Origin: a virus
Strand: one strand, 5' to 3'
Length of the DNA stretch: 64,000 nucleotides
Virus record (IMG/VR): IMGVR_UViG_3300010883_028422
Span: 71,426-135,425 of that record
Shown here: positions 1 through 64,000 of the stretch, piece by piece
How positions within the stretch are numbered: the first letter of the stretch is position 1
How the letters are laid out: each line of letters begins with the position of its first letter
Made by a program: the position numbers and the translations under genes
Notes under the pieces: model-generated
The model's input: the letters and a program-made list of their open reading frames with translations, nothing else
The model's database searches: none
What the model was told of the DNA's origin: nothing

Positions 1-3000
1 ATGAGTTCTGATAAGCTTAGATATATTGTTGACTCTGGACTTGGAGACTCAAGGGGCAGGCTGTCTTTGTTTAAAGACGGAAAGGGCTTTTTAAACTTTA
101 GAATATTTGATGATTATGAAAAGAATTATGGTGAAACCGGATTTTACAATCTTGCAACAAATATAAAATACTTCAAACCCGGAGAGCTACATCATGTTGC
201 GGCAAGCTGGAGGTTAAATTCTCTTGAGGAAAAGGACGAGATGCACTTGTTTGTAGACGGAATAGAGGCTCCAAACATATTTAAATTTGGTGGTGCAGTT
301 CCGGTTAAAATAAATGATAAATTTTCAGATGTTAGCAAAGAAGTACTGCAAAGTTTTACCGTTGATGATATAGAATATTCTGAGTCATATTATGATGGAA
401 TTACTTCTGCATCAAGTTCTGTATTTATGTCAGAATCAGCCGGATTCACCTCCGACATGGTAGGCAGAAGTATAATAATTGAAAATTCAACTTTGGCGCC
501 AACTTTAATTGGTGGCGAATATATAATAGCATCTGCATCAGGAAGCCAGGCGACATTTGTTCGTGGAGAATCATTAAGTCCCGTTGTATTTGATGTTTCT
601 ACAGCAGATATTCAATTTAAATTTCCACCTACGGCTGGCATATCTAATAATGTTTTAACAGACATAAAGAATGATAAGGCTGCAATATTTAAAACAAATT
701 GTGATTTTGAGTCTGAAGAGATTGGTGGAATTTTTTACGAAGTAGTTAATGGTGAAATATCAATAGTTTCTGGCAGCAATGTTGTCAAGCCAAAGTTTAG
801 AGCAGATGTAGACTCAAGAGTTATTGAGTTTGTAGGAAAAGATGAAAACTGCATGTTTAATAACACTGTTAATTACACAGATCTTGATGTTCATATAGAA
901 TCGTTTGGATTGATATCCAGAAGAGTAAACTCAATAATAGAGCTATCTTCTTCGTCATATAATTCTCAAACGAGGCCAGACACAGGTGTTTCGCTATTTG
1001 CAGGCGTCTCAAAATCATCTGGGGCGGGTGAAAGTTATATAAAAACAACCGGCCCTCAACCACTATCTCTTGGAGACGTAAAAATAAGAAGGATTGTTTT
1101 AGAGAAAACCGTAGTGGATATTAGCCCAATACTTGTTGATGGTGAGTTATACAGTCAGTCAAATATTGAATTGGATTTTGATGACGGAGAGCATCTTCTT
1201 ATAACAGAAGAGTTGAATACCTCGAAGACAAATATGGGCAGAAGGTTGTCTGTATTTTTTGATTCAGATAATATCAGATATTGTGATACGTATGTCGATG
1301 AAGCAACAGTGATTCCGTGTGTTGACGGATATGACGGATATGACGGATATGACGGATATGACGGATATTGTGAAGATATTGAGGGAATTATATATATTCC
1401 AAGAAATATTATAACAGTATATGGAGAAACAATAGGCGGGAATGATAGTGAGGATTTTATTATAGATAAAAATGGTGAGTTTAATGGAGAAAAATTCTTT
1501 ACATCAATAAGTAATATTGAAATATCCCTTCTTGTGTCTGATCCTGATTATTTTGAATTAGGCGTAATATCAATAATGGAGCTTGATCCTATAACAGTGC
1601 AAAATAATAATGGCTCGTATGTATCTATTGATGAATTTTATAATGGAACATTTATGATTTCTGAAGCAGGGTCCGAGGGGCTATTCCCGTTTGAACTTCC
1701 GCCAGGAAAATATCATCTTGATTATGCAGCATATCTGAAGCTGTTTCTCCCCCTAATTGGTGATAGAATTTTTATAGGAAGCGATATTCATGGCGAGAAC
1801 CAATTATGCGGAGTTGTTGATGAATTTAGGATAATTTCAGAAATGTCCGGAGATACTAGGCCGACCGAGATGGCCACTAGTTCAACGAGAAGCATAACTA
1901 ATGATTTTAATAGACCAATACCGTTCTGTCTTGATGAGCAAACGCTATCCCTCATTCATTTTGACAATCCAATTGAGTGGCAGGCGAGAAGGCTTAGGAC
2001 TAAAGAGTTTTTAAATACAGATACAAACTTTAAGTTTAAAATACCATTTGATCAGAGAGAGGTCCTTGTTAATTATGTAAATGATGAAGAGAGTTTTGTT
2101 AAAAAGATGAAATATTTTGAATTTAGCAATGATGATGCAATAAAAACATTTTATGAGGTACATAAAGCAGAAGGCGGCCCTCTTGTTAATAACGGAACAT
2201 ACTTAGACCAGTATAATGATGTTCCTTTAAGCTCAACAAGCGTAAATGAGTATTTTGGAAAATCTGGAGTATTTGATAATGGAAACGCTCTTCTGTACGA
2301 GAATGATGGTGGTATATTCAGAAGAGATGAGGGTACGATCGAGTTTTGGATAAGCCCGCTGTTAGATGTGAAGAATGATTTGGAGGAAAGGTATTTTGTT
2401 GACATATACTCTATTGAGCGGAAAAGAATAAGTTCTGATTCTGCATCAAAGATTGTTCTTCCAGTTGCAGCTAGCAAGGTTGTGAGCATTACGCTGCTTA
2501 GAAACACGCAAGAATTTTCAGATTTATTTTCAAAATCTGAGATTGACAATATATTATTTGATGAGCTACATATAAACAAGGTTACGGGCCGCCTGTCGGG
2601 CGGTACGGGCGTTGAAAAGGACTTTGTATACGGAAGCACCCTGTCCCCTGACGGAAGGGAGCTGACGCTGTCTGAGCCGCTTCCGTCGTTTAACACCGAT
2701 GTTGTAGTGACGTATGTTCCAAGTGGCTCTAGTGGAGACAGAATATCTGTCTTTAAAGACTCTGAGAATGAATTGGTATTTAGAATTATTGCAAATGGAG
2801 ACGAGCATATAGTAAATAGGACTATAGACTGGAGAAGAAATTCTTGGCACAGAGTTACATGCTTGTACAAAACAAATTCACCATCAGATACTATGTCAAT
2901 TATGATTGATGACGAAGAGGGCGGCATGCTTAGATTTGGTGAAGATGGCTCTAAATTTGGAGATGGAATGACTATTGGTCAAATTGCGGCAAAAGAAGGC

Positions 3001-3453
3001 AATGTTGCTGTTAATGATTTTAATATAGATTTATCAGATAATTTTAGGTTAATATCTATTGGCGCGTCTGTTTTGGGAAATAAATCAGGAAAGTGTAGGA
3101 TGGATAACGTAAGATTCAGCAGGTTGATTAGATCTCCATATTATGATTCTGCTGGGATGCCAATTGATCCCAATTATTCATCAAACTTAAATACTGTATC
3201 GCAAGTTGCGTATGATGATGCCACGACAAAAGTTATTAATTTTGATGAGGAGCTTGATATGTCAAATAGGTTTGCCAGATTAATTGATCCAAAGTATGGC
3301 ATATTTGACTTTGATTTAGAGGTTGTTGATGACTTAAAGCGTGTTATTGGGGTTAGTGATGGTAGGATTGAAGATTTGATAATAGAGCTTGCAAATAGAC
3401 TTAAACCTGCACATAGCAACGTGCTTGTAAAATTCTTTAATAAACATTGCTAA
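1..3453 (+). CDS. Large acidic virion/baseplate-associated protein with two LamG (concanavalin A-like) domains; probably 5'-truncated by the window
   Basis: LamG-type motifs HHVAASW..LFVDG, IFIGSD..GVVDEFRI, GTIEFWI, WHRVTCLY, MDNVRFS. The C-terminal RLKPAHS resembles phage baseplate-wedge termini. The ATG at base 1 may be internal. Confidence 0.6.
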   Translation: MSSDKLRYIVDSGLGDSRGRLSLFKDGKGFLNFRIFDDYEKNYGETGFYNLATNIKYFKPGELHHVAASWRLNSLEEKDEMHLFVDGIEAPNIFKFGGAVPVKINDKFSDVSKEVLQSFTVDDIEYSESYYDGITSASSSVFMSESAGFTSDMVGRSIIIENSTLAPTLIGGEYIIASASGSQATFVRGESLSPVVFDVSTADIQFKFPPTAGISNNVLTDIKNDKAAIFKTNCDFESEEIGGIFYEVVNGEISIVSGSNVVKPKFRADVDSRVIEFVGKDENCMFNNTVNYTDLDVHIESFGLISRRVNSIIELSSSSYNSQTRPDTGVSLFAGVSKSSGAGESYIKTTGPQPLSLGDVKIRRIVLEKTVVDISPILVDGELYSQSNIELDFDDGEHLLITEELNTSKTNMGRRLSVFFDSDNIRYCDTYVDEATVIPCVDGYDGYDGYDGYDGYCEDIEGIIYIPRNIITVYGETIGGNDSEDFIIDKNGEFNGEKFFTSISNIEISLLVSDPDYFELGVISIMELDPITVQNNNGSYVSIDEFYNGTFMISEAGSEGLFPFELPPGKYHLDYAAYLKLFLPLIGDRIFIGSDIHGENQLCGVVDEFRIISEMSGDTRPTEMATSSTRSITNDFNRPIPFCLDEQTLSLIHFDNPIEWQARRLRTKEFLNTDTNFKFKIPFDQREVLVNYVNDEESFVKKMKYFEFSNDDAIKTFYEVHKAEGGPLVNNGTYLDQYNDVPLSSTSVNEYFGKSGVFDNGNALLYENDGGIFRRDEGTIEFWISPLLDVKNDLEERYFVDIYSIERKRISSDSASKIVLPVAASKVVSITLLRNTQEFSDLFSKSEIDNILFDELHINKVTGRLSGGTGVEKDFVYGSTLSPDGRELTLSEPLPSFNTDVVVTYVPSGSSGDRISVFKDSENELVFRIIANGDEHIVNRTIDWRRNSWHRVTCLYKTNSPSDTMSIMIDDEEGGMLRFGEDGSKFGDGMTIGQIAAKEGNVAVNDFNIDLSDNFRLISIGASVLGNKSGKCRMDNVRFSRLIRSPYYDSAGMPIDPNYSSNLNTVSQVAYDDATTKVINFDEELDMSNRFARLIDPKYGIFDFDLEVVDDLKRVIGVSDGRIEDLIIELANRLKPAHSNVLVKFFNKHC
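1324..1368 (+). repeat. Perfect tandem repeat (GACGGATAT)x5 encoding (DGY)5
   Basis: Read directly: five exact 9-bp copies, in frame within ORF 1..3453. Confidence 0.97.
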
Positions 3454-3486
3454 ATGCTCTATTAATAATGCTAAATATTATCGAAG

Positions 3487-6400
3487 TTGTATGTATTAGG
3501 AGAATTGATGGCCAATAATAATTATAGGGGTCTCATACCAAGGGTTAACTTTTTTGATGGCCAAAAGGTTACAGAGTCAGATATGGATTCTGAGCAGGTC
3601 TATAACAGGACTGTTATTTCTGGAATTGTTAATGATTTTCATGGAAGTGGAATAGTATGGGAAGATCGATTTAAAGAGCGAACTCTGCTAGATACATCTA
3701 TGCCGGGAAGCTATTCTGATGGAAATGACAATTTATCAAAAATTGTGATTGAATCTGGAAATTATGATGGAATGGCAATATCCCTTGATCGCGGCCCCAT
3801 AGATACGGTTATGGGGAGCAGAGTCGAGGTTGAACTGTCTGACTCGGATGTATCTGGAAATAATTATGCAGTTGTATTAATAATAGGATTTGCTTTTGAT
3901 GGTATAGATGAGGGCGGAAGGCTTGTAAGTGAGTTTATTACGTTTAAAGAGAATAGTGTAAGACTGTCCAATCACTATTATCTTAGTATAAATTCTGTAT
4001 TTTTTAATAACTTTTCTGGTGGGCTAGGAAGAACCCATGTAGAGTCAGAGAAGAAGAGCGTCAATAATGGTGGACGAATAGTCATCAGAGAAACAACGCC
4101 ATTCTCAATATATCCGCAGCCAATTGTATCATCTCAATTTGGAATGCCAAATGTATTTTTTAGAGATTTTATTACGTCTAGTCCATCAAAAATAATTGAG
4201 GACGAAATAAAAGAGGCGTTTGGCTCAACAATAAATTTTAATGAGTTATATTTTGAAATAGAATCAGAGTCTCAGCTAGAATTTAGGAAAGACGGGTCAA
4301 GCTCTGTAGCGTATGGTCAGAAATTTTTATTTGAATCAAATAATTTGCAAAAAATAAGCATATTGTTATCTGTTGAAAATGATGAAGATGCGGATATTGG
4401 AGAGGAATATAATTTTTCCGGAGACATAGTCCTCTCTATATATGAGCTTGCGACGGATACAAACTGCCCAACTGATGTAATCCCGGACAACCTTATAGAC
4501 TTTGATCCTGAGCTAAATTCAATAATGGAATTATCATATAGTATGCATGATCTTGAGGATCTTGGGTATAGGCTAAATAATGTATCATCAATTGTTGACT
4601 TTAATTTTGCCGGAACATTGATTGCGGACCCGGTTATAGAGCCAAGCCTGGAGTCCGGGAAGTATTATGCGTTTATGGTGACGAGAAGGGGTGACAATAG
4701 GGTCGGAACAGTCATTATGGAGAAGGGGTTTGACCCTGTTGCGAGAAAAAATGATAATAGCCAAACCTTATCAAAGTTAGAGCAATTTGGAATGCAGAAG
4801 ACCAGATTTGTAGAATTTGATCCATCTACAAGCAGATATGTTGATGATTATAGAAAGTCACTGTGGTTTGCGATACACTCAGACACCGTAGAGGTTACAA
4901 GCGGGCTGGCATATTCTGAAGATGGATTCTTAATAGCTCTTCCAAAGACAGAAGAGTATATCGGAAATTCACAAATATCAAGATTTGAAAGAAATATACC
5001 GCTTGTAGATGTAGCTGAAGGTGCTAAAAATTATATATTACTATCAAATTCAAGTAAATATCTGGACCCAGACGTTCACCCAAGAACTGGTAACTTTGTT
5101 TATACAAGAATTCTTGATTCTGCAGCAATATCGGTGGTATCGGAAGATGACTTGGATGAGCTATTAGATGATATAGAGCCGATAATCCTGGCCAAAGTTT
5201 CTGATAAGAACGTAAGAGAGTTTAGCGATATAAGTGGTACATTCTCTATAGCAGGCCTCTATGATAGAAACAGCATTTATATAATAGATCCGGATAATGA
5301 CCTTCTTGAGTCAAATTTAGTAAATATGATAATTACTCCAGATTTGGACTGTGAGTGTACAAATAAGTATAGGATAACAAGGACTGAGTGTTACTATGCA
5401 ATGTCTGGTGATTTAGATAGTGATGGTGAGCTTACGCTGCAAGATGTATACACTATGCTTGATTATGTTGGAAGCACTATAAACTCAGAAACAACAGAAA
5501 GAAAGCTTCTCGGTGGCGAGCTTGATATAGTTAGTTTTATAAAAGCAGATTTAAATGATGATGAAACTATTGATGGGCTTGATATAGAACTGCTTGAGGA
5601 TGCGATTGATGGGTATGTTAACTTTTCAATAGAAGAAAGATTTAGGGTATTGAAGATAAGTGTAGAAAATATATTAAGCGAAGATAACTACCCGGTCTTA
5701 TTTTTAGATGAAGATTTAACATCATATTCTAGTATAGACGAGTCTACTATTGGATTTATTTCTAGTTCGGAAGAAATAGCTCTGGCCATAAGGATTGGCG
5801 ATATAGTTATAGTCCCGCCCGAGAGTGGTGACGCGGGTTCATATATAATTGATGGCAAAACAATAGGGGATGATGGAATTTCCGTCCTACTATCTGTTAC
5901 AGATTTAGATGGAAATAGCGTAGTGTTTTCTGGTAGCTTAGGATTTAATATTGAAATAATAAGCGGAACAAGAACAAATATGTTGGCTGATAACAGCCGG
6001 CTTCTTTCTGTTCCGTATGAAGATAAGAATTTTTCAATATCATTTATAGATGCTGCATTTGAAGGCAGATTTATAGATATATGCGATTTGCGCAGGTATG
6101 TCGAATCTACATTCATAGAGGAATCAGATTACGGATTATGCAAATGTGAGGAGCCAGAGTGTCAGACTCCAGAGATATGTAGCCCTCAATATAAAAATCA
6201 GTATATCGTGCCAAATGATTTGTATATACCAAATGGTGAGATATATTCTTCTCCCGGAATACCATATCATGGTGACTTTGAATATTCAAAAATACGAATT
6301 CCAATGCCTCCGGGCACAATAGAAGATTGTCAGATAAATCTTTATGAGACATTTATAAAATCTAAGGATGAGGAGTGCCTTACTGCCGCTGGATATCCTG

Positions 6401-8808
6401 CGATGAAGTATTCTGATGGAACATATGTTGGATGCGAAGATGTTGGTAGCGATACAGACATAAGCAAAGGCCGCGTAAAGATTTCAGAGGCAATAGCTAG
6501 TTTGTACGTAGATTCGTTTATAGACGGCTACGCTGCAGAGGATGGGTATGAAGAGCACCTAGAGTCAACAAGCTTTTCTCTTCTGGAGATGATAAATGAG
6601 TCATTTGAGGATAAAAGTTATGATTCTTTTGAGACATGGCCTTTAAACGTTTTTAGCGATGCATCTGTAGTTACGGTGTCTGCTCCGACAGGACCGAATG
6701 AGCCAGCGGTATTCTCAATATTTACAACACCAGACGTGCCACCAAAATTTGGAAGAATTGATGTTTCATCGTCTCCGGACATAGACGCGTCCGGTGATTT
6801 TGTATTAGACTTTAATGCTTATAGGTCAGTATGGCCAGGCGAATCTTTGTCAAGTGGAGTGTTAAGCTCTTACATGCTTGTTGAAATAGATAATGCTGAT
6901 GGTACAACATCAGAAATTTCATTTGGATGGCGAGAAGAGGCTGGTCTGGGGACTAAGCTCTTTTACTCCGGGAAGATGTATGATTCTAGCGGAGCGCTAA
7001 CGAGTGTTTTTGATTACGAAGTTGACGCAGAAGACGCGCTTGGCGACGAAGTTATGTTTAGGATTAGAAGGATTGATGATGTTTGCACTGCAATGTATTT
7101 TAATCCATCAAATATAGATTTGGTAAATAATCCGGACGGACAATATATGAGGGTTGGTGAGAATCCAAGCGCTCATCCTGGCGGTGGTGATGCGAGAATT
7201 TCTTATAGGCTTGAGCAGGATCGATCGCCACCATCAAGTCTGTCTTTCTCTACAAGCTTGGTCAATGTGTATATTGAGTCAAGTTATTCTTCAGAAATTG
7301 CTTCTGACGAGTATGTTGAGATATCTAAAGATTCATTTGATAATGTAAAGCAAACCACTGTGTCATTTCCGCTTAATTTGCCCAAAAAGACAAGCGTAGT
7401 TGCTGCGTATATAAGGTTAAATTCATATGGCGCTACATCAACAACTGATTTGTTTAACATTATACCAATAACCTCAATACATGCAGATAATCTTGGTATA
7501 TTTTATAATTACGCAAAGACTCAAAATGATTCCATCATAGCATCCTTTAGGCCTGGAATTGCTGCAGACTCTGAAGAAATATTGGTTGATGTAACATCAA
7601 CAGTAATAGCGAGCTTGGCCGAGCCTGGGCACCTCCCCGGGTATGTAAAGGCATTTATAATAGAGCCGGATGATTCTGCAACTACGTCATTCTCATTCTA
7701 TTCAGACAGCATAGAGCTTGTGGTTGAATATTTAGATATGACAACTGGAGTTATATTTAAAGTCGGGGTGAGCCTCGATCCCACAACTGGCATTGCTTCG
7801 TTTAAAACAAAGAATGTTTTATATGATGTTATGATTGAGGAAAATCGCACGGTTATAGAGTTTGGAGTATTCTTGAAAAAATCAGGATTTATTAATTCTG
7901 ATATAAGCATAGGACTTCAAGAGCTTAGTAGGATTGGGATTGGAACATGTACTGACGATGATGAGCTTCTTGCAGATGATGAATGCTTCTTTATAGCCGG
8001 AAATACTGCTACTGGCACATTTGTAGAGGGCCCATTCCCATGCGCATTCCACCTGCCGCAGTATGCATTGTCATCCGCCGGTCTTGCAGGTCTTGTGCAG
8101 ATAAGCACGTCTAGTCATGCCCCCACCTCTGGTCATGCCCCAACTTCTACTTCTAGCTCATCTGCGACTACAAGCGGCAGTAGCTCTCCGCCACCGTCGC
8201 ACGGCCCGCCACCTGCTCCTAGTTCAGGTGCGCTTCCCGCAGGCGCTGGGCAATATTTGCATGGCAAGTGGAAGGTTACAGGGCATGATTCAATTGCGGC
8301 GGGACTGCCAGCGCCCCCTGGCGCCGCACCTGGTGTTGGTGTAAACTTTATGCTATCTATTGATGAAAACCTTTGGACATATTTTGAAGAATTTGATGCA
8401 GCGGGAGATGGGGCATTCGTACCATGTAATTATGACGGCTCTATATCGGCAGGGCCACTTACTGTGAATTATACTTCAACTAGTACACCAGTAATTGAAG
8501 GTGACTTTTCACACGCAGGAACCCCCGCAACCTCTGTTTATGGACCTGATGGCCCCCCAAGAGATTGTCATGCTGATGATTTTGACCCATGGGCTGGAGG
8601 GCTGGCGGCTCTGATCGGTGTGAATAACCTGGGGCACACCGCATCGCCATTCTCACCACTAACATTTGAGATTAACACGGGTCATACGCCATGGATTCTA
8701 ATAATAACAACTCAGCCAGTTGGTGGAGATTTTGCAACAGGCGTGTATAACAGAATAACTCTTGAAAGAGAAAGCGACACCCCTGACGTTATTGTAGCAA
8801 CGCCCTAA
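3487..8808 (+). CDS. Very large virion structural protein (tail/baseplate-associated) with a dockerin-like Ca-binding pair, S/T/P-rich linker and C-terminal accessory domain
   Basis: The N-terminal PRVNFFDGQKVTESDMDSEQ resembles the NYFxGQxLTxxDLxxEQxY motif of contractile-tail proteins. GDLDSDGELTLQD...ADLNDDETIDGLD pair. Likely true start is ATG 3508 after AGGAG. Confidence 0.6.
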   Translation: MYVLGELMANNNYRGLIPRVNFFDGQKVTESDMDSEQVYNRTVISGIVNDFHGSGIVWEDRFKERTLLDTSMPGSYSDGNDNLSKIVIESGNYDGMAISLDRGPIDTVMGSRVEVELSDSDVSGNNYAVVLIIGFAFDGIDEGGRLVSEFITFKENSVRLSNHYYLSINSVFFNNFSGGLGRTHVESEKKSVNNGGRIVIRETTPFSIYPQPIVSSQFGMPNVFFRDFITSSPSKIIEDEIKEAFGSTINFNELYFEIESESQLEFRKDGSSSVAYGQKFLFESNNLQKISILLSVENDEDADIGEEYNFSGDIVLSIYELATDTNCPTDVIPDNLIDFDPELNSIMELSYSMHDLEDLGYRLNNVSSIVDFNFAGTLIADPVIEPSLESGKYYAFMVTRRGDNRVGTVIMEKGFDPVARKNDNSQTLSKLEQFGMQKTRFVEFDPSTSRYVDDYRKSLWFAIHSDTVEVTSGLAYSEDGFLIALPKTEEYIGNSQISRFERNIPLVDVAEGAKNYILLSNSSKYLDPDVHPRTGNFVYTRILDSAAISVVSEDDLDELLDDIEPIILAKVSDKNVREFSDISGTFSIAGLYDRNSIYIIDPDNDLLESNLVNMIITPDLDCECTNKYRITRTECYYAMSGDLDSDGELTLQDVYTMLDYVGSTINSETTERKLLGGELDIVSFIKADLNDDETIDGLDIELLEDAIDGYVNFSIEERFRVLKISVENILSEDNYPVLFLDEDLTSYSSIDESTIGFISSSEEIALAIRIGDIVIVPPESGDAGSYIIDGKTIGDDGISVLLSVTDLDGNSVVFSGSLGFNIEIISGTRTNMLADNSRLLSVPYEDKNFSISFIDAAFEGRFIDICDLRRYVESTFIEESDYGLCKCEEPECQTPEICSPQYKNQYIVPNDLYIPNGEIYSSPGIPYHGDFEYSKIRIPMPPGTIEDCQINLYETFIKSKDEECLTAAGYPAMKYSDGTYVGCEDVGSDTDISKGRVKISEAIASLYVDSFIDGYAAEDGYEEHLESTSFSLLEMINESFEDKSYDSFETWPLNVFSDASVVTVSAPTGPNEPAVFSIFTTPDVPPKFGRIDVSSSPDIDASGDFVLDFNAYRSVWPGESLSSGVLSSYMLVEIDNADGTTSEISFGWREEAGLGTKLFYSGKMYDSSGALTSVFDYEVDAEDALGDEVMFRIRRIDDVCTAMYFNPSNIDLVNNPDGQYMRVGENPSAHPGGGDARISYRLEQDRSPPSSLSFSTSLVNVYIESSYSSEIASDEYVEISKDSFDNVKQTTVSFPLNLPKKTSVVAAYIRLNSYGATSTTDLFNIIPITSIHADNLGIFYNYAKTQNDSIIASFRPGIAADSEEILVDVTSTVIASLAEPGHLPGYVKAFIIEPDDSATTSFSFYSDSIELVVEYLDMTTGVIFKVGVSLDPTTGIASFKTKNVLYDVMIEENRTVIEFGVFLKKSGFINSDISIGLQELSRIGIGTCTDDDELLADDECFFIAGNTATGTFVEGPFPCAFHLPQYALSSAGLAGLVQISTSSHAPTSGHAPTSTSSSSATTSGSSSPPPSHGPPPAPSSGALPAGAGQYLHGKWKVTGHDSIAAGLPAPPGAAPGVGVNFMLSIDENLWTYFEEFDAAGDGAFVPCNYDGSISAGPLTVNYTSTSTPVIEGDFSHAGTPATSVYGPDGPPRDCHADDFDPWAGGLAALIGVNNLGHTASPFSPLTFEINTGHTPWILIITTQPVGGDFATGVYNRITLERESDTPDVIVATP

Positions 8809-8873
8809 TCTATATTTCTGTTTATTTTAATGGTAAGCAGATTCGCTATAGCGTAATATTCTTTATATATTGT

Positions 8874-9965
8874 ATGGAGAATATTTTGTATAACGTAAGA
8901 ATGCATACTATGCTTGGCACGAATCACAGCTGGGCTGTTGTTATGAGAAATATTGCAAAATCACTTATTTCTCTTGATAATAATATTTGTATGAAGACAA
9001 CAAATGGTATGTCAAATATAGATTCATTATTGTATGATTATTTTAATAAATCTAATAAAAATATTGATTTAGACATATGCTACACTCTTCCGAGAAATTT
9101 TAATAGAAGATTTTTAAAAAATAGTAGGCTAAAGGCGGCTATATATAATTACGAAACAGATGTTATGCCAAAAGAATGGGCTGAAAATTCTAAATATATA
9201 GACTACGCCTTCCCCTCTAGTTCGTTTTCTAAAGATATATTTTTAAAAAATGGCTGGCCAGAAGAAAAGTGTGTTGTTATTCCGCATGGAATTAATCTTT
9301 GTGATTTTGAAAACAAAGACGCATTTAGCCCCTCAACAAATAAATCATTTAAGTTTTTAAACGTATCAATTCCTCATCATAGGAAAAATATAGACTTGCT
9401 GATTGACTCATATTATGATGCGTTTACAGATGATGATGACGTATGCCTTATGATAAAAACAAAATTGAAGAAGCCAAAGTTTTCTTTTGAATCTGATGTT
9501 AAAAAAATTATTATTAATGCTCAAAAGAAATTTTTTGGAAAAAATTTACCACAAATAGAGATTTTGACCAAAAGCTTTGAGAGCATGACTCCTGTTTATA
9601 ATTGTTCAAATGCATTAGTTAGCGCGTCATCATCAGAGTGCTTCGGCCTGCCGATGCTTGAAGCAATTTCTGCTGGGAAAATTGTTATTGCTCCAAATGC
9701 AACTGGACATTTGGACTTTTTAAATAAAAATAACTCTATATTATATGAGTCGGACCCTATTGCTGCGCCTATATCATATCAGTACTGGAGGCCGTCCAAG
9801 GGGGCCCTGACATATATGCCGAGAGGGGACGAGCTTTCTCAGTCAATGATTGATGTTTATAAAAATTATGATAAATATTTACATAAATTTAAAGATAATA
9901 TGACAAAAACATCTGAAGATTTTACATGGGAGTCTGCCGTAAAAAAAATATTGGAGCTATTATGA
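8874..9965 (+). CDS. GT-B glycosyltransferase (GT4-like)
   Basis: YETD..P, VIPHG, RKNIDLLI and ECFGLPMLEA (E-x7-E motif). Confidence 0.88.
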   Translation: MENILYNVRMHTMLGTNHSWAVVMRNIAKSLISLDNNICMKTTNGMSNIDSLLYDYFNKSNKNIDLDICYTLPRNFNRRFLKNSRLKAAIYNYETDVMPKEWAENSKYIDYAFPSSSFSKDIFLKNGWPEEKCVVIPHGINLCDFENKDAFSPSTNKSFKFLNVSIPHHRKNIDLLIDSYYDAFTDDDDVCLMIKTKLKKPKFSFESDVKKIIINAQKKFFGKNLPQIEILTKSFESMTPVYNCSNALVSASSSECFGLPMLEAISAGKIVIAPNATGHLDFLNKNNSILYESDPIAAPISYQYWRPSKGALTYMPRGDELSQSMIDVYKNYDKYLHKFKDNMTKTSEDFTWESAVKKILELL

Positions 9966-11539
9966 ATATATTTAATTCTTCAAATAGCTCAGTATGGTCC
10001 GGTAAAGATTTTGAGCTAAAAGATAACGGAGGCTTAGTTTTAAGAAAAAAGGCATTTATAAAGCATAATGTGGGAAGCTTATCTGGTAGAAATAATTTAA
10101 AAATAATTGGTAAAAAAAGAACTGGCCCTGGAGACTTTGTGTTTAATATATTGTCTTCAGGCGGGTTGGTTTTATTTTCTAAAAAAATATCTTTTAAAAA
10201 AAGAAGTTATTCTGAGATTTCTGTAAATTTTGATATAAATGGAGAATATGATGGTTGCAGCATAATAATTGAAAAGGACCAGAAATCATTTGGAACTATA
10301 GAAGTGTCAAAGATTTCAATTTCAAACATTTCTGGCAAGCCTTTGGGTAGTTCTTCAAAAGATAGCAAGGTTGTTATGAAGAATAGCTTAAGGCAAAATA
10401 TAAAGAAAAAAATGTCATATTTTAATGATATTTCCAAAAGAAAAGTAGCCTTTATAATTCCATATTCCATATATGGTGGTGCTGAAGTTTATTTAAAAAA
10501 TATTATCAATAATTTAGATAATAATATTTATAATATAACAATATTATATATGAAAAAAAATATTTTAAGTAACTTTATAACAAATAAAAATGTAAAGCAC
10601 GTTGATGCAAAAACACACGATCATTTAAGAAGCCTTCTTATCGCAAATAATTATAATTATTTAATATTTTATAATAGTTATAATGTATATAACACAATAA
10701 AGCGCGTTGTTGAGCCAGAGCTAGTAGACAGCTTCATATATGAAATATATCATAGTGATTTTGTATGGAGTGATGCATTATCTGCAAGAAAAAGTCGAGA
10801 TGGATTTTCTGGGTTAATATCTATATCAGAAAATTTAGGAAATAATATTAAAAATATTAATTCAAGGCATGTTGTGCCCGTTGGCATTGATTTAGATTTA
10901 TTTAAAAAATACAATAAAAAGATATTATATAATTCTAAAAAAATAAATGTTGATAGAAGAATTTTGGTTGGAGTGAAGCCAACAATAGGCGTTGTTTCTA
11001 GATTGTCAAAAGAAAAAAATGTTGGGTATATATTAGATTTGGCAAAGATTATGTTAAATTATCAGTTTATAATAGTTGGCGATGGTCCGGAAAAAAATAA
11101 TCTTATAAAGAGTTGCGCAGACAGGGGGATTAAAAATGTAATTTTTGCCGGATATGTTAAAAATACACATGATTATTATAATATATTTGACGCATTTGTT
11201 TTGCCAACAAAATGTTCTGAGGGCACGCCAATTTCCATATTAGAGGCTATGGCGTGCAGTGTTCCTATTTTTACAACAAATTATGGAAATATAAAAGACT
11301 TTGTTTTTAATAATTCAAATGGATTTATTATATCATTAAATGCAGATGAAGATTCAAGGTTGATAATTGAAAATTTTAAAAATAAAGATGTTGTTTCTAA
11401 TGCTAAAAAGTATGTAGTTAAAAATCATGATATAGGCACCACGTGTGAAGAGTTTTCTTCGATACTTTTGTCAAACGGAAGTTTCCATAAAAAAGATAGA
11501 AATTCGAGTAGTTTGTTGGTAACAGGTTATTATGCGTAA
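9962..11539 (+). CDS. GT4-like glycosyltransferase with extra N-terminal domain
   Basis: YGGAE, VPVGID, SRLSKEK, VGDGP, EGTPISILEAMAC. ATG 9962 overlaps the previous TGA (ORF track starts at 9926). Confidence 0.88.
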   Translation: MNIFNSSNSSVWSGKDFELKDNGGLVLRKKAFIKHNVGSLSGRNNLKIIGKKRTGPGDFVFNILSSGGLVLFSKKISFKKRSYSEISVNFDINGEYDGCSIIIEKDQKSFGTIEVSKISISNISGKPLGSSSKDSKVVMKNSLRQNIKKKMSYFNDISKRKVAFIIPYSIYGGAEVYLKNIINNLDNNIYNITILYMKKNILSNFITNKNVKHVDAKTHDHLRSLLIANNYNYLIFYNSYNVYNTIKRVVEPELVDSFIYEIYHSDFVWSDALSARKSRDGFSGLISISENLGNNIKNINSRHVVPVGIDLDLFKKYNKKILYNSKKINVDRRILVGVKPTIGVVSRLSKEKNVGYILDLAKIMLNYQFIIVGDGPEKNNLIKSCADRGIKNVIFAGYVKNTHDYYNIFDAFVLPTKCSEGTPISILEAMACSVPIFTTNYGNIKDFVFNNSNGFIISLNADEDSRLIIENFKNKDVVSNAKKYVVKNHDIGTTCEEFSSILLSNGSFHKKDRNSSSLLVTGYYA

Positions 11540-12641
11540 AGTTGTAAATTTTCATGGAATTGGCAGGCCCGGAAGTGGTTATGGTGACGCGTGTATAAAT
11601 ATAGCAAAGGCATTTAGTTTGACCAATATAGATTTAAATTTTAATTTATCAAAGTTTAAAACTATAGCGGAATCAGCGAAACTTAAGTCTTGCGATGCTG
11701 TTGGTGACATAAATTTTTATGTTGGTCCGCCACCATACAAGAATATGTCTGAAGATAAATACAATATAATACATTTTTACTGGGAGGCGGATCGGCTGCC
11801 ACCTTACTGGGGGAGGTTCATACTTAAGGCGGATGAAATCTGGGCCCCATGCAAGCTTGTCGAGTCTGCATGCAGAAGGGCTGGATTTTCTAAAAAAATT
11901 AGAATAATTCCAACTCCATATGATAAGTTTGCGAATAGCAAGGGTTATACTTTGGATATACCATCTGAAATTTCTGATAAATATTTTGTTGGTGATAATG
12001 TATTTAAATTTTATTCTATATTCCAATGGCACCATAGAAAGGGGCCAGATGTATTGCTAAATTCTTACTGGAAGACGTTTGGTAGACACGATAATGTTAT
12101 TTTGATATTGAAAGTTAATGCTTTAAATCTACCTGGATATACTATTGATGATATAAAGAGCGATATATCAAGTATAAAAATAAAACTAAATTTAAATTAC
12201 TATTCTCCAGTTTATGTGATTGATTCAATTTTGCCGAAGAAGTATATTGGAGCCTTACATAATTATTCAGATTGCTATATATCGCCACATAGAGGAGAGG
12301 GCTGGGGCATGCCAATAGGTGATGCTATTTCTTATAAAAATCCAGTAATTATAACAAAATATGGTGGAATATCTGATTATTTAAATCAAAGTAATTCTGC
12401 TATAATAAAGCATAGACTAACACATGTTAAAAATATGTCTTGGTCTCCAAATATTTATAATAAATCACAAAGATGGGCTGAGCCGAGCGTGAATTCTGCA
12501 TCTGAATTAATGCGTGATGTTTATGAAAATTTTGATAAATATAAAATAAAGGCAGGCAGGGCTCACTCTATAATTAGTGGGTTTTCTATAGATAGTGTTT
12601 CAAAAATTATTAGTGAGCATATATGTCAAATAAAATTATAA
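11532..12641 (+). CDS. GT4-like glycosyltransferase
   Basis: SGYG, WEADRLP, QWHHRKGPDVLL, RGEGWGMPIGDA. Confidence 0.85.
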   Translation: MRKVVNFHGIGRPGSGYGDACINIAKAFSLTNIDLNFNLSKFKTIAESAKLKSCDAVGDINFYVGPPPYKNMSEDKYNIIHFYWEADRLPPYWGRFILKADEIWAPCKLVESACRRAGFSKKIRIIPTPYDKFANSKGYTLDIPSEISDKYFVGDNVFKFYSIFQWHHRKGPDVLLNSYWKTFGRHDNVILILKVNALNLPGYTIDDIKSDISSIKIKLNLNYYSPVYVIDSILPKKYIGALHNYSDCYISPHRGEGWGMPIGDAISYKNPVIITKYGGISDYLNQSNSAIIKHRLTHVKNMSWSPNIYNKSQRWAEPSVNSASELMRDVYENFDKYKIKAGRAHSIISGFSIDSVSKIISEHICQIKL

Positions 12642-13579
12642 TTGCCGATTGGCTTGTGCACGGAGGACATCAGTATGAGTTTTTCAAAACTGGTCCTAAA
12701 TTTTTTTGTACAAAATTAGATTCGAAACCTCCAAAGTCAGGTGACTTTGGAAGACCTGTTTTTTCAAATAAAAAAGTTAATATGGTTGCGGAATATGAAA
12801 AAAATTTATTATCTAAAAATTTTGATATAATAATGGTCAGAGCTGGTGTGACTCCAGGTCGCTACAATGCACTTCAAGATAAAAAAAGAAGAACGCCGGG
12901 TATTGCGGTTATACAAACTGTCTCTAAGCATCCCGATTCGAGCTTTCCAATCCCAAGTTGGGCGAGGGTTGTTGTTTGGAATTCAAAATATGTAATGGAT
13001 CAAAATTATAAAAATCTTCCGGGCAAAAAACATTTGTATATTCCACATGGATTTGACCCAAGTGAATTTTGCAATATGAATACTATTCGTAATGAAAGGA
13101 TTCTATCTGTATCTAGTGTTTTTCAAAAAAGAGGGACGATTCTTGGGTTTGATGACTGGAGATTTGTGTCTAATGAGACCAGATTGTGTGACTTAATTGG
13201 ACATGGTGATGAAAGGCTTCGTGAGTCTATAGGCACATTTTCATTGAATAAATTAGTTAAAAAATATAACGAGTACAGTGTGTTTTTAAATACAACAAAA
13301 AGGAGCGCCATGCCGCGTGCGAGAGCTGAGGCTCTTATGTGTGGTACACCAATTGTTACAACTAATAATTATGATATAGGCAGATATCTCAGAGATGGGA
13401 AGGATTGTTTGTTTGCGGATAATAAAGAGGATATGATCAAATGCGTGAGAAAAGTTTTGAGATCTAAAAATCTACAGAGAGAGCTTAGCAGTCATGGTCG
13501 GGCGAGAGCTATAAAATTCTTTGGGATAAAATCCTATAAGAATCGATGGCAAGAGGCCTTTTATGAGTCAACAAAATGA
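12623..13579 (+). CDS. GT4-like glycosyltransferase
   Basis: IPHGFD, SAMPRARAEALMCGTPIV, DGKDCL. Confidence 0.82.
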   Translation: MSNKIIIADWLVHGGHQYEFFKTGPKFFCTKLDSKPPKSGDFGRPVFSNKKVNMVAEYEKNLLSKNFDIIMVRAGVTPGRYNALQDKKRRTPGIAVIQTVSKHPDSSFPIPSWARVVVWNSKYVMDQNYKNLPGKKHLYIPHGFDPSEFCNMNTIRNERILSVSSVFQKRGTILGFDDWRFVSNETRLCDLIGHGDERLRESIGTFSLNKLVKKYNEYSVFLNTTKRSAMPRARAEALMCGTPIVTTNNYDIGRYLRDGKDCLFADNKEDMIKCVRKVLRSKNLQRELSSHGRARAIKFFGIKSYKNRWQEAFYESTK

Positions 13580-14454
13580 GAGTTTTATGCATTGTTGATT
13601 CTTACAGGTGGGCCCTATATAATAGAGCTATTAATTTAAAAAAACATTTTCAAAATTATAATTTTGATATTATTCATTTTGAAAAAATTGAATCAGTTAA
13701 TTTTAATAATTATGATGTAATATATATTTTAAATTGGCCAATTTGGCCATTTGTGAAGCATAAGGTTAGTAGAAGTCGGAGGTATAGGTTGGTGACAACT
13801 GTTTGTAGCCATGTTGGTCGTTCCCACGCAAGAGATATGGGGCGTATATTTAATAACTTTGATAAGATAAGCACATCTAATGACTTCTTATATGAAGAAT
13901 TTAAGCCTGTTTATAAGAGCAAGGTAATAAACGCCCCATTCGGAGTGGATGGTGATTTATTTGTTAAAAAAACTATGCCTTCGAATTATAATTATATATT
14001 TGGATGGGTAGGCAACCCAGATAGATCTGTAAAAAGGTTTAATGATATAAAAGAGGTGTTTGGCAACCTTGGTGATAAGTACAGATTAAAGGTAGCAACT
14101 AATAAGAGCAGGTTTGGTAGAGCTAAAATGGTTGATTTTTATAATTCTGTAGGTACAGTTATATGCTTTAGTGATAGCGAAGGAACTCCGAACCCCATGC
14201 TTGAGGCTGCAGCCTGTGGCCGGGCTATAATATCAACTAGAGTTGGTTGTGTCCCGAGTCTTTGTAAGGGGTTGGGCGTAAATATATTTGTAAAAAATGC
14301 TTCAGATCTTAAAAGTAAAATTATTAGTTATAGCGCAAGTCCAAAGGGAATAAACTTGATTGGAAGCTCTTTGGATAAAATAGCGCACGATGAGTGGTCT
14401 TGGAGAGATAGGGCTGTTGAATTCGATAAGCTATTTAAAGGTGGTCGGACATGA
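13576..14454 (+). CDS. GT4-like glycosyltransferase
   Basis: PFGVD, GWVGN..KR, SEGTPNPMLEAAACGRAIISTRVG. Confidence 0.85.
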   Translation: MRVLCIVDSYRWALYNRAINLKKHFQNYNFDIIHFEKIESVNFNNYDVIYILNWPIWPFVKHKVSRSRRYRLVTTVCSHVGRSHARDMGRIFNNFDKISTSNDFLYEEFKPVYKSKVINAPFGVDGDLFVKKTMPSNYNYIFGWVGNPDRSVKRFNDIKEVFGNLGDKYRLKVATNKSRFGRAKMVDFYNSVGTVICFSDSEGTPNPMLEAAACGRAIISTRVGCVPSLCKGLGVNIFVKNASDLKSKIISYSASPKGINLIGSSLDKIAHDEWSWRDRAVEFDKLFKGGRT

Positions 14455-15578
14455 AAATAGGCCTATTACGCCCACCCGCTGGGATTGGCGGGGCAGAAGC
14501 TACAATGATAGAGTTATATCAAACGCTCAAGGAGCATGGAGAGGATGCCTGGATAGCTTTTGATTCGAGCAAGAAGGGCATATTTGCTGATTTTATAAAC
14601 AAGGATCTGTTTGAGAAAAAATTTGAAAGATTGTCTGGATTGAATATATCAAAAGAACAGTTTTCTGAAGAATATGTTTTAAAAAACATTATAGATTCAG
14701 ATGCGCTTATTCTTTTGCAATATAGAGCTTTTCCCGAAAGAATTCGCACTAAAGTAAAAAGTTCTAAGGCCGATGTGTACATATATGTTCCTGGGAAAAA
14801 TACACCCCATGTGACCGTTCCAATGGAGGATGGGCTAAAAGTTAAGGCTTTTTTGTTTAATTCAAAAGAAACTCTAAAATATCATTTGAATATAAAGTAT
14901 TCAAAAGACCCTTATGCGGATGGGTTGATAAAGAAGAAGTTTAGGCATGCCCACCCGCCCTTATTTTTGGGGAATTATACAGAGGTTAACAAAGTAGACT
15001 ACAAGACTTATAGGTTTCAGCATTTTAAAATAAAGAAAAGTGAGTTCTCCATTGGAGTCGTGGGGAGAATCCAGCCGTCAAAGCGCCCATTTGAAGCTTT
15101 AGATATATTTAAAAAATTAGAAAAACATTATAATTATGATGCTTTTCCAAGAAAATTATATTTCTATGGGGGAGGGGCCAAAGAGTATGTAGCTGAGGTT
15201 AAGCAATATGCAAAAAAATTAAAAATAGAGCACAAGGTGGTCTTTTGTGGGTTTTCCCCGGATGTACGATTTCGTATAAAATCTATGGATTCTATTTTGC
15301 ATTGTTGTGTAATGGAATCGTTGTCTAGAGGTATACGAGAGGCCATGGTCTTAAAAACACCCGTGGTGGCGTATGATGGGTTTGGCAATAGGAGCTTGCT
15401 AGGGGGGCAGTCTGGGCGCCTTCTCTATTCTAACGCTGATCAAGCGTCCATAATCTTGTTGAAAATCGGAACAAGTGGCAAAGTTAAGAGGCAGTTCTCT
15501 ACTTCAGTTTATAATGATATTATAAATATAGAAAAAAAACTTGGAAGAAATTACTTGGATCTTTTATATGAAAAATAA
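14451..15578 (+). CDS. GT4-like glycosyltransferase
   Basis: GIGGAE, VGRIQPSKR, ESLSRGIREAM..TPVVA. Confidence 0.85.
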   Translation: MKIGLLRPPAGIGGAEATMIELYQTLKEHGEDAWIAFDSSKKGIFADFINKDLFEKKFERLSGLNISKEQFSEEYVLKNIIDSDALILLQYRAFPERIRTKVKSSKADVYIYVPGKNTPHVTVPMEDGLKVKAFLFNSKETLKYHLNIKYSKDPYADGLIKKKFRHAHPPLFLGNYTEVNKVDYKTYRFQHFKIKKSEFSIGVVGRIQPSKRPFEALDIFKKLEKHYNYDAFPRKLYFYGGGAKEYVAEVKQYAKKLKIEHKVVFCGFSPDVRFRIKSMDSILHCCVMESLSRGIREAMVLKTPVVAYDGFGNRSLLGGQSGRLLYSNADQASIILLKIGTSGKVKRQFSTSVYNDIINIEKKLGRNYLDLLYEK

Positions 15579-16467
15579 AAAAAGAATATTATTAATCCCT
15601 GACGTGAGGGGCTGGGCCTATGACGTTATAGCGCAAAGTATCATGAAGTTTTCAAAAAAATATGATTATGATATATTTTATGAAGCAAATATTGGCTCAA
15701 AAAAGCTTAGCTTTGAAGGATATGATGCCGTATATTGGTTTTATTGGGGGAATATAGAAAGATATGAAAAGCTAATTGCCGGGTTTGATCGTAATAAAAT
15801 TATAGCTGGAATTCATAGCTATAATTCATGGCAAAAGAGAGGTATGTCATCAGTGGATGTCATTAGACATTGCAAAAGGTATGCAAAAATCGCAGTTCCT
15901 TCATATACTTTGGCAAAAGATTTGAACATTCCGTCCCGCCACGTTGTTCACTCTGGGTATAGATCGAGAATATTTAAGCCACTTGGAACCAAAGAGGGAG
16001 GGCCGTTTATGTGGGTTGGAAATACAAGTTCCGCAAATCATGGAAGAATAAAGGGGTATGACTCTGTAATAAGGCCTTTATTTGAGAGTCGAAAGGATAT
16101 TTCACTTATAACTCAAACAAGAGATCGTGCAATCAAAAATTATAAAATGCCAGAATTTTACAAGAGAGGCTCGTATTTAATTTGCGCTTCACAAAGTGAG
16201 GGTGGCCCACTACCTGTTTTGGAAGCGCTGGCGTGCGGGATCCCAGTTATAACAACAGATGTTGGCTGGTGTAAATATTTAATAAAGGACGGAGAGAACG
16301 GATATAAGTTTGATGGAACTCCGGCGGATCTTTCGAGAAAAATAGATAAAATTATGAAAAAAAATTACAAAGAAATGTCGTTGTCTGCCGCTAAAAGCGT
16401 TAGGGGGTATTCGTGGAAAAAGATCATAGGGCAGCACGAAAGAATGTTTGGATTGGTTGCAAAATAA
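15568..16467 (+). CDS. GT4-like glycosyltransferase
   Basis: WVGN..KG, SEGGPLPVLEALACGIPVITTDVG, DGENG. Likely start is ATG 15568. Confidence 0.87.
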   Translation: MKNKKRILLIPDVRGWAYDVIAQSIMKFSKKYDYDIFYEANIGSKKLSFEGYDAVYWFYWGNIERYEKLIAGFDRNKIIAGIHSYNSWQKRGMSSVDVIRHCKRYAKIAVPSYTLAKDLNIPSRHVVHSGYRSRIFKPLGTKEGGPFMWVGNTSSANHGRIKGYDSVIRPLFESRKDISLITQTRDRAIKNYKMPEFYKRGSYLICASQSEGGPLPVLEALACGIPVITTDVGWCKYLIKDGENGYKFDGTPADLSRKIDKIMKKNYKEMSLSAAKSVRGYSWKKIIGQHERMFGLVAK

Positions 16468-16583
16468 TGTTTATTTTTGTATATAGTTATGAAAAATATG
16501 GCTCGTTGCGCTCATATATGGGCTTAGGGCGGGTGGCTTATGCGGCCAGAGAGGTTGATGTGATGGTTCGAGATGGCGAATAA
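16467..16583 (+). CDS. Possible 38-aa coupled mini-ORF (MFIFVYSYEKYGSLRSYMGLGRVAYAAREVDVMVRDGE)
   Basis: Its ATG overlaps the upstream stop (TAATG). It fills the gap and overlaps the next gene start. Below the ORF-track cutoff. Confidence 0.35.
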   Translation: MFIFVYSYEKYGSLRSYMGLGRVAYAAREVDVMVRDGE

Positions 16584-17259
16584 GCGTGGCAATGATTTTC
16601 AAAAATTATGGACAAGGGAGGATGGAATGTTTGAATTTAGAATAGATGATGAATTCAAGCACTTTGCTGATCTTCAGATAACGCAACTTGTGGATGACCC
16701 AGAATTTTACCTCAAAATGAGCAGGTCAGAGTATAAGGCTATTAGGAAGCATATAGGAAAGCCTAAGAAGATTTTAGATCTCGGTTGCGGGCTCGGCAGG
16801 ATGTCTGTGTTTTTAAATTATAAATTAAGCCAAGAACATAGGCGCTCTGCGCATTTTATTTTAGCAGATGTGACTAAAGAAAGTGATAAAATTGAATATG
16901 GCTGGGATCCGGATAACTCATATTATAATAATCTTGATCTTACGGCCAAATTCGCACAACTTCATGGCCTCAGTAATTTTAGGACATTTAATCTTTTGAC
17001 TGAAGACTTAAATATACATCATAATATTGACTTAGTCATGTCATATTTGGCGGTAGGATTTCATTACCCCATAGAGCAATATATGAAGACTCTTCTTAAC
17101 ATAACATCTTATCATTGTGTTATGATCTTTGGAGTAAGAAAGGGGCAATATAATTTGGATGATTATAAAAAGCATTTTTCTAGTGTTTTAATAGAAAAAA
17201 ATACTATAGACACAAGAGAGGAGATCTTAGTTTTAAAAGGAAAAAGAAATTGTAGTTAA
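16573..17259 (+). CDS. Class I SAM-dependent methyltransferase
   Basis: Motif I ILDLGCGLGR; acidic residue at the end of beta2 (LADV). Confidence 0.8.
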   Translation: MANKRGNDFQKLWTREDGMFEFRIDDEFKHFADLQITQLVDDPEFYLKMSRSEYKAIRKHIGKPKKILDLGCGLGRMSVFLNYKLSQEHRRSAHFILADVTKESDKIEYGWDPDNSYYNNLDLTAKFAQLHGLSNFRTFNLLTEDLNIHHNIDLVMSYLAVGFHYPIEQYMKTLLNITSYHCVMIFGVRKGQYNLDDYKKHFSSVLIEKNTIDTREEILVLKGKRNCS

Positions 17260-17277
17260 TGTTTAAAGTTATAGATT

Positions 17278-18246
17278 ATGAGTAAAAAGTCAAAATTATA
17301 TAAGAAATCAACTTCGCGTAAGAAGCCAATCTCAACTTCGCGTAAGAAGCCAATCTCAATTTCGCGTAAAAAGTCAACTTCCAGAAGATTAAGGGGAAAT
17401 CACATAGGTATATTGTGTCCGCCAAGATCTGGGTCAACATTGTTATCTTTGATTTTGGGAGCTCATAGTGATATTACAAATTTTGGAGAAAGTCACTGGA
17501 TTGTTAAAGATGTCATTGGTCGGGATGGATGCATTGATAATGGATGCCGGGTTCATGGGAGAGCTTGTTATGTAATAAATAAAATTAAAAAGTCAATGAA
17601 TTCAAATAATCATTTAAGCTTACTATGTAAACACTCAGATACATCTTTTATATGTACATCAAATAAAAGCTGGAAGCTTTATGCGGGTATGGATATTGAC
17701 TTGGTTAATAATAAGTTTATTATCCTGTATAAGCCGCTGGAGGTGTGGGTGGGCTCCTTCATAGGCACAGTGAAAATTAAAAAAATGCCAAAAAATAAAA
17801 TTCGTGCAGTTCAATATTTATTACAAATATATGAGGATTATTATAATGAAATATTTAATTTAATAGAAAGCGGAGTTATAAAGAATGATCAATATATTGT
17901 TGTTAATTACATGTCTTTTGCAAAGTCTCCAAAATTAGTTATGAAGGATATTTGTAATTTTTTAAAAATACCATATCAAGGCAATATGTTATTATTTAAT
18001 GATTATTTTATATCCAAGGATCCGAACCAGCACCCAATAGGTGGTAATTATAACACTTATTGCCCTAAGGCACAGATTAATTCTTCGGTTATTACAGATA
18101 GATACAAAAAAGATTTTAACAATATATATATGGAGGATAAGCATGTTGGTATCCTTGGAGAGAGTTTGATTAATTTAATAAAAAAAAATAAAAGATATAA
18201 ATTTATAATTAATAAATTAATATCATTAAATAGTGTTAGAGGCTAG
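17278..18246 (+). CDS. Sulfotransferase (PAPS-dependent) with basic repetitive N-terminal extension
   Basis: PAPS-loop-like PPRSGSTLL..ILG.H, FGE, later YMSFAKSP..VMKDICNFL. Confidence 0.78.
   Translation: MSKKSKLYKKSTSRKKPISTSRKKPISISRKKSTSRRLRGNHIGILCPPRSGSTLLSLILGAHSDITNFGESHWIVKDVIGRDGCIDNGCRVHGRACYVINKIKKSMNSNNHLSLLCKHSDTSFICTSNKSWKLYAGMDIDLVNNKFIILYKPLEVWVGSFIGTVKIKKMPKNKIRAVQYLLQIYEDYYNEIFNLIESGVIKNDQYIVVNYMSFAKSPKLVMKDICNFLKIPYQGNMLLFNDYFISKDPNQHPIGGNYNTYCPKAQINSSVITDRYKKDFNNIYMEDKHVGILGESLINLIKKNKRYKFIINKLISLNSVRG
17308..17382 (+). repeat. 24-bp tandem repeat TCAACTTCGCGTAAGAAGCCAATC (2 exact copies plus degenerate partial copies) encoding STSRKKPI
   Basis: Read directly at 17308-17331 and 17332-17355, then partial copies. 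Confidence 0.93.
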
Positions 18247-18248
18247 TT

Positions 18249-18899
18249 ATGAATAAAAAAGACAAAGAAAAAATAGTAACTTTTTGGAATGTTGGCTCGT
18301 TAGAAGAGGCGAAATATGATAGGGTTTCCACAAGAAAGGAAGAGAGAAAGGCTGTTAATGCTTTTGATGCTTCAGTTGTTAACTCTTTGATTACAGATCA
18401 TATTTTAAAACATAAAAGAAATATTACAAAGAAAGATAGAGTTTTGGACTTTGGGTGCGGTGTAGGAAGAATCCTCAAGGGATTTCATAAGTTTGAATCA
18501 CAAGTTTATGGAACAGATATTTCTGAGAACATGTTATCTTTCTGCAAAGAAGAATTGGGCAGTTTTAAAGTTAATTTAAAAAAATGCAATGTTGGAAGTG
18601 TTCCCTTTGGGGATGATTTTTTTGATATAATTTATTCATTTCATGTTCTTCAGCATATTGCAACAAAAAAGCTTTTGATAAATACTTTGCGTGAAATTTA
18701 CAGAACACAAAAGCCGGGCGGAATAGCTGTTTTGCATTTTATAAGAAAAGTTTCAGAAAGCGATAAAGAATTTGGTGGATTTGCCGGATTTAGACCAAGC
18801 AGGGATACTGCGGTGAAAATTTGTAAGAAAATAGGGTACGAGCTGATAGACATTGACGCAGTAGAGGGTGGGGCCTTTATATTGCATTTGCGAAAGTAA
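18249..18899 (+). CDS. Class I SAM-dependent methyltransferase (Methyltransf_11-like)
   Basis: VLDFGCGVGR, GTDISENML, PFGDDFFDIIYS..VLQHI, KPGG. Confidence 0.9.
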   Translation: MNKKDKEKIVTFWNVGSLEEAKYDRVSTRKEERKAVNAFDASVVNSLITDHILKHKRNITKKDRVLDFGCGVGRILKGFHKFESQVYGTDISENMLSFCKEELGSFKVNLKKCNVGSVPFGDDFFDIIYSFHVLQHIATKKLLINTLREIYRTQKPGGIAVLHFIRKVSESDKEFGGFAGFRPSRDTAVKICKKIGYELIDIDAVEGGAFILHLRK

Positions 18900-18914
18900 A
18901 GCTGTGAGGTGGAT

Positions 18915-18992
18915 GTGAAATTAAATTTAGGTAGTGCCAGGCAAAGATTTGAGGGTCTTAAGGGCATAGACCATAGGAAGATAGTAAAATAA
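18915..18992 (+). pseudogene. 25-codon remnant resembling the N-terminus of a KLNLGCG-type methyltransferase
   Basis: GAGGTGG RBS, GTG start, translation MKLNLGSARQRFEGLKGIDHRKIVK*, stop overlapping the next ATG (TAATG). Confidence 0.45.
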
Positions 18993-19717
18993 TGAAGCTA
19001 ATTTTGGTATTTACGACAGGAAGAAGCGGCACTGCCTTTTTATCACAGGCTTTTGGCGGGGCAAGGTTTCAAAAAAAGAAGATCCATCAGGCAGTAGGTG
19101 CTGATGCCCTAGTCACTCATGAGGGTTGGGGCGGAATTCCGGTTTCGAAGCTTAAGGGCCAAAATGATCTCTCAAGTCATAGCTCTGCCAAGATAGTTGA
19201 TAAATATTTAAATAACATGATTATTAAGTCAAAGAGTGAATATCCTATGGCAGAAAAATATTTAGTTACTGACCATAGAGTTGGGCGATATTGCATACCG
19301 TCAATAGAGAGTACCAATATAGATTATCAGGTTATTAGATTATTTAGAGATCATAAAGATGTCGCAAGCTCTTTTTTGAGGAGGGTGAGGAAAAGGAGGT
19401 CCGAATACACTAAGGCTGAATTTTTAAAGTTTTATAACGAAATTTGGAGTCATAGTTTTTATCAACCAAATGATGAGTTTGTTATTAATAAAATTTCAAA
19501 TGATATATGGGATAATATAAGCATGTATGATAAATTTTTATGGTATTCTAAAGAGGTTGATGCACAATGGTCTGAGGTTAAAAAGATACTTCCTAGAAAC
19601 AAGTATCTAGAGGTAACTTTTGATGAAATTATTAAGCCAGTTGGGCTTAACAAAGTAATGAGATTTATAGAGATTCCTTGGTCAAAAAAATGGGCTGAAA
19701 TAAGGGCAAATGGGTGA
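18992..19717 (+). CDS. Sulfotransferase-like protein
   Basis: N-terminal FTTGRSGTAFL (PAPS loop), LFRDHKDVASS, YLEVTFDEI. Confidence 0.7.
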   Translation: MKLILVFTTGRSGTAFLSQAFGGARFQKKKIHQAVGADALVTHEGWGGIPVSKLKGQNDLSSHSSAKIVDKYLNNMIIKSKSEYPMAEKYLVTDHRVGRYCIPSIESTNIDYQVIRLFRDHKDVASSFLRRVRKRRSEYTKAEFLKFYNEIWSHSFYQPNDEFVINKISNDIWDNISMYDKFLWYSKEVDAQWSEVKKILPRNKYLEVTFDEIIKPVGLNKVMRFIEIPWSKKWAEIRANG

Positions 19718-19744
19718 TGCAGTGTTTTGGATTTGGTGTTTGAT

Positions 19745-20572
19745 ATGATTATAGCGCAGATGGGCAATGGGTTTGTTGGTAGTGCATTGCATAAGTCTTT
19801 TAAGTTAAATGGCATAACTACAATTATTTATGACAAGTTTCAAAAGATAGGATCGGCAAGCTCCGTTTTAGACTCTGAAATTCTATTCTTGTGCCTCCCC
19901 ACTCCATTCATTAAAGACAAAGGCTTTGATCTTTCCGCTATAGAGGAGAATCTATTGTTTTTAAAAGAGAATAGGTATGGTGGACTTTGTGTGATTAAGT
20001 CTACAGTGGAGATCGGAACGACAAAAGCACTTGCAGAGAGGTATTCCTTGAATATTGCTCATAATCCAGAATTTTTAACAGAAAGAACGGCGTTTGAAGA
20101 TTTTCATAACCAAGACCATATTGTTTTGGGAAAGTCATCAGATTCTGGGCTTTTTGATTCTTTAATTTTATTTTATAAAGATCTTTACCCAAATTCTAGA
20201 ATTTCTGTATGTTCATCCGATGAATCTGAGGCGATGAAGATTTTTAGAAATTGTTTTTATGCACAAAAAGTCATGATATTTAACGAATTTTACTTTTTAT
20301 GCAATAAGCTTGGAATGAATTATGATAGGGTTAGAGATTTGATGCTTTGTGATTGGCTTGGAGAGATGCATACCATAGTGCCTGGTCCGGACGGAGGGGT
20401 TGGCTACTCTGGGCATTGCTTTCCAAAGGATACGGAGGCTTTGTTGCTTCAGATGAAGAATAATGACTCGGCACATAAGGTTTTAGAGGCGGCTATAAAT
20501 GAGCGAAATGAGATAAGGCCGGAGATGGTAAATATTATAGAGGAGTCAGCGGGGTTTGCAGATGGGGATTGA
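19745..20572 (+). CDS. UDP-glucose/GDP-mannose dehydrogenase family, short form lacking the usual C-terminal domain
   Basis: GNGFVG, IKSTV, HNPEFLTE, E.MK...N, catalytic GHCFPKD; only ~275 aa. Confidence 0.9.
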   Translation: MIIAQMGNGFVGSALHKSFKLNGITTIIYDKFQKIGSASSVLDSEILFLCLPTPFIKDKGFDLSAIEENLLFLKENRYGGLCVIKSTVEIGTTKALAERYSLNIAHNPEFLTERTAFEDFHNQDHIVLGKSSDSGLFDSLILFYKDLYPNSRISVCSSDESEAMKIFRNCFYAQKVMIFNEFYFLCNKLGMNYDRVRDLMLCDWLGEMHTIVPGPDGGVGYSGHCFPKDTEALLLQMKNNDSAHKVLEAAINERNEIRPEMVNIIEESAGFADGD

Positions 20573-21503
20573 TGCAAAAACAATTTTAGTTACAGGTTCG
20601 GCCGGGTTTATAGGGGGCCACTTGACGGATGAGCTTTTAAGGCTTGGGTGTAGGGTTGTTGGTGTTGATAATATGAGGTCTGGACTTAGCAGCACGATGA
20701 ACCTGCATATTTTAAATAAAAATTTTATACCAAGGCATATCGACATAAGAGATGAGTCTGTGGAGGGCATTTTTGAAGAATTTTCTCCAGATTTAGTCTT
20801 TCATTTGGCCGCAATACCCGGGGTTACGCCATCGGTTATTGATCCAATTTTGTCAAATGATGTAAATATAAATGGAACACTGAATATGTTATATCTGTCT
20901 CATAACTATAATGTAAAAAGATTTATTTTTTCATCATCATCATCTGTATATGGTGGTTCTGATATTTTGCCAACGCCAGAAGAGACTCCGCTAGATCCGA
21001 AGTCTCCATACGCATTACAAAAGAAGGTTGGTGAAGAGTATTGCAAGCTTTTTTCAGAGATTTATCAGCTTGATACGGTTTGCTTGAGATACTTCAATGT
21101 TTTTGGCCCAAGGCAGAGGTCGGACTCTGCGTATGCTGCGGTTATTTCTGCATTTTGTAATAGTGTAAAAAACGAAAAAAATCCAGTAATATATGGCGAT
21201 GGAGAGCAGTCTAGGGACTTTTGTTTTGTAGATAATGTTGTTTCTGCGAATATTTTGGCGGCGACTTCTGATTTTGAATTCTCCGGAGATGCATTCAATG
21301 TTGGTTGCGGAGGAAGCATCTCTGTAAACTCAATTTGCAGCTCATTAGAGACAAAAGAGCCTGTTTTTAAGGATAAGCGCCCAGGTGATGTCATGTGCTC
21401 TCAGGCAGATATAACAAAAGCTTGTAAAATGTTAAAGTATAAGCCCTTAGTTTCTTATGAAGAAGGACTAAAGGCTACATTGGATTGGCATCTAAACAGT
21501 TAA
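20556..21503 (+). CDS. NAD-dependent nucleotide-sugar epimerase (WbpP/GalE-like SDR)
   Basis: VTGSAGFIG, HLAA, SSSSVYG, YxxxK (YALQK), RYFNVFGPRQ, GDG.QSRDF. Confidence 0.92.
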   Translation: MQMGIDAKTILVTGSAGFIGGHLTDELLRLGCRVVGVDNMRSGLSSTMNLHILNKNFIPRHIDIRDESVEGIFEEFSPDLVFHLAAIPGVTPSVIDPILSNDVNINGTLNMLYLSHNYNVKRFIFSSSSSVYGGSDILPTPEETPLDPKSPYALQKKVGEEYCKLFSEIYQLDTVCLRYFNVFGPRQRSDSAYAAVISAFCNSVKNEKNPVIYGDGEQSRDFCFVDNVVSANILAATSDFEFSGDAFNVGCGGSISVNSICSSLETKEPVFKDKRPGDVMCSQADITKACKMLKYKPLVSYEEGLKATLDWHLNS

Positions 21504-21535
21504 TAATTATAATTAAATATAGAGGGCATTGTGAT

Positions 21536-23365
21536 ATGTGCGGTATATTTGGTTATATAGGTGGCGAAGATTCCCATCAGAGGGTTAAGCTGGGCCTTGA
21601 GGGGCTTGCCTATAGGGGCTATGACTCGGCCGGAATAGTGTCGGTTGTAAATAATAAATTTGAAGAAAACAAGTGTGTTGGCCACCCAGAAGAGTTGTTG
21701 GATTTAGATATTGAATCTAACCTGTCAATAGGGCATAATAGATGGGCAACGCATGGCGCTCCAAGCGCCTTAAATGCTCATCCGCACTTCTCAAATGACG
21801 GCAAGATAGCGCTTGTTCACAACGGAATAATAGAAAATTATTATGAGATAAGTGATTTTTTAGAAAAAAATAATTTTTCTTTTTATTCAGATACTGATAC
21901 TGAGTTAATCCCCAACCTCATTCAATATTATATGGGTAATTTAAATATTGTTGATGCGACTATAGCCGCAATGAATGATATCAGGGGGGCTTATGCGATG
22001 GCCTTTATCCACATAAACCACCCAGAGAAGATAATTATAGCGAGATTGGGCTCTCCGGTTTGTGTTGGCAGAGACGCGTCTGGTGGCATATACGTATCTT
22101 CTGATGCAGGCGCTTTACCGCAGTCTGTAAAGGAGGTTATGGACATAGGTGACGGCAAGCTGGTGGTGGCGGACTCTTGCGGCAGCGTTGTAGTTAAAAA
22201 TCTTGAAGGAAATACCTTAGAGCATAAATTTGAAGAGGCTGAGATAAAAGAAAAAAATTATACAATTGGTAGCTTTAATCATTTTTTAGAAAAAGAGATA
22301 TTTGAGCAGCCTATTTATCTTAGAAACGCTATTAGCGGCAGGGTAAATATTGATAAAAAAATAATAAAGCTTAGCGGCATATCAGGCCATATTCAGAGTA
22401 TATTAGATGCCGAAGAGATAATCTATACTGGATGTGGATCGGCATATTATGCTGCGTGTATTGGCGCACAGTCAATGGAGAGTGTTGCGAGAAAGAGAGT
22501 TAGGGTTATGCCGGCAGGAGACCTGAAGTATTATAATCCAGTTATAAATGAAAAAACTGTTTTGATAGCGGTATCTCAATCTGGAGAGACGGCTGATACT
22601 ATAGGCTGTATAAAGATGGCGAAAAATCATGGCGCAACTACATTGGGAGTTGTAAATGTTGTAAATTCAACTATATCAAGAATGGTTGATTCTGGGATAT
22701 ATATTCGCGCAGGAGAAGAGGTTAGCGTTGCATCTACAAAATCTGTTATCAATCAGATGATGGCAATGATATCCTTGGCGGTGTTGGTTGGATCAAAAAG
22801 AGATTTATCAGAATTAGAATATGAGTCTTTGATATCAGAATTGCATTGTTTGCCAAATATGATTGACAAAGTTTTATTAGAAAGCGGTATGATTGAAGAG
22901 ATTGCAAAAAAATATGCAAATTATAGCAATATGCTGTGCATTGGCCGAGGAGCGTTAGAGCATATTGCAAAAGAAGCTGCTTTAAAGATAAAAGAGATAA
23001 GCTATATTCATGCAGAAGGATATTCTGCAGCAGAATTAAAGCACGGACCTCTTGCGCTCATTGATGAGAATATGCCGACACTAGCAATGGTTGCGAGCGG
23101 ACCGATGGAGGGGAAGATGCTGAGCAATATAAGGGAGATTAAAAGCAGAGGTGGCGCGGTAATAGGGGTTGTCAGCTCTGATGTTTCAAAAGAAACCAGG
23201 AGGGTTTTAGACGAAATTATAGAGGTCCCTGCATGCTCAAACAAGCTCCTTGAGCCATTATTATTTTTGGTTCCATGCCAGCTATTTTCTTATTTTCTAG
23301 CAAAAGAAAACGGACGCTGCATAGACCGTCCAAGAAACTTGGCAAAAAGTGTTACGGTTGAGTAA
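21536..23365 (+). CDS. glmS: Glutamine--fructose-6-phosphate aminotransferase
   Basis: MCGIFG N-terminal nucleophile start at 21536, YRGYDSAG, HNRWATHG, SQSGETADT, ELKHGP, PRNLAKSVTVE. Confidence 0.98.
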   Translation: MCGIFGYIGGEDSHQRVKLGLEGLAYRGYDSAGIVSVVNNKFEENKCVGHPEELLDLDIESNLSIGHNRWATHGAPSALNAHPHFSNDGKIALVHNGIIENYYEISDFLEKNNFSFYSDTDTELIPNLIQYYMGNLNIVDATIAAMNDIRGAYAMAFIHINHPEKIIIARLGSPVCVGRDASGGIYVSSDAGALPQSVKEVMDIGDGKLVVADSCGSVVVKNLEGNTLEHKFEEAEIKEKNYTIGSFNHFLEKEIFEQPIYLRNAISGRVNIDKKIIKLSGISGHIQSILDAEEIIYTGCGSAYYAACIGAQSMESVARKRVRVMPAGDLKYYNPVINEKTVLIAVSQSGETADTIGCIKMAKNHGATTLGVVNVVNSTISRMVDSGIYIRAGEEVSVASTKSVINQMMAMISLAVLVGSKRDLSELEYESLISELHCLPNMIDKVLLESGMIEEIAKKYANYSNMLCIGRGALEHIAKEAALKIKEISYIHAEGYSAAELKHGPLALIDENMPTLAMVASGPMEGKMLSNIREIKSRGGAVIGVVSSDVSKETRRVLDEIIEVPACSNKLLEPLLFLVPCQLFSYFLAKENGRCIDRPRNLAKSVTVE

Positions 23366-23390
23366 AATACAAACTTAGTGGAGGCGTTAT

Positions 23391-24386
23391 ATGCTTACGG
23401 CAGTTATAACTGGAGTTGCAGGCCAAGATGGTAGTTATTTAGCAGAGTTATTGTTGGATAAAGGCTACAAGGTGGTTGGAATATCTAGGCGAAAAAGTGT
23501 TAATGATGGATTGCAGAATTTAGAACACAATGTGTTGGGTAATGATAATTTTACACTTTTGAATGGAGATATAAAGGATTCAACTTTTATATATAGGTGC
23601 GTTGAGGAATACAGGCCAGATGAGTGGTATAACTTAGCTGCACAATCTAATGTTGGACATTCTTTTAAAGAACCAGTTGAAACATTCGGAACTAACGCAT
23701 TAGCTGTAGTTATTCAGCTTGAAGCCATAAGATCCCTGTCTCCATCGACAAAGTTTTATCAAGCATCTACCAGCGAGCTATGGGGAGGGCTCAGCTGCCC
23801 CAAAACAGGATATAGCGAGAGCATGAGGTTTTATCCAAGATCTCCATATGGCGTATCCAAGTTATCAGCGTATTGGTCAGTGGTCAATCATAGAGATGCG
23901 TATGGCTTGTTTGCATGTAGCGGTATACTCCATAATCACAGCAGCCCAAGGAGGGGTTTGGACTTCGCAACAAGAAAAATAACCAGAGGCGTTGCGGAGA
24001 TTACTCTTGGGCTGAAGGATAAGATAAGAATGGGTGATTTGAGCGCATTTCGTGATGAGGGACATTCCAAGGACTATGTTGAGGCTATGCATCTTATGTT
24101 GCAAAATGATAGCCCAAAGGATTATGTTATTTCCACGGGAACCGGAGCAACTATAGAGGATATGTTTAGGCATGTCGCATCTTTTGCAGGTTTAAAATTT
24201 GAAGACCTCTATGAGGTAGATGAAAGATTTATGAGGCCGTCTGAAGTGCCGTTTTTGCTTGGTAATTCATCGTTAGCAAAGAGCGAGCTTGGATGGAGTC
24301 CAAAATATACATGGAAAAACCTATTAGAAGAGATGTTCGAGAGTGATTTGTTGGTAATTTCAAATGAAAGATGGAAAAATAGTTAA
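23391..24386 (+). CDS. gmd: GDP-mannose 4,6-dehydratase
   Basis: ITGVAGQDGSYLAE, YNLAAQS, YQASTSE, PRSPYGVSK, GILHNHSSPRRG, TRKIT. GGAGG RBS. Confidence 0.96.
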   Translation: MLTAVITGVAGQDGSYLAELLLDKGYKVVGISRRKSVNDGLQNLEHNVLGNDNFTLLNGDIKDSTFIYRCVEEYRPDEWYNLAAQSNVGHSFKEPVETFGTNALAVVIQLEAIRSLSPSTKFYQASTSELWGGLSCPKTGYSESMRFYPRSPYGVSKLSAYWSVVNHRDAYGLFACSGILHNHSSPRRGLDFATRKITRGVAEITLGLKDKIRMGDLSAFRDEGHSKDYVEAMHLMLQNDSPKDYVISTGTGATIEDMFRHVASFAGLKFEDLYEVDERFMRPSEVPFLLGNSSLAKSELGWSPKYTWKNLLEEMFESDLLVISNERWKNS

Positions 24387-25326
24387 AAAAATAGTAATAA
24401 TAGCGTTTAATTTTGGATTTGCAGGAAGATATGTTAACGGTCCAGGGATATGTCTTTATAATTTATATAATATCCTAAAAAAACACACTTCTGTTGACGT
24501 TAAGATATTTACAAAAATGCATGCGCATGGGCAATTTAATTCAGACGATATATTTTCGATAGATGATAAAGAATATCTGTCAGAATGCATAAAAAATTGT
24601 GATATTCTGCATCATTGGAGTGGCCTTGCAAATATTTATTCTAATATAATAAAATTTGCTAATTTTTGTAATAAAAAAGTTATAATTGGTCCAAATGTAA
24701 TTGACACTGTGGACTTTTTAAAAGAAAAGAAGTTTTTGTCAAAAATCAACTATGATAGGATTTTATTGGTAAATAATAGGATAAAATACAGAGCTTTAGA
24801 TTTTTATGGCATAGATAGCGACCTATTAAGCATATTTATGGTCGGACCAGACTTAGACTTGTGGTCGCCAAGTGACATATGTAATGAAAAGATTTTGTGG
24901 AAAGGCAACTCGGCACAAGGCGTTAAGGGTGTATCTTTTGGGGTCGAGGTGTCTAAAAATTTGCCACAATATGATTTCGATTTCGTTGGACGCCCAACCC
25001 CATATAATTATTTTAAGCACATAGGGCCCGCAAAGGAGTATAAACTATTCTTTAGCACGTCAATGAGTGAGACGATGGGCATGGGGTTGGCAGAACAGTG
25101 GGCTGCGGGTATACCATCTATAACACACCCAAAGATTTATCTTCATGGTGAAAATTATATCACGGGCATAATAACGGATAGGTCCGTAAGCGCTTATTGT
25201 GATGCAATTGTTGAAATAATGGAGAATCCTGTTTTGTATAAAAATTTATCTTTAGGCGCAAGAAAGTATATGGAAGACAACTTTTCACATGAGTCAATTG
25301 CGTCAAAATATCTTTCTTTATTGTAA
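24364..25326 (+). CDS. GT4-like glycosyltransferase
   Basis: GVDL-like GPDLD, WKG...KG, SETMGMGLAEQWAAGIP. Confidence 0.75.
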   Translation: MKDGKIVKKIVIIAFNFGFAGRYVNGPGICLYNLYNILKKHTSVDVKIFTKMHAHGQFNSDDIFSIDDKEYLSECIKNCDILHHWSGLANIYSNIIKFANFCNKKVIIGPNVIDTVDFLKEKKFLSKINYDRILLVNNRIKYRALDFYGIDSDLLSIFMVGPDLDLWSPSDICNEKILWKGNSAQGVKGVSFGVEVSKNLPQYDFDFVGRPTPYNYFKHIGPAKEYKLFFSTSMSETMGMGLAEQWAAGIPSITHPKIYLHGENYITGIITDRSVSAYCDAIVEIMENPVLYKNLSLGARKYMEDNFSHESIASKYLSLL

Positions 25327-25338
25327 TTGAGCTTAAAT

Positions 25339-26046
25339 ATGTTAGTTGATGTTATAATTCCTGTATATAATCCAGGTCATTATTTGGATGAGGCCTTAAA
25401 AAGCTGTATAAAACAGACATATAGTGATTATAAAATAACTGTAGTTGATGATTGCTCTACTGAAAATATAATGCCGATCATCTCCAAGTATAGAGGTATT
25501 TCTTATATAAGAAACACTGAGAATATGGGGCCGGCTGCCTCCAGAAATGTTGGAATTAAGAATTCTAACGGAAGCCTTATAAGCCTTTTGGATGCAGATG
25601 ATGTTTGGGACCCAAATAAGTTATTATATAGCGTTAGAGAGTTTAAGAAGGACGGCGGCATAGGCATGACCTGTGGTAACTACAGAATAATGACAAGCTC
25701 TAGAGTTTTAAAGCCATTTTATAAAAAAAGTATAGCCATAAATCATAGGATGCTGATGAAGAACAATTATGTCGCATCAGGCTCTGTTACGGTAAAACGA
25801 AGCGTTATTGATGACGTTGGATTGTTCAATAAGGATTATTGGATTGCAGAGGATTATGATTTATGGTTAAGAATAAGCGAAAAGTATCCTATAAAGTATA
25901 TACATAAAATTCTATATTATTATAGGATAGTGAAAGGCGGCGGATCACTAACTCAGAGGGACGATGTGCAGGAGGCGCATGAATTTAATTTATCAAAGAT
26001 AAAAAAAGAGTCAGCCTGGAGGGTTAGGGAGAGTGAAGACAGCTAG
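25339..26046 (+). CDS. Soluble GT-A glycosyltransferase (GT2)
   Basis: VIIPVYN, VVDDCSTE, N.GPAASRN.G, LDADD, EDYDLWLR. No transmembrane segment. Confidence 0.93.
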   Translation: MLVDVIIPVYNPGHYLDEALKSCIKQTYSDYKITVVDDCSTENIMPIISKYRGISYIRNTENMGPAASRNVGIKNSNGSLISLLDADDVWDPNKLLYSVREFKKDGGIGMTCGNYRIMTSSRVLKPFYKKSIAINHRMLMKNNYVASGSVTVKRSVIDDVGLFNKDYWIAEDYDLWLRISEKYPIKYIHKILYYYRIVKGGGSLTQRDDVQEAHEFNLSKIKKESAWRVRESEDS

Positions 26047-26266
26047 CGTAAGCCGCAAAAGACATATTTTAAAAACAATAACCTGGAGAGTGATTGGAAC
26101 TTTAGATACAATGCTTCTTGGATGGATTGTAACCGGGAGTGCACTAATCGGTCTAAAAATCAGTGCTATTGAGTTAGTCACAAAAATGTTATTGTATTAT
26201 TTTCATGAAAGATTATGGTATCGTTTTAATTTTGGAATAAAAAATAGGGATAAACTGAATGGTTAA
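26033..26266 (+). CDS. DUF2061-like small membrane protein
   Basis: RHILKTITWRVIGTLDT...K..LYYFHER.W pattern. Confidence 0.8.
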   Translation: MKTASVSRKRHILKTITWRVIGTLDTMLLGWIVTGSALIGLKISAIELVTKMLLYYFHERLWYRFNFGIKNRDKLNG

Positions 26267-28754
26267 AAAATTTGATATATCTTCTGTAAAAAATAAAAGA
26301 ATTTTAATAAAAACTTTTATGTTTGAATCAGGACTTTGGTATTTGGCAAAATCACTTGGCGATATATTGTCTAAAAATAATTATGTACATTATATTCCAA
26401 AGGCTAGATATACAGATTCAGGAAGAAGGTTTTCGAGGTCATATCCTGAGCCAAACAATAAGGATGAGTTTGTAGATATAAACTTTGATGAATTTTCTGC
26501 AGAAAACAGCGTTGAGGGGCAGATATCCAAATGTATAGACAAATATAATATTGACTTGGTTATATCATTCGAAACTCTAATGGAGTGTGGCCAGTGGGTT
26601 GTCAACTGCAAGATAAAGCATGACGTAGAAATATATGACGTTCCAATGCCAGAGTGGACAACAAAAAGGTTCGTAGAGTCCGATGCATATAAATCTTTTG
26701 ATAAAATAATATGCCTGACGGACTCGTGCAGTGATATCTTTAAAGATTATAATAACGTGGTTAGATCTAATTGGCTTTATATGAAAAAGAAGGAGGTGGA
26801 GAAGTCAGATGATGTTGTTAGGTTTTATCACCCAGCATCATTGAATCTAAAATTTTCTACCAAAAATACATCTAATGTTATAGACGCCTTCCTGTCATTT
26901 TTAAATACAAGTGATTTACAGACACCTGTTGAGCTAATATTGACTGGAGGCATTTCGGATGAACATTCGGACAGATGCAATGAGCATGATAATATATTAA
27001 TAATTAATAATTATATTGATAGACAAGGAGTTTTTGATATATTGGAAAAAACAAATTGCCTTATCTCCCCCTCAAAAAGAGAGGGGCTTGGACTATCTTT
27101 TTTTGAGGCAAAAGCATTTGGATGTAGTATTATAACAACAAATTATCCGCCGATGAGTGATTATGGCGACTATCTGTGTAAGGTCTCCAGCTTGGTTTCT
27201 GATGAAAAAATTATACCACTGGCAGTCGTTAAGTCTGAAGACATCTTGAATCAATTAGAAAAATATTATGAGGAATTTATAATGGCAAAAAATAGCAAAA
27301 CTACTGCAAAAGAAGTAGAGGTTAAACCGAAAAGGAAGACGAAAAAGGCTGTCGAAAAAGAAAATCAGGATTTGCTTTCTGCGTTTTCAGCGAAAACTTC
27401 TTCTGATGACACGCTTGACGCAAGTGAAGATAACACCTCTGCTGAAAGTGTAGACATGGATAATGCCGTATTAGAAAAGTTAAAAAGCAAAATGGGCAAA
27501 AATACAACCGTTAGGAGTGATGCTATGCCGAACCTTATTGATGAAAGAGCTGTAGCCATAAATATGGCTGTTATCGGAGTTGGTCAGGCCGGCTCGAGGC
27601 TTGCAGAGGAATTTTATTTAAATGGATATGATGTTGGAGTAATTAATACATCTGCGCAAGATTTAGAGTTTATAAATGTAACGCCAACGCAAAAGCTTCT
27701 TATCGAGGGAAGCCTAGGCGGAACCGGTAAGGATTTGGATCTCGGAAGGGATCTTTTTAGTGAAAGTGAGGAGTTGATCTATAACTTTGTATCTGAAGTT
27801 TCGGACGGAAACGACATGGTTTATCTTGCCGTATCTGGCGGCGGTGGAACCGGGTCGTCTTCTGTTGATTTGTTAGTTCCAATGCTATTTAACCTTGGGC
27901 TTCCAGTTGGTGTTATATATGTATTGCCAAAGGCAACTGAGGATGCAAAGTCTAAAAAGAATTCAATTGAAACGTTATCTAGATTGGCACGAATGACATC
28001 TGATAGCTTGGTTTCAAACCTTATAGTTGTAGACAATGCTAGAATTGAGCAAATTTATGCAAATTTGAGTCAATCTCAATTTTGGAAGTCTGCAAATAAG
28101 GCGATTATAGAGCCGCTTCATTTGTTTAATACGCTTACAGCATCAGCATCGGATCACACATCTATGGACCCGAGTGATTTTGGAAAAATAATATCATGTG
28201 GTGATTGCTCAATATACGGCGTTATGGAGGTTGATAATTATATGGAGGAGACCGCGCTTGCAGAGGCCGTTATAGACAGCCTTGGAACAAGCATGCTCGC
28301 GGAAGGCTTTGATGTTGCTCAAACACGAGTTGGTGGCGTAATCATCACCGGGCCAAGAGAGGCCCTTGATAGGCTTCCGGCTATAAATATAAATTATTGT
28401 TTCCATATGATATCTGAGCAAACCAATGGGGCGTCTATATTCCAGGGCATATACAGCTCTGGAAGCACGTCTGATGGGGCTAATGATGCAGTTAAGATAT
28501 ACTCCTGGTTTGCCGGGCTGGGGCTGCCCAAGGACAGGGTTGACAGCTTAAAGAGAGAGAGCGCGATGCAATCAGAAATTGCTGCAGAAAAAGAGAAAAA
28601 TCGGGCGTCAGCTATGGTTCTAGATCTCGGTGAGGATAAGGTTAACTCCGTTACGGAAGAGGTTAGCAGAAAGATTAAAAAGAAGAAGTCTGGGTTTAAC
28701 AAGCTCCAGAGAACCTCCAGAAAGTCTATTATAGATAAAAGAAGAAGGCGATAA
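26259..28754 (+). CDS. In-frame fusion: GT4-like glycosyltransferase (aa ~1-341), low-complexity linker, tubulin/FtsZ-family GTPase and basic tail
   Basis: GT part: PSKREGLGLSFFEAKAFG. Tubulin part: VIGVGQAGSRLA, INT..QDL, GGTGKD, GGGGTGS signature, MDPSDF T7-like loop. No stop between the two parts. Confidence 0.88.
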   Translation: MVKKFDISSVKNKRILIKTFMFESGLWYLAKSLGDILSKNNYVHYIPKARYTDSGRRFSRSYPEPNNKDEFVDINFDEFSAENSVEGQISKCIDKYNIDLVISFETLMECGQWVVNCKIKHDVEIYDVPMPEWTTKRFVESDAYKSFDKIICLTDSCSDIFKDYNNVVRSNWLYMKKKEVEKSDDVVRFYHPASLNLKFSTKNTSNVIDAFLSFLNTSDLQTPVELILTGGISDEHSDRCNEHDNILIINNYIDRQGVFDILEKTNCLISPSKREGLGLSFFEAKAFGCSIITTNYPPMSDYGDYLCKVSSLVSDEKIIPLAVVKSEDILNQLEKYYEEFIMAKNSKTTAKEVEVKPKRKTKKAVEKENQDLLSAFSAKTSSDDTLDASEDNTSAESVDMDNAVLEKLKSKMGKNTTVRSDAMPNLIDERAVAINMAVIGVGQAGSRLAEEFYLNGYDVGVINTSAQDLEFINVTPTQKLLIEGSLGGTGKDLDLGRDLFSESEELIYNFVSEVSDGNDMVYLAVSGGGGTGSSSVDLLVPMLFNLGLPVGVIYVLPKATEDAKSKKNSIETLSRLARMTSDSLVSNLIVVDNARIEQIYANLSQSQFWKSANKAIIEPLHLFNTLTASASDHTSMDPSDFGKIISCGDCSIYGVMEVDNYMEETALAEAVIDSLGTSMLAEGFDVAQTRVGGVIITGPREALDRLPAININYCFHMISEQTNGASIFQGIYSSGSTSDGANDAVKIYSWFAGLGLPKDRVDSLKRESAMQSEIAAEKEKNRASAMVLDLGEDKVNSVTEEVSRKIKKKKSGFNKLQRTSRKSIIDKRRRR
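27270..27284 (+). promoter_or_regulatory. Internal RBS (GAGGA, 27270-27274) and in-frame ATG (27282) for a possible stand-alone tubulin
   Basis: TATGAGGAATTTATAATG; spacing of 7 nt; (27282-26259)/3=341, so in frame. Confidence 0.6.
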
Positions 28755-28788
28755 ACATTGCCTCTCTTTGAATGGATAAGAGATTTTT

Positions 28789-30258
28789 ATGATAACAATT
28801 ATATTAGGAAATGTTAATTGTAGAATTGTTGGTAATATAGAAGAACACATTAGACTAGAGCTCGACGGCCAGATGAGTTATCGTATGGCTGGCTATGAGT
28901 TTATGATGTATAAAAGCAATAATTTTGGTGGTTGGGACGGAAGGTTTAGGCTTTTCCAAAAAAATAAAACTTTTCCAATTGGGCTTCTATCTTTAGCAAA
29001 ATCTATTTTAGATAAGAATTCTATTGATTATGTAGTGCAAGACAATAGAGATAGTGTTTTGTATGGCAGCCCGTTAGATATGCAGTCAGATGATTTTATC
29101 CCAAGGGATTATCAGCTAGATATTTTAGAGAAAGCACTTGAATTTGGCAGCGGAATAGTCAGGTCTGCTACGGGGTCTGGCAAGACTGCTGTGATAGCAA
29201 TGTTGTGTGCGAAGTATAATGTATCAACAATTGTTTATGTTATTGGCATAGAACTACTTTATCAAATGAAAGATACAATAGAGGAGCTATACGGAATAGA
29301 GTGCGGCCTTGTTGGCGGTGGGCATTGTGACCCATCAAAGAAGGTAACTATAATGACAGTTTGGAGCGCAATGTCAGCGTTCGATAAGAAGTGCAAGGTT
29401 ATAGATAACGATTCAACTCAAGATTCTGCTAGAAAGAACAAAAAATTAAATAAAAGGTTAATTGTTGAAAAGGTTAGGGGCGCAGAGCTGATTGTGATTG
29501 ACGAGTGCCAGTACGCGGCATCAGAAACTGTGCAGTTTTTGCACAAAGAGAGCAGGTCTGCGAGGCATAGATTTTTGTTTTCTGGAACGCCGTGGCGGGA
29601 CTCTGGTGATGACATTCTTATTGAGTCAGTTGGTGGGCCAAAATTTTATGATTTAAATGCAACAAAGCTTATAGACAGCGGATATTTAGTCCCTCCGGAG
29701 ATACATTTTATAAACGTTCCGTCGCTAAGAGGCGTTGGTTCCAAATATCATGATGTATATAAAAATTATATTGTTGAAAATAAAGAACGAAATGATTTGA
29801 TATGTAATGCTGCGAAAAAATTGGTTAAATCTGGCAAAAAAGTTCTTATTTTGGTAGTAAGGGTTGGTCATGGAAATATTCTCGCTGAAGAGCTTGGTGA
29901 TGAGTTTAGAGTCGAGTTTTTAGACGGTAAAAGGAGCGGGGCTGATCGTATGAGCGCTATAGACTCTATGAAGAGTGGAGAGCTTGATATACTTGTTGCG
30001 TCAAAGATATTTGATCAGGGTGTTGACATACCAGAGTTAGATGCTCTAATTCTGGCTGGCTCTGGGAAGTCTAGCGGACGAGCGCTTCAGCGGATTGGTA
30101 GGGTCATAAGAACTAACCCCGGAAAGAGCAGGGCTATAGTGGTTGAGTTTTTTGATAATTGCAAGTACCTAAGAGAGCATTCTCTAAAAAGAATAGACAT
30201 ATATAAGAGTGAACCTGGATTTTTAATAAAGCTTCCAGACAATATAAAAATTAAATAA
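28789..30258 (+). CDS. Superfamily 2 helicase (UvsW/DExD-like)
   Basis: ATGSGKT, VIDECQ, FSGTP, FDQGVDIP, QRIGRVIR. Confidence 0.92.
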   Translation: MITIILGNVNCRIVGNIEEHIRLELDGQMSYRMAGYEFMMYKSNNFGGWDGRFRLFQKNKTFPIGLLSLAKSILDKNSIDYVVQDNRDSVLYGSPLDMQSDDFIPRDYQLDILEKALEFGSGIVRSATGSGKTAVIAMLCAKYNVSTIVYVIGIELLYQMKDTIEELYGIECGLVGGGHCDPSKKVTIMTVWSAMSAFDKKCKVIDNDSTQDSARKNKKLNKRLIVEKVRGAELIVIDECQYAASETVQFLHKESRSARHRFLFSGTPWRDSGDDILIESVGGPKFYDLNATKLIDSGYLVPPEIHFINVPSLRGVGSKYHDVYKNYIVENKERNDLICNAAKKLVKSGKKVLILVVRVGHGNILAEELGDEFRVEFLDGKRSGADRMSAIDSMKSGELDILVASKIFDQGVDIPELDALILAGSGKSSGRALQRIGRVIRTNPGKSRAIVVEFFDNCKYLREHSLKRIDIYKSEPGFLIKLPDNIKIK

Positions 30259-30259
30259 A

Positions 30260-30328
30260 ATTTTATATAAAATAATTTTATAAGTTTATAGTTGGCGAAT
30301 TAATGCAGCAGTACAATATAGTATATTG
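30260..30328. promoter_or_regulatory. AT-rich intergenic region with two palindromes upstream of the replication operon
   Basis: Perfect 14-bp palindrome ATTTTATATAAAAT (30260-30273) and a 7-1-7 inverted repeat CAATATA-G-TATATTG (30314-30328), followed by GGAGG. Confidence 0.45.
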
Positions 30329-30349
30329 CTTTGGAGGCGTTTATAACTA

Positions 30350-30946
30350 ATGACTCAAGAAGAATTTTATAAGAATATATCTATCTGGATATCTAAGCCA
30401 AAATCTGACTGGAATCACATAACTCTTATGGCGTATTTTTGCCATAAGTATGAGGGCAGGAATGGTGTAAGGTTTAGGCTCGTAAGGTGGAAGAACTCTC
30501 CGGGGTTGGGAAAGGAGAGCCGTGATTTCTCAAAACTTATAAAATTATTTTTGCCAGAAGATTATGATGATTTGGATGGCGAAGAAAAGAATGCCTTAAG
30601 AAAAGATGCTATAGTAAAAGTGTTTAATTATATAAATTGGATGTTTGATTATAAGTTTAGAAGTGGTAATAAATCTGTAACTGGAACTGGAATATTTATA
30701 TTGCCATCAATGATAAATGAGTTTGAAAGGATGTATTCTGAGTTTACAAGTAAAAACTTAGTTGCAGATAAAATAACTAATTTGATAGCATGGTGTAATA
30801 AAAATTGTTCTGGTATTTTTGAATTACATCAGTTAGAAGATATTAATGATTTAAAGATGATTTCTAGCTATTTAGAAAGAAACAATGGCGAACTACCCAT
30901 AGAGTCTATGGTTATTGATTATGCTAAAAAAGTGAGTTTAATATGA
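30350..30946 (+). CDS. Hypothetical protein in the replication operon
   Basis: 198-aa ORF with GGAGG RBS; no recognised motif. Confidence 0.75.
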   Translation: MTQEEFYKNISIWISKPKSDWNHITLMAYFCHKYEGRNGVRFRLVRWKNSPGLGKESRDFSKLIKLFLPEDYDDLDGEEKNALRKDAIVKVFNYINWMFDYKFRSGNKSVTGTGIFILPSMINEFERMYSEFTSKNLVADKITNLIAWCNKNCSGIFELHQLEDINDLKMISSYLERNNGELPIESMVIDYAKKVSLI

Positions 30947-31329
30947 ATAATAAAGAATCCTTAGTTGGACAGACAGTGGCTCTATATTTAAATGGTGGAT
31001 GGTCAATATCTGGCGAGGTGATAAGGGCAGATGCAGACAAAATTTTAATTGAAAATAATAGTCTTATTTATATGGCTTATAGAGACAAGATATCCGCAGT
31101 ATGCTTAAATTATAAAGATAACTATAAAGATAGTCATAAGCGGCCCAGTGCAGAGTTCGCCAGCAAGCATGGCCCGGGTGAAGACCCTAAGTATTATGCC
31201 GGTGAGGATGGCGGACTGTCATTACCCGCAGGTTTGCTAACAGAAGAGGCACAGGGTGACATTGAAAAAAATGATTTTTCAATGTTCTTCTCAAGACCAG
31301 AGCTTAAAAGTGATGATTCCAAAAAATAA
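30943..31329 (+). CDS. Hfq/Sm-like RNA-binding protein with acidic disordered C-terminus
   Basis: VALYLNGGWSISGEVIRADADKILIENNSLIYMAYRDKISAV aligns by eye with Hfq [41 protein letters not shown] (about 14 identities). Confidence 0.65.
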   Translation: MNNKESLVGQTVALYLNGGWSISGEVIRADADKILIENNSLIYMAYRDKISAVCLNYKDNYKDSHKRPSAEFASKHGPGEDPKYYAGEDGGLSLPAGLLTEEAQGDIEKNDFSMFFSRPELKSDDSKK

Positions 31330-31996
31330 AATAATTAGATACAAAAAGCTTCTTATTCAAAATTGCGATAGCTGCAATGGTGAATCATGCGGAAAGTGCA
31401 CGGCTAGCGTTGCGCGAGCAGATATGTATGCGGAATGCGGTATCCCGCCGACATACTGGCCCCTTGCGTTTAAGGATTTTTCTGGTGATAAAAAGTTTAA
31501 AGAATTAATATCGAATATTATTAGAGATATTGACTCACTGTATGACTCCGGGGGATCCCTGATCTTTACCGGTGGGCTTGGGACGGGGAAGACGTATGCT
31601 GCATGTTCCATATTAAAAATTTCTTCGATATCGGGCTATTATTCAAAATATACAACTATGGCTACAATAATAAGCTCAATGTTGTCTGCGAATATGGACA
31701 GCCTTCAGTACACAAATACTTTAATTGGATGCGACTTCCTAGTCATAGATGAGTTCGACTCCAGATGGATATTCCCGTCCGAAAAGGCAGAGCAAATGTT
31801 CGGATCATCATTGGAGCATATTCTTAGAATGAGATTTCAAAATGGCACGCCAACAATATTATGCTCAAATACGGCAGATGTTGACTCAATATTGTGTGGT
31901 GACTTCGGAAAGGCATTCAAGTCGCTGAGGAGTAAGCATATGGAAGTTATCTGTGTTGGCGGCAAAGATTACAGAAGGTCTAATAAAAATGGATGA
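31313..31996 (+). CDS. DnaC/IstB-like AAA+ helicase loader with N-terminal Zn-binding cysteines
   Basis: CDSC..C.KC, Walker A GGLGTGKT, Walker B LVIDE, TILCSN; sits directly upstream of the DnaB-like gene. Confidence 0.85.
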   Translation: MIPKNKIIRYKKLLIQNCDSCNGESCGKCTASVARADMYAECGIPPTYWPLAFKDFSGDKKFKELISNIIRDIDSLYDSGGSLIFTGGLGTGKTYAACSILKISSISGYYSKYTTMATIISSMLSANMDSLQYTNTLIGCDFLVIDEFDSRWIFPSEKAEQMFGSSLEHILRMRFQNGTPTILCSNTADVDSILCGDFGKAFKSLRSKHMEVICVGGKDYRRSNKNG

Positions 31997-33344
31997 GAAG
32001 GTATTAAACAGGTTGATGCAAGGATCTGTAGAGGTAAATGATATATACAGAGAAATTGAGTCTAGCATGCTGTATAATGCGCTTATGCCGCAATATAAGA
32101 TTATATTTTCAAATATAAAAGATTATTATTCAAGGCATAAAGTGCCACCGTCTTATGATGTTTTAAAAAATATATCTTCAGATAATAATTTATCTTTATT
32201 AATTGACAGCATAGAGTGCGAGGATTGTTCTGAAAATGATATAGGGTACTATATAGATTCAATAAAAAGTCGTTATAATAAATATTTATTAAATGAAATA
32301 CCAACTATGCTGTCATCTGATGATTATGTTTTAGATGATGTTAATAGTAGGTTGAAAAATATTGTATCTATAACAAACCAGCTTGATCGGGGCGGGGTGT
32401 TTTCCGAAGGAGAGTTGTCAAGATCCGTTGTTGATAGATTTGACAACTATAGAAACGTTGAGGAGAACCCGGGCGATGTAATGGGCATATTATCCGGCTA
32501 TAATGATCTGGATGAGTGTACGTGGGGCATAAAGAATTCTGAGATGATGGTTATTGCCGGAGGAAGCTCAAGTGGAAAGAGTCTTTTGATGCTGAATATG
32601 GCTGTAAATGCATGGCTTGGTAGTAATGATCCGACATCTGGTTCTGTCACGAGTGATGATGGTAAAAACATAGTATTCTTCTCTCTAGAGATGAGCAAGC
32701 TTCAGTTAGAGCAGCGTGTTGACGCAAATTTAGCAAACATAAGGCATAGGGCTATAATTAGAGGCAGCCTTAATGACGATGAGAAGTCTAGGTGGAAAAA
32801 ATCACTTGATTTTCAAAGAAAGTATGGAAAATCTTTCTATATAGTTGATATGCCAAGAGGAACAACTATGTCCGAGATATCAGCAAGATATGAATCAATA
32901 ACGGGGATGTTCAATCCAGACGCTGTATTTGTTGATTATTTGCAATTAATGTCACCGAATATAAAGCAGACTGGTAGTGATTGGCAGGACGTTGGTAAGG
33001 TTTCTGAAGAGTTGCATGAATTTTGCAGGCGTAACAATATCCCGGTAATTACAGCGGCGCAAAGAAAGGCCCGGCAGAAACAGAAGGGAACTAAGGAGTT
33101 TAAAGACCATATAGACCTTGAAGATATAGGCAGAAGCAAGATGATCGGTGATAACTCCAATATAGTATTATTGATCGAATATCGCGAAGATGAGTATCTT
33201 CGGGAGGATATGCCGATACATATAGTAAAAAATAGAGATGGTGCAAAGGGGAAGGTTTCTTTGAAGAAAGAATTTGAGTGCTCAAAGATAGTTAATCTGC
33301 CAGATGGTTGGGCCGAGAGTGTTGGCGATGAAAACGAAATTTGA
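31989..33344 (+). CDS. dnaB: Replicative DNA helicase, DnaB-like
   Basis: AGGSSSGKS, FFSLEM, FVDYLQL, LEDIGRS..I..NSNIVL, IVKNRDG. Confidence 0.92.
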   Translation: MDEKVLNRLMQGSVEVNDIYREIESSMLYNALMPQYKIIFSNIKDYYSRHKVPPSYDVLKNISSDNNLSLLIDSIECEDCSENDIGYYIDSIKSRYNKYLLNEIPTMLSSDDYVLDDVNSRLKNIVSITNQLDRGGVFSEGELSRSVVDRFDNYRNVEENPGDVMGILSGYNDLDECTWGIKNSEMMVIAGGSSSGKSLLMLNMAVNAWLGSNDPTSGSVTSDDGKNIVFFSLEMSKLQLEQRVDANLANIRHRAIIRGSLNDDEKSRWKKSLDFQRKYGKSFYIVDMPRGTTMSEISARYESITGMFNPDAVFVDYLQLMSPNIKQTGSDWQDVGKVSEELHEFCRRNNIPVITAAQRKARQKQKGTKEFKDHIDLEDIGRSKMIGDNSNIVLLIEYREDEYLREDMPIHIVKNRDGAKGKVSLKKEFECSKIVNLPDGWAESVGDENEI

Positions 33345-33645
33345 TATATCAAAAAACCAACTTGTTGAGTTAGATGTATATTTTAATGGAATTATCAAAA
33401 GTGCAAAATATTTAACAATATCTATAAAGAGTGGCGAAGGTGGCTACATAAAGCTTTTGCCGCTAAAAGAGTATTTTAAAAAAAACACAAAATGTGATTT
33501 TATAATTCCATGCATAGATATGCCATTCAGCATGATTATTGATTGTAAAAAATTAGATAATTTAAATTTATTATATCTTATAGATAGTGGAAATCCACAT
33601 ATATTGGGTGCAATACAGGGAATGCTTGGAGGTAAATATGAATAA
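33304..33645 (+). CDS. Hypothetical protein
   Basis: ORF fills the gap in the plus-strand operon; the start may be at MKTKF. Confidence 0.6.
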   Translation: MVGPRVLAMKTKFDISKNQLVELDVYFNGIIKSAKYLTISIKSGEGGYIKLLPLKEYFKKNTKCDFIIPCIDMPFSMIIDCKKLDNLNLLYLIDSGNPHILGAIQGMLGGKYE

Positions 33646-33832
33646 GAAACAAGTTGGGAGAATAAAAAACATAGGTTATAATTCTGATAGTGGAGAATTA
33701 GAGGTAACGATAAAGATTACTGACAGTAAATTTAAAAAAAAATTGTTAAGAGATCTAGACCTTGCTGGTAGTATAAAGTTTGAAGGTAATAAGCTAATAT
33801 ATTTGGATAATATGAAGGAAGGGGACGTGTAA
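33638..33832 (+). CDS. Hypothetical protein
   Basis: GGAGG RBS before ATG 33638; stop overlaps the next start (TAATG). Confidence 0.65.
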   Translation: MNKKQVGRIKNIGYNSDSGELEVTIKITDSKFKKKLLRDLDLAGSIKFEGNKLIYLDNMKEGDV

Positions 33833-34104
33833 TGCCTAACTATATTTACAAATGCATTGAATGTAGATTGCAGAAAAATTTTCTTATGAGTATTTCACAA
33901 TATAAGTCAACAAATAATGAGATAGTGTGTGACGAATGTGGAGCGAATGGTATGACTAGAGTTTTTGGCGCTAATAATGGGATAGTGGAGCTAGGCCCGG
34001 ATGAAAAATTAAGCCAAATAAGAGAGGATGCGAGAAAGATCGCTAAAAAAATAATTAATGGAGACGGAACTTTAATCCGCGATGTTTACGGAGATAAAGT
34101 ATAA
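33832..34104 (+). CDS. FmdB-family zinc-ribbon protein
   Basis: MPNYIYKCIEC...CDECG pattern. Confidence 0.8.
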   Translation: MPNYIYKCIECRLQKNFLMSISQYKSTNNEIVCDECGANGMTRVFGANNGIVELGPDEKLSQIREDARKIAKKIINGDGTLIRDVYGDKV

Positions 34105-34135
34105 TGATTATAATTAACTTCAAAGAAGGTTTGAT

Positions 34136-36061
34136 ATGCCAAAGATAAGTAAAGACAAAAAGCTTTATAATATGCTTGAATCCCACATAAGTAAAGAGTC
34201 TGACGTGTGCTGGGAGGGGACTCTTAAGGACTATATTAGATTGATAATTGAGAATCCAAGTGTGCATACAAGTGCGCACAAAAGAGTTCTTTCGATGATT
34301 GAAAGCCATGGCCTGGAAAGGGATGACTCTGGTGATGTTATTAGTTATAATTTCTTTTCAGGTGATCTGTTTGGCGTTTCAGACTCCATAAGCCAAATTA
34401 TGGAGTACCTGCGTGCAGCTGCCGCAGGGAGTGAGGTCGGCAGAAGGATTCTTCTATTATATGGACCAACATCTTCTGGAAAATCTCAACTTGCAATTCT
34501 TTTGAAAAAGGGGCTCGAGGCCTACTCCAAAACTGATAACGGAGCCGTATATGCCCTCGCTGATTCGCCAATGCATGAGGACCCGCTGGTTGCAATACCG
34601 CAGGAGTTGCGGCAATCGCTTCGTGATGATTATGGCATAAACGTCAGTGGGGAGCTGACGCCGCTAATGAATCTTCTTTTGAAAGAAAAGTATAACGGAG
34701 ATTTTTTAAAATTGCCGGTAAAAAGAATTGTTATTTCAGAAAGATCAAGAGTCGGGATTGGAACGTTTGTTCCATCAGATAAGAAGAGTCAGGACGTATC
34801 AGAATTAGTCGGCTCTATTGATTTAAGCACAATTGGTAAATATGGCGCAGAATCAGACCCAAGAGCATATAGGTTCGATGGAGAGCTAAATATTGCAAAT
34901 AGAGGAATTATGGAGTTTGTTGAGATGCTAAAAGTTGATCAAAAATTTCTATATGTTCTTTTAACACTTGCGCAAGAAAAGAATATCAAGACTGCAAGGT
35001 TTCCTCTTATTTATGCAGATGAATTTATATTGGCTCATACGAATGAGACGGAATATAATAGGTTTTTGGCAAAAAATGAGATGGAGGCATTGCATGATAG
35101 AATTATAGTTGTAAAAGTTCCATACAATCTATCTGTTGATGAGGAGGTTAGGATTTATGATAAATTAATAAATCAATCAGACTTATCCGGCATTCATATC
35201 GCGCCGTATACCCTGTATTGCGCAGCCATGTTTAGCGTGCTGTCTAGACTAATGGACTCCAGCAACCAAAGCCTTACTTTGATGAATAAGATGAGGCTCT
35301 ATAATGGCGAAGAGATAGAGGGATTTACACTCTCAGATGTTCCTGACCTAAAGGACGAGTTTTCTGGCGAAGGAATGTCCGGGATATCTCCAAGGTATGT
35401 TATAAATAGACTCTCTGCTGTTTTAGCAGAAGATGGAGCAACTGCAATAACGCCAATAGATATTATAAGATCAATAAGAAAGGGCTTTAAGTCTAATCCG
35501 AAGCTTGATGAAAAGGCGATTGAGGGGTTGGATAATATATTAACAAAAGTTATTGAGGAGTATAGCAAGCTTGCAAGGAATGAGGTTCAAAAGGCATTTT
35601 TTGTTAATTTTAATGATGAAATACAATCTCTTTTGTCAAACTATATGGATCATGTTGGTGCATATTTAGATGGAACCAAAGTCGAGGATGAGTGGGGAGA
35701 TACGCATGATCCAAACGAAAGACTCATGCGGTCTATTGAAGAAAAGATATCAATTACAGAGTCTGGTAAGAAATCCTTTAGACAAGAAATATACAGAAAG
35801 ATGCTCAGAAGCATTAGCAGCAATGATGATGGAATGTATAACTATAAGGATCATTCAAGACTAAGAGAGGCTCTTGAGAAGCAATTGTTTGAAGAAAGGC
35901 AGGATATCATAAGACTTACTGTATCGACAAGAAATCCCGATGATGGTGCTTTAAAGAGAATCAATGTTGTTATAGAAACTTTGTGTGAAAAACATGGTTA
36001 TACCGAAGAGAGTGCGAACAAGTTATTAAGATATGTGAGCTCTTTGATGGCGAGGAATTAG
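34136..36061 (+). CDS. prkA: PrkA/YeaG-family AAA+ protein (annotated serine kinase / ATP-dependent protease)
   Basis: Walker A YGPTSSGKS, SPMHEDPL, DPRAYRFDGELNIANRGIMEFVEMLK, ILAHTNE.E, GMSGISPRYV. Confidence 0.95.
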   Translation: MPKISKDKKLYNMLESHISKESDVCWEGTLKDYIRLIIENPSVHTSAHKRVLSMIESHGLERDDSGDVISYNFFSGDLFGVSDSISQIMEYLRAAAAGSEVGRRILLLYGPTSSGKSQLAILLKKGLEAYSKTDNGAVYALADSPMHEDPLVAIPQELRQSLRDDYGINVSGELTPLMNLLLKEKYNGDFLKLPVKRIVISERSRVGIGTFVPSDKKSQDVSELVGSIDLSTIGKYGAESDPRAYRFDGELNIANRGIMEFVEMLKVDQKFLYVLLTLAQEKNIKTARFPLIYADEFILAHTNETEYNRFLAKNEMEALHDRIIVVKVPYNLSVDEEVRIYDKLINQSDLSGIHIAPYTLYCAAMFSVLSRLMDSSNQSLTLMNKMRLYNGEEIEGFTLSDVPDLKDEFSGEGMSGISPRYVINRLSAVLAEDGATAITPIDIIRSIRKGFKSNPKLDEKAIEGLDNILTKVIEEYSKLARNEVQKAFFVNFNDEIQSLLSNYMDHVGAYLDGTKVEDEWGDTHDPNERLMRSIEEKISITESGKKSFRQEIYRKMLRSISSNDDGMYNYKDHSRLREALEKQLFEERQDIIRLTVSTRNPDDGALKRINVVIETLCEKHGYTEESANKLLRYVSSLMARN

Positions 36062-36068
36062 TGTTACA

Positions 36069-37253
36069 ATGCCAAAGAATAGATTAACAGATAATCTATC
36101 AGATATATGGAAGTTGAAAAAACGAGGCAAGCGCGATTCTGATAGACATAAAGAGTTGGTTAAGGATGCTATAAAAAAGCAGGGAAGGGACCTTATAACG
36201 GAATATAACATTATAAGGTCTGATGGAAATAAAAAAGTAAAAGTTCCCATCAGATTTCTTGATCAATATAAGATTAAAAATGGAAGAAACCCTGAAAAGG
36301 GTGTCGGACAAGGTATTGATGCAAAGCCTGGAGACAGGTATAGGCTCAGGAATCCAAATAAAGTGCCAGGGTCTGGTGGGGCCGGAGATGAAGAGAGCGA
36401 GGCAACGTTTGAGGCTGAAGTCTCCATTGATGAGCTTGTAGATATACTTCTTGAAGAGCTTAATCTTCCATGGATGGAACCGAAAGATTCTTCCGAGATT
36501 GAGATAGAGAATGATGAATTTTCATCTATAGAAAAGAAGGGTATAATCCCCAACCTGGACATAAAAAAGACGTTAATGGAGAATATAAAGAGAAACGCTG
36601 CCGCTGGCGATGCTCATGTTGGTGATTTTAAAAATGAAGATTTGCGTTATAAAGTTTGGGATATAGAAAAAGAATATCAATCAAATGCCGCTATATATAT
36701 GATGATGGATAGAAGTGGCTCTATGGGTGAGGAAAAGAGGTATATAGCAAAAAGTTTTTATTTTTGGATGGGTCAATTTTTAAAGAGAAGGTATAAGAAT
36801 ATAAAGATATACTTTATAGCGCATGATGTTAAGGCTTATTTTGTAAATGAAAATGAATTTTTTGCAATAAATAGTGGAGGAGGGACGAAATGCAGCAGTG
36901 CGTTTAAAGCTGCTTACGAGCATATATCGGCTAATCATAGTGCGCAATATTGGAATAATTATGTTTTTGAATTTTCTGATGGTGATAATTGGGGTGATGA
37001 CAACAGGCTGTGCGTTGAATATGTTGAAAAATTATTGCCATTGGTAACAGCAATAGGTTACGGTGAAATAGAGGTGGGTGGTGCTGGAAGGGCATGGCTT
37101 GGTGGTGAAAATTTACTATCAACAATTTTGCATAATGAAATAAGCAGAACAAGATTTGTATCCCTAAAATTAGAATCAAAAGATGATGTTTTTGATGCTC
37201 TTAGAACATTTTTTAATGTAGACAGGTTTGGATATAGGGCGGAGAAAAAATGA
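36069..37253 (+). CDS. yeaH: YeaH/YhbH (DUF444) vWA-domain protein
   Basis: D.DRHKELVK..I, GAG.E, MIDAS MMDRSGSM, FIAHD, SGGGT.CSSA, FSDGDNW. Confidence 0.95.
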   Translation: MPKNRLTDNLSDIWKLKKRGKRDSDRHKELVKDAIKKQGRDLITEYNIIRSDGNKKVKVPIRFLDQYKIKNGRNPEKGVGQGIDAKPGDRYRLRNPNKVPGSGGAGDEESEATFEAEVSIDELVDILLEELNLPWMEPKDSSEIEIENDEFSSIEKKGIIPNLDIKKTLMENIKRNAAAGDAHVGDFKNEDLRYKVWDIEKEYQSNAAIYMMMDRSGSMGEEKRYIAKSFYFWMGQFLKRRYKNIKIYFIAHDVKAYFVNENEFFAINSGGGTKCSSAFKAAYEHISANHSAQYWNNYVFEFSDGDNWGDDNRLCVEYVEKLLPLVTAIGYGEIEVGGAGRAWLGGENLLSTILHNEISRTRFVSLKLESKDDVFDALRTFFNVDRFGYRAEKK

Positions 37254-38677
37254 ATATTACATTAGAAGAGGCTATAGAGAAGTTGACAGAAGACGCAGAG
37301 TCTATAGGGCTGGAGTATTTTCCAGTAAATTTTGAAGTAGTTCCTATAGATGTTATGCTTGAAGTTATGAGTTATGGCTTGCCGACGAGGGCTAGGCATT
37401 GGTCGTATGGAAAGTCATATGAATATCAAAAAATAAATGGTGAAATGGGATTCTCAAAAGTATATGAGATTGTATTAAACAACAACCCTTCTTATGCCTT
37501 TTTGCTTGACACAAATCCTCTAATAGCAAATGTTATGGTTGCTGCGCATGTCATAGGTCATGTTCATTTTTTTACAAATAATTTTTTATTCAAAGAAACA
37601 GATAGAAAGATGGTTTATCAGGCTGCGGCCAGAGCTCAGAGGATCGAGGAGTATATTGAAAAGTATGGAATAGAAAAGGTTGAGCATTTTATGAACATTG
37701 CATTTTCTATGGACAAGCATATAGATTGGCACAAGGGAGTGCATAGGCCCATCTATTCTGGACCTAAAAAAATATTTAAGAAGAATGTTAGAAGGGAATT
37801 TGATGATTTATTAGATAAAAACAAATCAGGCGTTAAAGAGGTGACTATAAATGAAGGCTTCCCTCCTCATAAAGAATGGGATCTGCTTTGGTTGTTTATA
37901 AATTATGCGCCACTTGAAGAGTGGCAAAGAGATATTTTTGAGATAATAAGAAAAGAGTCATTTTATTTTTATCCACAGTTTTATACAAAAATTATGAACG
38001 AAGGTTTTGCGAGTTATATTCATGCAGAATTAATGCACAGGTTTGATGATATTAGCCCAGAAGATCACTTGGAGTTTTGTAAAATACACGAAAGAGTCGT
38101 CCAGCCCGGAACTAACAAGCTTAATATAAATCCGTATTTTTTAGGATTTACAATTTTTAATGATATAAAAAAGAGATGGGACAAAAAGCATGAGGACGGA
38201 GAGTCTGAGATAACTGGACTACAAAAAATATATAAAGTTGTAGAAACTGAAGATGATATATCGTTCGTCAAAGGTTATTTGACGCAAGAGCTTGTTGATG
38301 AGTTAAAAATGTTTGCTTATAAAAGAGCTTTTGATAAGTCAAGAAATGAATTTATTGAAATAGAAAGTACTGACGCAGACGACGTTGCAGAAAGTGTTAT
38401 TTCAAAGCTTTATAACTATATGTCTCCAGAAGTATATATAGAGAATGCATCTTCTGACGGCATAGAGCTTGTCCATAGCCCTTCAGAGGGCTCAACCTTG
38501 GACGAGAAGCATCTGGAGAAAGTTATGGGATACATATATGAGCTATGGGGCGGTCTTGTTAATATTTCAACGAAAGATGTTAATGGTGAGGAGGTGAATT
38601 ATACATATGATGAGCTTGGATTCAGTCATATAACGGAAGATGACTTGACCTCTCCGCTATTTACTGGGATGGACTAA
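37250..38677 (+). CDS. spoVR: SpoVR/YcgB-family protein
   Basis: GLP.R..HWSYGK.Y, YEIVLN.NP.YAFL, AHVIGHVHFF, TKIMNEGFASY, NPY.LG. Confidence 0.95.
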   Translation: MNITLEEAIEKLTEDAESIGLEYFPVNFEVVPIDVMLEVMSYGLPTRARHWSYGKSYEYQKINGEMGFSKVYEIVLNNNPSYAFLLDTNPLIANVMVAAHVIGHVHFFTNNFLFKETDRKMVYQAAARAQRIEEYIEKYGIEKVEHFMNIAFSMDKHIDWHKGVHRPIYSGPKKIFKKNVRREFDDLLDKNKSGVKEVTINEGFPPHKEWDLLWLFINYAPLEEWQRDIFEIIRKESFYFYPQFYTKIMNEGFASYIHAELMHRFDDISPEDHLEFCKIHERVVQPGTNKLNINPYFLGFTIFNDIKKRWDKKHEDGESEITGLQKIYKVVETEDDISFVKGYLTQELVDELKMFAYKRAFDKSRNEFIEIESTDADDVAESVISKLYNYMSPEVYIENASSDGIELVHSPSEGSTLDEKHLEKVMGYIYELWGGLVNISTKDVNGEEVNYTYDELGFSHITEDDLTSPLFTGMD

Positions 38678-38731
38678 AAATATAAAAATTAATCCTTTAG
38701 GATTGGCCAGCCATAGTATAATCGACTGTAT

Positions 38732-39358
38732 ATGAACAAGGTTGGTGAAAAAATGAAAGAAGATAGTGTAGAGGCGCAGGGTATTGGTGCACCCATTACG
38801 AGCACACCGTGTGTAGATTTTTCATTCCAATTTAATACAGCAAAGGAATATGAAAAGGTTGAAAAGAAGATATTTGCATATATATGTGAAATAGCCAAAG
38901 ATTGTGGTGAAAATTCGATAAAAAGAGGAGTTATCTCGGTTGTTGGGTGGTTCGATAGTTCAAAAGACTATCTAATACCCGGTATGAGGCAGATTGGAAA
39001 AAATCCAGTTCAGAAGTATTTAAGCTACTCTATTGCGTCTCATAAAAAAGAGCTCATATCAATGATGAGTGAAAACCTTGATGGTGCTTTTGTGATAAAT
39101 AGAAATGGGCAACTTTTGGGATCCGGAATATACCTAACTGTTGATAATCCAAGCTTTGAGATCCCGGATGGCTCCGGAACGCGGCATATTACTGCAGCTT
39201 CATTCTCCGCAAGAGAGGATGTGCAGAGTATTATAACATTATCTGAGGAAACAAACACCGTTAGGGTATGGAAGAACGGAGCATTCGTTGAGCAGTATGA
39301 GCCATTTGATGATGAAGGTCAAGATGGTGAAGAGTTGGTAAAGAAGTCAGATAAGTAG
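38732..39358 (+). CDS. Stand-alone diadenylate cyclase (DisA_N/DAC domain)
   Basis: LDGAFVI (DGA motif) and GSGTRHITAASFS (RHR-like motif, RHI here), then ITLSEE..TV.VWKNG. Confidence 0.85.
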   Translation: MNKVGEKMKEDSVEAQGIGAPITSTPCVDFSFQFNTAKEYEKVEKKIFAYICEIAKDCGENSIKRGVISVVGWFDSSKDYLIPGMRQIGKNPVQKYLSYSIASHKKELISMMSENLDGAFVINRNGQLLGSGIYLTVDNPSFEIPDGSGTRHITAASFSAREDVQSIITLSEETNTVRVWKNGAFVEQYEPFDDEGQDGEELVKKSDK

Positions 39359-39915
39359 TGGTATGTGATATGAATTTTTTCTCTACATCTAATCTTGACA
39401 TCAAAATGATGTATATTTCCAATGAGGGTCGTGGCGATGGCTGGATGTATGATTTGTTTGATCATATAAAATTTTTTGCTAACCATAGAGCTAAGAAGTA
39501 TGAGAATTCTCCACATTACGACGATATACGGCAAGAGTCTCAGATCGGATTATGGAGTGCTATAAAAACATTTGATTATAATAAGAATTTTGATTTTTAC
39601 AGATGGGCTCAGTGGAATATCTCGTCAAAAATTCGCAATTTTTTATACGAAAATAAAAGATATAGCGCAGTAGTATCACGTTCAACAGATAAGTGTTTGC
39701 AAGATTACCAAGAGGAGCATCAGTCCAAAGTTGTATTTTTTAATGAAGTATTAAAGAATAATCTCGTTTTAAACAAAAGAGAATTAAGCATTGTGTTTGA
39801 TATTTTTATTCTTGAAAAAACATTATCTGAAGTTGGAGGTGATAATAATTTAACACCAGAAGGTGTTAGGAAAATAAAAAACAAGGCTATGCTGAAGTTA
39901 CAAAGATATATTTAG
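39358..39915 (+). CDS. Compact sigma-70-family RNA polymerase sigma factor (regions 2 and 4)
   Basis: DDIRQESQIGLWSAIKTFD..K..F..WA.W.I...IR (region 2); L..RE...F....TLSEVG...LT.EGVR.I..KA..KL (region 4 HTH). The start may be a downstream ATG. Confidence 0.87.
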   Translation: MVCDMNFFSTSNLDIKMMYISNEGRGDGWMYDLFDHIKFFANHRAKKYENSPHYDDIRQESQIGLWSAIKTFDYNKNFDFYRWAQWNISSKIRNFLYENKRYSAVVSRSTDKCLQDYQEEHQSKVVFFNEVLKNNLVLNKRELSIVFDIFILEKTLSEVGGDNNLTPEGVRKIKNKAMLKLQRYI

Positions 39916-39936
39916 ATCGCATGGGAGACGAAAAAT

Positions 39937-42384
39937 ATGTATTCACATGATGAAGTTAGAGAAAAAACATTAGAATATTTTAACAATGATGAGCTTGCTA
40001 CAAATGTGTTTATAACAAAATATTGTTTAAAGGACAAGGATGGCTTATTTCGAGAGCTAACTCCAGATGATATGCACAGAAGGCTGTCAAGAGAATTCGC
40101 AAGAATAGAAGCAAAGTTTGGAGGCAGCTCTTCAATGGATGAAGATGCTATATATTCTTATTTAAAAGATTTTAAATATATTGTTCCGCAAGGCTCGCCA
40201 ATGATGGGGATTGGAAATGATTTTGCAAACGTTTCCTTGTCAAACTGTGTAGTTGTCGGCTCTCCAGAGGACAACATATCGTCAATTATTGATGCCGGCA
40301 GAGACATAGCTAATCTTTTTAAACGAAGATGTGGCGTTGGTCTTGATATATCAAAATTACGACCGGAAGGCTCTTTTGTAAATAACTCTGCTGGCACAAC
40401 AACTGGTGCATGGTCATTTTCTGATTTTTATTCATATATATGTAGAATGATTGGTCAAAACGGAAGGCGTGGTGCATTGATGCTCACGATGGATATCAGG
40501 CATCCAGATATAGAGAAATTTATAAATATGAAAAGAGATCTTTCAAAAGTTACTGGAGCAAATGTTTCAGTAAGAATAACGGATGATTTCATGAACGCAG
40601 TAAATAATGATGAAAACTACACTTTGCACTTTCCATGTGGTAGTGAGTCTCCTGTGTCAACAAGAGAAATTATAGCAAAAGATTTATGGAGAAGCATTGT
40701 AGAGTCTGCAACCGAAACTGCAGAGCCGGGCCTTTTGATGTGGGACAATATAACAAAGTATCTTCCGGCAAATGAGTATTCTGAGTATGGATTTGAGACA
40801 GTATGCACAAATCCATGTGCGGAAATACCACTATCAGAGTATGATTCGTGTAGACTAATATCTGTTAACCTTAAACATTTTGTTATTAATGCATTTGAAG
40901 ATAATGCGTATTTTGATTTTGATAAGTTTTCGAATGTTGCCAGAGCCGCCATGAGGCTGTCTGATGATTTGGTTGAGTTAGAAATTGAAAAATTAAACTC
41001 CATAATGTTAAGCGCCGACACAGAAGATGAGGTGGCGCTTTGGGGCAAGCTGCTAAAGGCATGCACTGATGGAAGAAGAACTGGGCTGGGAACTCATGGG
41101 CTTGCTGATGTGCTTGCCAGATTAAATATGCCATATGATAGTGATGATGCGATAGAGGCTGTTGAAAAATTATATTCAATTTATAAAAATATTAGCTACG
41201 ACGAAAGCTCAAATCTTGCAAGCGAAAGAGGCTCGTTTGATGTTTTTGACTGGGACATTGAGTGTGATAACTTATTTATAAAAAGTCTAGATAAGGGTGT
41301 TGTTAAAAAAATATCTAAATTTGGCAGAAGAAATATATCAATACTAACAAATGCTCCTACTGGTTCTGTATCAATCATGTCTCAAACAAGCTCTGGGTTA
41401 GAACCTGTTTTTAGAAATTCATATGTAAGAAGAAGAAAAATTTCTCATAATGAATCTGATGTAGAGCCAGATTTTATCGACAAGCTTGGTGATAGGTGGC
41501 TTGAATTTAATGTTTTTCATCATAATGTTGAAGAGTATTTATCTTTAAAATTTAATGATAATATGTATACCAAAGATGATATTCCGTCATTTTTTACAGA
41601 ATCTAACGATATAGACTGGATAAAAAGAATTGAGATGCAGGAGGCTATTCAGAAGAATATAGATCACGCTATATCATCTACAATAAATTTGCCAAAAGAA
41701 ACTTCTAGCGATGTTGTTGCCGAGCTATACATGGAGGGGTGGAAGAGGGGCCTTAAGGGTATCACCGTGTATGTTGACGGCTCCAGAGATGGTGTTTTGA
41801 TATCAAAAGAAGATAAAGGCGGCACCGCCTCGCCGTTTCCACAGGTAGCGGCGCCAAAGAGGCCTGAATTTCTTGATTGTAATATTCACCATGCGACAAT
41901 TGGTGGAGAAAAGTGGACAATATTGGTTGGCACGTATGAGGGAAAGCCGTACGAGATTATGGGCGGCTTAGCAACATTTGTTGAGATACCAAAAAAATAT
42001 AGGGTTGGAAGTATAGTTAAACATCCAAGAAAAAGTATGAATTCGATATATGACTTGCAGTTTGGAGAAAATGGAAATGAGGTTGTCATAAAAAATATTG
42101 TTAAAGTTTTTGATAATCCAAACCAGGGGGCTTTTACAAGAATGATATCACTTGCGCTAAGGCATGGTGCAAGCATTAATTATGTTGTTGAGCAGTTAAG
42201 AAAAGATAAGGAATCAGATATGTTTAGCTTCTCTAAGTGTATTGCTCGGGTTTTAAAGCAATATATAAAAGATGGAACGAGGGTGTCTGGGGGCGAGGCA
42301 TGTTTATCGTGTAATAGAAAGAATTTAATATACCAAGATGGGTGCGTTAACTGCCAAGACTGCGGCTGGGCCGGATGTGGATAG
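39937..42384 (+). CDS. nrdJ: Class II (adenosylcobalamin-dependent) ribonucleotide reductase with C-terminal TSCPD/Zn-ribbon region
   Basis: LSNCVV, GRRGA, TNPCAEIPL, SCRL.S.NL, RRTGLG, APTGSVS, KGITVYVDGSR, C-terminal CxxC..CxxC; no adjacent NrdB. Confidence 0.95.
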   Translation: MYSHDEVREKTLEYFNNDELATNVFITKYCLKDKDGLFRELTPDDMHRRLSREFARIEAKFGGSSSMDEDAIYSYLKDFKYIVPQGSPMMGIGNDFANVSLSNCVVVGSPEDNISSIIDAGRDIANLFKRRCGVGLDISKLRPEGSFVNNSAGTTTGAWSFSDFYSYICRMIGQNGRRGALMLTMDIRHPDIEKFINMKRDLSKVTGANVSVRITDDFMNAVNNDENYTLHFPCGSESPVSTREIIAKDLWRSIVESATETAEPGLLMWDNITKYLPANEYSEYGFETVCTNPCAEIPLSEYDSCRLISVNLKHFVINAFEDNAYFDFDKFSNVARAAMRLSDDLVELEIEKLNSIMLSADTEDEVALWGKLLKACTDGRRTGLGTHGLADVLARLNMPYDSDDAIEAVEKLYSIYKNISYDESSNLASERGSFDVFDWDIECDNLFIKSLDKGVVKKISKFGRRNISILTNAPTGSVSIMSQTSSGLEPVFRNSYVRRRKISHNESDVEPDFIDKLGDRWLEFNVFHHNVEEYLSLKFNDNMYTKDDIPSFFTESNDIDWIKRIEMQEAIQKNIDHAISSTINLPKETSSDVVAELYMEGWKRGLKGITVYVDGSRDGVLISKEDKGGTASPFPQVAAPKRPEFLDCNIHHATIGGEKWTILVGTYEGKPYEIMGGLATFVEIPKKYRVGSIVKHPRKSMNSIYDLQFGENGNEVVIKNIVKVFDNPNQGAFTRMISLALRHGASINYVVEQLRKDKESDMFSFSKCIARVLKQYIKDGTRVSGGEACLSCNRKNLIYQDGCVNCQDCGWAGCG

Positions 42385-42717
42385 GTGATAACAAAAATTT
42401 TAGCAAATAGAAGCGAATACTTGTCTGCGGTAGATGAGCAGAGGGTTGAGTGGGTATATTTTGTATTAAAATCATTAGATTTAGATATGGATATAGTGTT
42501 TGGTGAAGATAACGGCGATGCCTTTGACTATTTGGTTATAAACAACATAGAGGTGCTTGATTATCCCGAAATTGGTGCAGTTAAAATAGAGTACGGCGGA
42601 GATGTTGTTGGGGAGTGGGGGGCTGCTGATTATGTTTTAAAAGAAGATGGGGATAGAAAAGAGCTATATTATGAAATTTCTATAGAAAATTGGTCTATTT
42701 TTGATGATGAATCATGA
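42385..42717 (+). CDS. Hypothetical acidic protein
   Basis: GTG start immediately after the nrdJ stop. Confidence 0.7.
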   Translation: MITKILANRSEYLSAVDEQRVEWVYFVLKSLDLDMDIVFGEDNGDAFDYLVINNIEVLDYPEIGAVKIEYGGDVVGEWGAADYVLKEDGDRKELYYEISIENWSIFDDES

Positions 42718-42784
42718 TCATCATGAGTTGATGCTAATATTTTAATATATAGTATAACCAGACTCAGGGGGCGCGGAGACAAAC

Positions 42785-44077
42785 TTGTCAGTTAGAAAAA
42801 ATTTTATTTTAGACACAAGCGTTCTTCTTCATCATGAAGACTCTATCCATGCATTTCCAGGCTCAAACATAATAATACCGATAGAAGTTCTTGAAGAAAT
42901 CGATACTTTTAAGACAAGGCATGACAGTGTGGGTAATGCCGCAAGGTATGTTAATAGATTTTTAGATAAATTAAGGTCTCAAGGAAATTTGCAGGATGGT
43001 GTTTTACTAAAGAATAATCAAGTTATAAGAGTTTCTTCTGATTCTGACCTCTCCCTGCTTCCGGGCGGGTTCGATGATAATAAGGATAGCAGAATAATAT
43101 CTGTAGCAAAAAAATTATCAATTGAACAAGATAATGTATTTTTGGTATCTAGAGATATATCTATGCGAGTCAAATGTGACTCTATAGGCATAAACTCTGA
43201 GAACTATATAAGAGAAAAGGCTGTAGTAAATAGAGCGGAGGCTTATACCGGGGTGTCTGTTTTAAACGTTTCAAAAACAGAGATTGATAATTTTTATAAA
43301 AGTGGAATGATAGACTTAGATGAAGAGCTATATGTAAATGAATGTGTTGTTTTAAAGAGTGAGGAGAGAACTAGTGCTCTGGCTATTTCCGATGGAAATG
43401 GCGGGCTAAGGAGGCTCTTTACGAATTCAAAAGATAATTTTTCAATTCAAGGTATTTCTCCAAGAAACAAGGAGCAAAGATTTTCTTTTGAGCTTTTATT
43501 GAACCCAAAGGTTAATATGGTCACCCTAACCGGCATGGCTGGTAGTGGGAAGACCCTCATATCTATTGCATCTGCAATGGAGCAACTGTTGGGTGGCGTT
43601 TATGATAAGATAATAATCTCAAGACCCGTACAAAGTATGAGCGGCGACATAGGGTTTCTTCCGGGAACAAAGGAGGAGAAGATGAGGCCGTGGATACAGC
43701 CTATATTTGATAATTTAGAATATATATACAATGGCAAGCATGGATATATAGACTTAATGGTTCAAAAGGGTAAGATTGAAATTGAGGCCTTGACTCATAT
43801 AAGGGGGAGGAGTATCCCAAATACATTTTTTATATTAGATGAAGCTCAAAATATAACTATTCATGAGGCAAAGGCACTGCTAACAAGGATGGGTGAGGGA
43901 TCGAAAATTGCTTTGCTTGGTGATCTTGAGCAGATAGATAGCCCGCATCTTGATACATCAACATCCGGGTTGTCAACAATTGTTGAGTTGTTTAAAGATT
44001 TTGAGCTGTCTGGACACATAACACTGCTAAAGGGCGAGAGAAGCGAGCTTGCAACATATGCTGCAAAAATTATGTGA
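42785..44077 (+). CDS. phoH: PIN-domain PhoH-family ATPase (PhoH2/YlaK-like)
   Basis: FILDTSVLLH (PIN), GMAGSGKT, GFLPG, RGRS, DEAQN, GD.EQID. TTG start with GGAG RBS. Confidence 0.95.
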   Translation: MSVRKNFILDTSVLLHHEDSIHAFPGSNIIIPIEVLEEIDTFKTRHDSVGNAARYVNRFLDKLRSQGNLQDGVLLKNNQVIRVSSDSDLSLLPGGFDDNKDSRIISVAKKLSIEQDNVFLVSRDISMRVKCDSIGINSENYIREKAVVNRAEAYTGVSVLNVSKTEIDNFYKSGMIDLDEELYVNECVVLKSEERTSALAISDGNGGLRRLFTNSKDNFSIQGISPRNKEQRFSFELLLNPKVNMVTLTGMAGSGKTLISIASAMEQLLGGVYDKIIISRPVQSMSGDIGFLPGTKEEKMRPWIQPIFDNLEYIYNGKHGYIDLMVQKGKIEIEALTHIRGRSIPNTFFILDEAQNITIHEAKALLTRMGEGSKIALLGDLEQIDSPHLDTSTSGLSTIVELFKDFELSGHITLLKGERSELATYAAKIM

Positions 44078-44352
44078 AGGGGCGTATTATGCATCCAGCT
44101 ATTTTAAACAAAGAGTCTGAGAGAAAAAAGAAAAGAGAGAGTGAGCGCCTTCCATTGCGCCTTCCATTGCGCCTTCCATTGATGCCCGAATCACATGATG
44201 TTGAAAATCATAAAAAAAAGAAGAAGAAATCTGGTAATGATTACGTAATAAATGTAAATGATGAGTTTATAGTTGATTTAGATATCAATGAAGATAAGGG
44301 TAATGTTATCAGGGAAGAGATATGGAATATAGTGATAGAATACAGGCTTTAG
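44074..44352 (+). CDS. Hypothetical small protein containing (RLPL)3
   Basis: ORF overlapping the neighbouring genes; contains a 12-bp triplication. Confidence 0.55.
   Translation: MKGRIMHPAILNKESERKKKRESERLPLRLPLRLPLMPESHDVENHKKKKKKSGNDYVINVNDEFIVDLDINEDKGNVIREEIWNIVIEYRL
44146..44181 (+). repeat. (CGCCTTCCATTG)x3 tandem repeat
   Basis: Read directly; three exact copies. Confidence 0.95.
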
Positions 44353-45104
44353 CTAGTTTTTTATTAAAAAATAGCCTATATGATGAATACAACTATCTGT
44401 GCAAGTTTGCATCAGACGAGCCAACAGACGATGATATTGTTGCAGCAACACTTGTCAAAGAAGCGAGTGTTGATGGCGAAGAGGGCATGAAGGCAGTACA
44501 TCAAGTTATAATGAATAGGGCGGGGAATGCGTCTATGACTAAAAAAGCTGTTGTTTTAGAAAAGGGCGATGATGGTGTATACCAATTTTCATGTTGGAAC
44601 GGTATTGGCGAAAAAGCCAGAAAGGCCGTTGTGGATAAAGAGAGGGCCACTGTAAGCTATGTTGAAAACAAAAAAAAGGTTAAAAAGTTTGATATTGCAT
44701 TAAGAATAGTGGAAGGTAAAGAGGGGAATTCTGACGTTGGGGCCTCAACTCATTATTATACAGATGATGTGCCAGATTGGGCGACTGATCCGGAAGATTG
44801 TGTTTATAATACTCAGGGCGATATGACCACAAAAAGGGAGCTCTCTAAATTCCCCGAATCAGCAAAAATCAACATCAAAACTCCCGATGGCAGTGTTGTT
44901 AGCAAGAATATTCTTGGATACTGCAGGAAGGGCAATCCTTGCTGGAAGTTCATAGCAAATGTTGGCTCGCATACATTCGGAATTGATTACTCAAGTTCTA
45001 AATATTTGCGAGATGGGGTAGATCAGTGCTATAAAGATCGTCACAATGAAGCAGAGAGGGGGTACGGCATATACCGCTGGCCGAGATATAGAAATGAAGA
45101 TTAA
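44322..45104 (+). CDS. SleB/CwlJ-type cell-wall hydrolase (Hydrolase_2) with N-terminal leader
   Basis: AATLVKEA (catalytic Glu), AV.QVIMNR, YQFSCWN, GASTHYY, PDWA, VGSHTF. Confidence 0.85.
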   Translation: MEYSDRIQALASFLLKNSLYDEYNYLCKFASDEPTDDDIVAATLVKEASVDGEEGMKAVHQVIMNRAGNASMTKKAVVLEKGDDGVYQFSCWNGIGEKARKAVVDKERATVSYVENKKKVKKFDIALRIVEGKEGNSDVGASTHYYTDDVPDWATDPEDCVYNTQGDMTTKRELSKFPESAKINIKTPDGSVVSKNILGYCRKGNPCWKFIANVGSHTFGIDYSSSKYLRDGVDQCYKDRHNEAERGYGIYRWPRYRNED

Positions 45105-45282
45105 TATAGACAAAGATAATTACATTGATTTAAAAAAAGTAGATGGCGAAGATTTCGCAAGTCTGTCTATAAAGGTCAAAAAAGATGATAACAGTTATTT
45201 GCTAATATCGTTGTCCTTGGATGACGACTCTCTTGATAAAATGATATCTGAAATGGTGTCAATAAGAGCTAGGGTGAGCTAA
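45094..45282 (+). CDS. Hypothetical protein
   Basis: Likely start ATG 45094, overlapping the upstream stop region; fills the gap. Confidence 0.55.
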   Translation: MKINIDKDNYIDLKKVDGEDFASLSIKVKKDDNSYLLISLSLDDDSLDKMISEMVSIRARVS

Positions 45283-45283
45283 G

Positions 45284-46789
45284 ATGTCAAAGGATAGATA
45301 CAGCGATGACTACGCAATTGAGCTTTTTGGGGTGGATAAGGTTTATACCATAGATTCTCCCAACATAATACTTGATGCTCCTCCGGCTTCGGTGACGACT
45401 GCATTTTCATCGGCGGATGCTTCTCTTTTGGGCGGCATGTTCGGAGGGTCAATTCATGCCAATGGATCATGTTTATTTAATGATTATGTCGGAATAAACG
45501 GACAACTTCGGGTAGAGGGAAATTCAGTGTTGGCGTCTGAGTACATATATGTCGGAAACTCATCCAATAGTGTGTCCAACATCATATTTTATCCTGAAGG
45601 CGCCGAGGGCGGCACACCAGTTACAATAAATGGTGATCTTAGCGTAACCGGGTCTATAGCATCTGCCAGCATTGGCTCCACAGAGCTTGTTTGGCCCGGG
45701 ACGGTCGAAAGTGATTCTAATATGACTATGACTTCAGATGGTGGGTCTATAACGCTAGAGTCAAAGACTGATGACTTGATTTTAGATGCCGCCGGATACG
45801 TCTCTATTAGGAGTAACTATGTTGATGGCGCCGCTGAAGGCTCCAACAATTGTCGAGTAACTTTAAATGAAAGCGGCAGATTCCAGGTCACCACAAATGA
45901 TGTTGTGAACGGAACTTCTCGTTATAGGCAAAACGCTTCTGGCTATGCCATGTTTAATTTTGAATGTGATTACAATGATGATGATTATCCGGAGAAATAT
46001 GCAATGAATGTTTCAAATACGGATACAGCAGGCGGAAAGCATAGGCTTGTGCGATGGAGCTTGAGTGAAAATTCTGGTGCCAGTCCTGGAACCGAGCTCT
46101 CGACCAGTGCAGATGGTGCAGATTTTTTCTTAAGGTGTATAGATTTAATTGATAACGCCAACGACAGTGGTGGTGGTGTACAGTTCTGGATAGATGGCGA
46201 AGGCATGCTTGGAATATCATTTACCGGCCAGCATTGGGTTATTTATGAGGCTAATGGCGATGAAGACAGGCTTAGCAACTCTCTTTGCGGAATGATTGTT
46301 TCTTCTAGTGGGGAAATTTTTAATAAGCCAAAACTTTATGAGGCTCTGCCTATTGTAAAGATGTGCAATAGTAGCAAAGACCCCAAAGTTTATGGTGTAT
46401 TGACGTATACCAGCCAATCTGTTTATGATATGAGGCAGTTTAGGGAGTTTGACGGAATATATCATGAAGATAGCAGGGGAGAGCTTTCGCCGGAGATAGA
46501 TGTGTCCAGCTACTCTAGTGATAGTTTGTATTATAAATCACGCGTAAATTCGGTCGGAGAGGGCCAGGTTTTGGTTACAAATTATAATGGCGAAGTAACA
46601 AATGGCGACTATATAACTTCATCAGAAATTGTCGGCTATGGCATGAAGCAAGATGATGACATTCTACATAGTTACACGGTTGCGAAGTGTGTCGAAGAAA
46701 TTGACTGGGCCTCTGTAACTGATGTGGTTGAGTATGATGGTGTAGAGCATAAAATGTATCTATCAGCATGCACTTATCATTGTGGCTAA
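45284..46789 (+). CDS. Fibre/spike-like virion protein with C-terminal intramolecular chaperone (peptidase G2-like) domain
   Basis: beta-repeat-like N-half (INGDLSVTGSI); SFTGQH, then VNSVGEG.V.VTNYNG...NGDYITSS...GYGMKQDDD.LHSYTVAK...CTYHCG. Confidence 0.72.
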   Translation: MSKDRYSDDYAIELFGVDKVYTIDSPNIILDAPPASVTTAFSSADASLLGGMFGGSIHANGSCLFNDYVGINGQLRVEGNSVLASEYIYVGNSSNSVSNIIFYPEGAEGGTPVTINGDLSVTGSIASASIGSTELVWPGTVESDSNMTMTSDGGSITLESKTDDLILDAAGYVSIRSNYVDGAAEGSNNCRVTLNESGRFQVTTNDVVNGTSRYRQNASGYAMFNFECDYNDDDYPEKYAMNVSNTDTAGGKHRLVRWSLSENSGASPGTELSTSADGADFFLRCIDLIDNANDSGGGVQFWIDGEGMLGISFTGQHWVIYEANGDEDRLSNSLCGMIVSSSGEIFNKPKLYEALPIVKMCNSSKDPKVYGVLTYTSQSVYDMRQFREFDGIYHEDSRGELSPEIDVSSYSSDSLYYKSRVNSVGEGQVLVTNYNGEVTNGDYITSSEIVGYGMKQDDDILHSYTVAKCVEEIDWASVTDVVEYDGVEHKMYLSACTYHCG

Positions 46790-46814
46790 TATATCGTTAG
46801 CGTAATATGTCTAT

Positions 46815-47456
46815 ATGATAAAAAATTATAAAGAAATAGATTGCACAAAAACATGCAGAATGACCACTCAGCTTAGAGAAAGTAAATTTTGTACAAAAAC
46901 TGCAAGAGTCTACGACGACAAAATTGTTTTTGGTTGCGTTAAAATTTTAAAAAACGTTCCTGCAGAGATTACAAACCATTATTCATGTAATTATTGGAAT
47001 ATGGAGATGTATGATGCGTGCAACACGTGTAGCTTGTCTTGCATGAAGAATGATAATCTTAATTTAAAAAAGATTCAAGAGCAAAGAGACCGTTTGAAAA
47101 AACTTATGGAAAATGCGGCGCCAGCTATGGCTGGGTTCGGAATGACTTCCCAGAAGGCGGTGGACATATCAAAAAGCTTTAATCAAATTGAAAATGACAA
47201 AAGTGGCAAGGTGTATAGTGAGACTGCAATTAAGGCAGCAGAGTTTGCAAATCATATTTTAAACTCTGCATTAGACGGAAAGGCTGTGGACTTGGCATAC
47301 TTTCAAGAGTGCACTAATCATATGATAGAGAAAATTGGAAAAGAATCTGGCGAAAAAATAGACAAAATAGATTTTTCAAAAAGAAAGAAGATGGGCTTAA
47401 GCTCTCTTACAGATGATTTTCAAAAATTACTTAATAAGAATAAGAATACAAAATAG
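46815..47456 (+). CDS. Hypothetical protein with Cys-rich N-terminal domain
   Basis: Eight Cys in the first ~70 aa, including CxxxC and CxxCxxxC. Confidence 0.7.
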   Translation: MIKNYKEIDCTKTCRMTTQLRESKFCTKTARVYDDKIVFGCVKILKNVPAEITNHYSCNYWNMEMYDACNTCSLSCMKNDNLNLKKIQEQRDRLKKLMENAAPAMAGFGMTSQKAVDISKSFNQIENDKSGKVYSETAIKAAEFANHILNSALDGKAVDLAYFQECTNHMIEKIGKESGEKIDKIDFSKRKKMGLSSLTDDFQKLLNKNKNTK

Positions 47457-47749
47457 TGTAATATTGTTACAATAGAATAAGTTGTTAAAACAACGCCTAT
47501 TCCTATTTGGCTTATTTTTTTAGAAATATATTTAGATAATACATGTATTGTAAAAAAAGATATTGATAATTTTGCTATAACAAATGATACAAGCGAAACC
47601 TCCAGAATAGAGTCCATTATGGGATTCCACTCTTTTACATTCGAAAAAGAATACCACATCATGGTTGCCACTATGTCTAGAAGGATAAGTAGTGTTATTA
47701 CCTTAAGATGTTTTTTATCAAAATTTAGTTGGAAATGCTTCTTCCACAT
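47420..47749 (-). CDS. Small membrane protein (DUF5658-like)
   Basis: Three hydrophobic segments; LD..AT and E.NP.M motifs. Confidence 0.65.
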   Translation of the reverse strand: MWKKHFQLNFDKKHLKVITLLILLDIVATMMWYSFSNVKEWNPIMDSILEVSLVSFVIAKLSISFFTIHVLSKYISKKISQIGIGVVLTTYSIVTILHYFVFLFLLSNF

Positions 47750-47794
47750 GTTTAAAATTTATACTAAATTTTAAAAACAAAATATATTGTTTTA

Positions 47795-49402
47795 TTAGTT
47801 ACAGCCATATATTGCATATTCTATATCAATCATACTGCCATCTTCAGGTATATCTGATAAAAAGATTATAGAGTTTGTTGATGAGTCATATGACCATGTT
47901 GATGACACAGTCCCATCGACACTCACAACTATCGAGCCCTCTATTGGCTCATGACTTAAGGCGAATAGATTGCTAGCTATAGAGTCTCTGGCTAGCTCTT
48001 CCAGCTGGGTACCCCAATCGGTACTACACATCGATACAAACGTTCCACCGAGGTCCGAAACTACATCGTAATATCCGTCACCAAACGTTGCATATGTTCC
48101 TCCGCCAGAGCATCCGGACGGGTAGTCTCCCGCTACTGCATGCGCCGATACTAATGCCGAAGAGCCCTTCAGACTAAGGAGGTGTGCGGAATAATCTGAT
48201 GTTCCGAATGTTGAATATGATGATGAATGATCTGGTTCATCAGATATATATATTACAACAAATTTTGCACCAGTTCGCATAAAAGTTCCCGCAGTGTCCG
48301 CCGGTCCACCAACTGTTGTCGCCACATATGATTCATACAGCCCCCTCTCCATTGCGCTTCCGTGTGTGCCTATTGAGGTAATAATGCTATTTACTTCGGC
48401 AATCGGGTCTGCACTAGAATTTGTTATTATTGTTCCATCCACAAATTCATCGCCATTATCTGTCGTTATAAATCCAATTTTATAATCAACTCCTGATGCT
48501 GAAAATATGTTAATGAATGAGTCAAAGTTGTTTGCGAGGCTAGTTTGGTTTCTATACATTGATCCGGAATTATCTATTACGAATAATATGTCTGACTCTA
48601 ATAACCCATCTTGTTCGTGCGTATCTGTTATTATATCATAATAAGTTCCTTGGCCCTCTTGGGATGAATATGACATTGGATTTAGCGGATCATTAGATGA
48701 TATTTCTATATACGAATTATCATCAAGGATGTCTAGCGGCACATACCATACGTCCGCCTCTATGTTTGTTCCAGGTGATATGGTTATCGGCAGTATGGTA
48801 TTTATATAGCTTTGGTCATATAATTCAAAGTCAACAGGTACTGATGAGAAAAACTCTACATCATCAATTGTAAGATCAACATCTCCTAGGTTTGATATTT
48901 TGACTAAAATATAATTTTCACAACCTATATCTATTTCTCCAAAATCATGTTCCTCTGGAGTTACCTCTATAACTGGTGCGGAGCCTATTCCCATTATTGT
49001 AACTATGGATTCTGGCTCATCTTCATCATTTGAAAATATACTAATTGAATTTGGATTTGACTCATATGTTATTGGATCATATGTTATTGTTACTATAGAT
49101 TCTTCTTGAGGGTCCAATTCGCCATCTGATATGTTAGATATAGAATATACAGATATTTGATTATTTAAAATAATATTATTTAGATATAGGATATCATTTC
49201 CTATATTTTTTACTAAAATATCTAGTGACTTTACATCATTTGTTGCATTTAATATTCCAAAATCTAAATGCTCTGGAGAGACCTCTATTTCTGGAAATAA
49301 CTCAACACTTTGATCTTCTGATATATTTGATAAATTATAATCAGAGCAGCTAATTAGCGATAAAAATATAGTTGCAAAAATTAGTTCTTTTGACATAAGC
49401 AC
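47795..49402 (-). CDS. Lipoprotein with two ASH/Ig-like (choice-of-anchor D-type) repeats, a vWA domain and a C-terminal beta domain
   Basis: Signal peptide with lipobox LISC; P.IEV.PE.(L/H)DFG repeats; MIDAS DILFVIDNSGSM, ISDE.D. Confidence 0.82.
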   Translation of the reverse strand: MLMSKELIFATIFLSLISCSDYNLSNISEDQSVELFPEIEVSPEHLDFGILNATNDVKSLDILVKNIGNDILYLNNIILNNQISVYSISNISDGELDPQEESIVTITYDPITYESNPNSISIFSNDEDEPESIVTIMGIGSAPVIEVTPEEHDFGEIDIGCENYILVKISNLGDVDLTIDDVEFFSSVPVDFELYDQSYINTILPITISPGTNIEADVWYVPLDILDDNSYIEISSNDPLNPMSYSSQEGQGTYYDIITDTHEQDGLLESDILFVIDNSGSMYRNQTSLANNFDSFINIFSASGVDYKIGFITTDNGDEFVDGTIITNSSADPIAEVNSIITSIGTHGSAMERGLYESYVATTVGGPADTAGTFMRTGAKFVVIYISDEPDHSSSYSTFGTSDYSAHLLSLKGSSALVSAHAVAGDYPSGCSGGGTYATFGDGYYDVVSDLGGTFVSMCSTDWGTQLEELARDSIASNLFALSHEPIEGSIVVSVDGTVSSTWSYDSSTNSIIFLSDIPEDGSMIDIEYAIYGCN

Positions 49403-49407
49403 CCCTG

Positions 49408-50229
49408 TTATTCCTCTATAAAATTATATATATCATTTATTGATATTGCTAAAGCGCCATATGACGGAACTGTTGCAAATACCAGCCCTATCATTTCATT
49501 ATTTTTATTATAAACAGGACTTCCGCTATGCCCTGGAAGAATTATTCCTGATATAAATATAAAATCATCTCCATTGTGTGACAAGTTTTGCAAAGAAACT
49601 TGGTCTCTGCCAAGATGTCCGGAAACAAATGTTTCTAATATGGTTGGGAATATTCCGGTTGGCCCACCTATTATATATATTTTATCAAATTGATCAATTA
49701 TTACCTCATCACTTGCTAACGTAGTGGGCTTTATGTATCCAGTCATTCCAAGCAAGCATAAGTCGAGCCCACCGCTTGTTTTTAAAATGCTTGCTATTTT
49801 GGCATCTTTTAATGGTGTGCTTATCCTTGGCGAGCTAGAGTCTTCAAGTATTATAGCCATTAGTTGGCTCAGGAGTGCATCTTCACAAAAATGATTATTT
49901 GTTAATATATAAGATAAATTTTTATCCTTATCATATCCAATGCTGACTCCGGTTGCGCTACCAATAACCTCCCAGTTGGGCGAAGGTATGCCGCTTACTC
50001 TTGAATCAAGATTAATCATTGATAGCTTAACTACTGGCTTTAACATATCTCTTTTTTTACTAGCGGAGCTATGCTCTGGCTCCACTTTTAAAAGAGCGCT
50101 TATGTCGTTTTTTATAATATCAGAATTTTTATTAATTTTTGCCTGCATCAATAGTAATATTAATGGTATTGCTAAAGCTAAAGCAAATAATATTCTTTTT
50201 GTATAAACTTTGCATACTTTATTATTCAC
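49408..50229 (-). CDS. Membrane-anchored trypsin-like (S1) serine protease
   Basis: N-terminal TM helix; catalytic triad TNNHFC, DLCLL, GHSGSP. Confidence 0.9.
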   Translation of the reverse strand: MNNKVCKVYTKRILFALALAIPLILLLMQAKINKNSDIIKNDISALLKVEPEHSSASKKRDMLKPVVKLSMINLDSRVSGIPSPNWEVIGSATGVSIGYDKDKNLSYILTNNHFCEDALLSQLMAIILEDSSSPRISTPLKDAKIASILKTSGGLDLCLLGMTGYIKPTTLASDEVIIDQFDKIYIIGGPTGIFPTILETFVSGHLGRDQVSLQNLSHNGDDFIFISGIILPGHSGSPVYNKNNEMIGLVFATVPSYGALAISINDIYNFIEE

Positions 50230-50304
50230 ATTATAATGATATGTAATTAATATAATGGCATACAGAACTATTAATTTTTATTTAATTATCATAAGGAGAG
50301 CGCT

Positions 50305-50481
50305 ATGGGTTGTGGTTGTGGTTCTAAGAAGCCAGTAAGTTCTTACAAGAGGTCATCTGCAAAGAAAACTTCTTCTATTTCTAAAAAAACTTATACTAAA
50401 AGTAAGTCGAAAATTGACAGAGCTGGTAAGCTAACCAAGCTCGTTAGGGCTTCAAAAAGTGCAAGAAAAACAAGAAAATAA
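50305..50481 (+). CDS. 58-aa highly basic protein starting MGCGCGSKK (missed by the ORF track)
   Basis: AAGGAG RBS at 50293-50298; translation MGCGCGSKKPVSSYKRSSAKKTSSISKKTYTKSKSKIDRAGKLTKLVRASKSARKTRK*. Confidence 0.8.
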   Translation: MGCGCGSKKPVSSYKRSSAKKTSSISKKTYTKSKSKIDRAGKLTKLVRASKSARKTRK

Positions 50482-50562
50482 TATAATATAATAATATAAA
50501 CTATATATGTTGGTAAAGATTATTTATTTAAAGTTGTTAGTTAATTACACAGGAGGTCCGAT

Positions 50563-51081
50563 ATGCCAATAGATGACGAGAGCCCAGACTTGGTAATACC
50601 AGAGGGGCGCGAATATGACGATCCGCTGTTAGAGAAGCAGCCTGGGCCATCTAGTATATTTCCAGACGCAATTGATGGGTTTGGCCAGATACCTCTTGCT
50701 GTAAATAAAGTAACAGCATTGCGTGCAGAATTAGTCAACAGCTATAGGTCTGCGATTATAAATATAGAGTTAACTCTTGGTTCAAAAGTACAAGGTAAGT
50801 ATAATAATGTAAGAGAAAGACTGGAGGCTCTTGAGGCAGCCGGCCTTGGCGGCCTTATAGAGTGCTGTGATTTACAGGGAACAACTGATGCTGGAAATAT
50901 AACAACAAATGGCGTTATTATAGGCAGAGTCGCATCTGCTGCGGTACTATCAAACATACAGCTGACCACAGAAGACCTTACTTTGCTTGATAACTATAAT
51001 GGCGTTGTTGTTGGTCCGTTTGCAATAGGTGATAATACAGAGTTCACAATCCCCGGTGGAAGTACGCTTGTCGTAATGTAG
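50563..51081 (+). CDS. Virion fibre-associated protein
   Basis: AGGAGG RBS; FPDAIDG..., coiled RERLEALE, LQGTTDAGN.TTN; C-terminal GPFAIG...TIPGGSTLVV of the kind seen at phage fibre-gene ends. Confidence 0.55.
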   Translation: MPIDDESPDLVIPEGREYDDPLLEKQPGPSSIFPDAIDGFGQIPLAVNKVTALRAELVNSYRSAIINIELTLGSKVQGKYNNVRERLEALEAAGLGGLIECCDLQGTTDAGNITTNGVIIGRVASAAVLSNIQLTTEDLTLLDNYNGVVVGPFAIGDNTEFTIPGGSTLVVM

Positions 51082-51088
51082 GAACATA

Positions 51089-53875
51089 ATGAGTAAACTA
51101 AAAACAAATTCTATAGGCCCAGTAACTGAAAAAGATGTTACTGTAAAGGGACTTAGGAGTAGCACATCTCAGTCGTCAAGAGACGGCGTTATAAAGTATG
51201 AAGATGAAAAATTCCAATTTAGACAAGATGGCGAATGGATAACTTTTGATGATATACTTGGCTTAATACACGGACATCTTACTGGTGATGATTGGAATTG
51301 GAAGATGGAGGAGCATCTTTGGGTTCCGCCTAAGGATTTGACTTTAGATGTGATAGGCCTGGGGGAGGGCCTCAGTCTTGGTGATTTTGATGCAGATGGT
51401 GCAGATGGTGCAGATGCAGATGGTGACGGAGAAGATGACACTGCAATGATATTAACACTCGCTTCATCTATAATAAATAACTTAACGCTAACACTGCCTC
51501 TTCCCAGTAGAGATGAGACAAAGACTGAGGGGTGGGTTACGGAGTTGGGAGGATTAGGCCTGCCGCTTGTTACGACTTTATGTAGATATAAGCTTCCGGC
51601 CGGAACAACTGCTCAGTTTAAAAAGTCGGTAACGCATCCAGGCGCCGGCGCAGATGGTGAAGACCTAATGGTTGAGTTAGATTATTTTTACAGTATAGGT
51701 TATGAGTTAACAAAATTTTATGTGCATTATGCGGTTATTGGGGAGGGCATGTCCGCAATAGAGCCCGTAATTTATGACTCTGACTCTATAAGCAGCCGGT
51801 ACGCAGAGGTAAGCGTGTTTGGAGGGGAGTCTGTGACTCTTGAGCAGGATAAGCCGTCCTTTATTTCGCTCGAAGACTTAGAGGCGCTCATGGATGATAT
51901 GGACCCGGGACTTGGCGGTGAATCGGGAGATTTTACAGAAATTATAATGGAAAAGTTTGGTGTACAGAAGATTACACATAATTCCGCAAACTTTGTCACA
52001 TCATTTGGCTCCGTAATGGGCCTTGGAGGGTCTCCGCTGCCGGTTGAGATGGAGGACCTTCAAAATTTAATACCTGATAGCCTGCATAATACTCCAGAAA
52101 AAAGAGTTGCATCAGGTGTTCATGTCGCAGAGTATGTTTTAAGTGAACCATTAACTATGAATGGAAGGCAAACTTTTGGAATTTTTGCATCTGGACACGA
52201 AGTTGCCGCATCCGAGGAGTTTGATGGTGACGCATCTATGTCTGGACTTACCGCCATTCTTGGTGTAAAATTTATATTTGATAAAAAGCATTATAATGTT
52301 AGACACGGCGATGAGGAACTTCCACTCCCGCCTGGAGATGCCGGGTTTGGCATGCTAGGTTCCGAAGGAGAGCATATGGGTCATGCTTTAGATTCAGATG
52401 ATGATGGATGGTCTGATATATCAGAAATTATGGCAGGCACAGACCCGGCAGATTCTGCATCTCACCCCGCAATGATTATGGGGTCAACTCTTGATTCAGA
52501 TGGCGATGGTTGGACTGACGAGGCAGAGCTTGCAATGGGAACAGATCCAGAGGACTCTGCATCTCATCCGGTGGTTTTTGCGCACGCCGTAGAGTTTGCA
52601 TTTACCGCAACAGGCGTGTATGAACCAACGATACATCACTTTGCGCTAATTGGTGTACATTATTCGGGGCCAACAGTATCAGCTCCACTTTCAATGTGGA
52701 CGGACATCCGTGAGCTAGACGGGCTAGCCATAGCCATGGAGGTTCCTCCAGATAGCAGCTTTGTATTAGTCGCGCCATATTCAGATGAGTATTCCGCAGT
52801 AACATATGGCTCTGTTATAATGTCGCTATCTGCAACGTACGTAGGTTCGTCAGCAGGGTATGAGCCGGACGCACTTATGACATCATTTTACCCCGGGTAT
52901 GATGGTCCGGCACCTTTTGCGGCACTAGTGCCATATTCAGACGAGTATGAGGGATATCCGATAGTATCTACAGCTGCATTGCATGACCACCTGGAGTCCA
53001 CTGGCTCATTATCCTCAAGTACATTTTTGCTAAAGGCAGGTAAGTATGTGCCATTTTCGATTACAGAGCCATTCGTACATGGCACATACTCTATAGCGCC
53101 CGCTCCATCAGCACATGATCTTTCTTCCGGTCATTATTATATGTATGTATTTATTGATGGTGCTATAAAAGATACTTATTACGAACCAAGTGATGGAACA
53201 TATTACTATTATGAAATAACAACCCCAGTTGGTGACCTCAAACCATCTTCGGTCAAGGTGTCTGTTCCGGCTATATACGTATACTTTGTACCAGTAGGAG
53301 CGTCCGGACCCGCCATGCCTCCCGAAGACCTTGATGGTGACGGACTCTTTGACAAGGTTGAGGCTGTGATTGGGACAGACCCGTTGTCAGCAGATGTTGG
53401 CACGATTATGCTTGATGCGTCAGGAGATAAGCTTGGAGATGATTTGATTAAGCCACACACAATTGTGCATGGCAGTTTTGTTGACGGCAAGTGGGTTGTT
53501 AGCGGGGTCAGTGAATCTTACCTGATAGATTCTGATGGAGATATGCTTTCAGATGCAACAGAAGTTGCACTAGGTACGAATCCACAGAATCCAGACTCAG
53601 ACCAAGATGGGATTTCTGATGGGCATGAAATGCTTTTAAGAGATATGCTTGATGGCGAAATTGATGGTTTATTAGCAGAGGCCTTGGCCATCCTAGAGTC
53701 TAGCGCTTATGATGCAGAAGGTGCTGCTGGTAGTGGCGAAGATATATTTATAAGCTCAAGTGATAAGGCGGATATAATCATTGAAGCGTTCTCGGGAGAT
53801 GGCAAGCCGTTTGGCCCACAGGATAAGGCTAGGCTGCATGAGTTAATTGTTAATTTATTTAGTAATATAGAATAG
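51089..53875 (+). CDS. Large acidic virion fibre/decoration protein with DxDxDG Ca-binding (bacterial TSP3-like) repeats
   Basis: MSKLKTNSI N-terminal module; DSDDDGWSD..E...GTDP.DSASHP x2 (102-nt period, 52388 and 52490) and further DxDGD..D..E...GT(D/N)P units. Confidence 0.65.
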   Translation: MSKLKTNSIGPVTEKDVTVKGLRSSTSQSSRDGVIKYEDEKFQFRQDGEWITFDDILGLIHGHLTGDDWNWKMEEHLWVPPKDLTLDVIGLGEGLSLGDFDADGADGADADGDGEDDTAMILTLASSIINNLTLTLPLPSRDETKTEGWVTELGGLGLPLVTTLCRYKLPAGTTAQFKKSVTHPGAGADGEDLMVELDYFYSIGYELTKFYVHYAVIGEGMSAIEPVIYDSDSISSRYAEVSVFGGESVTLEQDKPSFISLEDLEALMDDMDPGLGGESGDFTEIIMEKFGVQKITHNSANFVTSFGSVMGLGGSPLPVEMEDLQNLIPDSLHNTPEKRVASGVHVAEYVLSEPLTMNGRQTFGIFASGHEVAASEEFDGDASMSGLTAILGVKFIFDKKHYNVRHGDEELPLPPGDAGFGMLGSEGEHMGHALDSDDDGWSDISEIMAGTDPADSASHPAMIMGSTLDSDGDGWTDEAELAMGTDPEDSASHPVVFAHAVEFAFTATGVYEPTIHHFALIGVHYSGPTVSAPLSMWTDIRELDGLAIAMEVPPDSSFVLVAPYSDEYSAVTYGSVIMSLSATYVGSSAGYEPDALMTSFYPGYDGPAPFAALVPYSDEYEGYPIVSTAALHDHLESTGSLSSSTFLLKAGKYVPFSITEPFVHGTYSIAPAPSAHDLSSGHYYMYVFIDGAIKDTYYEPSDGTYYYYEITTPVGDLKPSSVKVSVPAIYVYFVPVGASGPAMPPEDLDGDGLFDKVEAVIGTDPLSADVGTIMLDASGDKLGDDLIKPHTIVHGSFVDGKWVVSGVSESYLIDSDGDMLSDATEVALGTNPQNPDSDQDGISDGHEMLLRDMLDGEIDGLLAEALAILESSAYDAEGAAGSGEDIFISSSDKADIIIEAFSGDGKPFGPQDKARLHELIVNLFSNIE

Positions 53876-53892
53876 GAACGAGTGGTATAATA

Positions 53893-55149
53893 ATGAGCAA
53901 ATTAGAGACAAATTCAATCGGACCTTGGTCGAAACCAGATGTTGAGGTGTCTGGCCTAAGGTGCGCTAACACCAGCTCTCATAGAGATGGAGTTATAAGA
54001 TACAGAGATGATCAGTTCCAATTCAGAGAGGATGGGGTATGGAAAACCTTGTCCGATCCGGCAGCTGCAAGCGAAGAGCAACAATCTCCATTGCGCCTGG
54101 TTTATGCGCCAAATGCAGCATTTCCTGGGCCAAGACTTGGAAATATATTTAAAAGCTTTGCTGATTTGTATGCATTTTCTTCTAATTATTCGGGTGATAA
54201 AGAAATTTTGTTTGATAACAAATCTTTGCCAAATAAATTAGATATTAGTGTTATTGGTATTGACGGGTTATCATGGCCAGATGAGTCTAATTCATGTGTA
54301 ATTCCATCCGGAAATTATGATTTTAGACGAACATCACTAATGTCACTATCGGCTGATAATTCCGGTGATTGTGAACATGTGGTACCAATGTTCGGCTTTG
54401 CCTCTGACGGTCTGACCCAGCTTACGCAAGTTCCGGTTTTAGTTAAGAATGGTGCCAAAATCAAAAATCTTAGCTTTGCAAAGGGATTATTTTTCATTGG
54501 CGAGAAAGAAGGCTATGATACTCCTCCAATAACATATTCAAAGCTTTCTGATATATTTACACTAACACCAGATATGCTTAAATTTACTGGATATTTTTCA
54601 GTATGCCTTCACAAGTGTGCATTTATTGGCGGTGGCGGGTTTAAGATGACGGAGTTAGCTCCAGGAAGAACTAGTTCTTTAATATTTATTGATGGTCTCG
54701 GCATGACTCCGGACCCGTCTGCAGAGTGCGTAATGCTTCTTGTGAACGCTATGCATTCTGTATTTCTTGGAAATAATATTTTTTCTCTGGCAAATGGTGC
54801 ACATCTCAGTATTACGGACCCTATTGGTTCGAGTTGGTTTGGTGAAGATAATATAACTACAGAGCTAGACCCAATAGATCCTCTTCTGACACATAATAAT
54901 GCAGTTTTATTTCCTCCTCTTACTGGGTTTGTTAATACGACACAAACTAGTTTTAATTCGATAGGAGGCCTGGGGCTTCCTGGCGACATGATAGAGAGGG
55001 TGCCCTACTCACCCATAAGTGGTGTTTTTAATAGCGACCCAGACAATGTCGCTGAGGCTCTCGACAGGATGTCTCAAGCAATATATGAGATTAGGGGTAT
55101 TCTCATAGGCGCCGGAATAGGCGCTTTAGGCGATCAAAGAATCCCATAA
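53893..55149 (+). CDS. Virion fibre/decoration protein, paralogous N-terminus to 51089..53875
   Basis: MSKLETNSIGP...GLR.....RDGVI.Y.D..FQFR.DG.W.T shared with the upstream gene; C-terminal PYSP....PDNVAEALD. Confidence 0.6.
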   Translation: MSKLETNSIGPWSKPDVEVSGLRCANTSSHRDGVIRYRDDQFQFREDGVWKTLSDPAAASEEQQSPLRLVYAPNAAFPGPRLGNIFKSFADLYAFSSNYSGDKEILFDNKSLPNKLDISVIGIDGLSWPDESNSCVIPSGNYDFRRTSLMSLSADNSGDCEHVVPMFGFASDGLTQLTQVPVLVKNGAKIKNLSFAKGLFFIGEKEGYDTPPITYSKLSDIFTLTPDMLKFTGYFSVCLHKCAFIGGGGFKMTELAPGRTSSLIFIDGLGMTPDPSAECVMLLVNAMHSVFLGNNIFSLANGAHLSITDPIGSSWFGEDNITTELDPIDPLLTHNNAVLFPPLTGFVNTTQTSFNSIGGLGLPGDMIERVPYSPISGVFNSDPDNVAEALDRMSQAIYEIRGILIGAGIGALGDQRIP

Positions 55150-55161
55150 GCGAGATTTTCT

Positions 55162-55563
55162 TTGGATTATAATTATTTTTTAGACAGAATAGTTATTTGG
55201 GCTGAAGAGCGTGGCTATTCGGTATTTTTTGATAGAGATGGCGATGACACGGTTGATTGTGAGTCAAAAATTGTATCTATAAAGTCCACAAATAAACTGG
55301 AAACACAGCTATATGTATTGCTACACGAATGTGGGCATATATTAGTTAGGGCAAACGGCAGCCCTTTTCAGTTTAGAGAAGTTGATGATGAATACTCAAG
55401 GAAGAGCAAGATAAGTAAGGTTTTCGTCTTAATGGAAGAGGTAGAGGCGTGGAAAAGAGGCTACCTGTTAGGGAAGAGGCTAGGCATCGAAATAAATGAT
55501 CATCGGTGGAATAGGGCTGTAGCTAGAGCAATATGGAATTATGCCAACTGGACATCTTCTTAG
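55162..55563 (+). CDS. Small HExxH metallopeptidase-like protein
   Basis: LLHECGH with downstream EEVEAW (zincin third ligand). Confidence 0.6.
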   Translation: MDYNYFLDRIVIWAEERGYSVFFDRDGDDTVDCESKIVSIKSTNKLETQLYVLLHECGHILVRANGSPFQFREVDDEYSRKSKISKVFVLMEEVEAWKRGYLLGKRLGIEINDHRWNRAVARAIWNYANWTSS

Positions 55564-55775
55564 TTTTCGTTAAGCATATTGCTAGAGCCTATTGCGAACA
55601 TTATATCACGCTCAGAAAGCACAGTGATATTTGTATCTATTTTCATTAAATCTTTTGATTTTAATGCATCATTTAGAAGTTTTTTTAACTCTTCTATAAT
55701 TTCATTTTTTTGGTCGAAATCAACTTTGATTACACCATCTATTAGAAATTCTATAAATACTTTTTCTTTTAACAT
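55560..55775 (-). CDS. Hypothetical protein
   Basis: 71-aa ORF filling an otherwise empty interval; diverges from dUTPase across an AT-rich spacer. Confidence 0.6.
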   Translation of the reverse strand: MLKEKVFIEFLIDGVIKVDFDQKNEIIEELKKLLNDALKSKDLMKIDTNITVLSERDIMFAIGSSNMLNEN

Positions 55776-55891
55776 AATAACCTTATAGGTAAATATATAT
55801 AATAAATATATTTATAATAAATATTACTCCATTAAAATTAAAATAGGGTATAAAATATTTGTACATATTAAATATGCCATGGAGGGCTGAA

Positions 55892-56437
55892 GTGAAAAAA
55901 AATAATGTGAAAATAAAGCTACTTGACTCAAACGCAGTTGTTCCGACAAGGGCTCATGATACTGATACCGGCTATGACTTAACGTTTACTGGTATTGATA
56001 AGGTTGTTGGCGATGTAGTGTTCTTTAAGACAGGTATATCCCTGCAGCCGCCGTCTGGATATTATTTTGAGGTTGTGCCAAGAAGTAGCATTTCAAAGTT
56101 GCCACTAGAGATGGCAAATTCGGTTGGGATAATAGATGAGTCATATCGGGGAGAGATATTAATTCCTGTTAGAGTAACTCATCAACAAATGGGAACTAAT
56201 CCGAGATCTACACCATTCCCCAGTGGAATTGTACAAATTTTTGATTTTAAGCCTGACACACTACTTGGTGTTGCAAATTTAGTGCTTCAAAAAAAGCCAT
56301 GTTTATTCCAAGCCATACTAAAAAAGAGGTTTGATTGCAAGTTTGAAGTCATAAGTGATTTAGATTCTTCGGAAAGAGAGAATGGCGGGTTTGGAAGTAC
56401 GGACGCCGACGTGGATGACATACCTATATTGACCTAG
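55892..56437 (+). CDS. dut: Trimeric dUTPase with an insertion between motifs III and IV
   Basis: TGYDL, PRSS, GIIDESYRGEI, FQAI, RENGGFGST. GGAGGG RBS before GTG 55892. Confidence 0.93.
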   Translation: MKKNNVKIKLLDSNAVVPTRAHDTDTGYDLTFTGIDKVVGDVVFFKTGISLQPPSGYYFEVVPRSSISKLPLEMANSVGIIDESYRGEILIPVRVTHQQMGTNPRSTPFPSGIVQIFDFKPDTLLGVANLVLQKKPCLFQAILKKRFDCKFEVISDLDSSERENGGFGSTDADVDDIPILT

Positions 56438-56459
56438 CTATTAATTGTTGTGATTTAAC

Positions 56460-56536
56460 ATGCAGGAGTAAAGCATAGACGGGTAAAAAATTAAATCAAT
56501 CGGCCCAATCTATAGCCTTACTTCCTGCATTTTTTC
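56460..56536 (+). ncRNA. Long imperfect intergenic hairpin (~22 bp, 20-nt A-rich loop) followed by a U-tract; terminator or small RNA
   Basis: ATGCAGGAGTAAAGCATAGACGGG (56460-56483) pairs with CCCAATCTATAGCCTTACTTCCTGCAT (56504-56530); a T run follows. Confidence 0.55.
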
Positions 56537-56556
56537 CTTTTACAGCGGAGGTATCA

Positions 56557-56946
56557 ATGTCTGGTAATAATGACGATAAGTTAGCGAAGGTTTCAAATTT
56601 TTTTAAACGAAATGGCCTTCCAAGTGATGCATCTTTAATAAATTATTTTATTAAAAAGTTTGGAAGTAATACGCCTAATCTTTCAGATATATATCAAAAT
56701 ATTCCAAAAGAAGAGCGCAGTGATTTTATTAAGGCTGTAGATACTGCTTCTGATGATATTGACAGTATAGACAATGACGACAGTGATGAACATGATTATG
56801 AGTTAGAACAAATTTACGAACAAATGAGGAATATGCATAGAGAGAATCCTAATTTGGTTATGGTGCAGAAAGATGGGTTCGAGGTCACAATAGATGATGT
56901 TTTAGAGACATTGAGCATAGGCCCTGGGGGCTCTGAACAATTATGA
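56557..56946 (+). CDS. Hypothetical acidic protein with shared N-terminal leader
   Basis: GGAGG RBS; DKLAKVSNFFKRNGL..DASLINYFIKKFGS. Confidence 0.75.
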   Translation: MSGNNDDKLAKVSNFFKRNGLPSDASLINYFIKKFGSNTPNLSDIYQNIPKEERSDFIKAVDTASDDIDSIDNDDSDEHDYELEQIYEQMRNMHRENPNLVMVQKDGFEVTIDDVLETLSIGPGGSEQL

Positions 56947-57425
56947 TTACAAAAGTAGCCGGGGCGGCGTATGAGTCAACCGGGATAGTTGATATCAGAA
57001 ATAAGCTTCCAATAAGAACAACCGCAAGAGTTAGGGACGCATACAGAAAGATGAAACCAGACGAGCCGGCCAGGTGGTATGACCAAGAGACGGGCCAGGT
57101 CATAGATGGCATAAGGCGCGGCCTTCCAAATTATTATGCATCTCAAATAATTGAAACAGAGTTTGCGAGCAGTAACGAGGGCGTGCCTGAGGATGGACAC
57201 TTTCCGCTTGATGATGGGAGTACTGGCGAAATACGCTTTATGGTTAGTGCTTCTGGCGATTATTATGATGTATTTGTAAGTTCGATTAAAACCGGCTCTG
57301 TTGACATAATATCATTTCAAAGAGGTTACTTTAAAAAGGGTCCAGGCTGGAAGAAGAAGTCTGGAGTTATACCTAAGGAGCCAGTATGGTATAATAAAGG
57401 CGGCGCCCCCAGTTGGGTTAGGTAG
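56943..57425 (+). CDS. Hypothetical protein
   Basis: ATGA-coupled to the upstream gene; begins MITKVAG. Confidence 0.7.
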   Translation: MITKVAGAAYESTGIVDIRNKLPIRTTARVRDAYRKMKPDEPARWYDQETGQVIDGIRRGLPNYYASQIIETEFASSNEGVPEDGHFPLDDGSTGEIRFMVSASGDYYDVFVSSIKTGSVDIISFQRGYFKKGPGWKKKSGVIPKEPVWYNKGGAPSWVR

Positions 57426-57508
57426 TTTATTATTTAGTTATTAAATTTTATAGTCTTTGAAATAAATGTGCAGTATGATATTAGAAACCAAAGTTTTGAG
57501 GAGGGCAG

Positions 57509-59587
57509 ATGGCGCTTGTGCTAATAGAATCCCCTAATAAAATTTCGAAGTTAAGCCAAATTCTTGGTCCTAAGTATAAAATTATGGCAACTGTTGGCCA
57601 TATAATGGACCTATCTAAGAAAAATCTTGGTATTAATATTGATGATTTTACACCAGACTATAAAATAAATTCTGATAAAAAAGATGTTGTTTCTTCTATA
57701 AAAAAAGAAGCACAAAATCATGATGTTATATATATAGCAACAGACCCAGATAGAGAGGGTGAAGCTATAGCTCATCATATATATAGCCAACTTCCGAAGC
57801 GCGGGAAGTCTATACATAGGGTGCTTTTTAATGCAATAACCAAAGAGGCCGTTGGAAAGGCAATTAAAAATCCTACTATTTTAAATCAAGACTTATACCT
57901 TGCGCAAAAGGCAAGGAGAATCACCGACAGGCTTGTTGGCTTTAGAGTTTCCCCTGTAATGTGGATAAAGGGGCTTAAGAATACTAGTGCGGGAAGGGTT
58001 CAGAGCGTAGCTTTGAACTATATTGTGAATAAAGAAAAAGAGATTCGAGCTTTTAATAGCGAAGAGTTTTGGAGAATTTTTGTCTCTACTGATTCCAACT
58101 TTGAAGCAGAGTTTTTTGGAAAGAATAGCAAAAAGTTTGTCCCAAAAAATAAAAGTGAGGCAGACCATGTTGTAAACAATATGAATAAGGATAGAAACGA
58201 CTTAATAGTTTCAGATTATTCAAAAAAGCAACGCATTAGAAAGCCACACCCTCCATTCACTACCGCAACGTTGCAACAATCAGCGTCCAATAGGCTTGGT
58301 TGGAATTCAAAAAAGATTATGAATGTTGCACAATCATTATTTTCATATGGATTAATAACTTATCACAGAACGGATAGTGTATCTACAGATTCAAGCAAAT
58401 TAAAAGGCTTGAGGGCGAACATAAAATCTCTTTACGGATCAAAGTATTTGTCTAAATCTACAATATTATATAAAGATAAGAGCGGGGCCCAATCAGCGCA
58501 TGAGGCCATTAGGCCGACGTATGAGCAGGACCCTCCCGGCATGACAAAAGACCAGCTCGGACTTCTTAATATTATATCAAATAGATTTATGGCATCGCAA
58601 ATGTCTAGTGCAAAATTTGATCAGGCAAACATAAAATTAGATTATGCGTACAAAAAAGAAATCTATAATTTTAAAGTAAACGGATCTGTTTTAAAGTTTG
58701 ATGGATTTTTAAAAGTATATGGATACGACAAAGATGATGTTGTTATTCCATCATTATCAGTTGGGAAGGCCATATCTTGGTCGGAATTAAATGCCAAGCA
58801 GCATTTTACCCAACCACCACCAAGGTATACAGACGCGGGATTGATAAAGAGGCTTGAAAAAGATGGGGTTGGTAGACCAAGTACATATGCCTCAATTATT
58901 GACACTCTTATTAGAAGAAAATATGTAGTAAGGAAAGACAAGAAGTCTTTTGAGGCAACCGAAGTTGGAATAATGGTTTCTGATTATTTGTGCAGACATT
59001 TTTGCAGCCTTGTTAGCCCGGAGTTTACTTCTGATATGGAGGCAAATTTAGACGGCATAGCCTCTGGTCAAAAGAAATATGAGGATATATTATCTTGTTT
59101 TTATAGGAGTCTTGAGCTTGAAGTCGATAAAGCAAAGCAGAATAAAAGCATGGACACATTTAAATCAGAGGTTGACTGTCCTAAGTGTTCAAGCTATATG
59201 GTTAAAAGAATATCGAAGTCAGGAGATGTTTTCCTAGGGTGCTCTTCATGGCCAAAATGTGCCTCTACAACAAATTTAAATGGTGATGAAAAAACTATGG
59301 AGACGCCGGTCGAAACCGGTGAAGCGTGCCCTTCGTGCGGCGGGCTGCTTATATTTAGGAGCGGAAAGTCTGGCAAGTTTGTAGGATGCAAATCTTATCC
59401 TGTATGCAAATATACTGCAAGCGTAGATAAGGATGGAAATATACAAAAGAAAAAACCATCAAAAACTACAGGTGTAAAGTGTCAAAAGTGTAGCAAAGGG
59501 GTTTTGATAGAGAGGCATGGAAAATTTGGAAAATTTTACGGATGCTCTGGATTCCCAAAATGCAAGAATATATTAAAAAGTATATAA
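57509..59587 (+). CDS. topA: Type IA DNA topoisomerase with three C-terminal C4 zinc ribbons
   Basis: IESPNK (TOPRIM), TDPDREGEAIA, SAGRVQS, GLITYHRTDS (catalytic Tyr), AHEAIRPT, GRPSTY, CPxC..F.GC..(Y/W/F)PxC repeats. Confidence 0.97.
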   Translation: MALVLIESPNKISKLSQILGPKYKIMATVGHIMDLSKKNLGINIDDFTPDYKINSDKKDVVSSIKKEAQNHDVIYIATDPDREGEAIAHHIYSQLPKRGKSIHRVLFNAITKEAVGKAIKNPTILNQDLYLAQKARRITDRLVGFRVSPVMWIKGLKNTSAGRVQSVALNYIVNKEKEIRAFNSEEFWRIFVSTDSNFEAEFFGKNSKKFVPKNKSEADHVVNNMNKDRNDLIVSDYSKKQRIRKPHPPFTTATLQQSASNRLGWNSKKIMNVAQSLFSYGLITYHRTDSVSTDSSKLKGLRANIKSLYGSKYLSKSTILYKDKSGAQSAHEAIRPTYEQDPPGMTKDQLGLLNIISNRFMASQMSSAKFDQANIKLDYAYKKEIYNFKVNGSVLKFDGFLKVYGYDKDDVVIPSLSVGKAISWSELNAKQHFTQPPPRYTDAGLIKRLEKDGVGRPSTYASIIDTLIRRKYVVRKDKKSFEATEVGIMVSDYLCRHFCSLVSPEFTSDMEANLDGIASGQKKYEDILSCFYRSLELEVDKAKQNKSMDTFKSEVDCPKCSSYMVKRISKSGDVFLGCSSWPKCASTTNLNGDEKTMETPVETGEACPSCGGLLIFRSGKSGKFVGCKSYPVCKYTASVDKDGNIQKKKPSKTTGVKCQKCSKGVLIERHGKFGKFYGCSGFPKCKNILKSI

Positions 59588-59600
59588 TATAGGTATTTAT

Positions 59601-59855
59601 GTGAAAAATATTTTTAAATTAATAGTAAAGGCATTTGTAGACCACCCAAGCAGTGTTGGTGAATCTTATATTGCTCATATGTTTCAAGCAATAAGAATGT
59701 CTATTTTATCCATTTTTATTTGTTTTATATTTTTTATACATTCTGTATTTCCATTTTTATTTAAAACCTTAGGATGTGATATAGTACGCTATATGGATGG
59801 CAAATGTAATAGGGGCCGCACTCATGGTGATCATGGTGAGGATGACTGGTTTTAG
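59601..59855 (+). CDS. Small membrane protein (DUF6356-like)
   Basis: HPSSVGESY..H...A followed by a hydrophobic helix and H...PFLF. Confidence 0.6.
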   Translation: MKNIFKLIVKAFVDHPSSVGESYIAHMFQAIRMSILSIFICFIFFIHSVFPFLFKTLGCDIVRYMDGKCNRGRTHGDHGEDDWF

Positions 59856-59863
59856 GACTAATT

Positions 59864-60613
59864 ATGCCGATATATAATGATAAAGAGGTTATCCAAATTA
59901 GAATACCAAAGACTGCAAGCACATCGATGTCAACGGCGCTTGGGGGCGAAGAAGGGGTCGTGGGCTACAGGGCTCATGGCAGCAATAGGATCCATAGCAC
60001 TATTGCAGAAATACAGACAGAGTTGGACCGTGATAAGTTTGATACATATTTTAAATTTTCATTCGTAAGAAATCCTTTTGACTGGTTTGTTTCAAATAAT
60101 ATTTATTTTAAAGATGGAAATTATAAAGCCTCAAGAGGCATATCTATTGAGGAGTGGATTTTTGGATTAGGCCGAGTAGCGGAGTCGAGAGATGGTGACT
60201 ATTCAAAGTATAATCCATATATAAATCATAAAATACATAATTCATTCATTCACAACGGCAATAGTAGCGTTGTCTCATGTGGCCATGCGAGATGTTCGGC
60301 CATAGGGGGCGCCAGGCAGTGCAATTGCCTTGGGGCGAGCCAAAGAAGCTGGGTTCTTTACAAGGATAAAGTCGCGGTTGACTTTGTGGGAAAATTAGAA
60401 AGCTTAAGTGAAGACTGGGCCTTTGTCTCTGACAGGGTTGGACACGGAGTTCCGAGTGTTCTTCCGCATGATAATAAAAGAGAACACAGTAAAAGCTCAT
60501 ACCTATCAAACTTCAAGGACGAACGCGTCGTTGAGGTTGTATATAATCTTTTCAAAGAGGATTGTGAGCTCTTTGGGTATGATGCAAATGACTACCCAGG
60601 GTTTAAGTCTTAG
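59864..60613 (+). CDS. Sulfotransferase family 2
   Basis: IRIPKTASTS, FSFVRNPFDWFVS, DFVGKLESL.ED, N.REH...Y, D.ELFGY. Confidence 0.88.
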   Translation: MPIYNDKEVIQIRIPKTASTSMSTALGGEEGVVGYRAHGSNRIHSTIAEIQTELDRDKFDTYFKFSFVRNPFDWFVSNNIYFKDGNYKASRGISIEEWIFGLGRVAESRDGDYSKYNPYINHKIHNSFIHNGNSSVVSCGHARCSAIGGARQCNCLGASQRSWVLYKDKVAVDFVGKLESLSEDWAFVSDRVGHGVPSVLPHDNKREHSKSSYLSNFKDERVVEVVYNLFKEDCELFGYDANDYPGFKS

Positions 60614-61073
60614 TAAATCTATCAGCAACACTGCTTGCCCAGCTATCTGGCTTTATTGCGCAATCATAGCCCATAGAAAGAACAATAGACTCAGCTTCTT
60701 TTTTATACCTTGCGCTCATGCTCTTTAGTATATCGCTTCCAATGTCGAGGTGAATTGTCAGCCCCCCATGAACAAACTCTTCTATTTCCATCGCAACCTC
60801 TATGCTTTTATATGCCTCATATAAAAGCCTAACCCTTGTGGTTGGAAATTTTGATTTAGGAACTCGCTCTTTTGTATAAAATATCCGCCCGCCTCTGCCT
60901 TCTTTGTATAGGCATACGCAAGTTACAACACTAACCTTATTTTTTATAATTTGAGAATCAGCGCCTATGAATACATTATATCCATTCTCTTGTAATGATA
61001 TAAGGTCTTCTTTGAATTCTTTAAACGAAAATTCATGTTGTTCATAGTTAAAAATTTTATTGGTTTTAAACAT
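60603..61073 (-). CDS. RNase H-like (DUF458-type) protein
   Basis: VFIGADSQ, RLLYEAYKS, IHLDI, IKPDSWASS.VAD. Confidence 0.8.
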   Translation of the reverse strand: MFKTNKIFNYEQHEFSFKEFKEDLISLQENGYNVFIGADSQIIKNKVSVVTCVCLYKEGRGGRIFYTKERVPKSKFPTTRVRLLYEAYKSIEVAMEIEEFVHGGLTIHLDIGSDILKSMSARYKKEAESIVLSMGYDCAIKPDSWASSVADRFTKT

Positions 61074-61214
61074 TGATTAAGATTTCACATTGGTATAATA
61101 ATAGTGTACGATATATTGTTGAATAATTAATATCAAAATTATATTTTTATTGCTATTATTTATATATAATATACTATACTATATATTTTTGAACTTCAAT
61201 GGTAATTTGTCAAA

Positions 61215-61784
61215 ATGAAATCAGTAGATAATAAATTAAATTTTTTATTGAGTTATTTAAATAATATTGGCCTTAATAAGGAGTCGGAATATATAAAGAA
61301 AATATTAAAGATAGCTTCTTTTGACTACCCTATTGAGGAGATAGAGGTTGAATCAAAAAAAGAATTATTCTCATACTTAGAAGATAATCCGGGAGAGTTT
61401 ATATTTTTAGACAACCCTATTGGTACATTTAAATCTTTTGGAGATGATAAGAAGAAGTTGCCGTTTCATTACGGTGAGTTTCCAGGTTTAATAAATCCAT
61501 CTGATGATATGGGCTGGGACATCATCATTGTTCCAAGCTCAAGCTGTGGAGTTATAGATGGTGAATTTGGCGAGGTGGCTGCCGGCCACGACCTAGTTCC
61601 GGTTGGGTATGTTCCGGTAAATAACAACGAGGACGACTGGATGAATAATGCAGCAAAACCTCCACCCATTGGTAACGATAAAATAATATTAGCTCCAAAT
61701 GGAAAATATTTAGACTCAGATATTAAGACGATAAGAGATTTTCTCTCTGATCTATGGCAGTTTGATAAGATTAAATTGTTCTAG
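61215..61784 (+). CDS. Family I inorganic pyrophosphatase-like protein with shared N-terminal leader
   Basis: PFHYGEFPG...SDDMGWDIIIV (compare NYG.IP.T..DGDPLDV) and GNDKIILA; the acidic signature is partly degenerate. Confidence 0.55.
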   Translation: MKSVDNKLNFLLSYLNNIGLNKESEYIKKILKIASFDYPIEEIEVESKKELFSYLEDNPGEFIFLDNPIGTFKSFGDDKKKLPFHYGEFPGLINPSDDMGWDIIIVPSSSCGVIDGEFGEVAAGHDLVPVGYVPVNNNEDDWMNNAAKPPPIGNDKIILAPNGKYLDSDIKTIRDFLSDLWQFDKIKLF

Positions 61785-61822
61785 TAATATATGGTAATAT
61801 ATTGCTTAATATTGATTATAAA

Positions 61823-64000
61823 ATGGACACATCTGATATGGATAATTTAAATATAGATATACTTAATGATATAGACAAATTTGCAAACTCCTTATTAAAA
61901 ATAGGGCATGTATATCAGGGTTTATCTCTAAACAGCCTTTTCGTTAAGGCTTCTGATGATATTTTTGGGGATATGTCATTAAAAGAAGAGCTTGACTCTC
62001 AGGGTCGCCTTATGAGCCATGGTGATATATTGCGATTATTCTATAAAGTAACTACAGATGCGGATGGAAATATAAGTCAAACCCCTAAGGATTTTGAGGC
62101 ATCATTGCCAAAAAATGATGAAAAGAAATTATCTAAATTAATAAACATATATGAAAACTTAATGCTTTGGTATATGGGAGAGAAGAAAGAGGGGGCTACG
62201 GAAAATCAAAAGGCGTTAATTGGTGAGGCACTAAGAAGGACAACCTTCTCGATGAGAGATCTTAATAACGTCTTGGTTAGAAAAGAAAGATCTGATTTAA
62301 TTGGCAAGTTAAGAGATACGATTAAAGATACTCAGCAAAGGGCTGTTAGCGATATATCAAGGTCAGATTCGGATTCGGATTCGGATTCGAATGAGAAGGT
62401 CAAAAGCTCTGTTGGTATGTCCGGAAGATCAAGTTATATAAAATATTTATCTGACTATAGAAATATGAAGTCGAGTGGGACACCACCCCAGACGCTTAAA
62501 AGATGGGCTGCTAGAAATTTAGATTTTTCTGGAAAATCTGGGTATGGAAAGATACCATTTGACGAGTCTGTTCGCGCTATCAACCCACAATCAAGGTGGA
62601 CTCTCGAGCAGTTATCAAGAGATAGGAACAAGATGATCCGAGCTGACGCAAAAAGAACTATGGCGAAGATGAAGAGCACAAAGGGTAGTTTGGATGGCAA
62701 AAGCATATCTTTATATGATGCTCAAAAAATAGAAGCTGAAAAGATACTTCGTGTGCTAAACAAATACGAGGATTCACCAGATGCATTGTATAAATATCAT
62801 AATGTTCAAACAGAAAGAATAAGAGGTTATTTAAAGAAAACTGATCCTAACGATGAAAATGAAAGAATGAGAAGGTTATTTGATAGTCTTTTAAATTATG
62901 AAAAAATATTCGAAGGCCCCGGGCCAAATACTGAATCAAAAGTTAATAATGCACAAGCATCTTTACAATATCTTGAGGCACATATAGAGGTTGATGATGA
63001 TTCTGGAAGAATTATAATCCCAAGGTTAACGACAAAGCAGGTAAAGGACATACGAATTACTGAAAGTTCTGGGGATGATATAAATGAATATATTAAAAAA
63101 ATACTTTCTGGCCAGGCGCGGGAAGCATCCTCCGTATCAAGGGGCAAGGTTAGGGAGATATGCGATGATATCGCTAAGTTTAGGCAAGCCAAAAGCTATA
63201 TATATAAGGCGGGAAATAGGCTTTCTTTGATAAAAGAAGCTATATCAAACAACTCTGTAGCAAAAGAGAATCTTGATAACGTAAAGAGCCTTGCGAAAGA
63301 TTTAGAAATAAGAATAAAAAATGTAACAGAGGGTGCTGAATCTGGAAGCAGGGTAAAGATAAGAAGCGTTGACTTGCTTTTTGATGAAGAGTTAAATGCA
63401 CATAATTCATATCCACAGCCAATGGCTATGGTTGATAATTATCTTGGCGTAAAAGATCTAAAGTGGTCCCCTGCCTTGCAAAGTATAAGAAGAAATATGA
63501 AAAAGCAAGATGACGGAACTAGAGCGAGACTCTCTAGAAACCCAGATCACTACAGGGACCGGCCTGCTAGTAAAAATTTATGGTGGGAGGAGTATGCTGC
63601 AAAAATAGCTCACGCAAAGTTGTATAGAAATGAATATACATATAATTCAGCAGCAGTACTTCTGGTTATTTGTTCTGCGCCGCCAGTGTGGATTGGCAAT
63701 AACGACACTCAATTACAGGGTATGAAGGGTGATGAGGTATTGATTCAAAAGCATATATACGATAAAACACGCGGGTCCGGAACACAATACAGGGTTGGGC
63801 AAACAGCTGGTGACCTGCCAAATGTTTGGCCTCAATTTAGAGGCTCCGATGATGATCCGGATATACCAAAAGAAATTCTCGCAGAAGGTTACGCTGCATG
63901 CATAGAGGCATTAGCATCCCTGGTTGGTTACTCTGGCGCGATACCTGGCGATCCAAGCGCCATGCAGCGTGTTTTCGCAGAAGAGTCGATGAAGATAGAG
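61823..64000 (+). CDS. Large hypothetical protein (>725 aa, 3'-truncated, not in the ORF track) with shared N-terminal leader
   Basis: I translated the frame from ATG 61823 to the window end without finding a stop. It begins MDTSDMDNLNIDILNDIDKFANSLLKIGHVYQGLSLNSLFVKASDD. Confidence 0.85.
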   Translation, partial: MDTSDMDNLNIDILNDIDKFANSLLKIGHVYQGLSLNSLFVKASDDIFGDMSLKEELDSQGRLMSHGDILRLFYKVTTDADGNISQTPKDFEASLPKNDEKKLSKLINIYENLMLWYMGEKKEGATENQKALIGEALRRTTFSMRDLNNVLVRKERSDLIGKLRDTIKDTQQRAVSDISRSDSDSDSDSNEKVKSSVGMSGRSSYIKYLSDYRNMKSSGTPPQTLKRWAARNLDFSGKSGYGKIPFDESVRAINPQSRWTLEQLSRDRNKMIRADAKRTMAKMKSTKGSLDGKSISLYDAQKIEAEKILRVLNKYEDSPDALYKYHNVQTERIRGYLKKTDPNDENERMRRLFDSLLNYEKIFEGPGPNTESKVNNAQASLQYLEAHIEVDDDSGRIIIPRLTTKQVKDIRITESSGDDINEYIKKILSGQAREASSVSRGKVREICDDIAKFRQAKSYIYKAGNRLSLIKEAISNNSVAKENLDNVKSLAKDLEIRIKNVTEGAESGSRVKIRSVDLLFDEELNAHNSYPQPMAMVDNYLGVKDLKWSPALQSIRRNMKKQDDGTRARLSRNPDHYRDRPASKNLWWEEYAAKIAHAKLYRNEYTYNSAAVLLVICSAPPVWIGNNDTQLQGMKGDEVLIQKHIYDKTRGSGTQYRVGQTAGDLPNVWPQFRGSDDDPDIPKEILAEGYAACIEALASLVGYSGAIPGDPSAMQRVFAEESMKIE
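62366..62389 (+). repeat. (GATTCG)x4 encoding an Asp-Ser repeat
   Basis: Read directly. Confidence 0.92.

Follow-up and report, generated by a model that had tools for sequence, protein, structure and literature searches.

Gene content and organisation of the island

The window analysed here, a stretch of 64,000 nucleotides within a 135-kb viral contig, contains a glycan-assembly island of ~18 kb (8874-27161) that is encoded on a single strand and lies immediately downstream of a baseplate-wedge gene and two genes for giant acidic proteins. The features are given below in window coordinates.

1-3453, +: C-terminal 1,150 aa of a giant acidic protein of 3,295 aa; the ORF crosses the window edge (contig 64991-74878)
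3459-3466, +: CTATTAAT motif, 28 nt 5' of the fibre-like gene; candidate promoter/operator common to structural genes
3487-8808, +: very acidic fibre-like protein, 1,773 aa; orthologs always 5' of the GT block
8874-9965, +: GT4-1, core; PF00534 3.6e-8, EX7E present
9926-11539 (likely start near 9962), +: GT4-2, core, with N-terminal CBM-like beta-jelly-roll; PF00534 2.3e-28
11532-12641, +: GT4-3, core; PF00534 1.5e-6, canonical EX7E absent
12623-13579, +: GT4-4, core, glycosyltransferase-like; PF13524 6e-12, EX7E absent
13576-14454, 14451-15578 and 15541-16467, +: GT4-5, GT4-6 and GT4-7; Pfam GT4 domains, EX7E in all three
16573-17259, +: MT-a, class-I SAM methyltransferase fold; weak Pfam motif-I match
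17278-18246, +: ST-a, sulfotransferase; PF13469 (Sulfotransfer_3) 3e-11, net charge +32
18249-18899, +: MT-b, SAM methyltransferase; PF08241 1e-20
18992-19717, +: ST-b, sulfotransferase-fold protein; PAPS-loop-like motifs TGRSGTAFL and RDHKDVASS
19727-20572 (likely start ATG 19745), +: mini NDP-sugar 6-dehydrogenase; TIGR03026 1e-39
20556-21503, +: NAD-dependent sugar epimerase, nearest the TviC type (UDP-(N-acetyl)hexuronate 4-epimerase); PF01370 6e-59
21485-23365, +: GlmS, glutamine-fructose-6-phosphate transaminase; TIGR01135 618 bits, NF001484 621 bits
23391-24386, +: GMD, GDP-mannose 4,6-dehydratase; PF16363 8e-103
24364-25326, +: GT4-8, conserved GT; weak PF00534 5e-4, EX7E present
25327-26046, +: GT2, short, soluble, TuaG/WcaA-like; PF00535 2e-30, NCBIfam TuaG 9e-26
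26259-28754, +: GT4-9 fused to a TubZ/PhuZ-like tubulin, 831 aa; PF00534, PF00091 and PF22453 in one ORF
59864-60613, +: ST-c, carbohydrate-type sulfotransferase, outside the island; PF03567 2.3e-15, full length

The nine GT4-like domains and one GT2 domain recognised in the initial annotation were borne out by Pfam and by searching all six frames of the entire 135-kb contig, in which PF00534 matched nine times and PF00535 once, always within the island, which holds the full complement of the contig. Pfam placed GT4-type domains in ORFs 8874, 9926, 11532, 12623, 13576, 14451, 15541 and 24364 and in the N-terminal third of 26259-28754, and the GT2 domain in ORF 25327; ORFs 13576 and 24364 scored under the PF00534 cut-off, the former nonetheless above that of PF13692. 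The canonical EX7E motif is kept in 7 of the 9 GT4-like domains. Neighbouring genes overlap by 4-40 nt or are separated by gaps of 0-105 nt, with 212 nt ahead of the GT4-tubulin fusion gene, in which the GT domain (~26259-27290) is followed by a charged linker and the tubulin.

Chlorovirus B736L was the best solved relative of GT4-1 (4e-8) and GT4-3 (3.6e-6), and TarM that of GT4-4 (7e-8). In an AlphaFold2 model of GT4-2 a beta domain (residues 13-136) precedes a linker and then a GT-B fold; structure comparison of the model matched this domain to CBM36/4/6/16 and a porphyran-binding CBM (Z 11-13), and the N-terminal region had only 16 homologs, nearly all with the identical architecture. The closest named families of the island GTs (TuaC, TuaG, WcaA, EpsD/E, PglA/J, WbnH and TarM) belong mostly to envelope-glycan pathways, and their GT4 relatives include BshA, MshA, TreT, glycogen synthase and sucrose-phosphate synthase.

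The island also encodes two SAM methyltransferases, two sulfotransferase-fold proteins, a truncated NDP-sugar dehydrogenase, a TviC-like epimerase, GlmS and GMD. Both methyltransferases had been named before and both stood, MT-b on its strong Pfam match and MT-a, weak in Pfam, on its fold (Atlas score 0.97-0.98, TM 0.7-0.77 against methyltransferase clusters). The two sulfotransferases were likewise found, ST-a by Pfam and ST-b by fold (Atlas score 0.96, TM 0.72-0.74 against sulfotransferase clusters; no sequence match in Pfam, NCBIfam or PDB), but the earlier count had missed ST-c outside the island. The UDP-sugar dehydrogenase proved right as to family but incomplete: only positions 73-302 of 413 of TIGR03026 are matched, with the Rossmann and catalytic Cys motifs present and the C-terminal UDP-binding domain missing. 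The epimerase, GlmS and Gmd calls were sound. GlmS exceeds the equivalog cut-off in both TIGR01135 and NF001484, and the epimerase (NF011728 TviC 1.4e-60, under the equivalog cut-off) and GMD (TIGR01472 333 bits, cut-off of 415 not reached) are clear family matches.

TM prediction gave no convincing TM score in any island protein, in agreement with the soluble transferases first proposed. As a new observation, the transferases are strongly basic, as in peripheral-membrane GT-B enzymes: they surpass all other proteins of the contig in basicity (pI 9.3-9.9, net +10 to +32), and in several GTs the positive charge lies in both halves and is not restricted to the acceptor domain.

Fibre genes and island in related contigs

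The two giant genes described upstream do lie directly 5' of the island, but the first is, within the window, the last third of the 3,295-aa ORF. Its product (net charge -253) carries a ConA-like lectin domain (Laminin_G_3 2e-8) and had no PHROG match of its own in a PHROG search; its gene is directly 3' of the baseplate wedge/Baseplate J gene (phrog_6 4.5e-45, PF04865 1e-21), and by position it is a baseplate/fibre-module protein. The fibre-like protein (net charge -166, pI 4.2) has orthologs of 1,505-1,533 aa at 41-50% identity. A Ser/Thr/Pro-rich linker (S+T 0.53) spans residues ~1539-1580 (window ~8101-8226); it is the sole strong mucin-like tract in the contig and a point in favour of virion glycosylation. 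A terminal domain of ~190 aa that the orthologs lack follows the linker. The tract is not conserved, as the G001 and G002 orthologs stop short of it, and this counts against the virion as acceptor.

Five of the six CTATTAAT copies in the contig are intergenic, where intergenic DNA makes up 4% of the sequence, as are 14 of the 20 copies in G001. We newly observed that the motif is kept 5' of the orthologous fibre gene in G001, G002 and G005 (four genomes with the present contig), and that neither a further copy nor a terminator-like hairpin separates the fibre gene from the GT block. The first GTs and the upstream fibre genes thus appear from the sequence to be co-transcribed, which would favour a virion acceptor. 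The motif also precedes other structural genes; its occurrence is not limited to them, and this detracts from the argument.

Comparison among relatives, which the initial annotation had suggested, placed the island in the identical slot in six related contigs; its place beside the fibre genes is fixed and conserved within the clade. The four core GT4s are preceded in G000, G001, G002 and G005 by Baseplate J, a protein of 3.2-3.5k aa and one of 1.5-1.8k aa, in this order. At the 3' end, all six contigs read GMD, a GT4 (with no detectable GT4-8 ortholog in L071), GT2 and the GT4 fused or adjacent to tubulin. A further new finding is that this conserved core (the four GT4s beside the fibre genes, and dehydrogenase, GMD, GT4, GT2 and tubulin-linked GT4) flanks a swappable tailoring cassette. 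GT4-5, GT4-6 and GT4-7 belong to the cassette and have orthologs in G005 only (43-52% identity; none in G001 or G002), and MT-b and ST-b have G005 orthologs at 50% and 36% identity. The orthologs of ST-c in G001 and G002 sit within the island slot, and ST-c is a displaced member of the island set.

Identities among core orthologs were 50-53% for GT4-1 (G001, G002 and G005), 38-43% for GT4-3, 45-64% for GT4-4 (the highest conservation among the four core GT4s) and 37-48% for GT4-8. GT2 orthologs occur in all relatives, in G001 moved to 195.8 kb, and the mini-dehydrogenase is kept in five relatives as a protein of 262-277 aa (50-73% identity). The GT-tubulin fusion is kept in >70 protein clusters, and across 16 diverse members EX7E and GGGTGS do not vary. 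The GT and the tubulin are separate overlapping ORFs in G005 and L073. Overall, the core GTs have diverged to a similar extent as the structural proteins (37-64% versus 33-50% identity). GMD is 58-67% identical within the clade and at most 48% identical to any sampled cellular genome, and is therefore an old resident gene rather than a recent host-specific capture.

Export functions and the acceptor of the glycan

As the present contig is only part of a genome, the absence of export genes had to be checked in a syntenic relative that is 94% complete. Neither this relative nor the present contig encodes a protein with at least five TM segments, a PGT (PF02397, PF00953), Wzx, Wzy/ligase or GtrA, and the family searches likewise gave no match in four records besides the relative. 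The earlier statement that export machinery is lacking was therefore upheld by family searches and TM-segment counts. Bacterial surface-polysaccharide loci (Wzx/Wzy or ABC) and Gtr cassettes share GT4/GT2 enzymes, nucleotide-sugar genes, tailoring enzymes and low GC with the island but, unlike the phage genomes here, include a priming transferase, flippase, polymerase/ligase, ABC-2 permease or GtrA. Genes for a major head protein, a baseplate wedge and Baseplate J lie on the contig, which marks it, as first proposed, as phage DNA rather than a cellular EPS locus. Across a clade of huge aquatic phages the island forms a lineage-conserved glycan-assembly system without lipid-carrier or export genes of its own.

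The step from soluble GTs and missing export genes to a cytoplasmic acceptor is not supported, because GT-B enzymes acting on polyprenyl-PP-linked acceptors are themselves peripheral proteins without TM helices (PMC12768416, PMC5792488). Primer, flippase and ligase could come from the host. A weighty alternative, less probable than the virion reading, is that peripheral-membrane phage GTs add sugars, at the membrane's inner face, to an undecaprenyl-PP-linked primer of the host, and that the host's priming transferase, flippase and ligase/polymerase display a sulfated, methylated glycan on LPS or capsule; receptors would then be masked against superinfection, or progeny kept from re-adsorbing to debris. 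The basic, TM-less GTs resemble the monotopic GT-B enzymes of lipid-linked pathways, their nearest named families are envelope-glycan enzymes, and the variable cassette recalls O-antigen serotype variation, all of which also weigh against a virion acceptor. Chlorovirus GlmS and dehydrogenase supply a host-surface polymer (PMC9614988), the GlmS gene here suggests bulk sugar demand, which again speaks against the virion, and jumbo cyanophage GT clusters have been interpreted as acting on the host surface (PMC7824862, section 3.4.10). However, every membrane step would have to come from the host, whose flippase and ligase must take a foreign, bulky, sulfated unit, and Gtr-type and Wzy-type seroconversion genes are absent. 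Nor does this explanation sit well with positive charge across both halves of several GTs, a GT tethered to tubulin, a GMD that is no recent host acquisition, or core GTs found clade-wide at a fixed fibre-gene site, whereas the clusters interpreted as O-antigen modifiers were reported to be sporadic (PMC7824862).

The initial annotation had offered DNA hypermodification as its alternative, in which GTs glycosylate modified phage DNA bases and so block restriction. Polycationic transferases could bind DNA, and some phage GTs are known to build glycans on 5hmC (10.1101/2023.12.21.572611; PMC13326640). The idea went unsupported and is very improbable: a search of five records, the 94%-complete one among them, revealed no TS-family hydroxymethylase although its control worked, and a TET/JBP search gave no match, its control also being silent. 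Moreover, a set of ten GTs and three sulfotransferases, with uronic-acid and 6-deoxyhexose precursors and a CBM-like domain, goes far beyond any DNA glycan known, and the island lies in the fibre module, not the nucleotide-metabolism module.

Another cytoplasmic product, such as a free or lipid-anchored oligo- or polysaccharide, a glycolipid, or a glycosylated non-virion phage protein (the tubulin cytoskeleton or an intracellular compartment), we consider unlikely. The GT4 relatives do include small-molecule and storage-glycan enzymes, the CBM-like domain of GT4-2 suggests a glycan acceptor of some length, and the GT4-tubulin fusion would fit. Nevertheless, such a product has no known phage precedent, ten GTs with sulfation and methylation would be an elaborate path to a metabolite, and the fixed linkage with the fibre genes would be left unexplained.

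Virion glycosylation is, in our tentative judgement, the best reading of the island. It is favoured by the fixed site after the Baseplate J and fibre genes across the clade, by core GTs that diverge like structural proteins beside a long-resident GMD, by the lack of an export route in the 94%-complete relative, and by a last GT that is fused or adjacent to a cytoplasmic tubulin with its catalytic motif invariant. The support from position and conservation is circumstantial.

A possible pathway and known glycosylation systems

For this virion reading we infer the following route, its sugars and above all its acceptor. Phage enzymes would boost and convert host sugar precursors, with GlmS supplying hexosamine, the mini-dehydrogenase and TviC-like epimerase yielding hexuronic or N-acetylhexosaminuronic acids, and GMD a GDP-6-deoxyhexose precursor. 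Up to ten transferases (the four core GT4s, GT4-8, GT2, the tubulin-linked GT4 and the cassette GTs) may then assemble a heteroglycan, which the swappable cassette would tailor by drawing on host PAPS and SAM. In this phage the cassette comprises three GT4s and a pair each of methyltransferases and sulfotransferases, a third sulfotransferase being encoded elsewhere. The likeliest acceptors would be the phage's own virion proteins during cytoplasmic assembly, with the giant acidic baseplate/fibre proteins encoded just upstream of the GTs as leading candidates, and the outcome would be an acidic, sulfated, O-methylated glycan coat.

Precedents in giant-virus fibrils and capsids and in mycobacteriophage virions favour this reading. 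The fibril clusters of Megavirinae and chlorovirus capsid glycosylation (PBCV-1 A064R/A061L, GMD, GFAT, UGDH; PMC9614988) share with the island many soluble GTs, methyltransferases, GMD, GlmS/GFAT, a UDP-sugar dehydrogenase and clade-specific sugar cassettes around a shared theme; such clusters combine numerous GTs and methyltransferases with sulfate-metabolism genes, the latter in some Megavirinae, and act in the cytoplasm without ER/Golgi or lipid-carrier export. A chlorovirus protein is also the best solved relative of two core GT4s. In contrast to these eukaryotic giant viruses, whose glycans are chemically determined, the island belongs to a tailed phage and its glycan is predicted from genes; it encodes sulfotransferases themselves and not PAPS-synthesis genes, and it differs further by a truncated dehydrogenase and a GT-tubulin fusion.

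According to the papers citing Freeman et al. 2023 (PMC11256854, PMC12619734), soluble GTs of the mycobacteriophages Che8 and Rita work within the bacterial cytoplasm to decorate capsid and tail proteins of the phages themselves, as demonstrated by mass spectrometry. As described there, these ~60-kb actinophages carry a few GTs near the right genome end, whereas the present system counts ten GTs, two methyltransferases, four sugar-precursor enzymes and, with ST-c, three sulfotransferases, and its island has a fixed site 3' of the fibre genes.

The paper on the 'Moraphages', aquatic jumbo phages of up to ~307 kb with PhoH, UvsW, a sigma factor and baseplate wedge gp6 (PMC12619734), describes no such island, sulfotransferases, tubulin fusion or fibre-gene linkage; their four core-genome GT orthogroups, with a function left open by the authors, match the four core GT4s of our phage, as does the gene content, a likeness by description only. 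The 'outer polysaccharide' clusters of jumbo cyanophages (Iyer et al. 2021, PMC7824862) also come from very large phages, combine paralogous GTs with sugar-modifying enzymes and are polymorphic among relatives. Unlike those clusters, interpreted as diversifying host O-antigen or capsule, the island has a core conserved clade-wide and a fixed position by the fibre genes.

Genomic setting and conservation of the island

The window is the final 64 kb of a 135,425-bp IMG/VR viral contig (G000), for which CheckV gives a completeness of ~24%. This figure may be off: a 135-kb contig at 24% would imply a genome of ~560 kb, against 317 kb for a related viral contig, G001, that CheckV rates as 94% complete. 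The genes of the island and its flanks are as follows, with numbers giving window positions (GT, glycosyltransferase; MT, methyltransferase; ST, sulfotransferase).

Features of the island and its flanks
Upstream, same strand: major head protein (phrog_2522, 2.8e-71)
Upstream, same strand: head-decoration-like protein and several virion structural proteins
Upstream, same strand: 2,486-aa protein whose central cluster of hydrophobic residues is tape-measure-like
Upstream, same strand: baseplate wedge/Baseplate J protein (PF04865, 1e-21; phrog_6, 4.5e-45)
After the baseplate wedge, running into 1-3453: 3,295-aa protein with a ConA-like lectin domain; only its tail, as the first ORF, falls in the window
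3487-8808, after the 3,295-aa protein: 1,773-aa protein, here called the fibre gene
8874, 9926, 11532, 12623: core glycosyltransferases GT4-1 to GT4-4
13576, 14451, 15541: GT4-5 to GT4-7
16573, 17278, 18249, 18992: MT-a, ST-a, MT-b and ST-b
19727-20572: short dehydrogenase
24364: GT4-8
25327: GT2
26259-28754: GT4-9 fused to tubulin
Downstream of the island: UvsW-like helicase, IstB-like loader, DnaB, PrkA/DUF444/SpoVR triad, DAC-domain protein
Further downstream: sigma factor, RNR, PhoH, topoisomerase, dUTPase

Neither giant protein (3,295 and 1,773 aa) matched a PHROG family, and their position after the baseplate wedge together with their size points to both being virion proteins. Because head, baseplate, helicase and tubulin genes flank the island, the locus belongs to a phage; the major head protein, the baseplate genes, the helicases and tubulin rule out a cellular EPS locus.

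Related viral contigs were reached via the GT-tubulin protein. The largely complete G001 (316,664 bp) is syntenic with G000, and its contig ends fall inside the structural module. When island turnover was compared among relatives, the island occupied the same slot in every relative examined, with a variable tailoring cassette. The slot begins with Baseplate J, a protein of 3.2-3.5k aa, a protein of 1.5-1.8k aa and the four core GT4s (37-64% identical between genomes), followed by the cassette; it continues with a mini-dehydrogenase and GMD, between which an epimerase and GlmS are usually found, then GT4-8 and GT2, and ends with a GT4 fused to tubulin or directly ahead of it, before the UvsW helicase. 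Its size is 18 kb in G000 versus 41 kb in G001.

Tailoring cassettes by contig
G000: GT4-5 to GT4-7, MT-a, ST-a, MT-b, ST-b
G005: a set nearly as in G000
G001: GT2-like protein, two hexapeptide acetyltransferases, methyltransferase, split AsnB-like amidotransferase, DegT aminotransferase, GFO/IDH/MocA oxidoreductase, two sulfotransferase-like genes, phosphomannomutase
G002: different again from the other three

The G001 cassette enzymes up to the oxidoreductase presumably form a WbpB/E/D-type route to a diacetamido-uronic acid. GMD proteins were 58-67% identical within the clade versus at most 48% to any cellular genome sampled. The best cellular matches (41-48% identical) came from mixed phyla, which ruled out a host call from GMD. 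Moreover, a search of 5.8 billion proteins turned up just 16 homologs of the N-terminal region of GT4-2, almost all sharing its architecture. Because of the shared slot, the clade-level GMD identity and the rarity of this GT4-2 region, the island is, as judged from sequence comparison, an old core feature of the phage lineage carrying a swappable tailoring module.

Glycosyltransferases, tailoring enzymes and precursor enzymes

The initial annotation had counted nine GT4-like enzymes and one GT2. Pfam and a six-frame family search of the whole contig returned the same set, all of it within window 8874-27161. At the Pfam gathering score seven of the nine GT4s passed PF00534 and the one at 13576 passed PF13692, while GT4-8 stayed under the cut-offs at 20 bits, yet is conserved in all relatives. 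The EX7E motif of the C-terminal domain is canonical in seven of the nine, including the tubulin-fused GT, and absent from those at 11532 and 12623. Among the GT4s the GT-B fold was checked on GT4-2 only. Its AlphaFold2 model (pLDDT 81.5) consists of a CBM-like beta-jelly-roll, a disordered linker and a two-Rossmann GT-B domain, and it matched HepE, WlaC, PimB' and BshA (Foldseek E 1e-18). The beta domain resembled CBM36, CBM4, CBM6, CBM16, a porphyran-binding CBM and a hyaluronan-binding module (Z 11-13), and also non-carbohydrate jelly-rolls, among them those of Eph receptors and Cry/Vip toxins. The model thus hints at a glycan-bearing acceptor of some kind. The acceptor could not be read from the GT-B part, which matched small-molecule, lipid-linked, teichoic-acid and protein-acceptor GT4 enzymes equally. 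For core GT4-1 and GT4-3 the top profile match, with weak E-values, was the chlorovirus GT4 B736L, an enzyme with no known acceptor of its own (PMC9614988).

Among the tailoring enzymes, MT-b is a strong SAM methyltransferase match, and MT-a is weak in Pfam with a methyltransferase fold in Atlas. ST-a matches Sulfotransfer_3 (PF13469, 3e-11). ST-b gave no family match and nothing from a PDB sequence search or from pairwise BLAST against ST-a; its PAPS-loop-like motifs and its Atlas similarity to the sulfotransferase fold suggest that it is a sulfotransferase. A third such gene, ST-c, matches a carbohydrate sulfotransferase family (PF03567, 2.3e-15). It adjoins the topoisomerase gene at 59864-60613, 33 kb off the island, and its orthologs in G001 and G002 lie within the island slot. 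No APS kinase was found, so PAPS must be supplied by the host.

Of the precursor enzymes, GlmS (GATase and two SIS domains in Pfam) scored above its equivalog cut-offs (618 versus 418 bits for TIGR01135, 621 versus 381 bits for NF001484). The epimerase is a clear TviC-like family match under the equivalog cut-off. GMD, which matches PF16363 over its full length (345 bits), fell under the TIGR01472 equivalog cut-off (333 versus 415 bits), a score that places it in the GMD family without certifying its exact activity. The dehydrogenase does not have the three-domain architecture of UDP-glucose/GDP-mannose dehydrogenases: it covers only model positions 73-302 of 413, and Pfam found no C-terminal UDP-binding domain (PF03720). 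It keeps the Rossmann motif GNGFVG and the catalytic-Cys motif GHCFPKD, and the short form is kept at 50-73% identity in five relatives (G001, G002, G005, L071 and L073). The N-domain of this mini-dehydrogenase is shortened too, and translation probably begins at the ATG at 19745. Recoding or a broken gene at the in-frame stop between 18992 and 19727 was rejected: these are two unrelated ORFs, each with its own orthologs.

More than 70 protein clusters have the GT4-tubulin fusion (831 aa), the largest of their contigs being ~350 kb, and EX7E and the tubulin motif GGGTGS are invariant in 16 diverse members. Separate GT4 and tubulin ORFs in different frames occur in G005 (15249-17547, overlap 50 nt) and in L073 (9010-11422, overlap 23 nt). 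These split counterparts indicate that the fusion arose from neighbouring genes, the last gene of the island and the one beside it; alternatively, the split forms might make some fusion protein by frameshifting. With its motifs intact, the fusion is predicted to tether at least one active GT to a filament protein of the cytoplasm. A phage-database search with the fusion protein found no cultured relative, its sole match being the tubulin of Bacillus phage G (27% identity). The GT fused to tubulin and the dehydrogenase without a nucleotide-binding domain are two unusual proteins for study.

Membrane components, charge and the acceptor

The island enzymes had been described as soluble, and a Kyte-Doolittle scan agreed, as none of the island proteins gave a convincing TM segment. 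The further step, from the lack of a TM helix to a cytoplasmic acceptor, was not borne out. GumK/H/I, PimA and PglH, GT-B enzymes with polyprenyl-PP-linked acceptors, are peripheral or monotopic proteins that have no TM helix and contact anionic lipids through Arg/Lys (PMC12768416, PMC5792488). Since such enzymes also do without a TM helix, its lack does not locate the acceptor in the cytoplasm.

The proposed lack of export machinery holds for the phage genome as far as the near-complete G001 shows; because G000 is a fragment, absence from G000 alone proves little. G001 contains no ORF with at least five hydrophobic segments, and only small proteins with 2-4 segments and a tape-measure-like protein (four) score. 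Searches of five records (G000, G001, G002, G004 and G005), with positive controls, found no initiating phosphoglycosyl transferase (Bac_transf PF02397; WecA/MraY PF00953), no Wzx (PF01943), no Wzy/ligase (PF04932) and no GtrA (PF04138). The island therefore has neither the primer, flippase or exporter and polymerase or ligase of a Wzx/Wzy- or ABC-dependent polysaccharide locus nor the make-up of a Gtr-type cassette. An export route may be supplied by the host.

With pI values of 9.3-9.9 and net charges of +10 to +32, the enzymes that would touch the acceptor (GT4-2 to GT4-7, ST-a, MT-b and ST-b) are the most basic proteins of the contig bar topoisomerase; the precursor enzymes have a pI of ~5 and the contig median is 5.35. 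The positive charge covers both halves of several GTs, and the G001 orthologs of the basic transferases are likewise basic. A pI control built on nine GT-like ORFs from cellular GMD neighbourhoods, whose background pI differed greatly, was too small for use. The giant proteins next to the island carry the largest negative charges on the contig, net -253 and -166, so that polycationic transferases (8874-19717) stand against extremely acidic giant proteins (1-8808). The predicted island product is itself polyanionic. The charge implies an anionic acceptor or anionic surroundings, and nothing further.

The reading we favour, at somewhat below even likelihood, is phage-autonomous glycosylation of virion proteins, most plausibly of the giant ones of fibre and baseplate, by an acidic heteroglycan bearing sulfate and methyl groups. 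By mode of action the nearest systems would be giant-virus fibril/capsid glycosylation and mycobacteriophage virion glycosylation, with which the island, known here from its genes, shares virus-encoded soluble GTs and precursor and tailoring genes without lipid-carrier or export genes. To our knowledge, phage virion glycosylation has so far been documented only in small actinophage systems with few GTs. If the virion is the target, a clade-wide set of at least seven GTs with sulfation and methylation beside fibre genes would make autonomous glycosylation in tailed phages as elaborate as in giant eukaryotic viruses. Sulfated glycans would then join virion chemistry, raising questions on adsorption, particle stickiness, grazing and immune or defence evasion at sea.

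A serious rival, which we consider possible but rather doubtful, is remodelling of the host envelope via the lipid carrier, flippase and ligase of the host. If true, it would be an unusually large and conserved superinfection-exclusion system wholly dependent on host export machinery. On either reading the island is a compact, soluble, expressible enzyme set for rare sugars and glycan sulfation. Other cytoplasmic products seem unlikely. We give very little credence to DNA modification: a TS-family hydroxymethylase (PF00303) was not found in the five records although its control worked, and neither the size nor the chemistry of the island fits a DNA target well. TET/JBP (PF12851) also gave no match, a weak negative, as its control was silent everywhere.

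A bolder form of virion decoration, which we regard as a long shot, is an algal-mimic coat, sulfated, O-methylated and rich in uronic acid and 6-deoxyhexose, most likely on the giant fibres. The glycan-binding proteins of the hosts would capture the phage, and the cassette would retune the bait. The models would be fucoidan-, ulvan- or porphyran-like glycans, and the hosts marine polysaccharide foragers, probably Bacteroidota, using their own surface proteins. Phages would then have their first sulfated glycoprotein virion, and a way to adsorb by glycan mimicry.

The clade hosting the island consists of widespread huge aquatic phages. GT clusters of jumbo cyanophages have been described as sporadic (PMC7824862), whereas the island is old and core, in a fixed slot. 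Moraphages, also aquatic, have four core GT orthogroups of unresolved function (PMC12619734); the likeness of their 25 described genomes to the present contig is one of gene content only.

Gene packing, a recurrent motif and neighbouring genes

Island genes are spaced by overlaps of 4-40 nt or gaps of 0-105 nt. The motif CTATTAAT occurs six times in the contig, with five of the six copies in intergenic DNA, which makes up 4% of the sequence. Three copies lie 28-36 nt upstream of virion-module genes, and the one at window 3459 precedes the 1,773-aa gene; the motif is also found upstream of the orthologous fibre gene in G001, G002 and G005. In G001, intergenic DNA holds 14 of the 20 copies, some of them ahead of the GT-tubulin gene, GlmS and a structural gene, so the motif is not exclusive to structural genes.

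Some sites of CTATTAAT
Window: 3459
Contig: 13048, 22108
G001: 282089, 255223, 238695, 18762

In places the motif forms the palindrome CTATTAATAG. We regard CTATTAAT as a candidate phage promoter or operator, possibly recognised by the phage sigma factor encoded at 39358-39915. Neither a copy of CTATTAAT nor a terminator-like hairpin separates the fibre gene from the core GT4s, whereas clear hairpin terminators do follow other structural genes; for these reasons we infer that the core GTs are probably co-transcribed with the fibre gene. Scanned for promoters and terminators, positions 8000-27500 yielded no excess over shuffled sequence, and all the terminator-like sites lay inside genes; the one informative outcome was the lack of a hairpin in the fibre-to-GT gap.

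Downstream of the island, window 34136-39358 holds a complete PrkA/DUF444(YeaH)/SpoVR triad followed by the DAC-domain (diadenylate cyclase-like) protein, an arrangement kept at 55-74% identity in all relatives examined. The G001 slot (239-272 kb) also encodes two large proteins, one PARP-like/NUDIX (1,128 aa) and one PcfJ-like (1,122 aa), as well as a 710-aa protein with HTH domains of the Fis type, a PALP enzyme, a phosphomannomutase and, on the opposite strand, a LOG/lysine-decarboxylase-like protein. A 22.6-kb contig from a Pacearchaeota MAG carries, at 189-3109, adjacent homologs of GT4-3 (27% over 302 aa) and GT4-1 (25% over 295 aa) beside GMD, and may be a misbinned viral contig. Finally, in the related contig G004 the UvsW-like helicase (9864-12236) has 790 aa versus 489 here and the SpoVR homolog (21057-23666) 869 aa versus 475 here; both may carry inserted elements, for example inteins.

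Follow-up and report, generated by a model that had tools for sequence, protein, structure and literature searches.

Uncultured huge phages of one marine family carry a genuine, long-lived gene fusion, in which a GT-B/GT4-like glycosyltransferase (GT; residues 1 to 341) runs without an intervening stop into a TubZ-like tubulin (residues 342 to 831). We found it as a single open reading frame (ORF) in the window, the whole stretch of 64,000 nucleotides of viral DNA that was analyzed (Table 1). Pfam recognized Glycos_transf_1, Tubulin (PF00091), and TubZ-like_C (PF22453) in the one polypeptide, all above their cutoffs, and with the ORF list this bears out the stopless join described in the first-pass annotation. 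To our knowledge, enzymes are hardly ever found fused to tubulin-family polymers. The first-pass annotation knew of no described GT-tubulin fusion, and a literature search, including papers on jumbo phages, megaphages, and the FtsZ family, found none. The automatic names given by JGI (“cell division GTPase FtsZ/glycosyltransferase...”) already cover this architecture, unremarked. Our preferred explanation, in which we place somewhat better than even confidence, is that the fused gene yields two proteins and that a minor GT-tubulin would join filaments of free tubulin.

Table 1. Features of the fused gene and its surroundings (positions in the window)
Feature	Position	Strand	Details
Co-directional glycan-synthesis island	8874..26046	+	Fused GT is its last gene
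DUF2061 small membrane-protein gene	26033..26266	+	Stop overlaps GT start by 8 nt
Fused ORF	26259..28754	+	831 aa, 92.5 kDa; ATG start, stop TAA 28752-28754
GT-B fold, GT4-like glycosyltransferase domain (residues 1-341)	26259..27281	+	Pfam PF00534/PF13692, AF2, Foldseek
EX7E motif (E275...E283, REGLGLSFFE)	27081..27107	+	Invariant in 36 orthologues, fused and unfused
Shine-Dalgarno-like GAGGA	27270..27274	+	Within last GT codons (Y-Y-E-E), 7 nt 5' of internal ATG
In-frame internal ATG (Met342)	27282..27284	+	Tubulin start codon in unfused relatives
Tubulin N-terminal extension, 94 aa	27282..27563	+	Mostly disordered; two conserved helical motifs
Extension motif ENxxLxxAF	27360-27386	+	Conserved, helical
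Extension motif DxxVLxKLKxK	27456-27494	+	Conserved, helical
Tubulin/FtsZ GTPase domain and TubZ-like C-terminal domain	27564..28532	+	Pfam, PDB sequence search, Foldseek
Tubulin signature G-box SGGGGTGSSS	27834..27863	+	Invariant in 52 relatives
Invariant DNARIE	28032..28049	+	Aligns with DNAK of B. cereus TubZ
Two long C-terminal helices and very basic tail	28530..28751	+	Last 30 aa pI 12; ...SIIDKRRRR conserved
UvsW-like DNA helicase	28789..30258	+	Directly downstream

The open junction is shared by independent relatives

The join falls exactly on the tubulin start codon (...tat tat GAG GAA ttt ata ATG gca...), and the GAGGA reported 7 nt before the in-frame ATG was confirmed in the sequence. 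The +1 frame at the junction ends at a TAA (27280-27282) and is closed 8 codons upstream by a TAG (27256-27258). The first-pass annotation located this closed frame correctly and took it to argue against a local frameshift, but it cannot alone exclude an artifact, because a 1-nt error anywhere in those 8 codons (the A5 run at 27258-27262 is one candidate site) could create the join; such an error would move the GT into the frame ending at that TAA. That the assembly or the sequencing is wrong here, or that the stop was lost in this one genome only, is nevertheless extremely improbable, since the same open junction occurs in independent assemblies.

The fusion was found in 75 protein clusters from JGI, ENA, Logan, Tara, and NCBI assemblies (full or partial proteins; 73 clusters are full-length, 799 to 835 aa) and at 38 distinct DNA junctions in marine viral and metagenome contigs, the related contigs reaching about 420 kb. 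The alignment of relatives proposed at first pass, which looked for a stop near 27280, showed the junction open in the closest ones, P0002 (92% identity, also 831 aa), L030 (85%), and L031 (83%), and in many more distant ones. The junction tattatGAGGAAtttataATG is identical in the independent assemblies L030 and L031. Programmed frameshifting was rejected, since relatives carry no conserved slippery site at the junction, and so was an alternative genetic code, because a recoded stop cannot produce a missing stop; translated with table 11, the window is dense in coding sequence.

Probable origin from two separate genes

Related phages carry the same GT and tubulin as two ORFs, mostly overlapping. 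At these unfused loci the orthologous GT lies directly upstream of the tubulin, with overlaps of 8, 13, 14, or 23 nt; other unfused junctions have an in-frame TAA-ATG (L068) or a 90-nt gap. Fused and unfused junctions are separated by single-base events, and L006 (fused, gaggattttATG) and L010 (unfused, gaggatttttATG) are one T apart. We infer that the ancestral state was two separate genes, with the tubulin ATG just short of the GT stop or immediately behind it and the Shine-Dalgarno (SD) motif of the tubulin within the last GT codons, and that the frames merged through stop loss or a 1-nt indel. The fused sequences do not form one clade (AU test, P = 0.0013). In the tree, the unfused L055 and L058 are nested among fused forms with 98% support, and the fused P0060 is sister to the unfused L013. 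By these comparisons, the fused state has changed at least twice.

Almost every locus with sufficient upstream sequence keeps GT and tubulin adjacent. This may be mere inherited synteny, because the tubulin of the outgroup (37 to 41%) is preceded by a sugar dehydratase, not by this GT. In no member of the fused clade does the variable codon before the ATG hold an in-frame stop; for the two spacer codons, of which only the −1 codon appears free to vary, stop avoidance has a rough P of about 0.03 to 0.15, varying with the number of independent lineages assumed, too weak to count as evidence.

The tubulin start is retained inside the fused gene

None of the 75 fused proteins has lost the junction Met, and at all 38 junctions the ATG follows a GAGGA, AAGGA, GGAG, or GAGG at 7 to 8 nt (4 nt in L006). 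The internal start with a ribosome-binding site proposed at first pass therefore stands, as the ATG and SD motif are conserved in all fused genes and form the normal tubulin start of the unfused relatives. A conserved in-frame start and a ribosome-binding site thus lie within a longer ORF, as in a nested gene. The E/K codon inside the SD motif was xAG in 27 of 27 cases, compared with 48% xAG in the rest of these genes, and the E/K/G replacements in the motif retain its purine core. SD and ATG are maintained in every fused gene by selection that shows at synonymous sites. At the GT start, an SD-like 4-mer was present in only 11 of 30 loci, and none precedes the GT of this window.

An SD motif in one sequence alone would be weak evidence, because SD motifs are in only moderate use in this phage (at 16 of 45 starts, versus 50 of 359 internal ATGs). 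Since SD and ATG are conserved in all fused genes and the xAG bias accompanies them, internal initiation is very probably retained. Free tubulin and GT-tubulin are probably both made, and the expected products would be a major free tubulin of 53 kDa and a minor GT-tubulin of 92.5 kDa; the computed masses (92.5 and 53.1 kDa) match the ~92 and ~53 kDa predicted earlier.

A TubZ-like tubulin with its own N-terminal extension

The Tubulin match (PF00091) covers residues 436 to 600 (47.5 bits against a cutoff of 33) and TubZ-like_C (PF22453) residues 624 to 758 (29 to 30.6 bits against 26). With its GTPase domain and G-box (superfamily pattern (S/A/G)GGTG(S/A/T)G), the protein belongs to the tubulin/FtsZ superfamily. 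Its best PDB sequence match is TubZ/RepX 4EI7 (E = 8e−19), and the top 10 Foldseek matches are all TubZ (TubZ-Bt 2XKB/3J4S/2XKA and TubZ-Bc 4EI7; target TM, 0.72 to 0.78). The invariant DNARIE probably lies in the T7/synergy-loop region, and the extended C-terminal helices span residues 417 to 449 and 454 to 472 of the tubulin. PhuZ structures were absent from the best 60 PDB sequence matches and the best 50 Foldseek matches, and membership in PhuZ was rejected; PhuZ models in BFVD matched with E of about 1e−12 and 13 to 16% identity, versus 8e−46 for a relative from an uncultured phage. We conclude from these searches that the tubulin is TubZ-like, not PhuZ-like.

Around the locus, a large and so far unnamed clade of TubZ-like proteins can be defined (308 clusters at E ≤ 1e−30), and the N-terminal extension is conserved in it. 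Among GenBank phages, tblastn returned only gp138 of Bacillus phage G (27% identity over 205 aa), and Megablast with positions 25000 to 30000 returned no match. The extension had been read at first pass as a ~90-aa linker of the fusion. This was not borne out: it is the tubulin's own, and unfused relatives bear the same motifs. It measures 60 to 100 aa across the family, and its length is unchanged after fusion; the comparison indicates that it is older than the fusion. Both halves of the fused protein are under purifying selection (dN/dS of 0.01 to 0.04 for the tubulin and 0.10 to 0.18 for the GT), with dS saturated, at >1 even for the closest pairs.

A GT4-like enzyme at the end of a glycan island

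The first half is a GT4-like GT-B enzyme by its GT-B fold, its Glycos_transf_1 domain (PF00534; residues 201 to 301, 31 to 33 bits against a cutoff of 26.4), and its EX7E motif. The AF2 model of the domain (pLDDT, 93.2; pTM, 0.89) ends in a helix (residues 326 to 340) that reaches the junction, and its Foldseek matches include the PBCV NY2A GT 3OY2, BshA, MshA, PglA, and WbnH. These GT4-type retaining GTs have in common with it the two-Rossmann GT-B fold, the EX7E motif, and the Glycos_transf_1 domain, whereas the phage GT is 10 to 16% identical to them and bears a C-terminal tubulin. A search of NCBIfam gave only sub-threshold matches, and a close characterized homologue was not found. E275, G276, G278, and E283 are invariant among 36 orthologues, which were collected through their tubulin; a locus search with the GT half only, using over-specific patterns, gave none.

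The island that the GT closes encodes several GT4-like GTs, a sulfotransferase, a UDP-sugar dehydrogenase, an epimerase, a GlmS-like protein, a GDP-mannose dehydratase, and a GT2. On the other side, every locus read, also that of the outgroup, has the helicase 3' of the tubulin, either immediately or with one gene inserted between them. The neighbors of the tubulin (DUF2061 and GTs upstream, the UvsW-like helicase downstream) hold no helix-turn-helix family, and no TubR-like gene was seen among them.

What the fused form may do

According to the preferred reading, the strong internal start would supply free tubulin (53 kDa), and ribosomes beginning at the GT start, which is weakly signalled and coupled to the operon, would supply GT-tubulin (92.5 kDa). 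Free tubulin would assemble into GTP-dependent filaments of the TubZ type, in which the minor fused form could be included via its tubulin part, so that the GT, on its flexible extension of roughly 90 aa, would be concentrated on or near the filament. A more specific role is tentative and, in our judgment, unlikely to be right as it stands: the fusion would make a functioning partnership covalent, the TubZ-like filaments would be a moving scaffold for the phage's glycosylation machinery, and GT-tubulin, sparsely co-polymerized with free tubulin, would put the last enzyme of the glycan island on filaments by which virion parts or phage DNA are carried or positioned. If the hybrid does join filaments, a phage cytoskeleton can localize an enzyme, beyond pushing DNA or capsids, and a large glycan island is linked to intracellular organization. 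Were the scaffold role true, a virus that infects bacteria would possess a cytoskeleton that bears an enzyme.

Because the fused state has toggled in evolution, a neutral, tolerated fusion is a serious rival, which we consider possible, if rather less than likely. Coupled, overlapping genes at a module boundary, where the glycan island ends and the replication block starts, would have been merged by a trivial mutation; the GT would still work as an enzyme, the tubulin from the internal start would do the cytoskeletal job, and the tether would add nothing, persisting only because hardly any mutation could undo it harmlessly. The sister pair P0060 and L013, the single-base events between fused and unfused junctions, the constant length of the extension, and the sugar dehydratase upstream of the outgroup tubulin are all in keeping with this. 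However, the fusion persists past synonymous-site saturation across the majority of lineages in a large clade, and selection should act against a bulky N-terminal domain on a polymerizing protein if that domain were harmful. The fused clade also lacks in-frame stops in the variable codon before the ATG, although the rough P given above is not decisive. With a neutral tether, the locus would still be a clean case of fusion at an overlapping start and stop in which the ribosome-binding site of the downstream gene survives.

We regard as improbable that the GT glycosylates the tubulin itself, on its Ser/Thr-containing extension or tail, or caps or regulates the filaments, with the fusion, or a tight coupling, keeping enzyme and substrate together. 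The adjacency of the two genes would fit, and the Foldseek list includes, among many others, GT4 enzymes that O-glycosylate proteins (GtfA/B 5E9T and TarM), but the best structural neighbors (BshA, MshA, PglA, and WbnH) are GTs of small molecules and glycans, the GT closes an 18-kb glycan island, and the extension has two helical motifs only and no conserved glycosylation motif.

Comparison with known systems

TubZ, the type III partition tubulin of Bacillus plasmids (pBtoxis and pXO1) and of Clostridium phage c-st, which forms GTP-dependent treadmilling filaments and shares an operon with the DNA-binding adaptor TubR and the centromere tubC, is the closest known protein to the phage tubulin in sequence and structure, sharing the long C-terminal helix, the basic tail, and the aligned DNA[RK] motif. 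The phage tubulin differs in being only about 20 to 22% identical, in its N-terminal extension of 60 to 100 aa with conserved motifs, and in its fusion to an enzyme. It is carried by huge marine phages, not by low-copy plasmids or prophages, and neither an adjoining TubR-like gene nor a tubC-like repeat array was seen on reading the neighboring genes. PhuZ of nucleus-forming jumbo phages (Chimalliviridae) is likewise a phage-encoded tubulin, and serves as the model of a filament by which phage DNA is positioned and capsids are trafficked. Its C-terminal tail is acidic and contacts the next subunit, in contrast to the basic tail (pI 12) of the tubulin described here.

In T7 gene 4A/4B, an internal start yields long and short isoforms that co-assemble in one oligomer. 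With its internal in-frame SD and ATG, as in the fused ORF, this is the closest known logic for a fused and a free subunit in one polymer; here the products are predicted, and what is added at the N terminus is a whole enzyme, unrelated to the rest, which sister lineages encode as a gene of its own. Treadmilling FtsZ and the septal peptidoglycan glycosyltransferases offer an analogy only, in which a tubulin-family filament spatially organizes glycan-building enzymes; that link is non-covalent, runs via membrane adaptors, and serves the cell wall, whereas the phage protein is a covalent cytoplasmic fusion. The fusion is a natural one, widespread in abundant uncultured ocean phages, and the split form in sister lineages provides its natural control.

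The fused reading frame and its two halves

As the first-pass annotation had stated, the glycosyltransferase (GT) runs without a stop into the tubulin: the two form a single ORF of 831 aa, in which Pfam found Glycos_transf_1, Tubulin, and TubZ-like_C in one polypeptide, each over its curated cut-off. The bases at the junction (tat tat GAG GAA ttt ata ATG) also agree with its description of an in-frame ATG behind GAGGA and of a +1 frame whose TAA overlaps this ATG and which is shut by a TAG eight codons upstream. The source record (135,425 bp) is 24% complete according to CheckV, so the full genome probably spans several hundred kb; contigs of relatives reach up to 316-422 kb.

Features of the fused locus (window coordinates)
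Feature	Position	Strand	Remarks
Glycan island	8874-26046		~17 kb, co-directional; Pfam; fused GT is the final gene
DUF2061 membrane-protein gene	26033-26266		77 aa; between GT2 and GT-tubulin gene
GT-tubulin gene	26259-28754	+	single ORF
GT half	26259-27281	+	G+C 0.33
Tubulin half	27282-28754	+	G+C 0.42
GAGGA	27270-27274	+	7 nt ahead of in-frame ATG at 27282

The model of the GT half (pLDDT 93.2, pTM 0.89) has the fold of a GT-B enzyme, with the chlorovirus GT 3OY2, BshA, MshA, PglA, and WbnH as structural neighbors (Foldseek). Its EX7E motif is invariant, and its C-terminal helix stops at residue 340, directly at the join. The tubulin half is TubZ-like. Its top sequence match among solved structures was Bacillus cereus TubZ/RepX (4EI7, E = 8e-19) and its top ten Foldseek matches were all TubZ, placing it by sequence and fold in the tubulin superfamily and among TubZ-like proteins. 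It is distinct from PhuZ, since PhuZ-type models matched it far more weakly, and from the TubZRC partition systems, which are defined by a TubR partner: Pfam found no TubR-like gene among the genes adjoining the fused gene. The G-box and the DNARIE motif are invariant, and the C-terminus is made up of a pair of long helices and a tail whose pI is 12. Among cultured phages, only Bacillus phage G has a relative, a distant one. The difference in G+C between the halves (0.37 in the whole window) may result from expression level or amino-acid make-up.

Distribution and constraint

The protein search yielded 73 clusters of full-length fused proteins (799-835 aa, 51-92% identity), which originate from assemblies of JGI, ENA, Logan, Tara, and NCBI, and scans of viral and metagenome data gave 38 distinct fused DNA junctions, nearly all marine (Tara, GOS, Pacific). 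The closest relatives (L030, L031, and P0002) carry an open junction identical to that of the window. The number of clusters, assembly sources, and distinct junctions rules out an assembly artefact. Synonymous sites are saturated (dS > 1) already between the closest pairs, and dN/dS is 0.10-0.18 in the GT half vs 0.01-0.04 in the tubulin half, which argues that both halves have long been maintained as working proteins while fused.

When 1.84 billion representatives were searched with a profile, 308 related clusters were obtained (E <= 1e-30), and no second kind of GT-tubulin fusion was found among the best 150. Apart from the GT-tubulins, the long relatives comprise tubulins with an intein and a single tubulin-PilM/FtsA fusion. 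The former are nine TubZ-like proteins of 795-983 aa (P0156, P0158, P0159, P0188, P0190, P0215, P0221, P0247, and P0257), interrupted around the G-box (profile position ~170-175) by an intein carrying a LAGLIDADG homing endonuclease. The latter (P0270, 818 aa) joins a TubZ-like tubulin (residues 5-357) to a C-terminal PilM/FtsA-type actin-fold domain (residues 516-791). The GT-tubulin architecture is present in databases under automatic JGI names, without comment, and our literature search found no published description of it.

Retention of an internal start

All 75 fused proteins have a methionine at the junction, and in 38 of 38 fused junctions its ATG follows GAGGA, AAGGA, GGAG, or GAGG at 7-8 nt (4 nt in L006). 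The codon giving the motif core is GAG (21), AAG (6), or GGA (3), replacements among E, K, and G keeping the purine run, and the E and K codons in the motif end in G in 27 of 27 cases, vs 48% of those elsewhere in the same genes. At locus L011, the SD motif lies in an intergenic gap and the GT terminus (...KKYIGNN) has no E-D pair. A motif in a single sequence is weak evidence, because in the window phage 50 of 359 internal ATGs have an SD-like motif ahead of them, compared with 16 of 45 likely starts; the comparative pattern, in contrast, argues strongly that the start signals of the tubulin ATG are retained. The GT start has an SD-like 4-mer at only 11 of 30 loci and, in the window, overlaps the stop codon of the upstream DUF2061 gene. 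On the simplest interpretation, the internal start would yield free tubulin (53.1 kDa), probably in excess, while ribosomes from the GT start would read on to give GT-tubulin (92.5 kDa).

History of the fusion

The charged stretch of ~90 aa behind the internal ATG had been taken for a linker, which was not borne out. The ~94 residues after Met342 are a tubulin extension: unfused tubulins begin at the equivalent methionine with a matching extension of about 50-100 residues, and two helical motifs (ENxxLxxAF and DxxVLxKLKxK) are conserved in both forms. By this comparison, the extension did not arise through fusion.

In related unfused phages, the orthologous GT is a separate ORF directly upstream of the tubulin, whose ATG lies 8, 13, 14, or 23 nt ahead of the GT stop or, at one locus, 90 nt downstream of it. 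In the unfused L068 (300-330), the GT stop TAA is in the tubulin frame and immediately next to the ATG (..GVH*MSEE..), a state from which fusion would be only a single substitution away. One T separates the fused L006 (gaggattttATG) from the unfused L010 (gaggatttttATG). Unfused lineages are basal in the tubulin trees, and a large, mostly fused clade has unfused forms nested within it. Monophyly of all fused rows was rejected (AU test, P = 0.0013), implying that the fusion state changed at least twice; the deep branches are poorly resolved, leaving further events and their direction uncertain. The adjacency of GT and tubulin was lost in three divergent unfused lineages (L069, L076, and L081), as the 2.3 kb ahead of their tubulin genes contain no GT orthologue.

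Possible function of the fused protein

Beyond the established architecture, conservation, constraint on both halves, start-signal retention, and TubZ kinship, we propose that the locus gives two products, free tubulin and GT-tubulin, which would form GTP-dependent filaments of the TubZ type, GT-tubulin co-assembling and its flexible extension carrying the GT. PhuZ with an N-terminal tag still assembles in the presence of the wild-type protein, which makes such co-assembly plausible by analogy. The main rival is that the fusion is a neutral join, tolerated where two modules meet. Switching of the fusion state and an extension unchanged after fusion favor this view, while the fact that a polymerizing protein has long kept a bulky N-terminal domain speaks mildly against it. 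Overall, a functional GT-tubulin tether is possible but doubtful, and an enzyme-bearing cytoskeleton serving virion glycosylation is unlikely.

Gene neighborhood

In addition to no fewer than seven GT4-like genes, the glycan island encodes a sulfotransferase, a UDP-sugar dehydrogenase, an epimerase, a GlmS-like protein, a GDP-mannose dehydratase, and a GT2. None of the scanned ORFs gave a Pfam match to an exporter. Downstream of the fused gene are a UvsW-like helicase, a DnaB-like helicase, ribonucleotide reductase, and PhoH. The most distant relatives (37-41% identity; L027:2920-5389 and L028:2836-6694) encode, in order, an NAD-dependent sugar epimerase/dehydratase, the tubulin, and a UvsW-like helicase, so the order sugar genes, tubulin, helicase predates both the fusion and the GT adjacency. 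Many fused relatives (L002:6434-7387, also L003-L007 and L021) carry between tubulin and UvsW-like helicase an N-acetylmuramoyl-L-alanine amidase of about 310-320 aa that includes a PG-binding domain, a gene absent from this position in the window. The GT2 gene directly overlaps the fused gene in L002 and relatives like it.

What the first reader, a model, noticed from the sequence alone, without database searches (positions are those of the whole stretch)
44322..64000. Shared ~35-aa N-terminal leader ending K-x-A-S on four unrelated proteins: candidate capsid-loading/maturation signal
Seen: 44322 DRIQALASFLLKNSLYDEYNYLCKFAS; 56557 DKLAKVSNFFKRNGLPSDASLINYFIKKFGS; 61215 NKLNFLLSYLNNIGLNKESEYIKKILKIAS; 61823 DKFANSLLKIGHVYQGLSLNSLFVKAS. 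All share an amphipathic helix, a G/S turn, a second helix and a terminal K-x-(A/G)-S or KAS. After that the proteins diverge completely (lysin, acidic protein, PPase-like, giant unknown). 56943 starts MITKVAG, possibly a minimal version. Established: T4-type and jumbo phages target internal head proteins with N-terminal propeptides removed by the prohead protease. Inference: this is this phage's packaging/cleavage tag, defining an injected cargo set.
Basis: partly seen in the sequence, partly recalled or inferred. Interest (0 to 1): 0.8.

Follow-up and report, generated by a model that had tools for sequence, protein, structure and literature searches.

The report
Portable hairpin tag on phage proteins
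Four unrelated proteins of this uncultured marine giant phage begin with the same small two-helix module, and scaffold-like head-assembly proteins of related phages end with it, so it most likely docks ready-made enzymes into the assembling virus head, although neither loading nor cutting has been shown.

Summary
The four leaders alone fail a leave-one-out test. However, all four match a large, unannotated family of about 30-residue helix-turn-helix modules (core L-I-K-L-A-N-x-L-D-x-x-G-L-x-K-E-A-D-x-L-D-x-I-I-K-K-x-A) found in uncultured phages.

Profiles built from their orthologues give P = 1.3e-6, 1.6e-6 and 1.4e-4. The best of 38 control proteins reaches 0.022.

The phage belongs to a large clade whose capsid protein is 49% identical to that of Bacillus phage G. 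A 94%-complete relative carries at least 25 tagged proteins. Cargoes include three kinds of cell-wall hydrolase.

The tag is mostly N-terminal (63 of 82 instances) but also occurs internally, at the C-terminus and in tandem. It is therefore a docking module, not just a signal peptide.

New here: a conserved acidic protein between the protease and capsid genes ends in two such hairpins, and other head-module proteins end in one. This resembles the coat-binding hairpin of the P22 scaffolding protein. Capsid loading is therefore the leading reading (about 50%). Cleavage at K-x-A-S is untested.

Earlier notes of this scan describe similar hairpin tags on other huge-phage DNA. I could not confirm that they are the same family.

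The parts
44322..44414 (+). Hairpin tag (residues 1-31, ending K-F-A-S) of the 260-aa SleB-type cell-wall hydrolase
   Evidence: Translation. An alignment of seven orthologue N-termini against the module profile gave Prob 90.6%, P = 1.3e-6 over 29 columns. An HMM of that family retrieves canonical module proteins as its top non-self hits.
44322..45104 (+). Cargo 1: cell-wall hydrolase (Pfam Hydrolase_2, residues 52-160) with a Cys-rich C-terminal part
   Evidence: Pfam E = 2.1e-8. PHROG endolysin. The homologue in relative G001 has a short tag ending I-M-A-S, then LysM, then the hydrolase.
56557..56667 (+). Hairpin tag (residues 1-37, ending K-K-F-G-S) of a 129-aa acidic protein
   Evidence: Translation. 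As a single sequence P = 4.7e-5, rank 2 of 97. The orthologue alignment gave Prob 90.1%, P = 1.6e-6.
56557..56946 (+). Cargo 2: small acidic protein (pI 4.05 without the tag), no known family
61215..61319 (+). Hairpin tag (residues 1-35, ending L-K-I-A-S) of the 189-aa pyrophosphatase-like protein
   Evidence: E = 1.1e-4 against a seed with no window sequence. E = 3.4e-9 against the iterated family HMM. AlphaFold2 predicts helices 4-17 and 24-34 at low pLDDT, not packed on the core.
61215..61784 (+). Cargo 3: family-I inorganic-pyrophosphatase-like fold
   Evidence: All top Foldseek hits are inorganic pyrophosphatases (prob 0.95-1.0, E about 1e-3, TM about 0.4). Orthologues in L002 and L003 carry other N-termini.
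61838..61954 (+). Hairpin tag of the large protein (Met at 61838 to V-K-A-S)
   Evidence: Orthologues P0069 and P0073 start at the equivalent Met. As a single sequence P = 6.6e-3, rank 3 of 97. The three-sequence alignment gave Prob 52%, P = 1.4e-4 over 30 columns.
61838..64000 (+). Cargo 4: basic protein of about 880 aa, no known family, cut off by the contig end
   Evidence: No Pfam family, and only a sub-threshold PHROG match (phrog_2284, E 0.006). Only 6 relatives among 1.84e9 representative proteins. The full-length orthologue P0069 is 880 aa.
56943..57425 (+). Possible minimal tag (M-I-T-K-V-A-G) on a 160-aa protein; uncertain
   Evidence: The G001 homologue has ...V-I-K-K-E-A-G at the same place and sits next to three tagged genes. 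There is no statistical support.

Best explanation
Shown: the four leaders are copies of one portable module of about 30-35 residues. The module is a first amphipathic helix, a G/S turn, and a second helix ending I-I-K-K-x-A/S (here K-x-A/G-S). It belongs to a large, unannotated family confined, as far as seen, to uncultured phages. In this clade of huge marine phages, relatives of Bacillus phage G, it is fused to dozens of unrelated proteins.

Inferred: the module is a docking element for the assembling head. A conserved acidic, scaffold-like protein encoded between the head protease and the capsid gene ends in two such hairpins, and other head-module proteins end in one. Cargo proteins carrying a copy would therefore co-assemble with the scaffold or bind the inner procapsid surface. 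This is how the C-terminal helix-turn-helix of the P22 scaffolding protein binds coat protein. The cargo would stay in the head and be delivered with the DNA. Candidate cargoes are cell-wall hydrolases, a pyrophosphatase-like enzyme, phosphatases and small basic proteins.

Speculative: the head protease then removes the tag next to the K-x-A/S tail.
For: Family and membership:
- Family defined.
- The four window leaders rank 1 to 4 of 97.
- Orthologue-profile P values are 1.3e-6, 1.6e-6 and 1.4e-4. The minimum P among 38 control alignments was 0.022.

Fold:
- AlphaFold2 predicts helix 2-14, a turn, then helix 18-39, with pLDDT 96-98.
- In the 61215 protein the tag is not packed against the core.

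Portability:
- The cargoes are unrelated.
- Orthologues exist without the tag.
- Of 82 distinct instances, 63 are N-terminal, 12 internal and 7 C-terminal.

Scale:
- The syntenic relative G001 (94% complete) has at least 25 tagged genes on one strand.
- 416 IMG/VR contigs carry the same capsid protein type.

Link to the head:
- Across 80 capsid-gene loci, every module hit lies 1.2-6.2 kb upstream of the capsid gene on the same strand.
- The acidic protein after the protease gene was found by BLAST in 33 ORFs among the 80 loci. It ends in two hairpins (profile P = 3.8e-5 and 0.011). One version has four (best P = 1e-7). Its pI is 4.3-4.5.
- The 145-aa and roughly 1000-aa proteins just before the decoration and capsid genes end in a canonical module in five loci. 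This genome's own 1002-aa orthologue has a diverged copy at that spot.

Cargo:
- Three peptidoglycan-hydrolase families are tagged: Hydrolase_2, SLT and VanY-like. This is the kind of enzyme a virion carries.

Precedents:
- P22 gp8 residues 271-300 form a helix-loop-helix on the inner procapsid surface (PMC9965877).
- The T4 capsid targeting sequence (CTS) loads proteins into the head (PMC3012670).
- The 30 N-terminal residues of P1 DarB do the same (PMC9024508).
Against: - There is no virion proteome, no cultured member with the module, and no binding or cleavage data. INPHARED has no convincing match and phage G has none.
- The window's own contig lacks the protease and scaffold region, so the head link rests on relatives and on one diverged copy in the 1002-aa protein (single-sequence P only 0.035).
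- 'Scaffold' is inferred from gene position, acidity and helices alone. No Pfam or PHROG family names the protein and the Atlas search gave nothing.
- The tagged genes of the window lie among replication and nucleotide-metabolism genes, not structural ones. I found no shared promoter.
- The K-x-A/S tail is only moderately conserved (A or S in 56% of instances). Many internal and C-terminal copies are not flanked by it.
- The capsid protein's N-terminal extension is not significantly module-like (P = 0.09).
Confidence: 0.5

Rival explanations
1. The hairpin is a general self-associating or hub-binding module. It gathers accessory proteins at some other phage structure: the cell envelope, the TubZ filament, a replication compartment or the tail. 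The head-module proteins are merely some of many carriers.
For: Tandem, internal and C-terminal copies fit an association module. The tagged genes of the window lie outside the structural module. The genome encodes a TubZ-like tubulin. Many cargoes act on the cell wall, which could mean a shared site of action at lysis rather than in the virion.
Against: In the capsid-gene loci the module is found only in genes between the protease and the capsid gene. A protein conserved across the clade at the classic scaffold position ends with it. The module is not hydrophobic and carries no known wall-binding motif.
Confidence: 0.25
2. One reading: a strictly N-terminal T4-type propeptide that both targets the protein and is cut off by the prohead protease right after K-x-A. 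The four window proteins would then be the injected cargo set.
For: 77% of instances start at residues 1-12. The tail K-x-A/S is followed by a variable, often acidic linker before the conserved cargo. [KR]-hydrophobic-A-S is enriched in N-termini. The capsid protein has a 42-residue N-terminal extension, absent from phage G, with an invariant I-V-K-Y-A-[SA]. C-terminal copies in head proteins are preceded by [KR]-x-A. The relative has a head-maturation protease domain.
Against: Cleavage is untested. The enrichment test was made after seeing the motif. Internal and tandem copies and several C-terminal copies lack the flanking motif. The module is three times longer than the T4 CTS and folds on its own. 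The cargo set in the window cannot be complete because the contig is a fragment.
Confidence: 0.2
3. A nucleic-acid-binding helix-extension-helix (SAP/HeH/Rho-N-like) module that tethers proteins to phage DNA.
For: The size and helix-turn-helix layout, with a conserved G-L turn, recall SAP/HeH motifs (my own recollection, not tested). Several small cargoes have Lys-rich tails and zinc ribbons.
Against: A Pfam scan of eight module proteins at E <= 5 gave no SAP, HeH or Rho_N match. The canonical module is acidic (several D and E in the core). The Lys-rich stretches lie in the cargo, not in the module. Foldseek gave no meaningful match.
Confidence: 0.04
4. Chance resemblance of amphipathic N-terminal helices.
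For: Leave-one-out HMMs from the four leaders alone fail. Two of the four are weak as single sequences (P = 0.0066 and 0.016).
Against: The four rank 1 to 4 of 97. Orthologue-profile P values are 1e-4 to 1e-6, against a control minimum of 0.022. Intermediate sequences link the variants, for example P0067 and the G001 VanY-like protein.
Confidence: 0.01

Closest known systems
[quoted passage not shown]
   Same: A helical hairpin of about 30 residues. It sits at the C-terminus of an acidic protein encoded next to the capsid gene. In P22, fusing cargo to it is enough to load capsids, which is the principle proposed here.
   Different: I did not test for sequence similarity to gp8, and none is claimed. 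Binding to the capsid protein is not shown here. Here the hairpin occurs naturally on dozens of cargo proteins, mostly at their N-termini, and in tandem. P22 scaffold leaves intact, without proteolysis.
Capsid targeting sequence (CTS) of phage T4 internal proteins IPI-III and Alt, removed by the gp21 prohead protease (Mullaney and Black 1996, as cited in PMC3012670 and PMC9024508)
   Same: One shared N-terminal tag on unrelated, fast-changing proteins that are loaded through the scaffolding core and injected.
   Different: The T4 CTS is about 10 residues and ends in L/I-x-E. This module is a folded hairpin of 30-35 residues, also found at C-termini, internally and in tandem. It ends in K-x-A/S, and no cleavage is shown.
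N-terminal packaging signal of phage P1 DarB (first 30 residues sufficient; PMC9024508)
   Same: An N-terminal stretch of about 30 residues that may need to fold and that directs a large enzyme into the head.
   Different: The P1 signal is known on one protein. No sequence likeness was tested. This phage lineage is different.
N-terminal propeptides of phiKZ/SPN3US head and ejection proteins cut by the prohead protease (PMC10052503)
   Same: A giant phage in which many head proteins carry removable N-terminal parts.
   Different: Those propeptides are 20-254 residues long, are not one shared module, and have a cleavage motif of their own. This phage has a phage G-type capsid protein.
'Portable helical-hairpin tags of huge phages' noted earlier in this scan on other genomes (e1-5815564, e1-5815576, e1-5357388, e1-5816380)
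   Same: As described: helix-turn-helix tags of 24-43 residues at the start, end or middle of many unrelated proteins of uncultured huge phages, with head loading as the unproven guess.
   Different: Their sequences are not shown to me. A sequence look-up with a canonical module protein found no earlier window, so I cannot say it is the same family. The link to scaffold-like head proteins is not mentioned in those summaries.

Membership tests
Unnamed hairpin-module family defined here (core L-I-K-L-A-N-x-L-D-x-x-G-L-x-K-E-A-D-x-L-D-x-I-I-K-K-x-A) | Significant full-length profile match in one register | tested here: met
   Window 61215: E = 1.1e-4 against an independent seed and 3.4e-9 against the iterated HMM. 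The 44322, 56557 and 61838 families gave hhalign P = 1.3e-6, 1.6e-6 and 1.4e-4. The control minimum was 0.022.
Unnamed hairpin-module family defined here | Two helices joined by a short G/S turn, folding independently of the cargo | tested here: met
   AlphaFold2 on a canonical member: helix 2-14 and helix 18-39, pLDDT 96-98. The window 61215 protein has helices 4-17 and 24-34, but at low pLDDT from a shallow alignment.
T4-type capsid targeting sequence / propeptide | Short (about 10 aa) peptide found only at the N-terminus | tested here: not met
   The module is 30-35 aa. 19 of 82 instances are internal or C-terminal, and up to four copies occur per protein.
T4-type capsid targeting sequence / propeptide | Ends in the cleavage motif of the phage's own prohead protease and is removed | not testable with these tools
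   The K-x-A/S tail is present and the relative has a protease domain. The protease's specificity is unknown and no proteomic data exist.
T4-type capsid targeting sequence / propeptide | Sufficient to load a foreign protein into the head | not testable with these tools
   Needs an experiment.
Scaffolding-protein coat-binding helix-turn-helix (P22 gp8 type) | A helix-loop-helix of about 30 residues at the C-terminus of a scaffold protein encoded beside the capsid gene | tested here: inconclusive
   A conserved acidic protein between the protease and capsid genes ends in two hairpins that match the module (P = 3.8e-5 and 0.011; best 1e-7). That it is the scaffold is inferred from position and composition only.
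Scaffolding-protein coat-binding helix-turn-helix (P22 gp8 type) | Binds the inner surface or N-arm of the capsid protein | not testable with these tools
   No multimer prediction or binding assay was available.
SAP / HeH / Rho-N DNA-binding motifs | Match to the Pfam models | tested here: not met
   No such hit at E <= 5 on eight module proteins. HMMER's filters may hide very weak matches.

The most novel reading that the evidence does not exclude
A whole clade of uncultured huge marine phages (416 or more IMG/VR contigs with this capsid protein) uses a copy of its scaffold's own docking hairpin as a universal address label. Placed at either end of a protein or in tandem, the label loads dozens of unrelated, fast-changing enzymes into the procapsid for delivery with the DNA. 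These include cell-wall hydrolases, phosphatases, a pyrophosphatase-like protein and DNA-binding mini-proteins. It would be a natural counterpart of the engineered P22 scaffold-fusion cargo system, on a much larger scale than the T4 internal proteins.
Probability: 0.4. Interest if true: 0.75.

Novelty: new variant of a known kind. Interest (0 to 1): 0.62.

Why it matters
If the tag loads proteins into the head, it gives a sequence-only way to read the injected proteome of a very large, uncultured group of ocean phages. The tagged set would be the proteins that act in the first seconds of infection: wall-opening enzymes, possible anti-defence factors and metabolic enzymes.

It would also show that a scaffold's coat-binding hairpin can be copied onto cargo in nature. 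So far this principle has only been exploited by engineers using P22.

The module is short, folds on its own and works at either end of a protein. It would therefore be a practical handle for packaging proteins into capsid shells.

The idea is directly testable by co-expressing a few genes, without needing the unknown host.

Tried and rejected
- Leave-one-out HMMs from the four leaders alone had no power.
- A DNA search of the region against cultured phages found no match. A tblastn search with a canonical module found only chance-level Vibrio helicase hits.
- Close-relative scans in IMG/VR for the 44322, 56557 and 61802 proteins found none.
- No Pfam or PHROG model covers the module.
- One weak 'T7 capsid assembly protein' Pfam hit among 75 tagged proteins was not among the ten members rescanned and was dropped.
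- Foldseek on the hairpin model returned only generic helical matches, E > 1.
- An Atlas search on the scaffold-like protein returned nothing useful.
- The phage G genome has no module match.
- The phage G capsid gene has no N-terminal extension, so it gives no processing site to transfer.
- The capsid protein's N-terminal extension against the module profile was not significant (P = 0.09).
- A shared promoter upstream of 20 tagged genes of the relative was not apparent by eye.
- One search was a mistyped reference and returned an error.

Full report
WHAT THE DNA IS. The window is the last 64 kb of a single 135,425-bp virus contig with no terminal repeat, so the genome is a fragment. It encodes giant fibre and baseplate proteins, a glycosyltransferase island, a TubZ-like tubulin, UvsW, PrkA/YeaH/SpoVR, ribonucleotide reductase, PhoH and topoisomerase IA. 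Its major capsid protein lies outside the window at genome 13849-14916. That protein matches the solved capsid protein gp27 of Bacillus phage G (6wkk, E = 2.7e-89, 49% identity). A 316,664-bp IMG/VR contig (G001, 94% complete) is syntenic over almost the whole length. 416 IMG/VR contigs encode the same capsid type, and the best 80 are at least 72% identical. This is a large clade of uncultured huge phages.

THE OBSERVATION. The four ORFs and their N-terminal peptides are as described, and the cargo parts are unrelated. Taken alone, the four leaders are too short and too diverged. In leave-one-out HMMs the left-out leader ranked 13th to 145th.

Related loci changed this. Neighbours of the 61215 homologue in three IMG/VR contigs carry obvious copies of a stronger version of the motif. 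A seed made only of those outside copies found the 61215 leader at E = 1.1e-4. A nine-segment alignment (A1) retrieved 54 metagenome proteins at E <= 1e-3 from 5.8e9 sequences, although only 8000 candidates were scored. The consensus is M-I-K-E-L-I-K-L-A-N-H-L-D-S-K-G-L-T-K-E-A-D-Y-L-D-S-I-I-K-K-x-A. No Pfam or PHROG model covers it.

ARE ALL FOUR MEMBERS? I built a family profile that excludes this genome and the near-identical homologues of the 61215 protein. I then compared it by hhalign with the first 70 residues of each of the 97 genes of the genome. Sixth was the 1002-aa protein just upstream of the capsid gene. The chance that a named set of four fills the top four places is 1 in 3.46 million.

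Orthologues from the large databases sharpen the weak ones. The lysin family includes intermediates such as ...R-I-Q-A-L-A-E-F-L-E-A-H-G..., which is close to the tag of the G001 VanY-like protein. It gives P = 1.3e-6. The acidic-protein family gives 1.6e-6 and the large-protein family 1.4e-4. All alignments span the whole module in one register. As a control, 38 other proteins of the genome were aligned with their G001 orthologues, and the minimum P was 0.022, as expected by chance. The fourth gene probably starts at the Met at 61838 and is about 880 aa long.

ANATOMY.
- AlphaFold2 on a canonical 112-aa member, using a 75-row alignment, gives helix 2-14, a three-residue turn and helix 18-39, at pLDDT 96-98.
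- In the 61215 protein the two leader helices (4-17 and 24-34) have low confidence and are not packed on the well-modelled core. That core resembles family-I inorganic pyrophosphatases.
- Among 82 distinct instances, 63 are at the very N-terminus, 12 are internal and 7 are C-terminal. One protein has three copies and another has four.
- Orthologues of the 61215 cargo in two contigs carry different N-termini.
- The module is therefore a self-contained, swappable domain.
- Its tail is I-I-K-K-x-A/S, with A or S in 56% of instances.

WHO CARRIES IT. G001 has 17 matches to the first profile and about 25 with better profiles and by eye. All are on one strand, clustered at 113-115, 144-162 and 195-207 kb, with two in the head region. 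Of 75 tagged proteins scanned, most have no Pfam family. The rest include Hydrolase_2 (4), SLT (2), LysM, zinc ribbons, EF-hand/dockerin-like loops and protein phosphatases. A VanY-like peptidase is also tagged. Three unrelated classes of cell-wall hydrolase thus carry the tag.

LINK TO THE HEAD. The G001 head module reads: terminase, portal, three unknown proteins, a 1108-aa protein with a head-maturation-protease domain, a 167-aa acidic protein, 230-aa and 143-aa proteins, an 812-aa protein, a decoration protein, and the capsid protein.

In the 80 capsid-gene loci (871 kb, 4187 ORFs), every module hit lies 1.2-6.2 kb upstream of the capsid gene on the same strand. Two gene families account for the hits.

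(a) The acidic protein right after the protease gene. BLAST with its C-terminal 85 residues found it in 33 ORFs among the 80 loci. Its pI is 4.3-4.5, it has a very acidic middle, and it ends in two tandem hairpins. The orthologue alignment against the module profile gives P = 3.8e-5 for the last hairpin and 0.011 for the first, each over all 30 columns. A 349-aa version has four hairpins (best P = 1e-7).

(b) The 145-aa and roughly 1000-aa proteins just before the decoration and capsid genes. These end in a canonical module in L102, L105, L107, L115 and L119. This genome's own 1002-aa orthologue has a diverged copy at the homologous position.

Gene position, acidity and a C-terminal helix-turn-helix are what one expects of a scaffolding protein. 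In P22, residues 271-300 of gp8 form exactly such a hairpin bound to the inner procapsid surface (PMC9965877). This is circumstantial. No family model names these proteins.

MECHANISM PROPOSED. Shown: there is a shared, portable, self-folding hairpin, and it is present on head-module proteins. Inferred: the hairpin binds the procapsid interior or the scaffold core. Cargo carrying it would be co-assembled, retained and delivered with the DNA, as with the T4 CTS (PMC3012670) and the first 30 residues of P1 DarB (PMC9024508).

Speculative: the head protease removes the tag. In favour of removal:
- A variable, often acidic linker follows the tail.
- [KR]-hydrophobic-A-S is enriched in the first 60 residues (3 against 0.6 expected here, 13 against 6 in G001). 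That test was made after seeing the motif.
- The capsid protein has a 42-residue N-terminal extension that phage G lacks, with an invariant I-V-K-Y-A-[SA] in 43 distinct sequences.
- C-terminal copies in head proteins are preceded by [KR]-x-A.

Against removal:
- The whole extension is conserved, not only that motif.
- The extension is not module-like (P = 0.09).
- Many internal copies lack the flank.
- No processing data exist.

LIMITS. The window's contig lacks its own protease and scaffold region. No cultured phage has the module. The tagged genes of the window sit among replication and nucleotide genes. A non-capsid docking role therefore remains a serious rival.

EARLIER NOTES OF THIS SCAN. 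Several notes describe portable helical-hairpin tags in other huge phages, with head loading as an unproven guess. A sequence look-up found no earlier window like this module, so identity with those tags is open. One note on a phage G relative reports a hydrophobic-x-K-hydrophobic-A core on head proteins, which resembles the tail seen here. I treated these notes as leads only.

VERDICT. This is a new variant of a known principle (capsid-targeting and scaffold-docking peptides). It is undescribed in Pfam and PHROGs and in the papers I searched, and it is testable with a handful of genes.

Noticed in passing
window 61215-61784: Behind the tag, the cargo is a divergent family-I inorganic-pyrophosphatase-like fold. 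All top Foldseek hits are pyrophosphatases, and D-D-M-G-W-D-I-I-I and N-D-K-I-I-L-A motifs are conserved. It gets no Pfam hit.
   Followed up: partly
genome 13849-14916 (outside the window; L037): The major capsid protein is 49% identical to Bacillus phage G gp27 (6wkk). It carries a conserved 42-residue N-terminal extension that the phage G gene lacks. 416 IMG/VR contigs encode relatives.
   Followed up: partly
G001 161007-161670, 156259-156624, 53382-53681, 157159-157818; L069 5199-5828: A second short tag, [RK]-K-I-A-[AS]-[DK]-R-N-Y, starts several small proteins. In one protein it follows a hairpin module directly. A scaffold-like protein starts M-R-K-I-A-A-D. Head-module proteins of G001 start M-R-K-V-A-Y, M-R-K-I-S-Y and M-I-K-K-V-S-Y.
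   Followed up: no
window 51089-53875 and 53893-55149: Two adjacent paralogues share the first 40 or so residues (M-S-K-L-[KE]-T-N-S-I-G-P...). The larger one has bacterial TSP3 calcium-binding repeats. They may be fibre or surface proteins lying outside the tail module.
   Followed up: no
window 47795-50229 (minus strand): The only sizeable minus-strand genes of this part of the window are a 535-aa protein with a lipoprotein-like signal and HYDIN/VesB-type Ig domains, and a 273-aa protein with a weak PHROG protease match. Both are conserved in G001.
   Followed up: no
window 44074-44352: A 92-aa ORF overlapping the start of the tagged lysin gene contains R-L-P-L repeats. It is probably not a gene, which would leave a 244-bp gap upstream of the lysin gene.
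   Followed up: no
G001 39995-43321 (L042 6995-10321, minus strand): The head-maturation-protease domain (PHROG 18299, residues about 98-240) is embedded in a 1108-aa protein. That is far larger than usual prohead proteases.
   Followed up: no
L003 1166-1772: Tiny tagged proteins (97-100 aa) consist of the hairpin followed by a Lys-rich stretch and an EF-hand/dockerin-like loop plus a zinc ribbon, or a PHROG 727 domain. This is the composition expected of DNA-associated internal head proteins.
   Followed up: no
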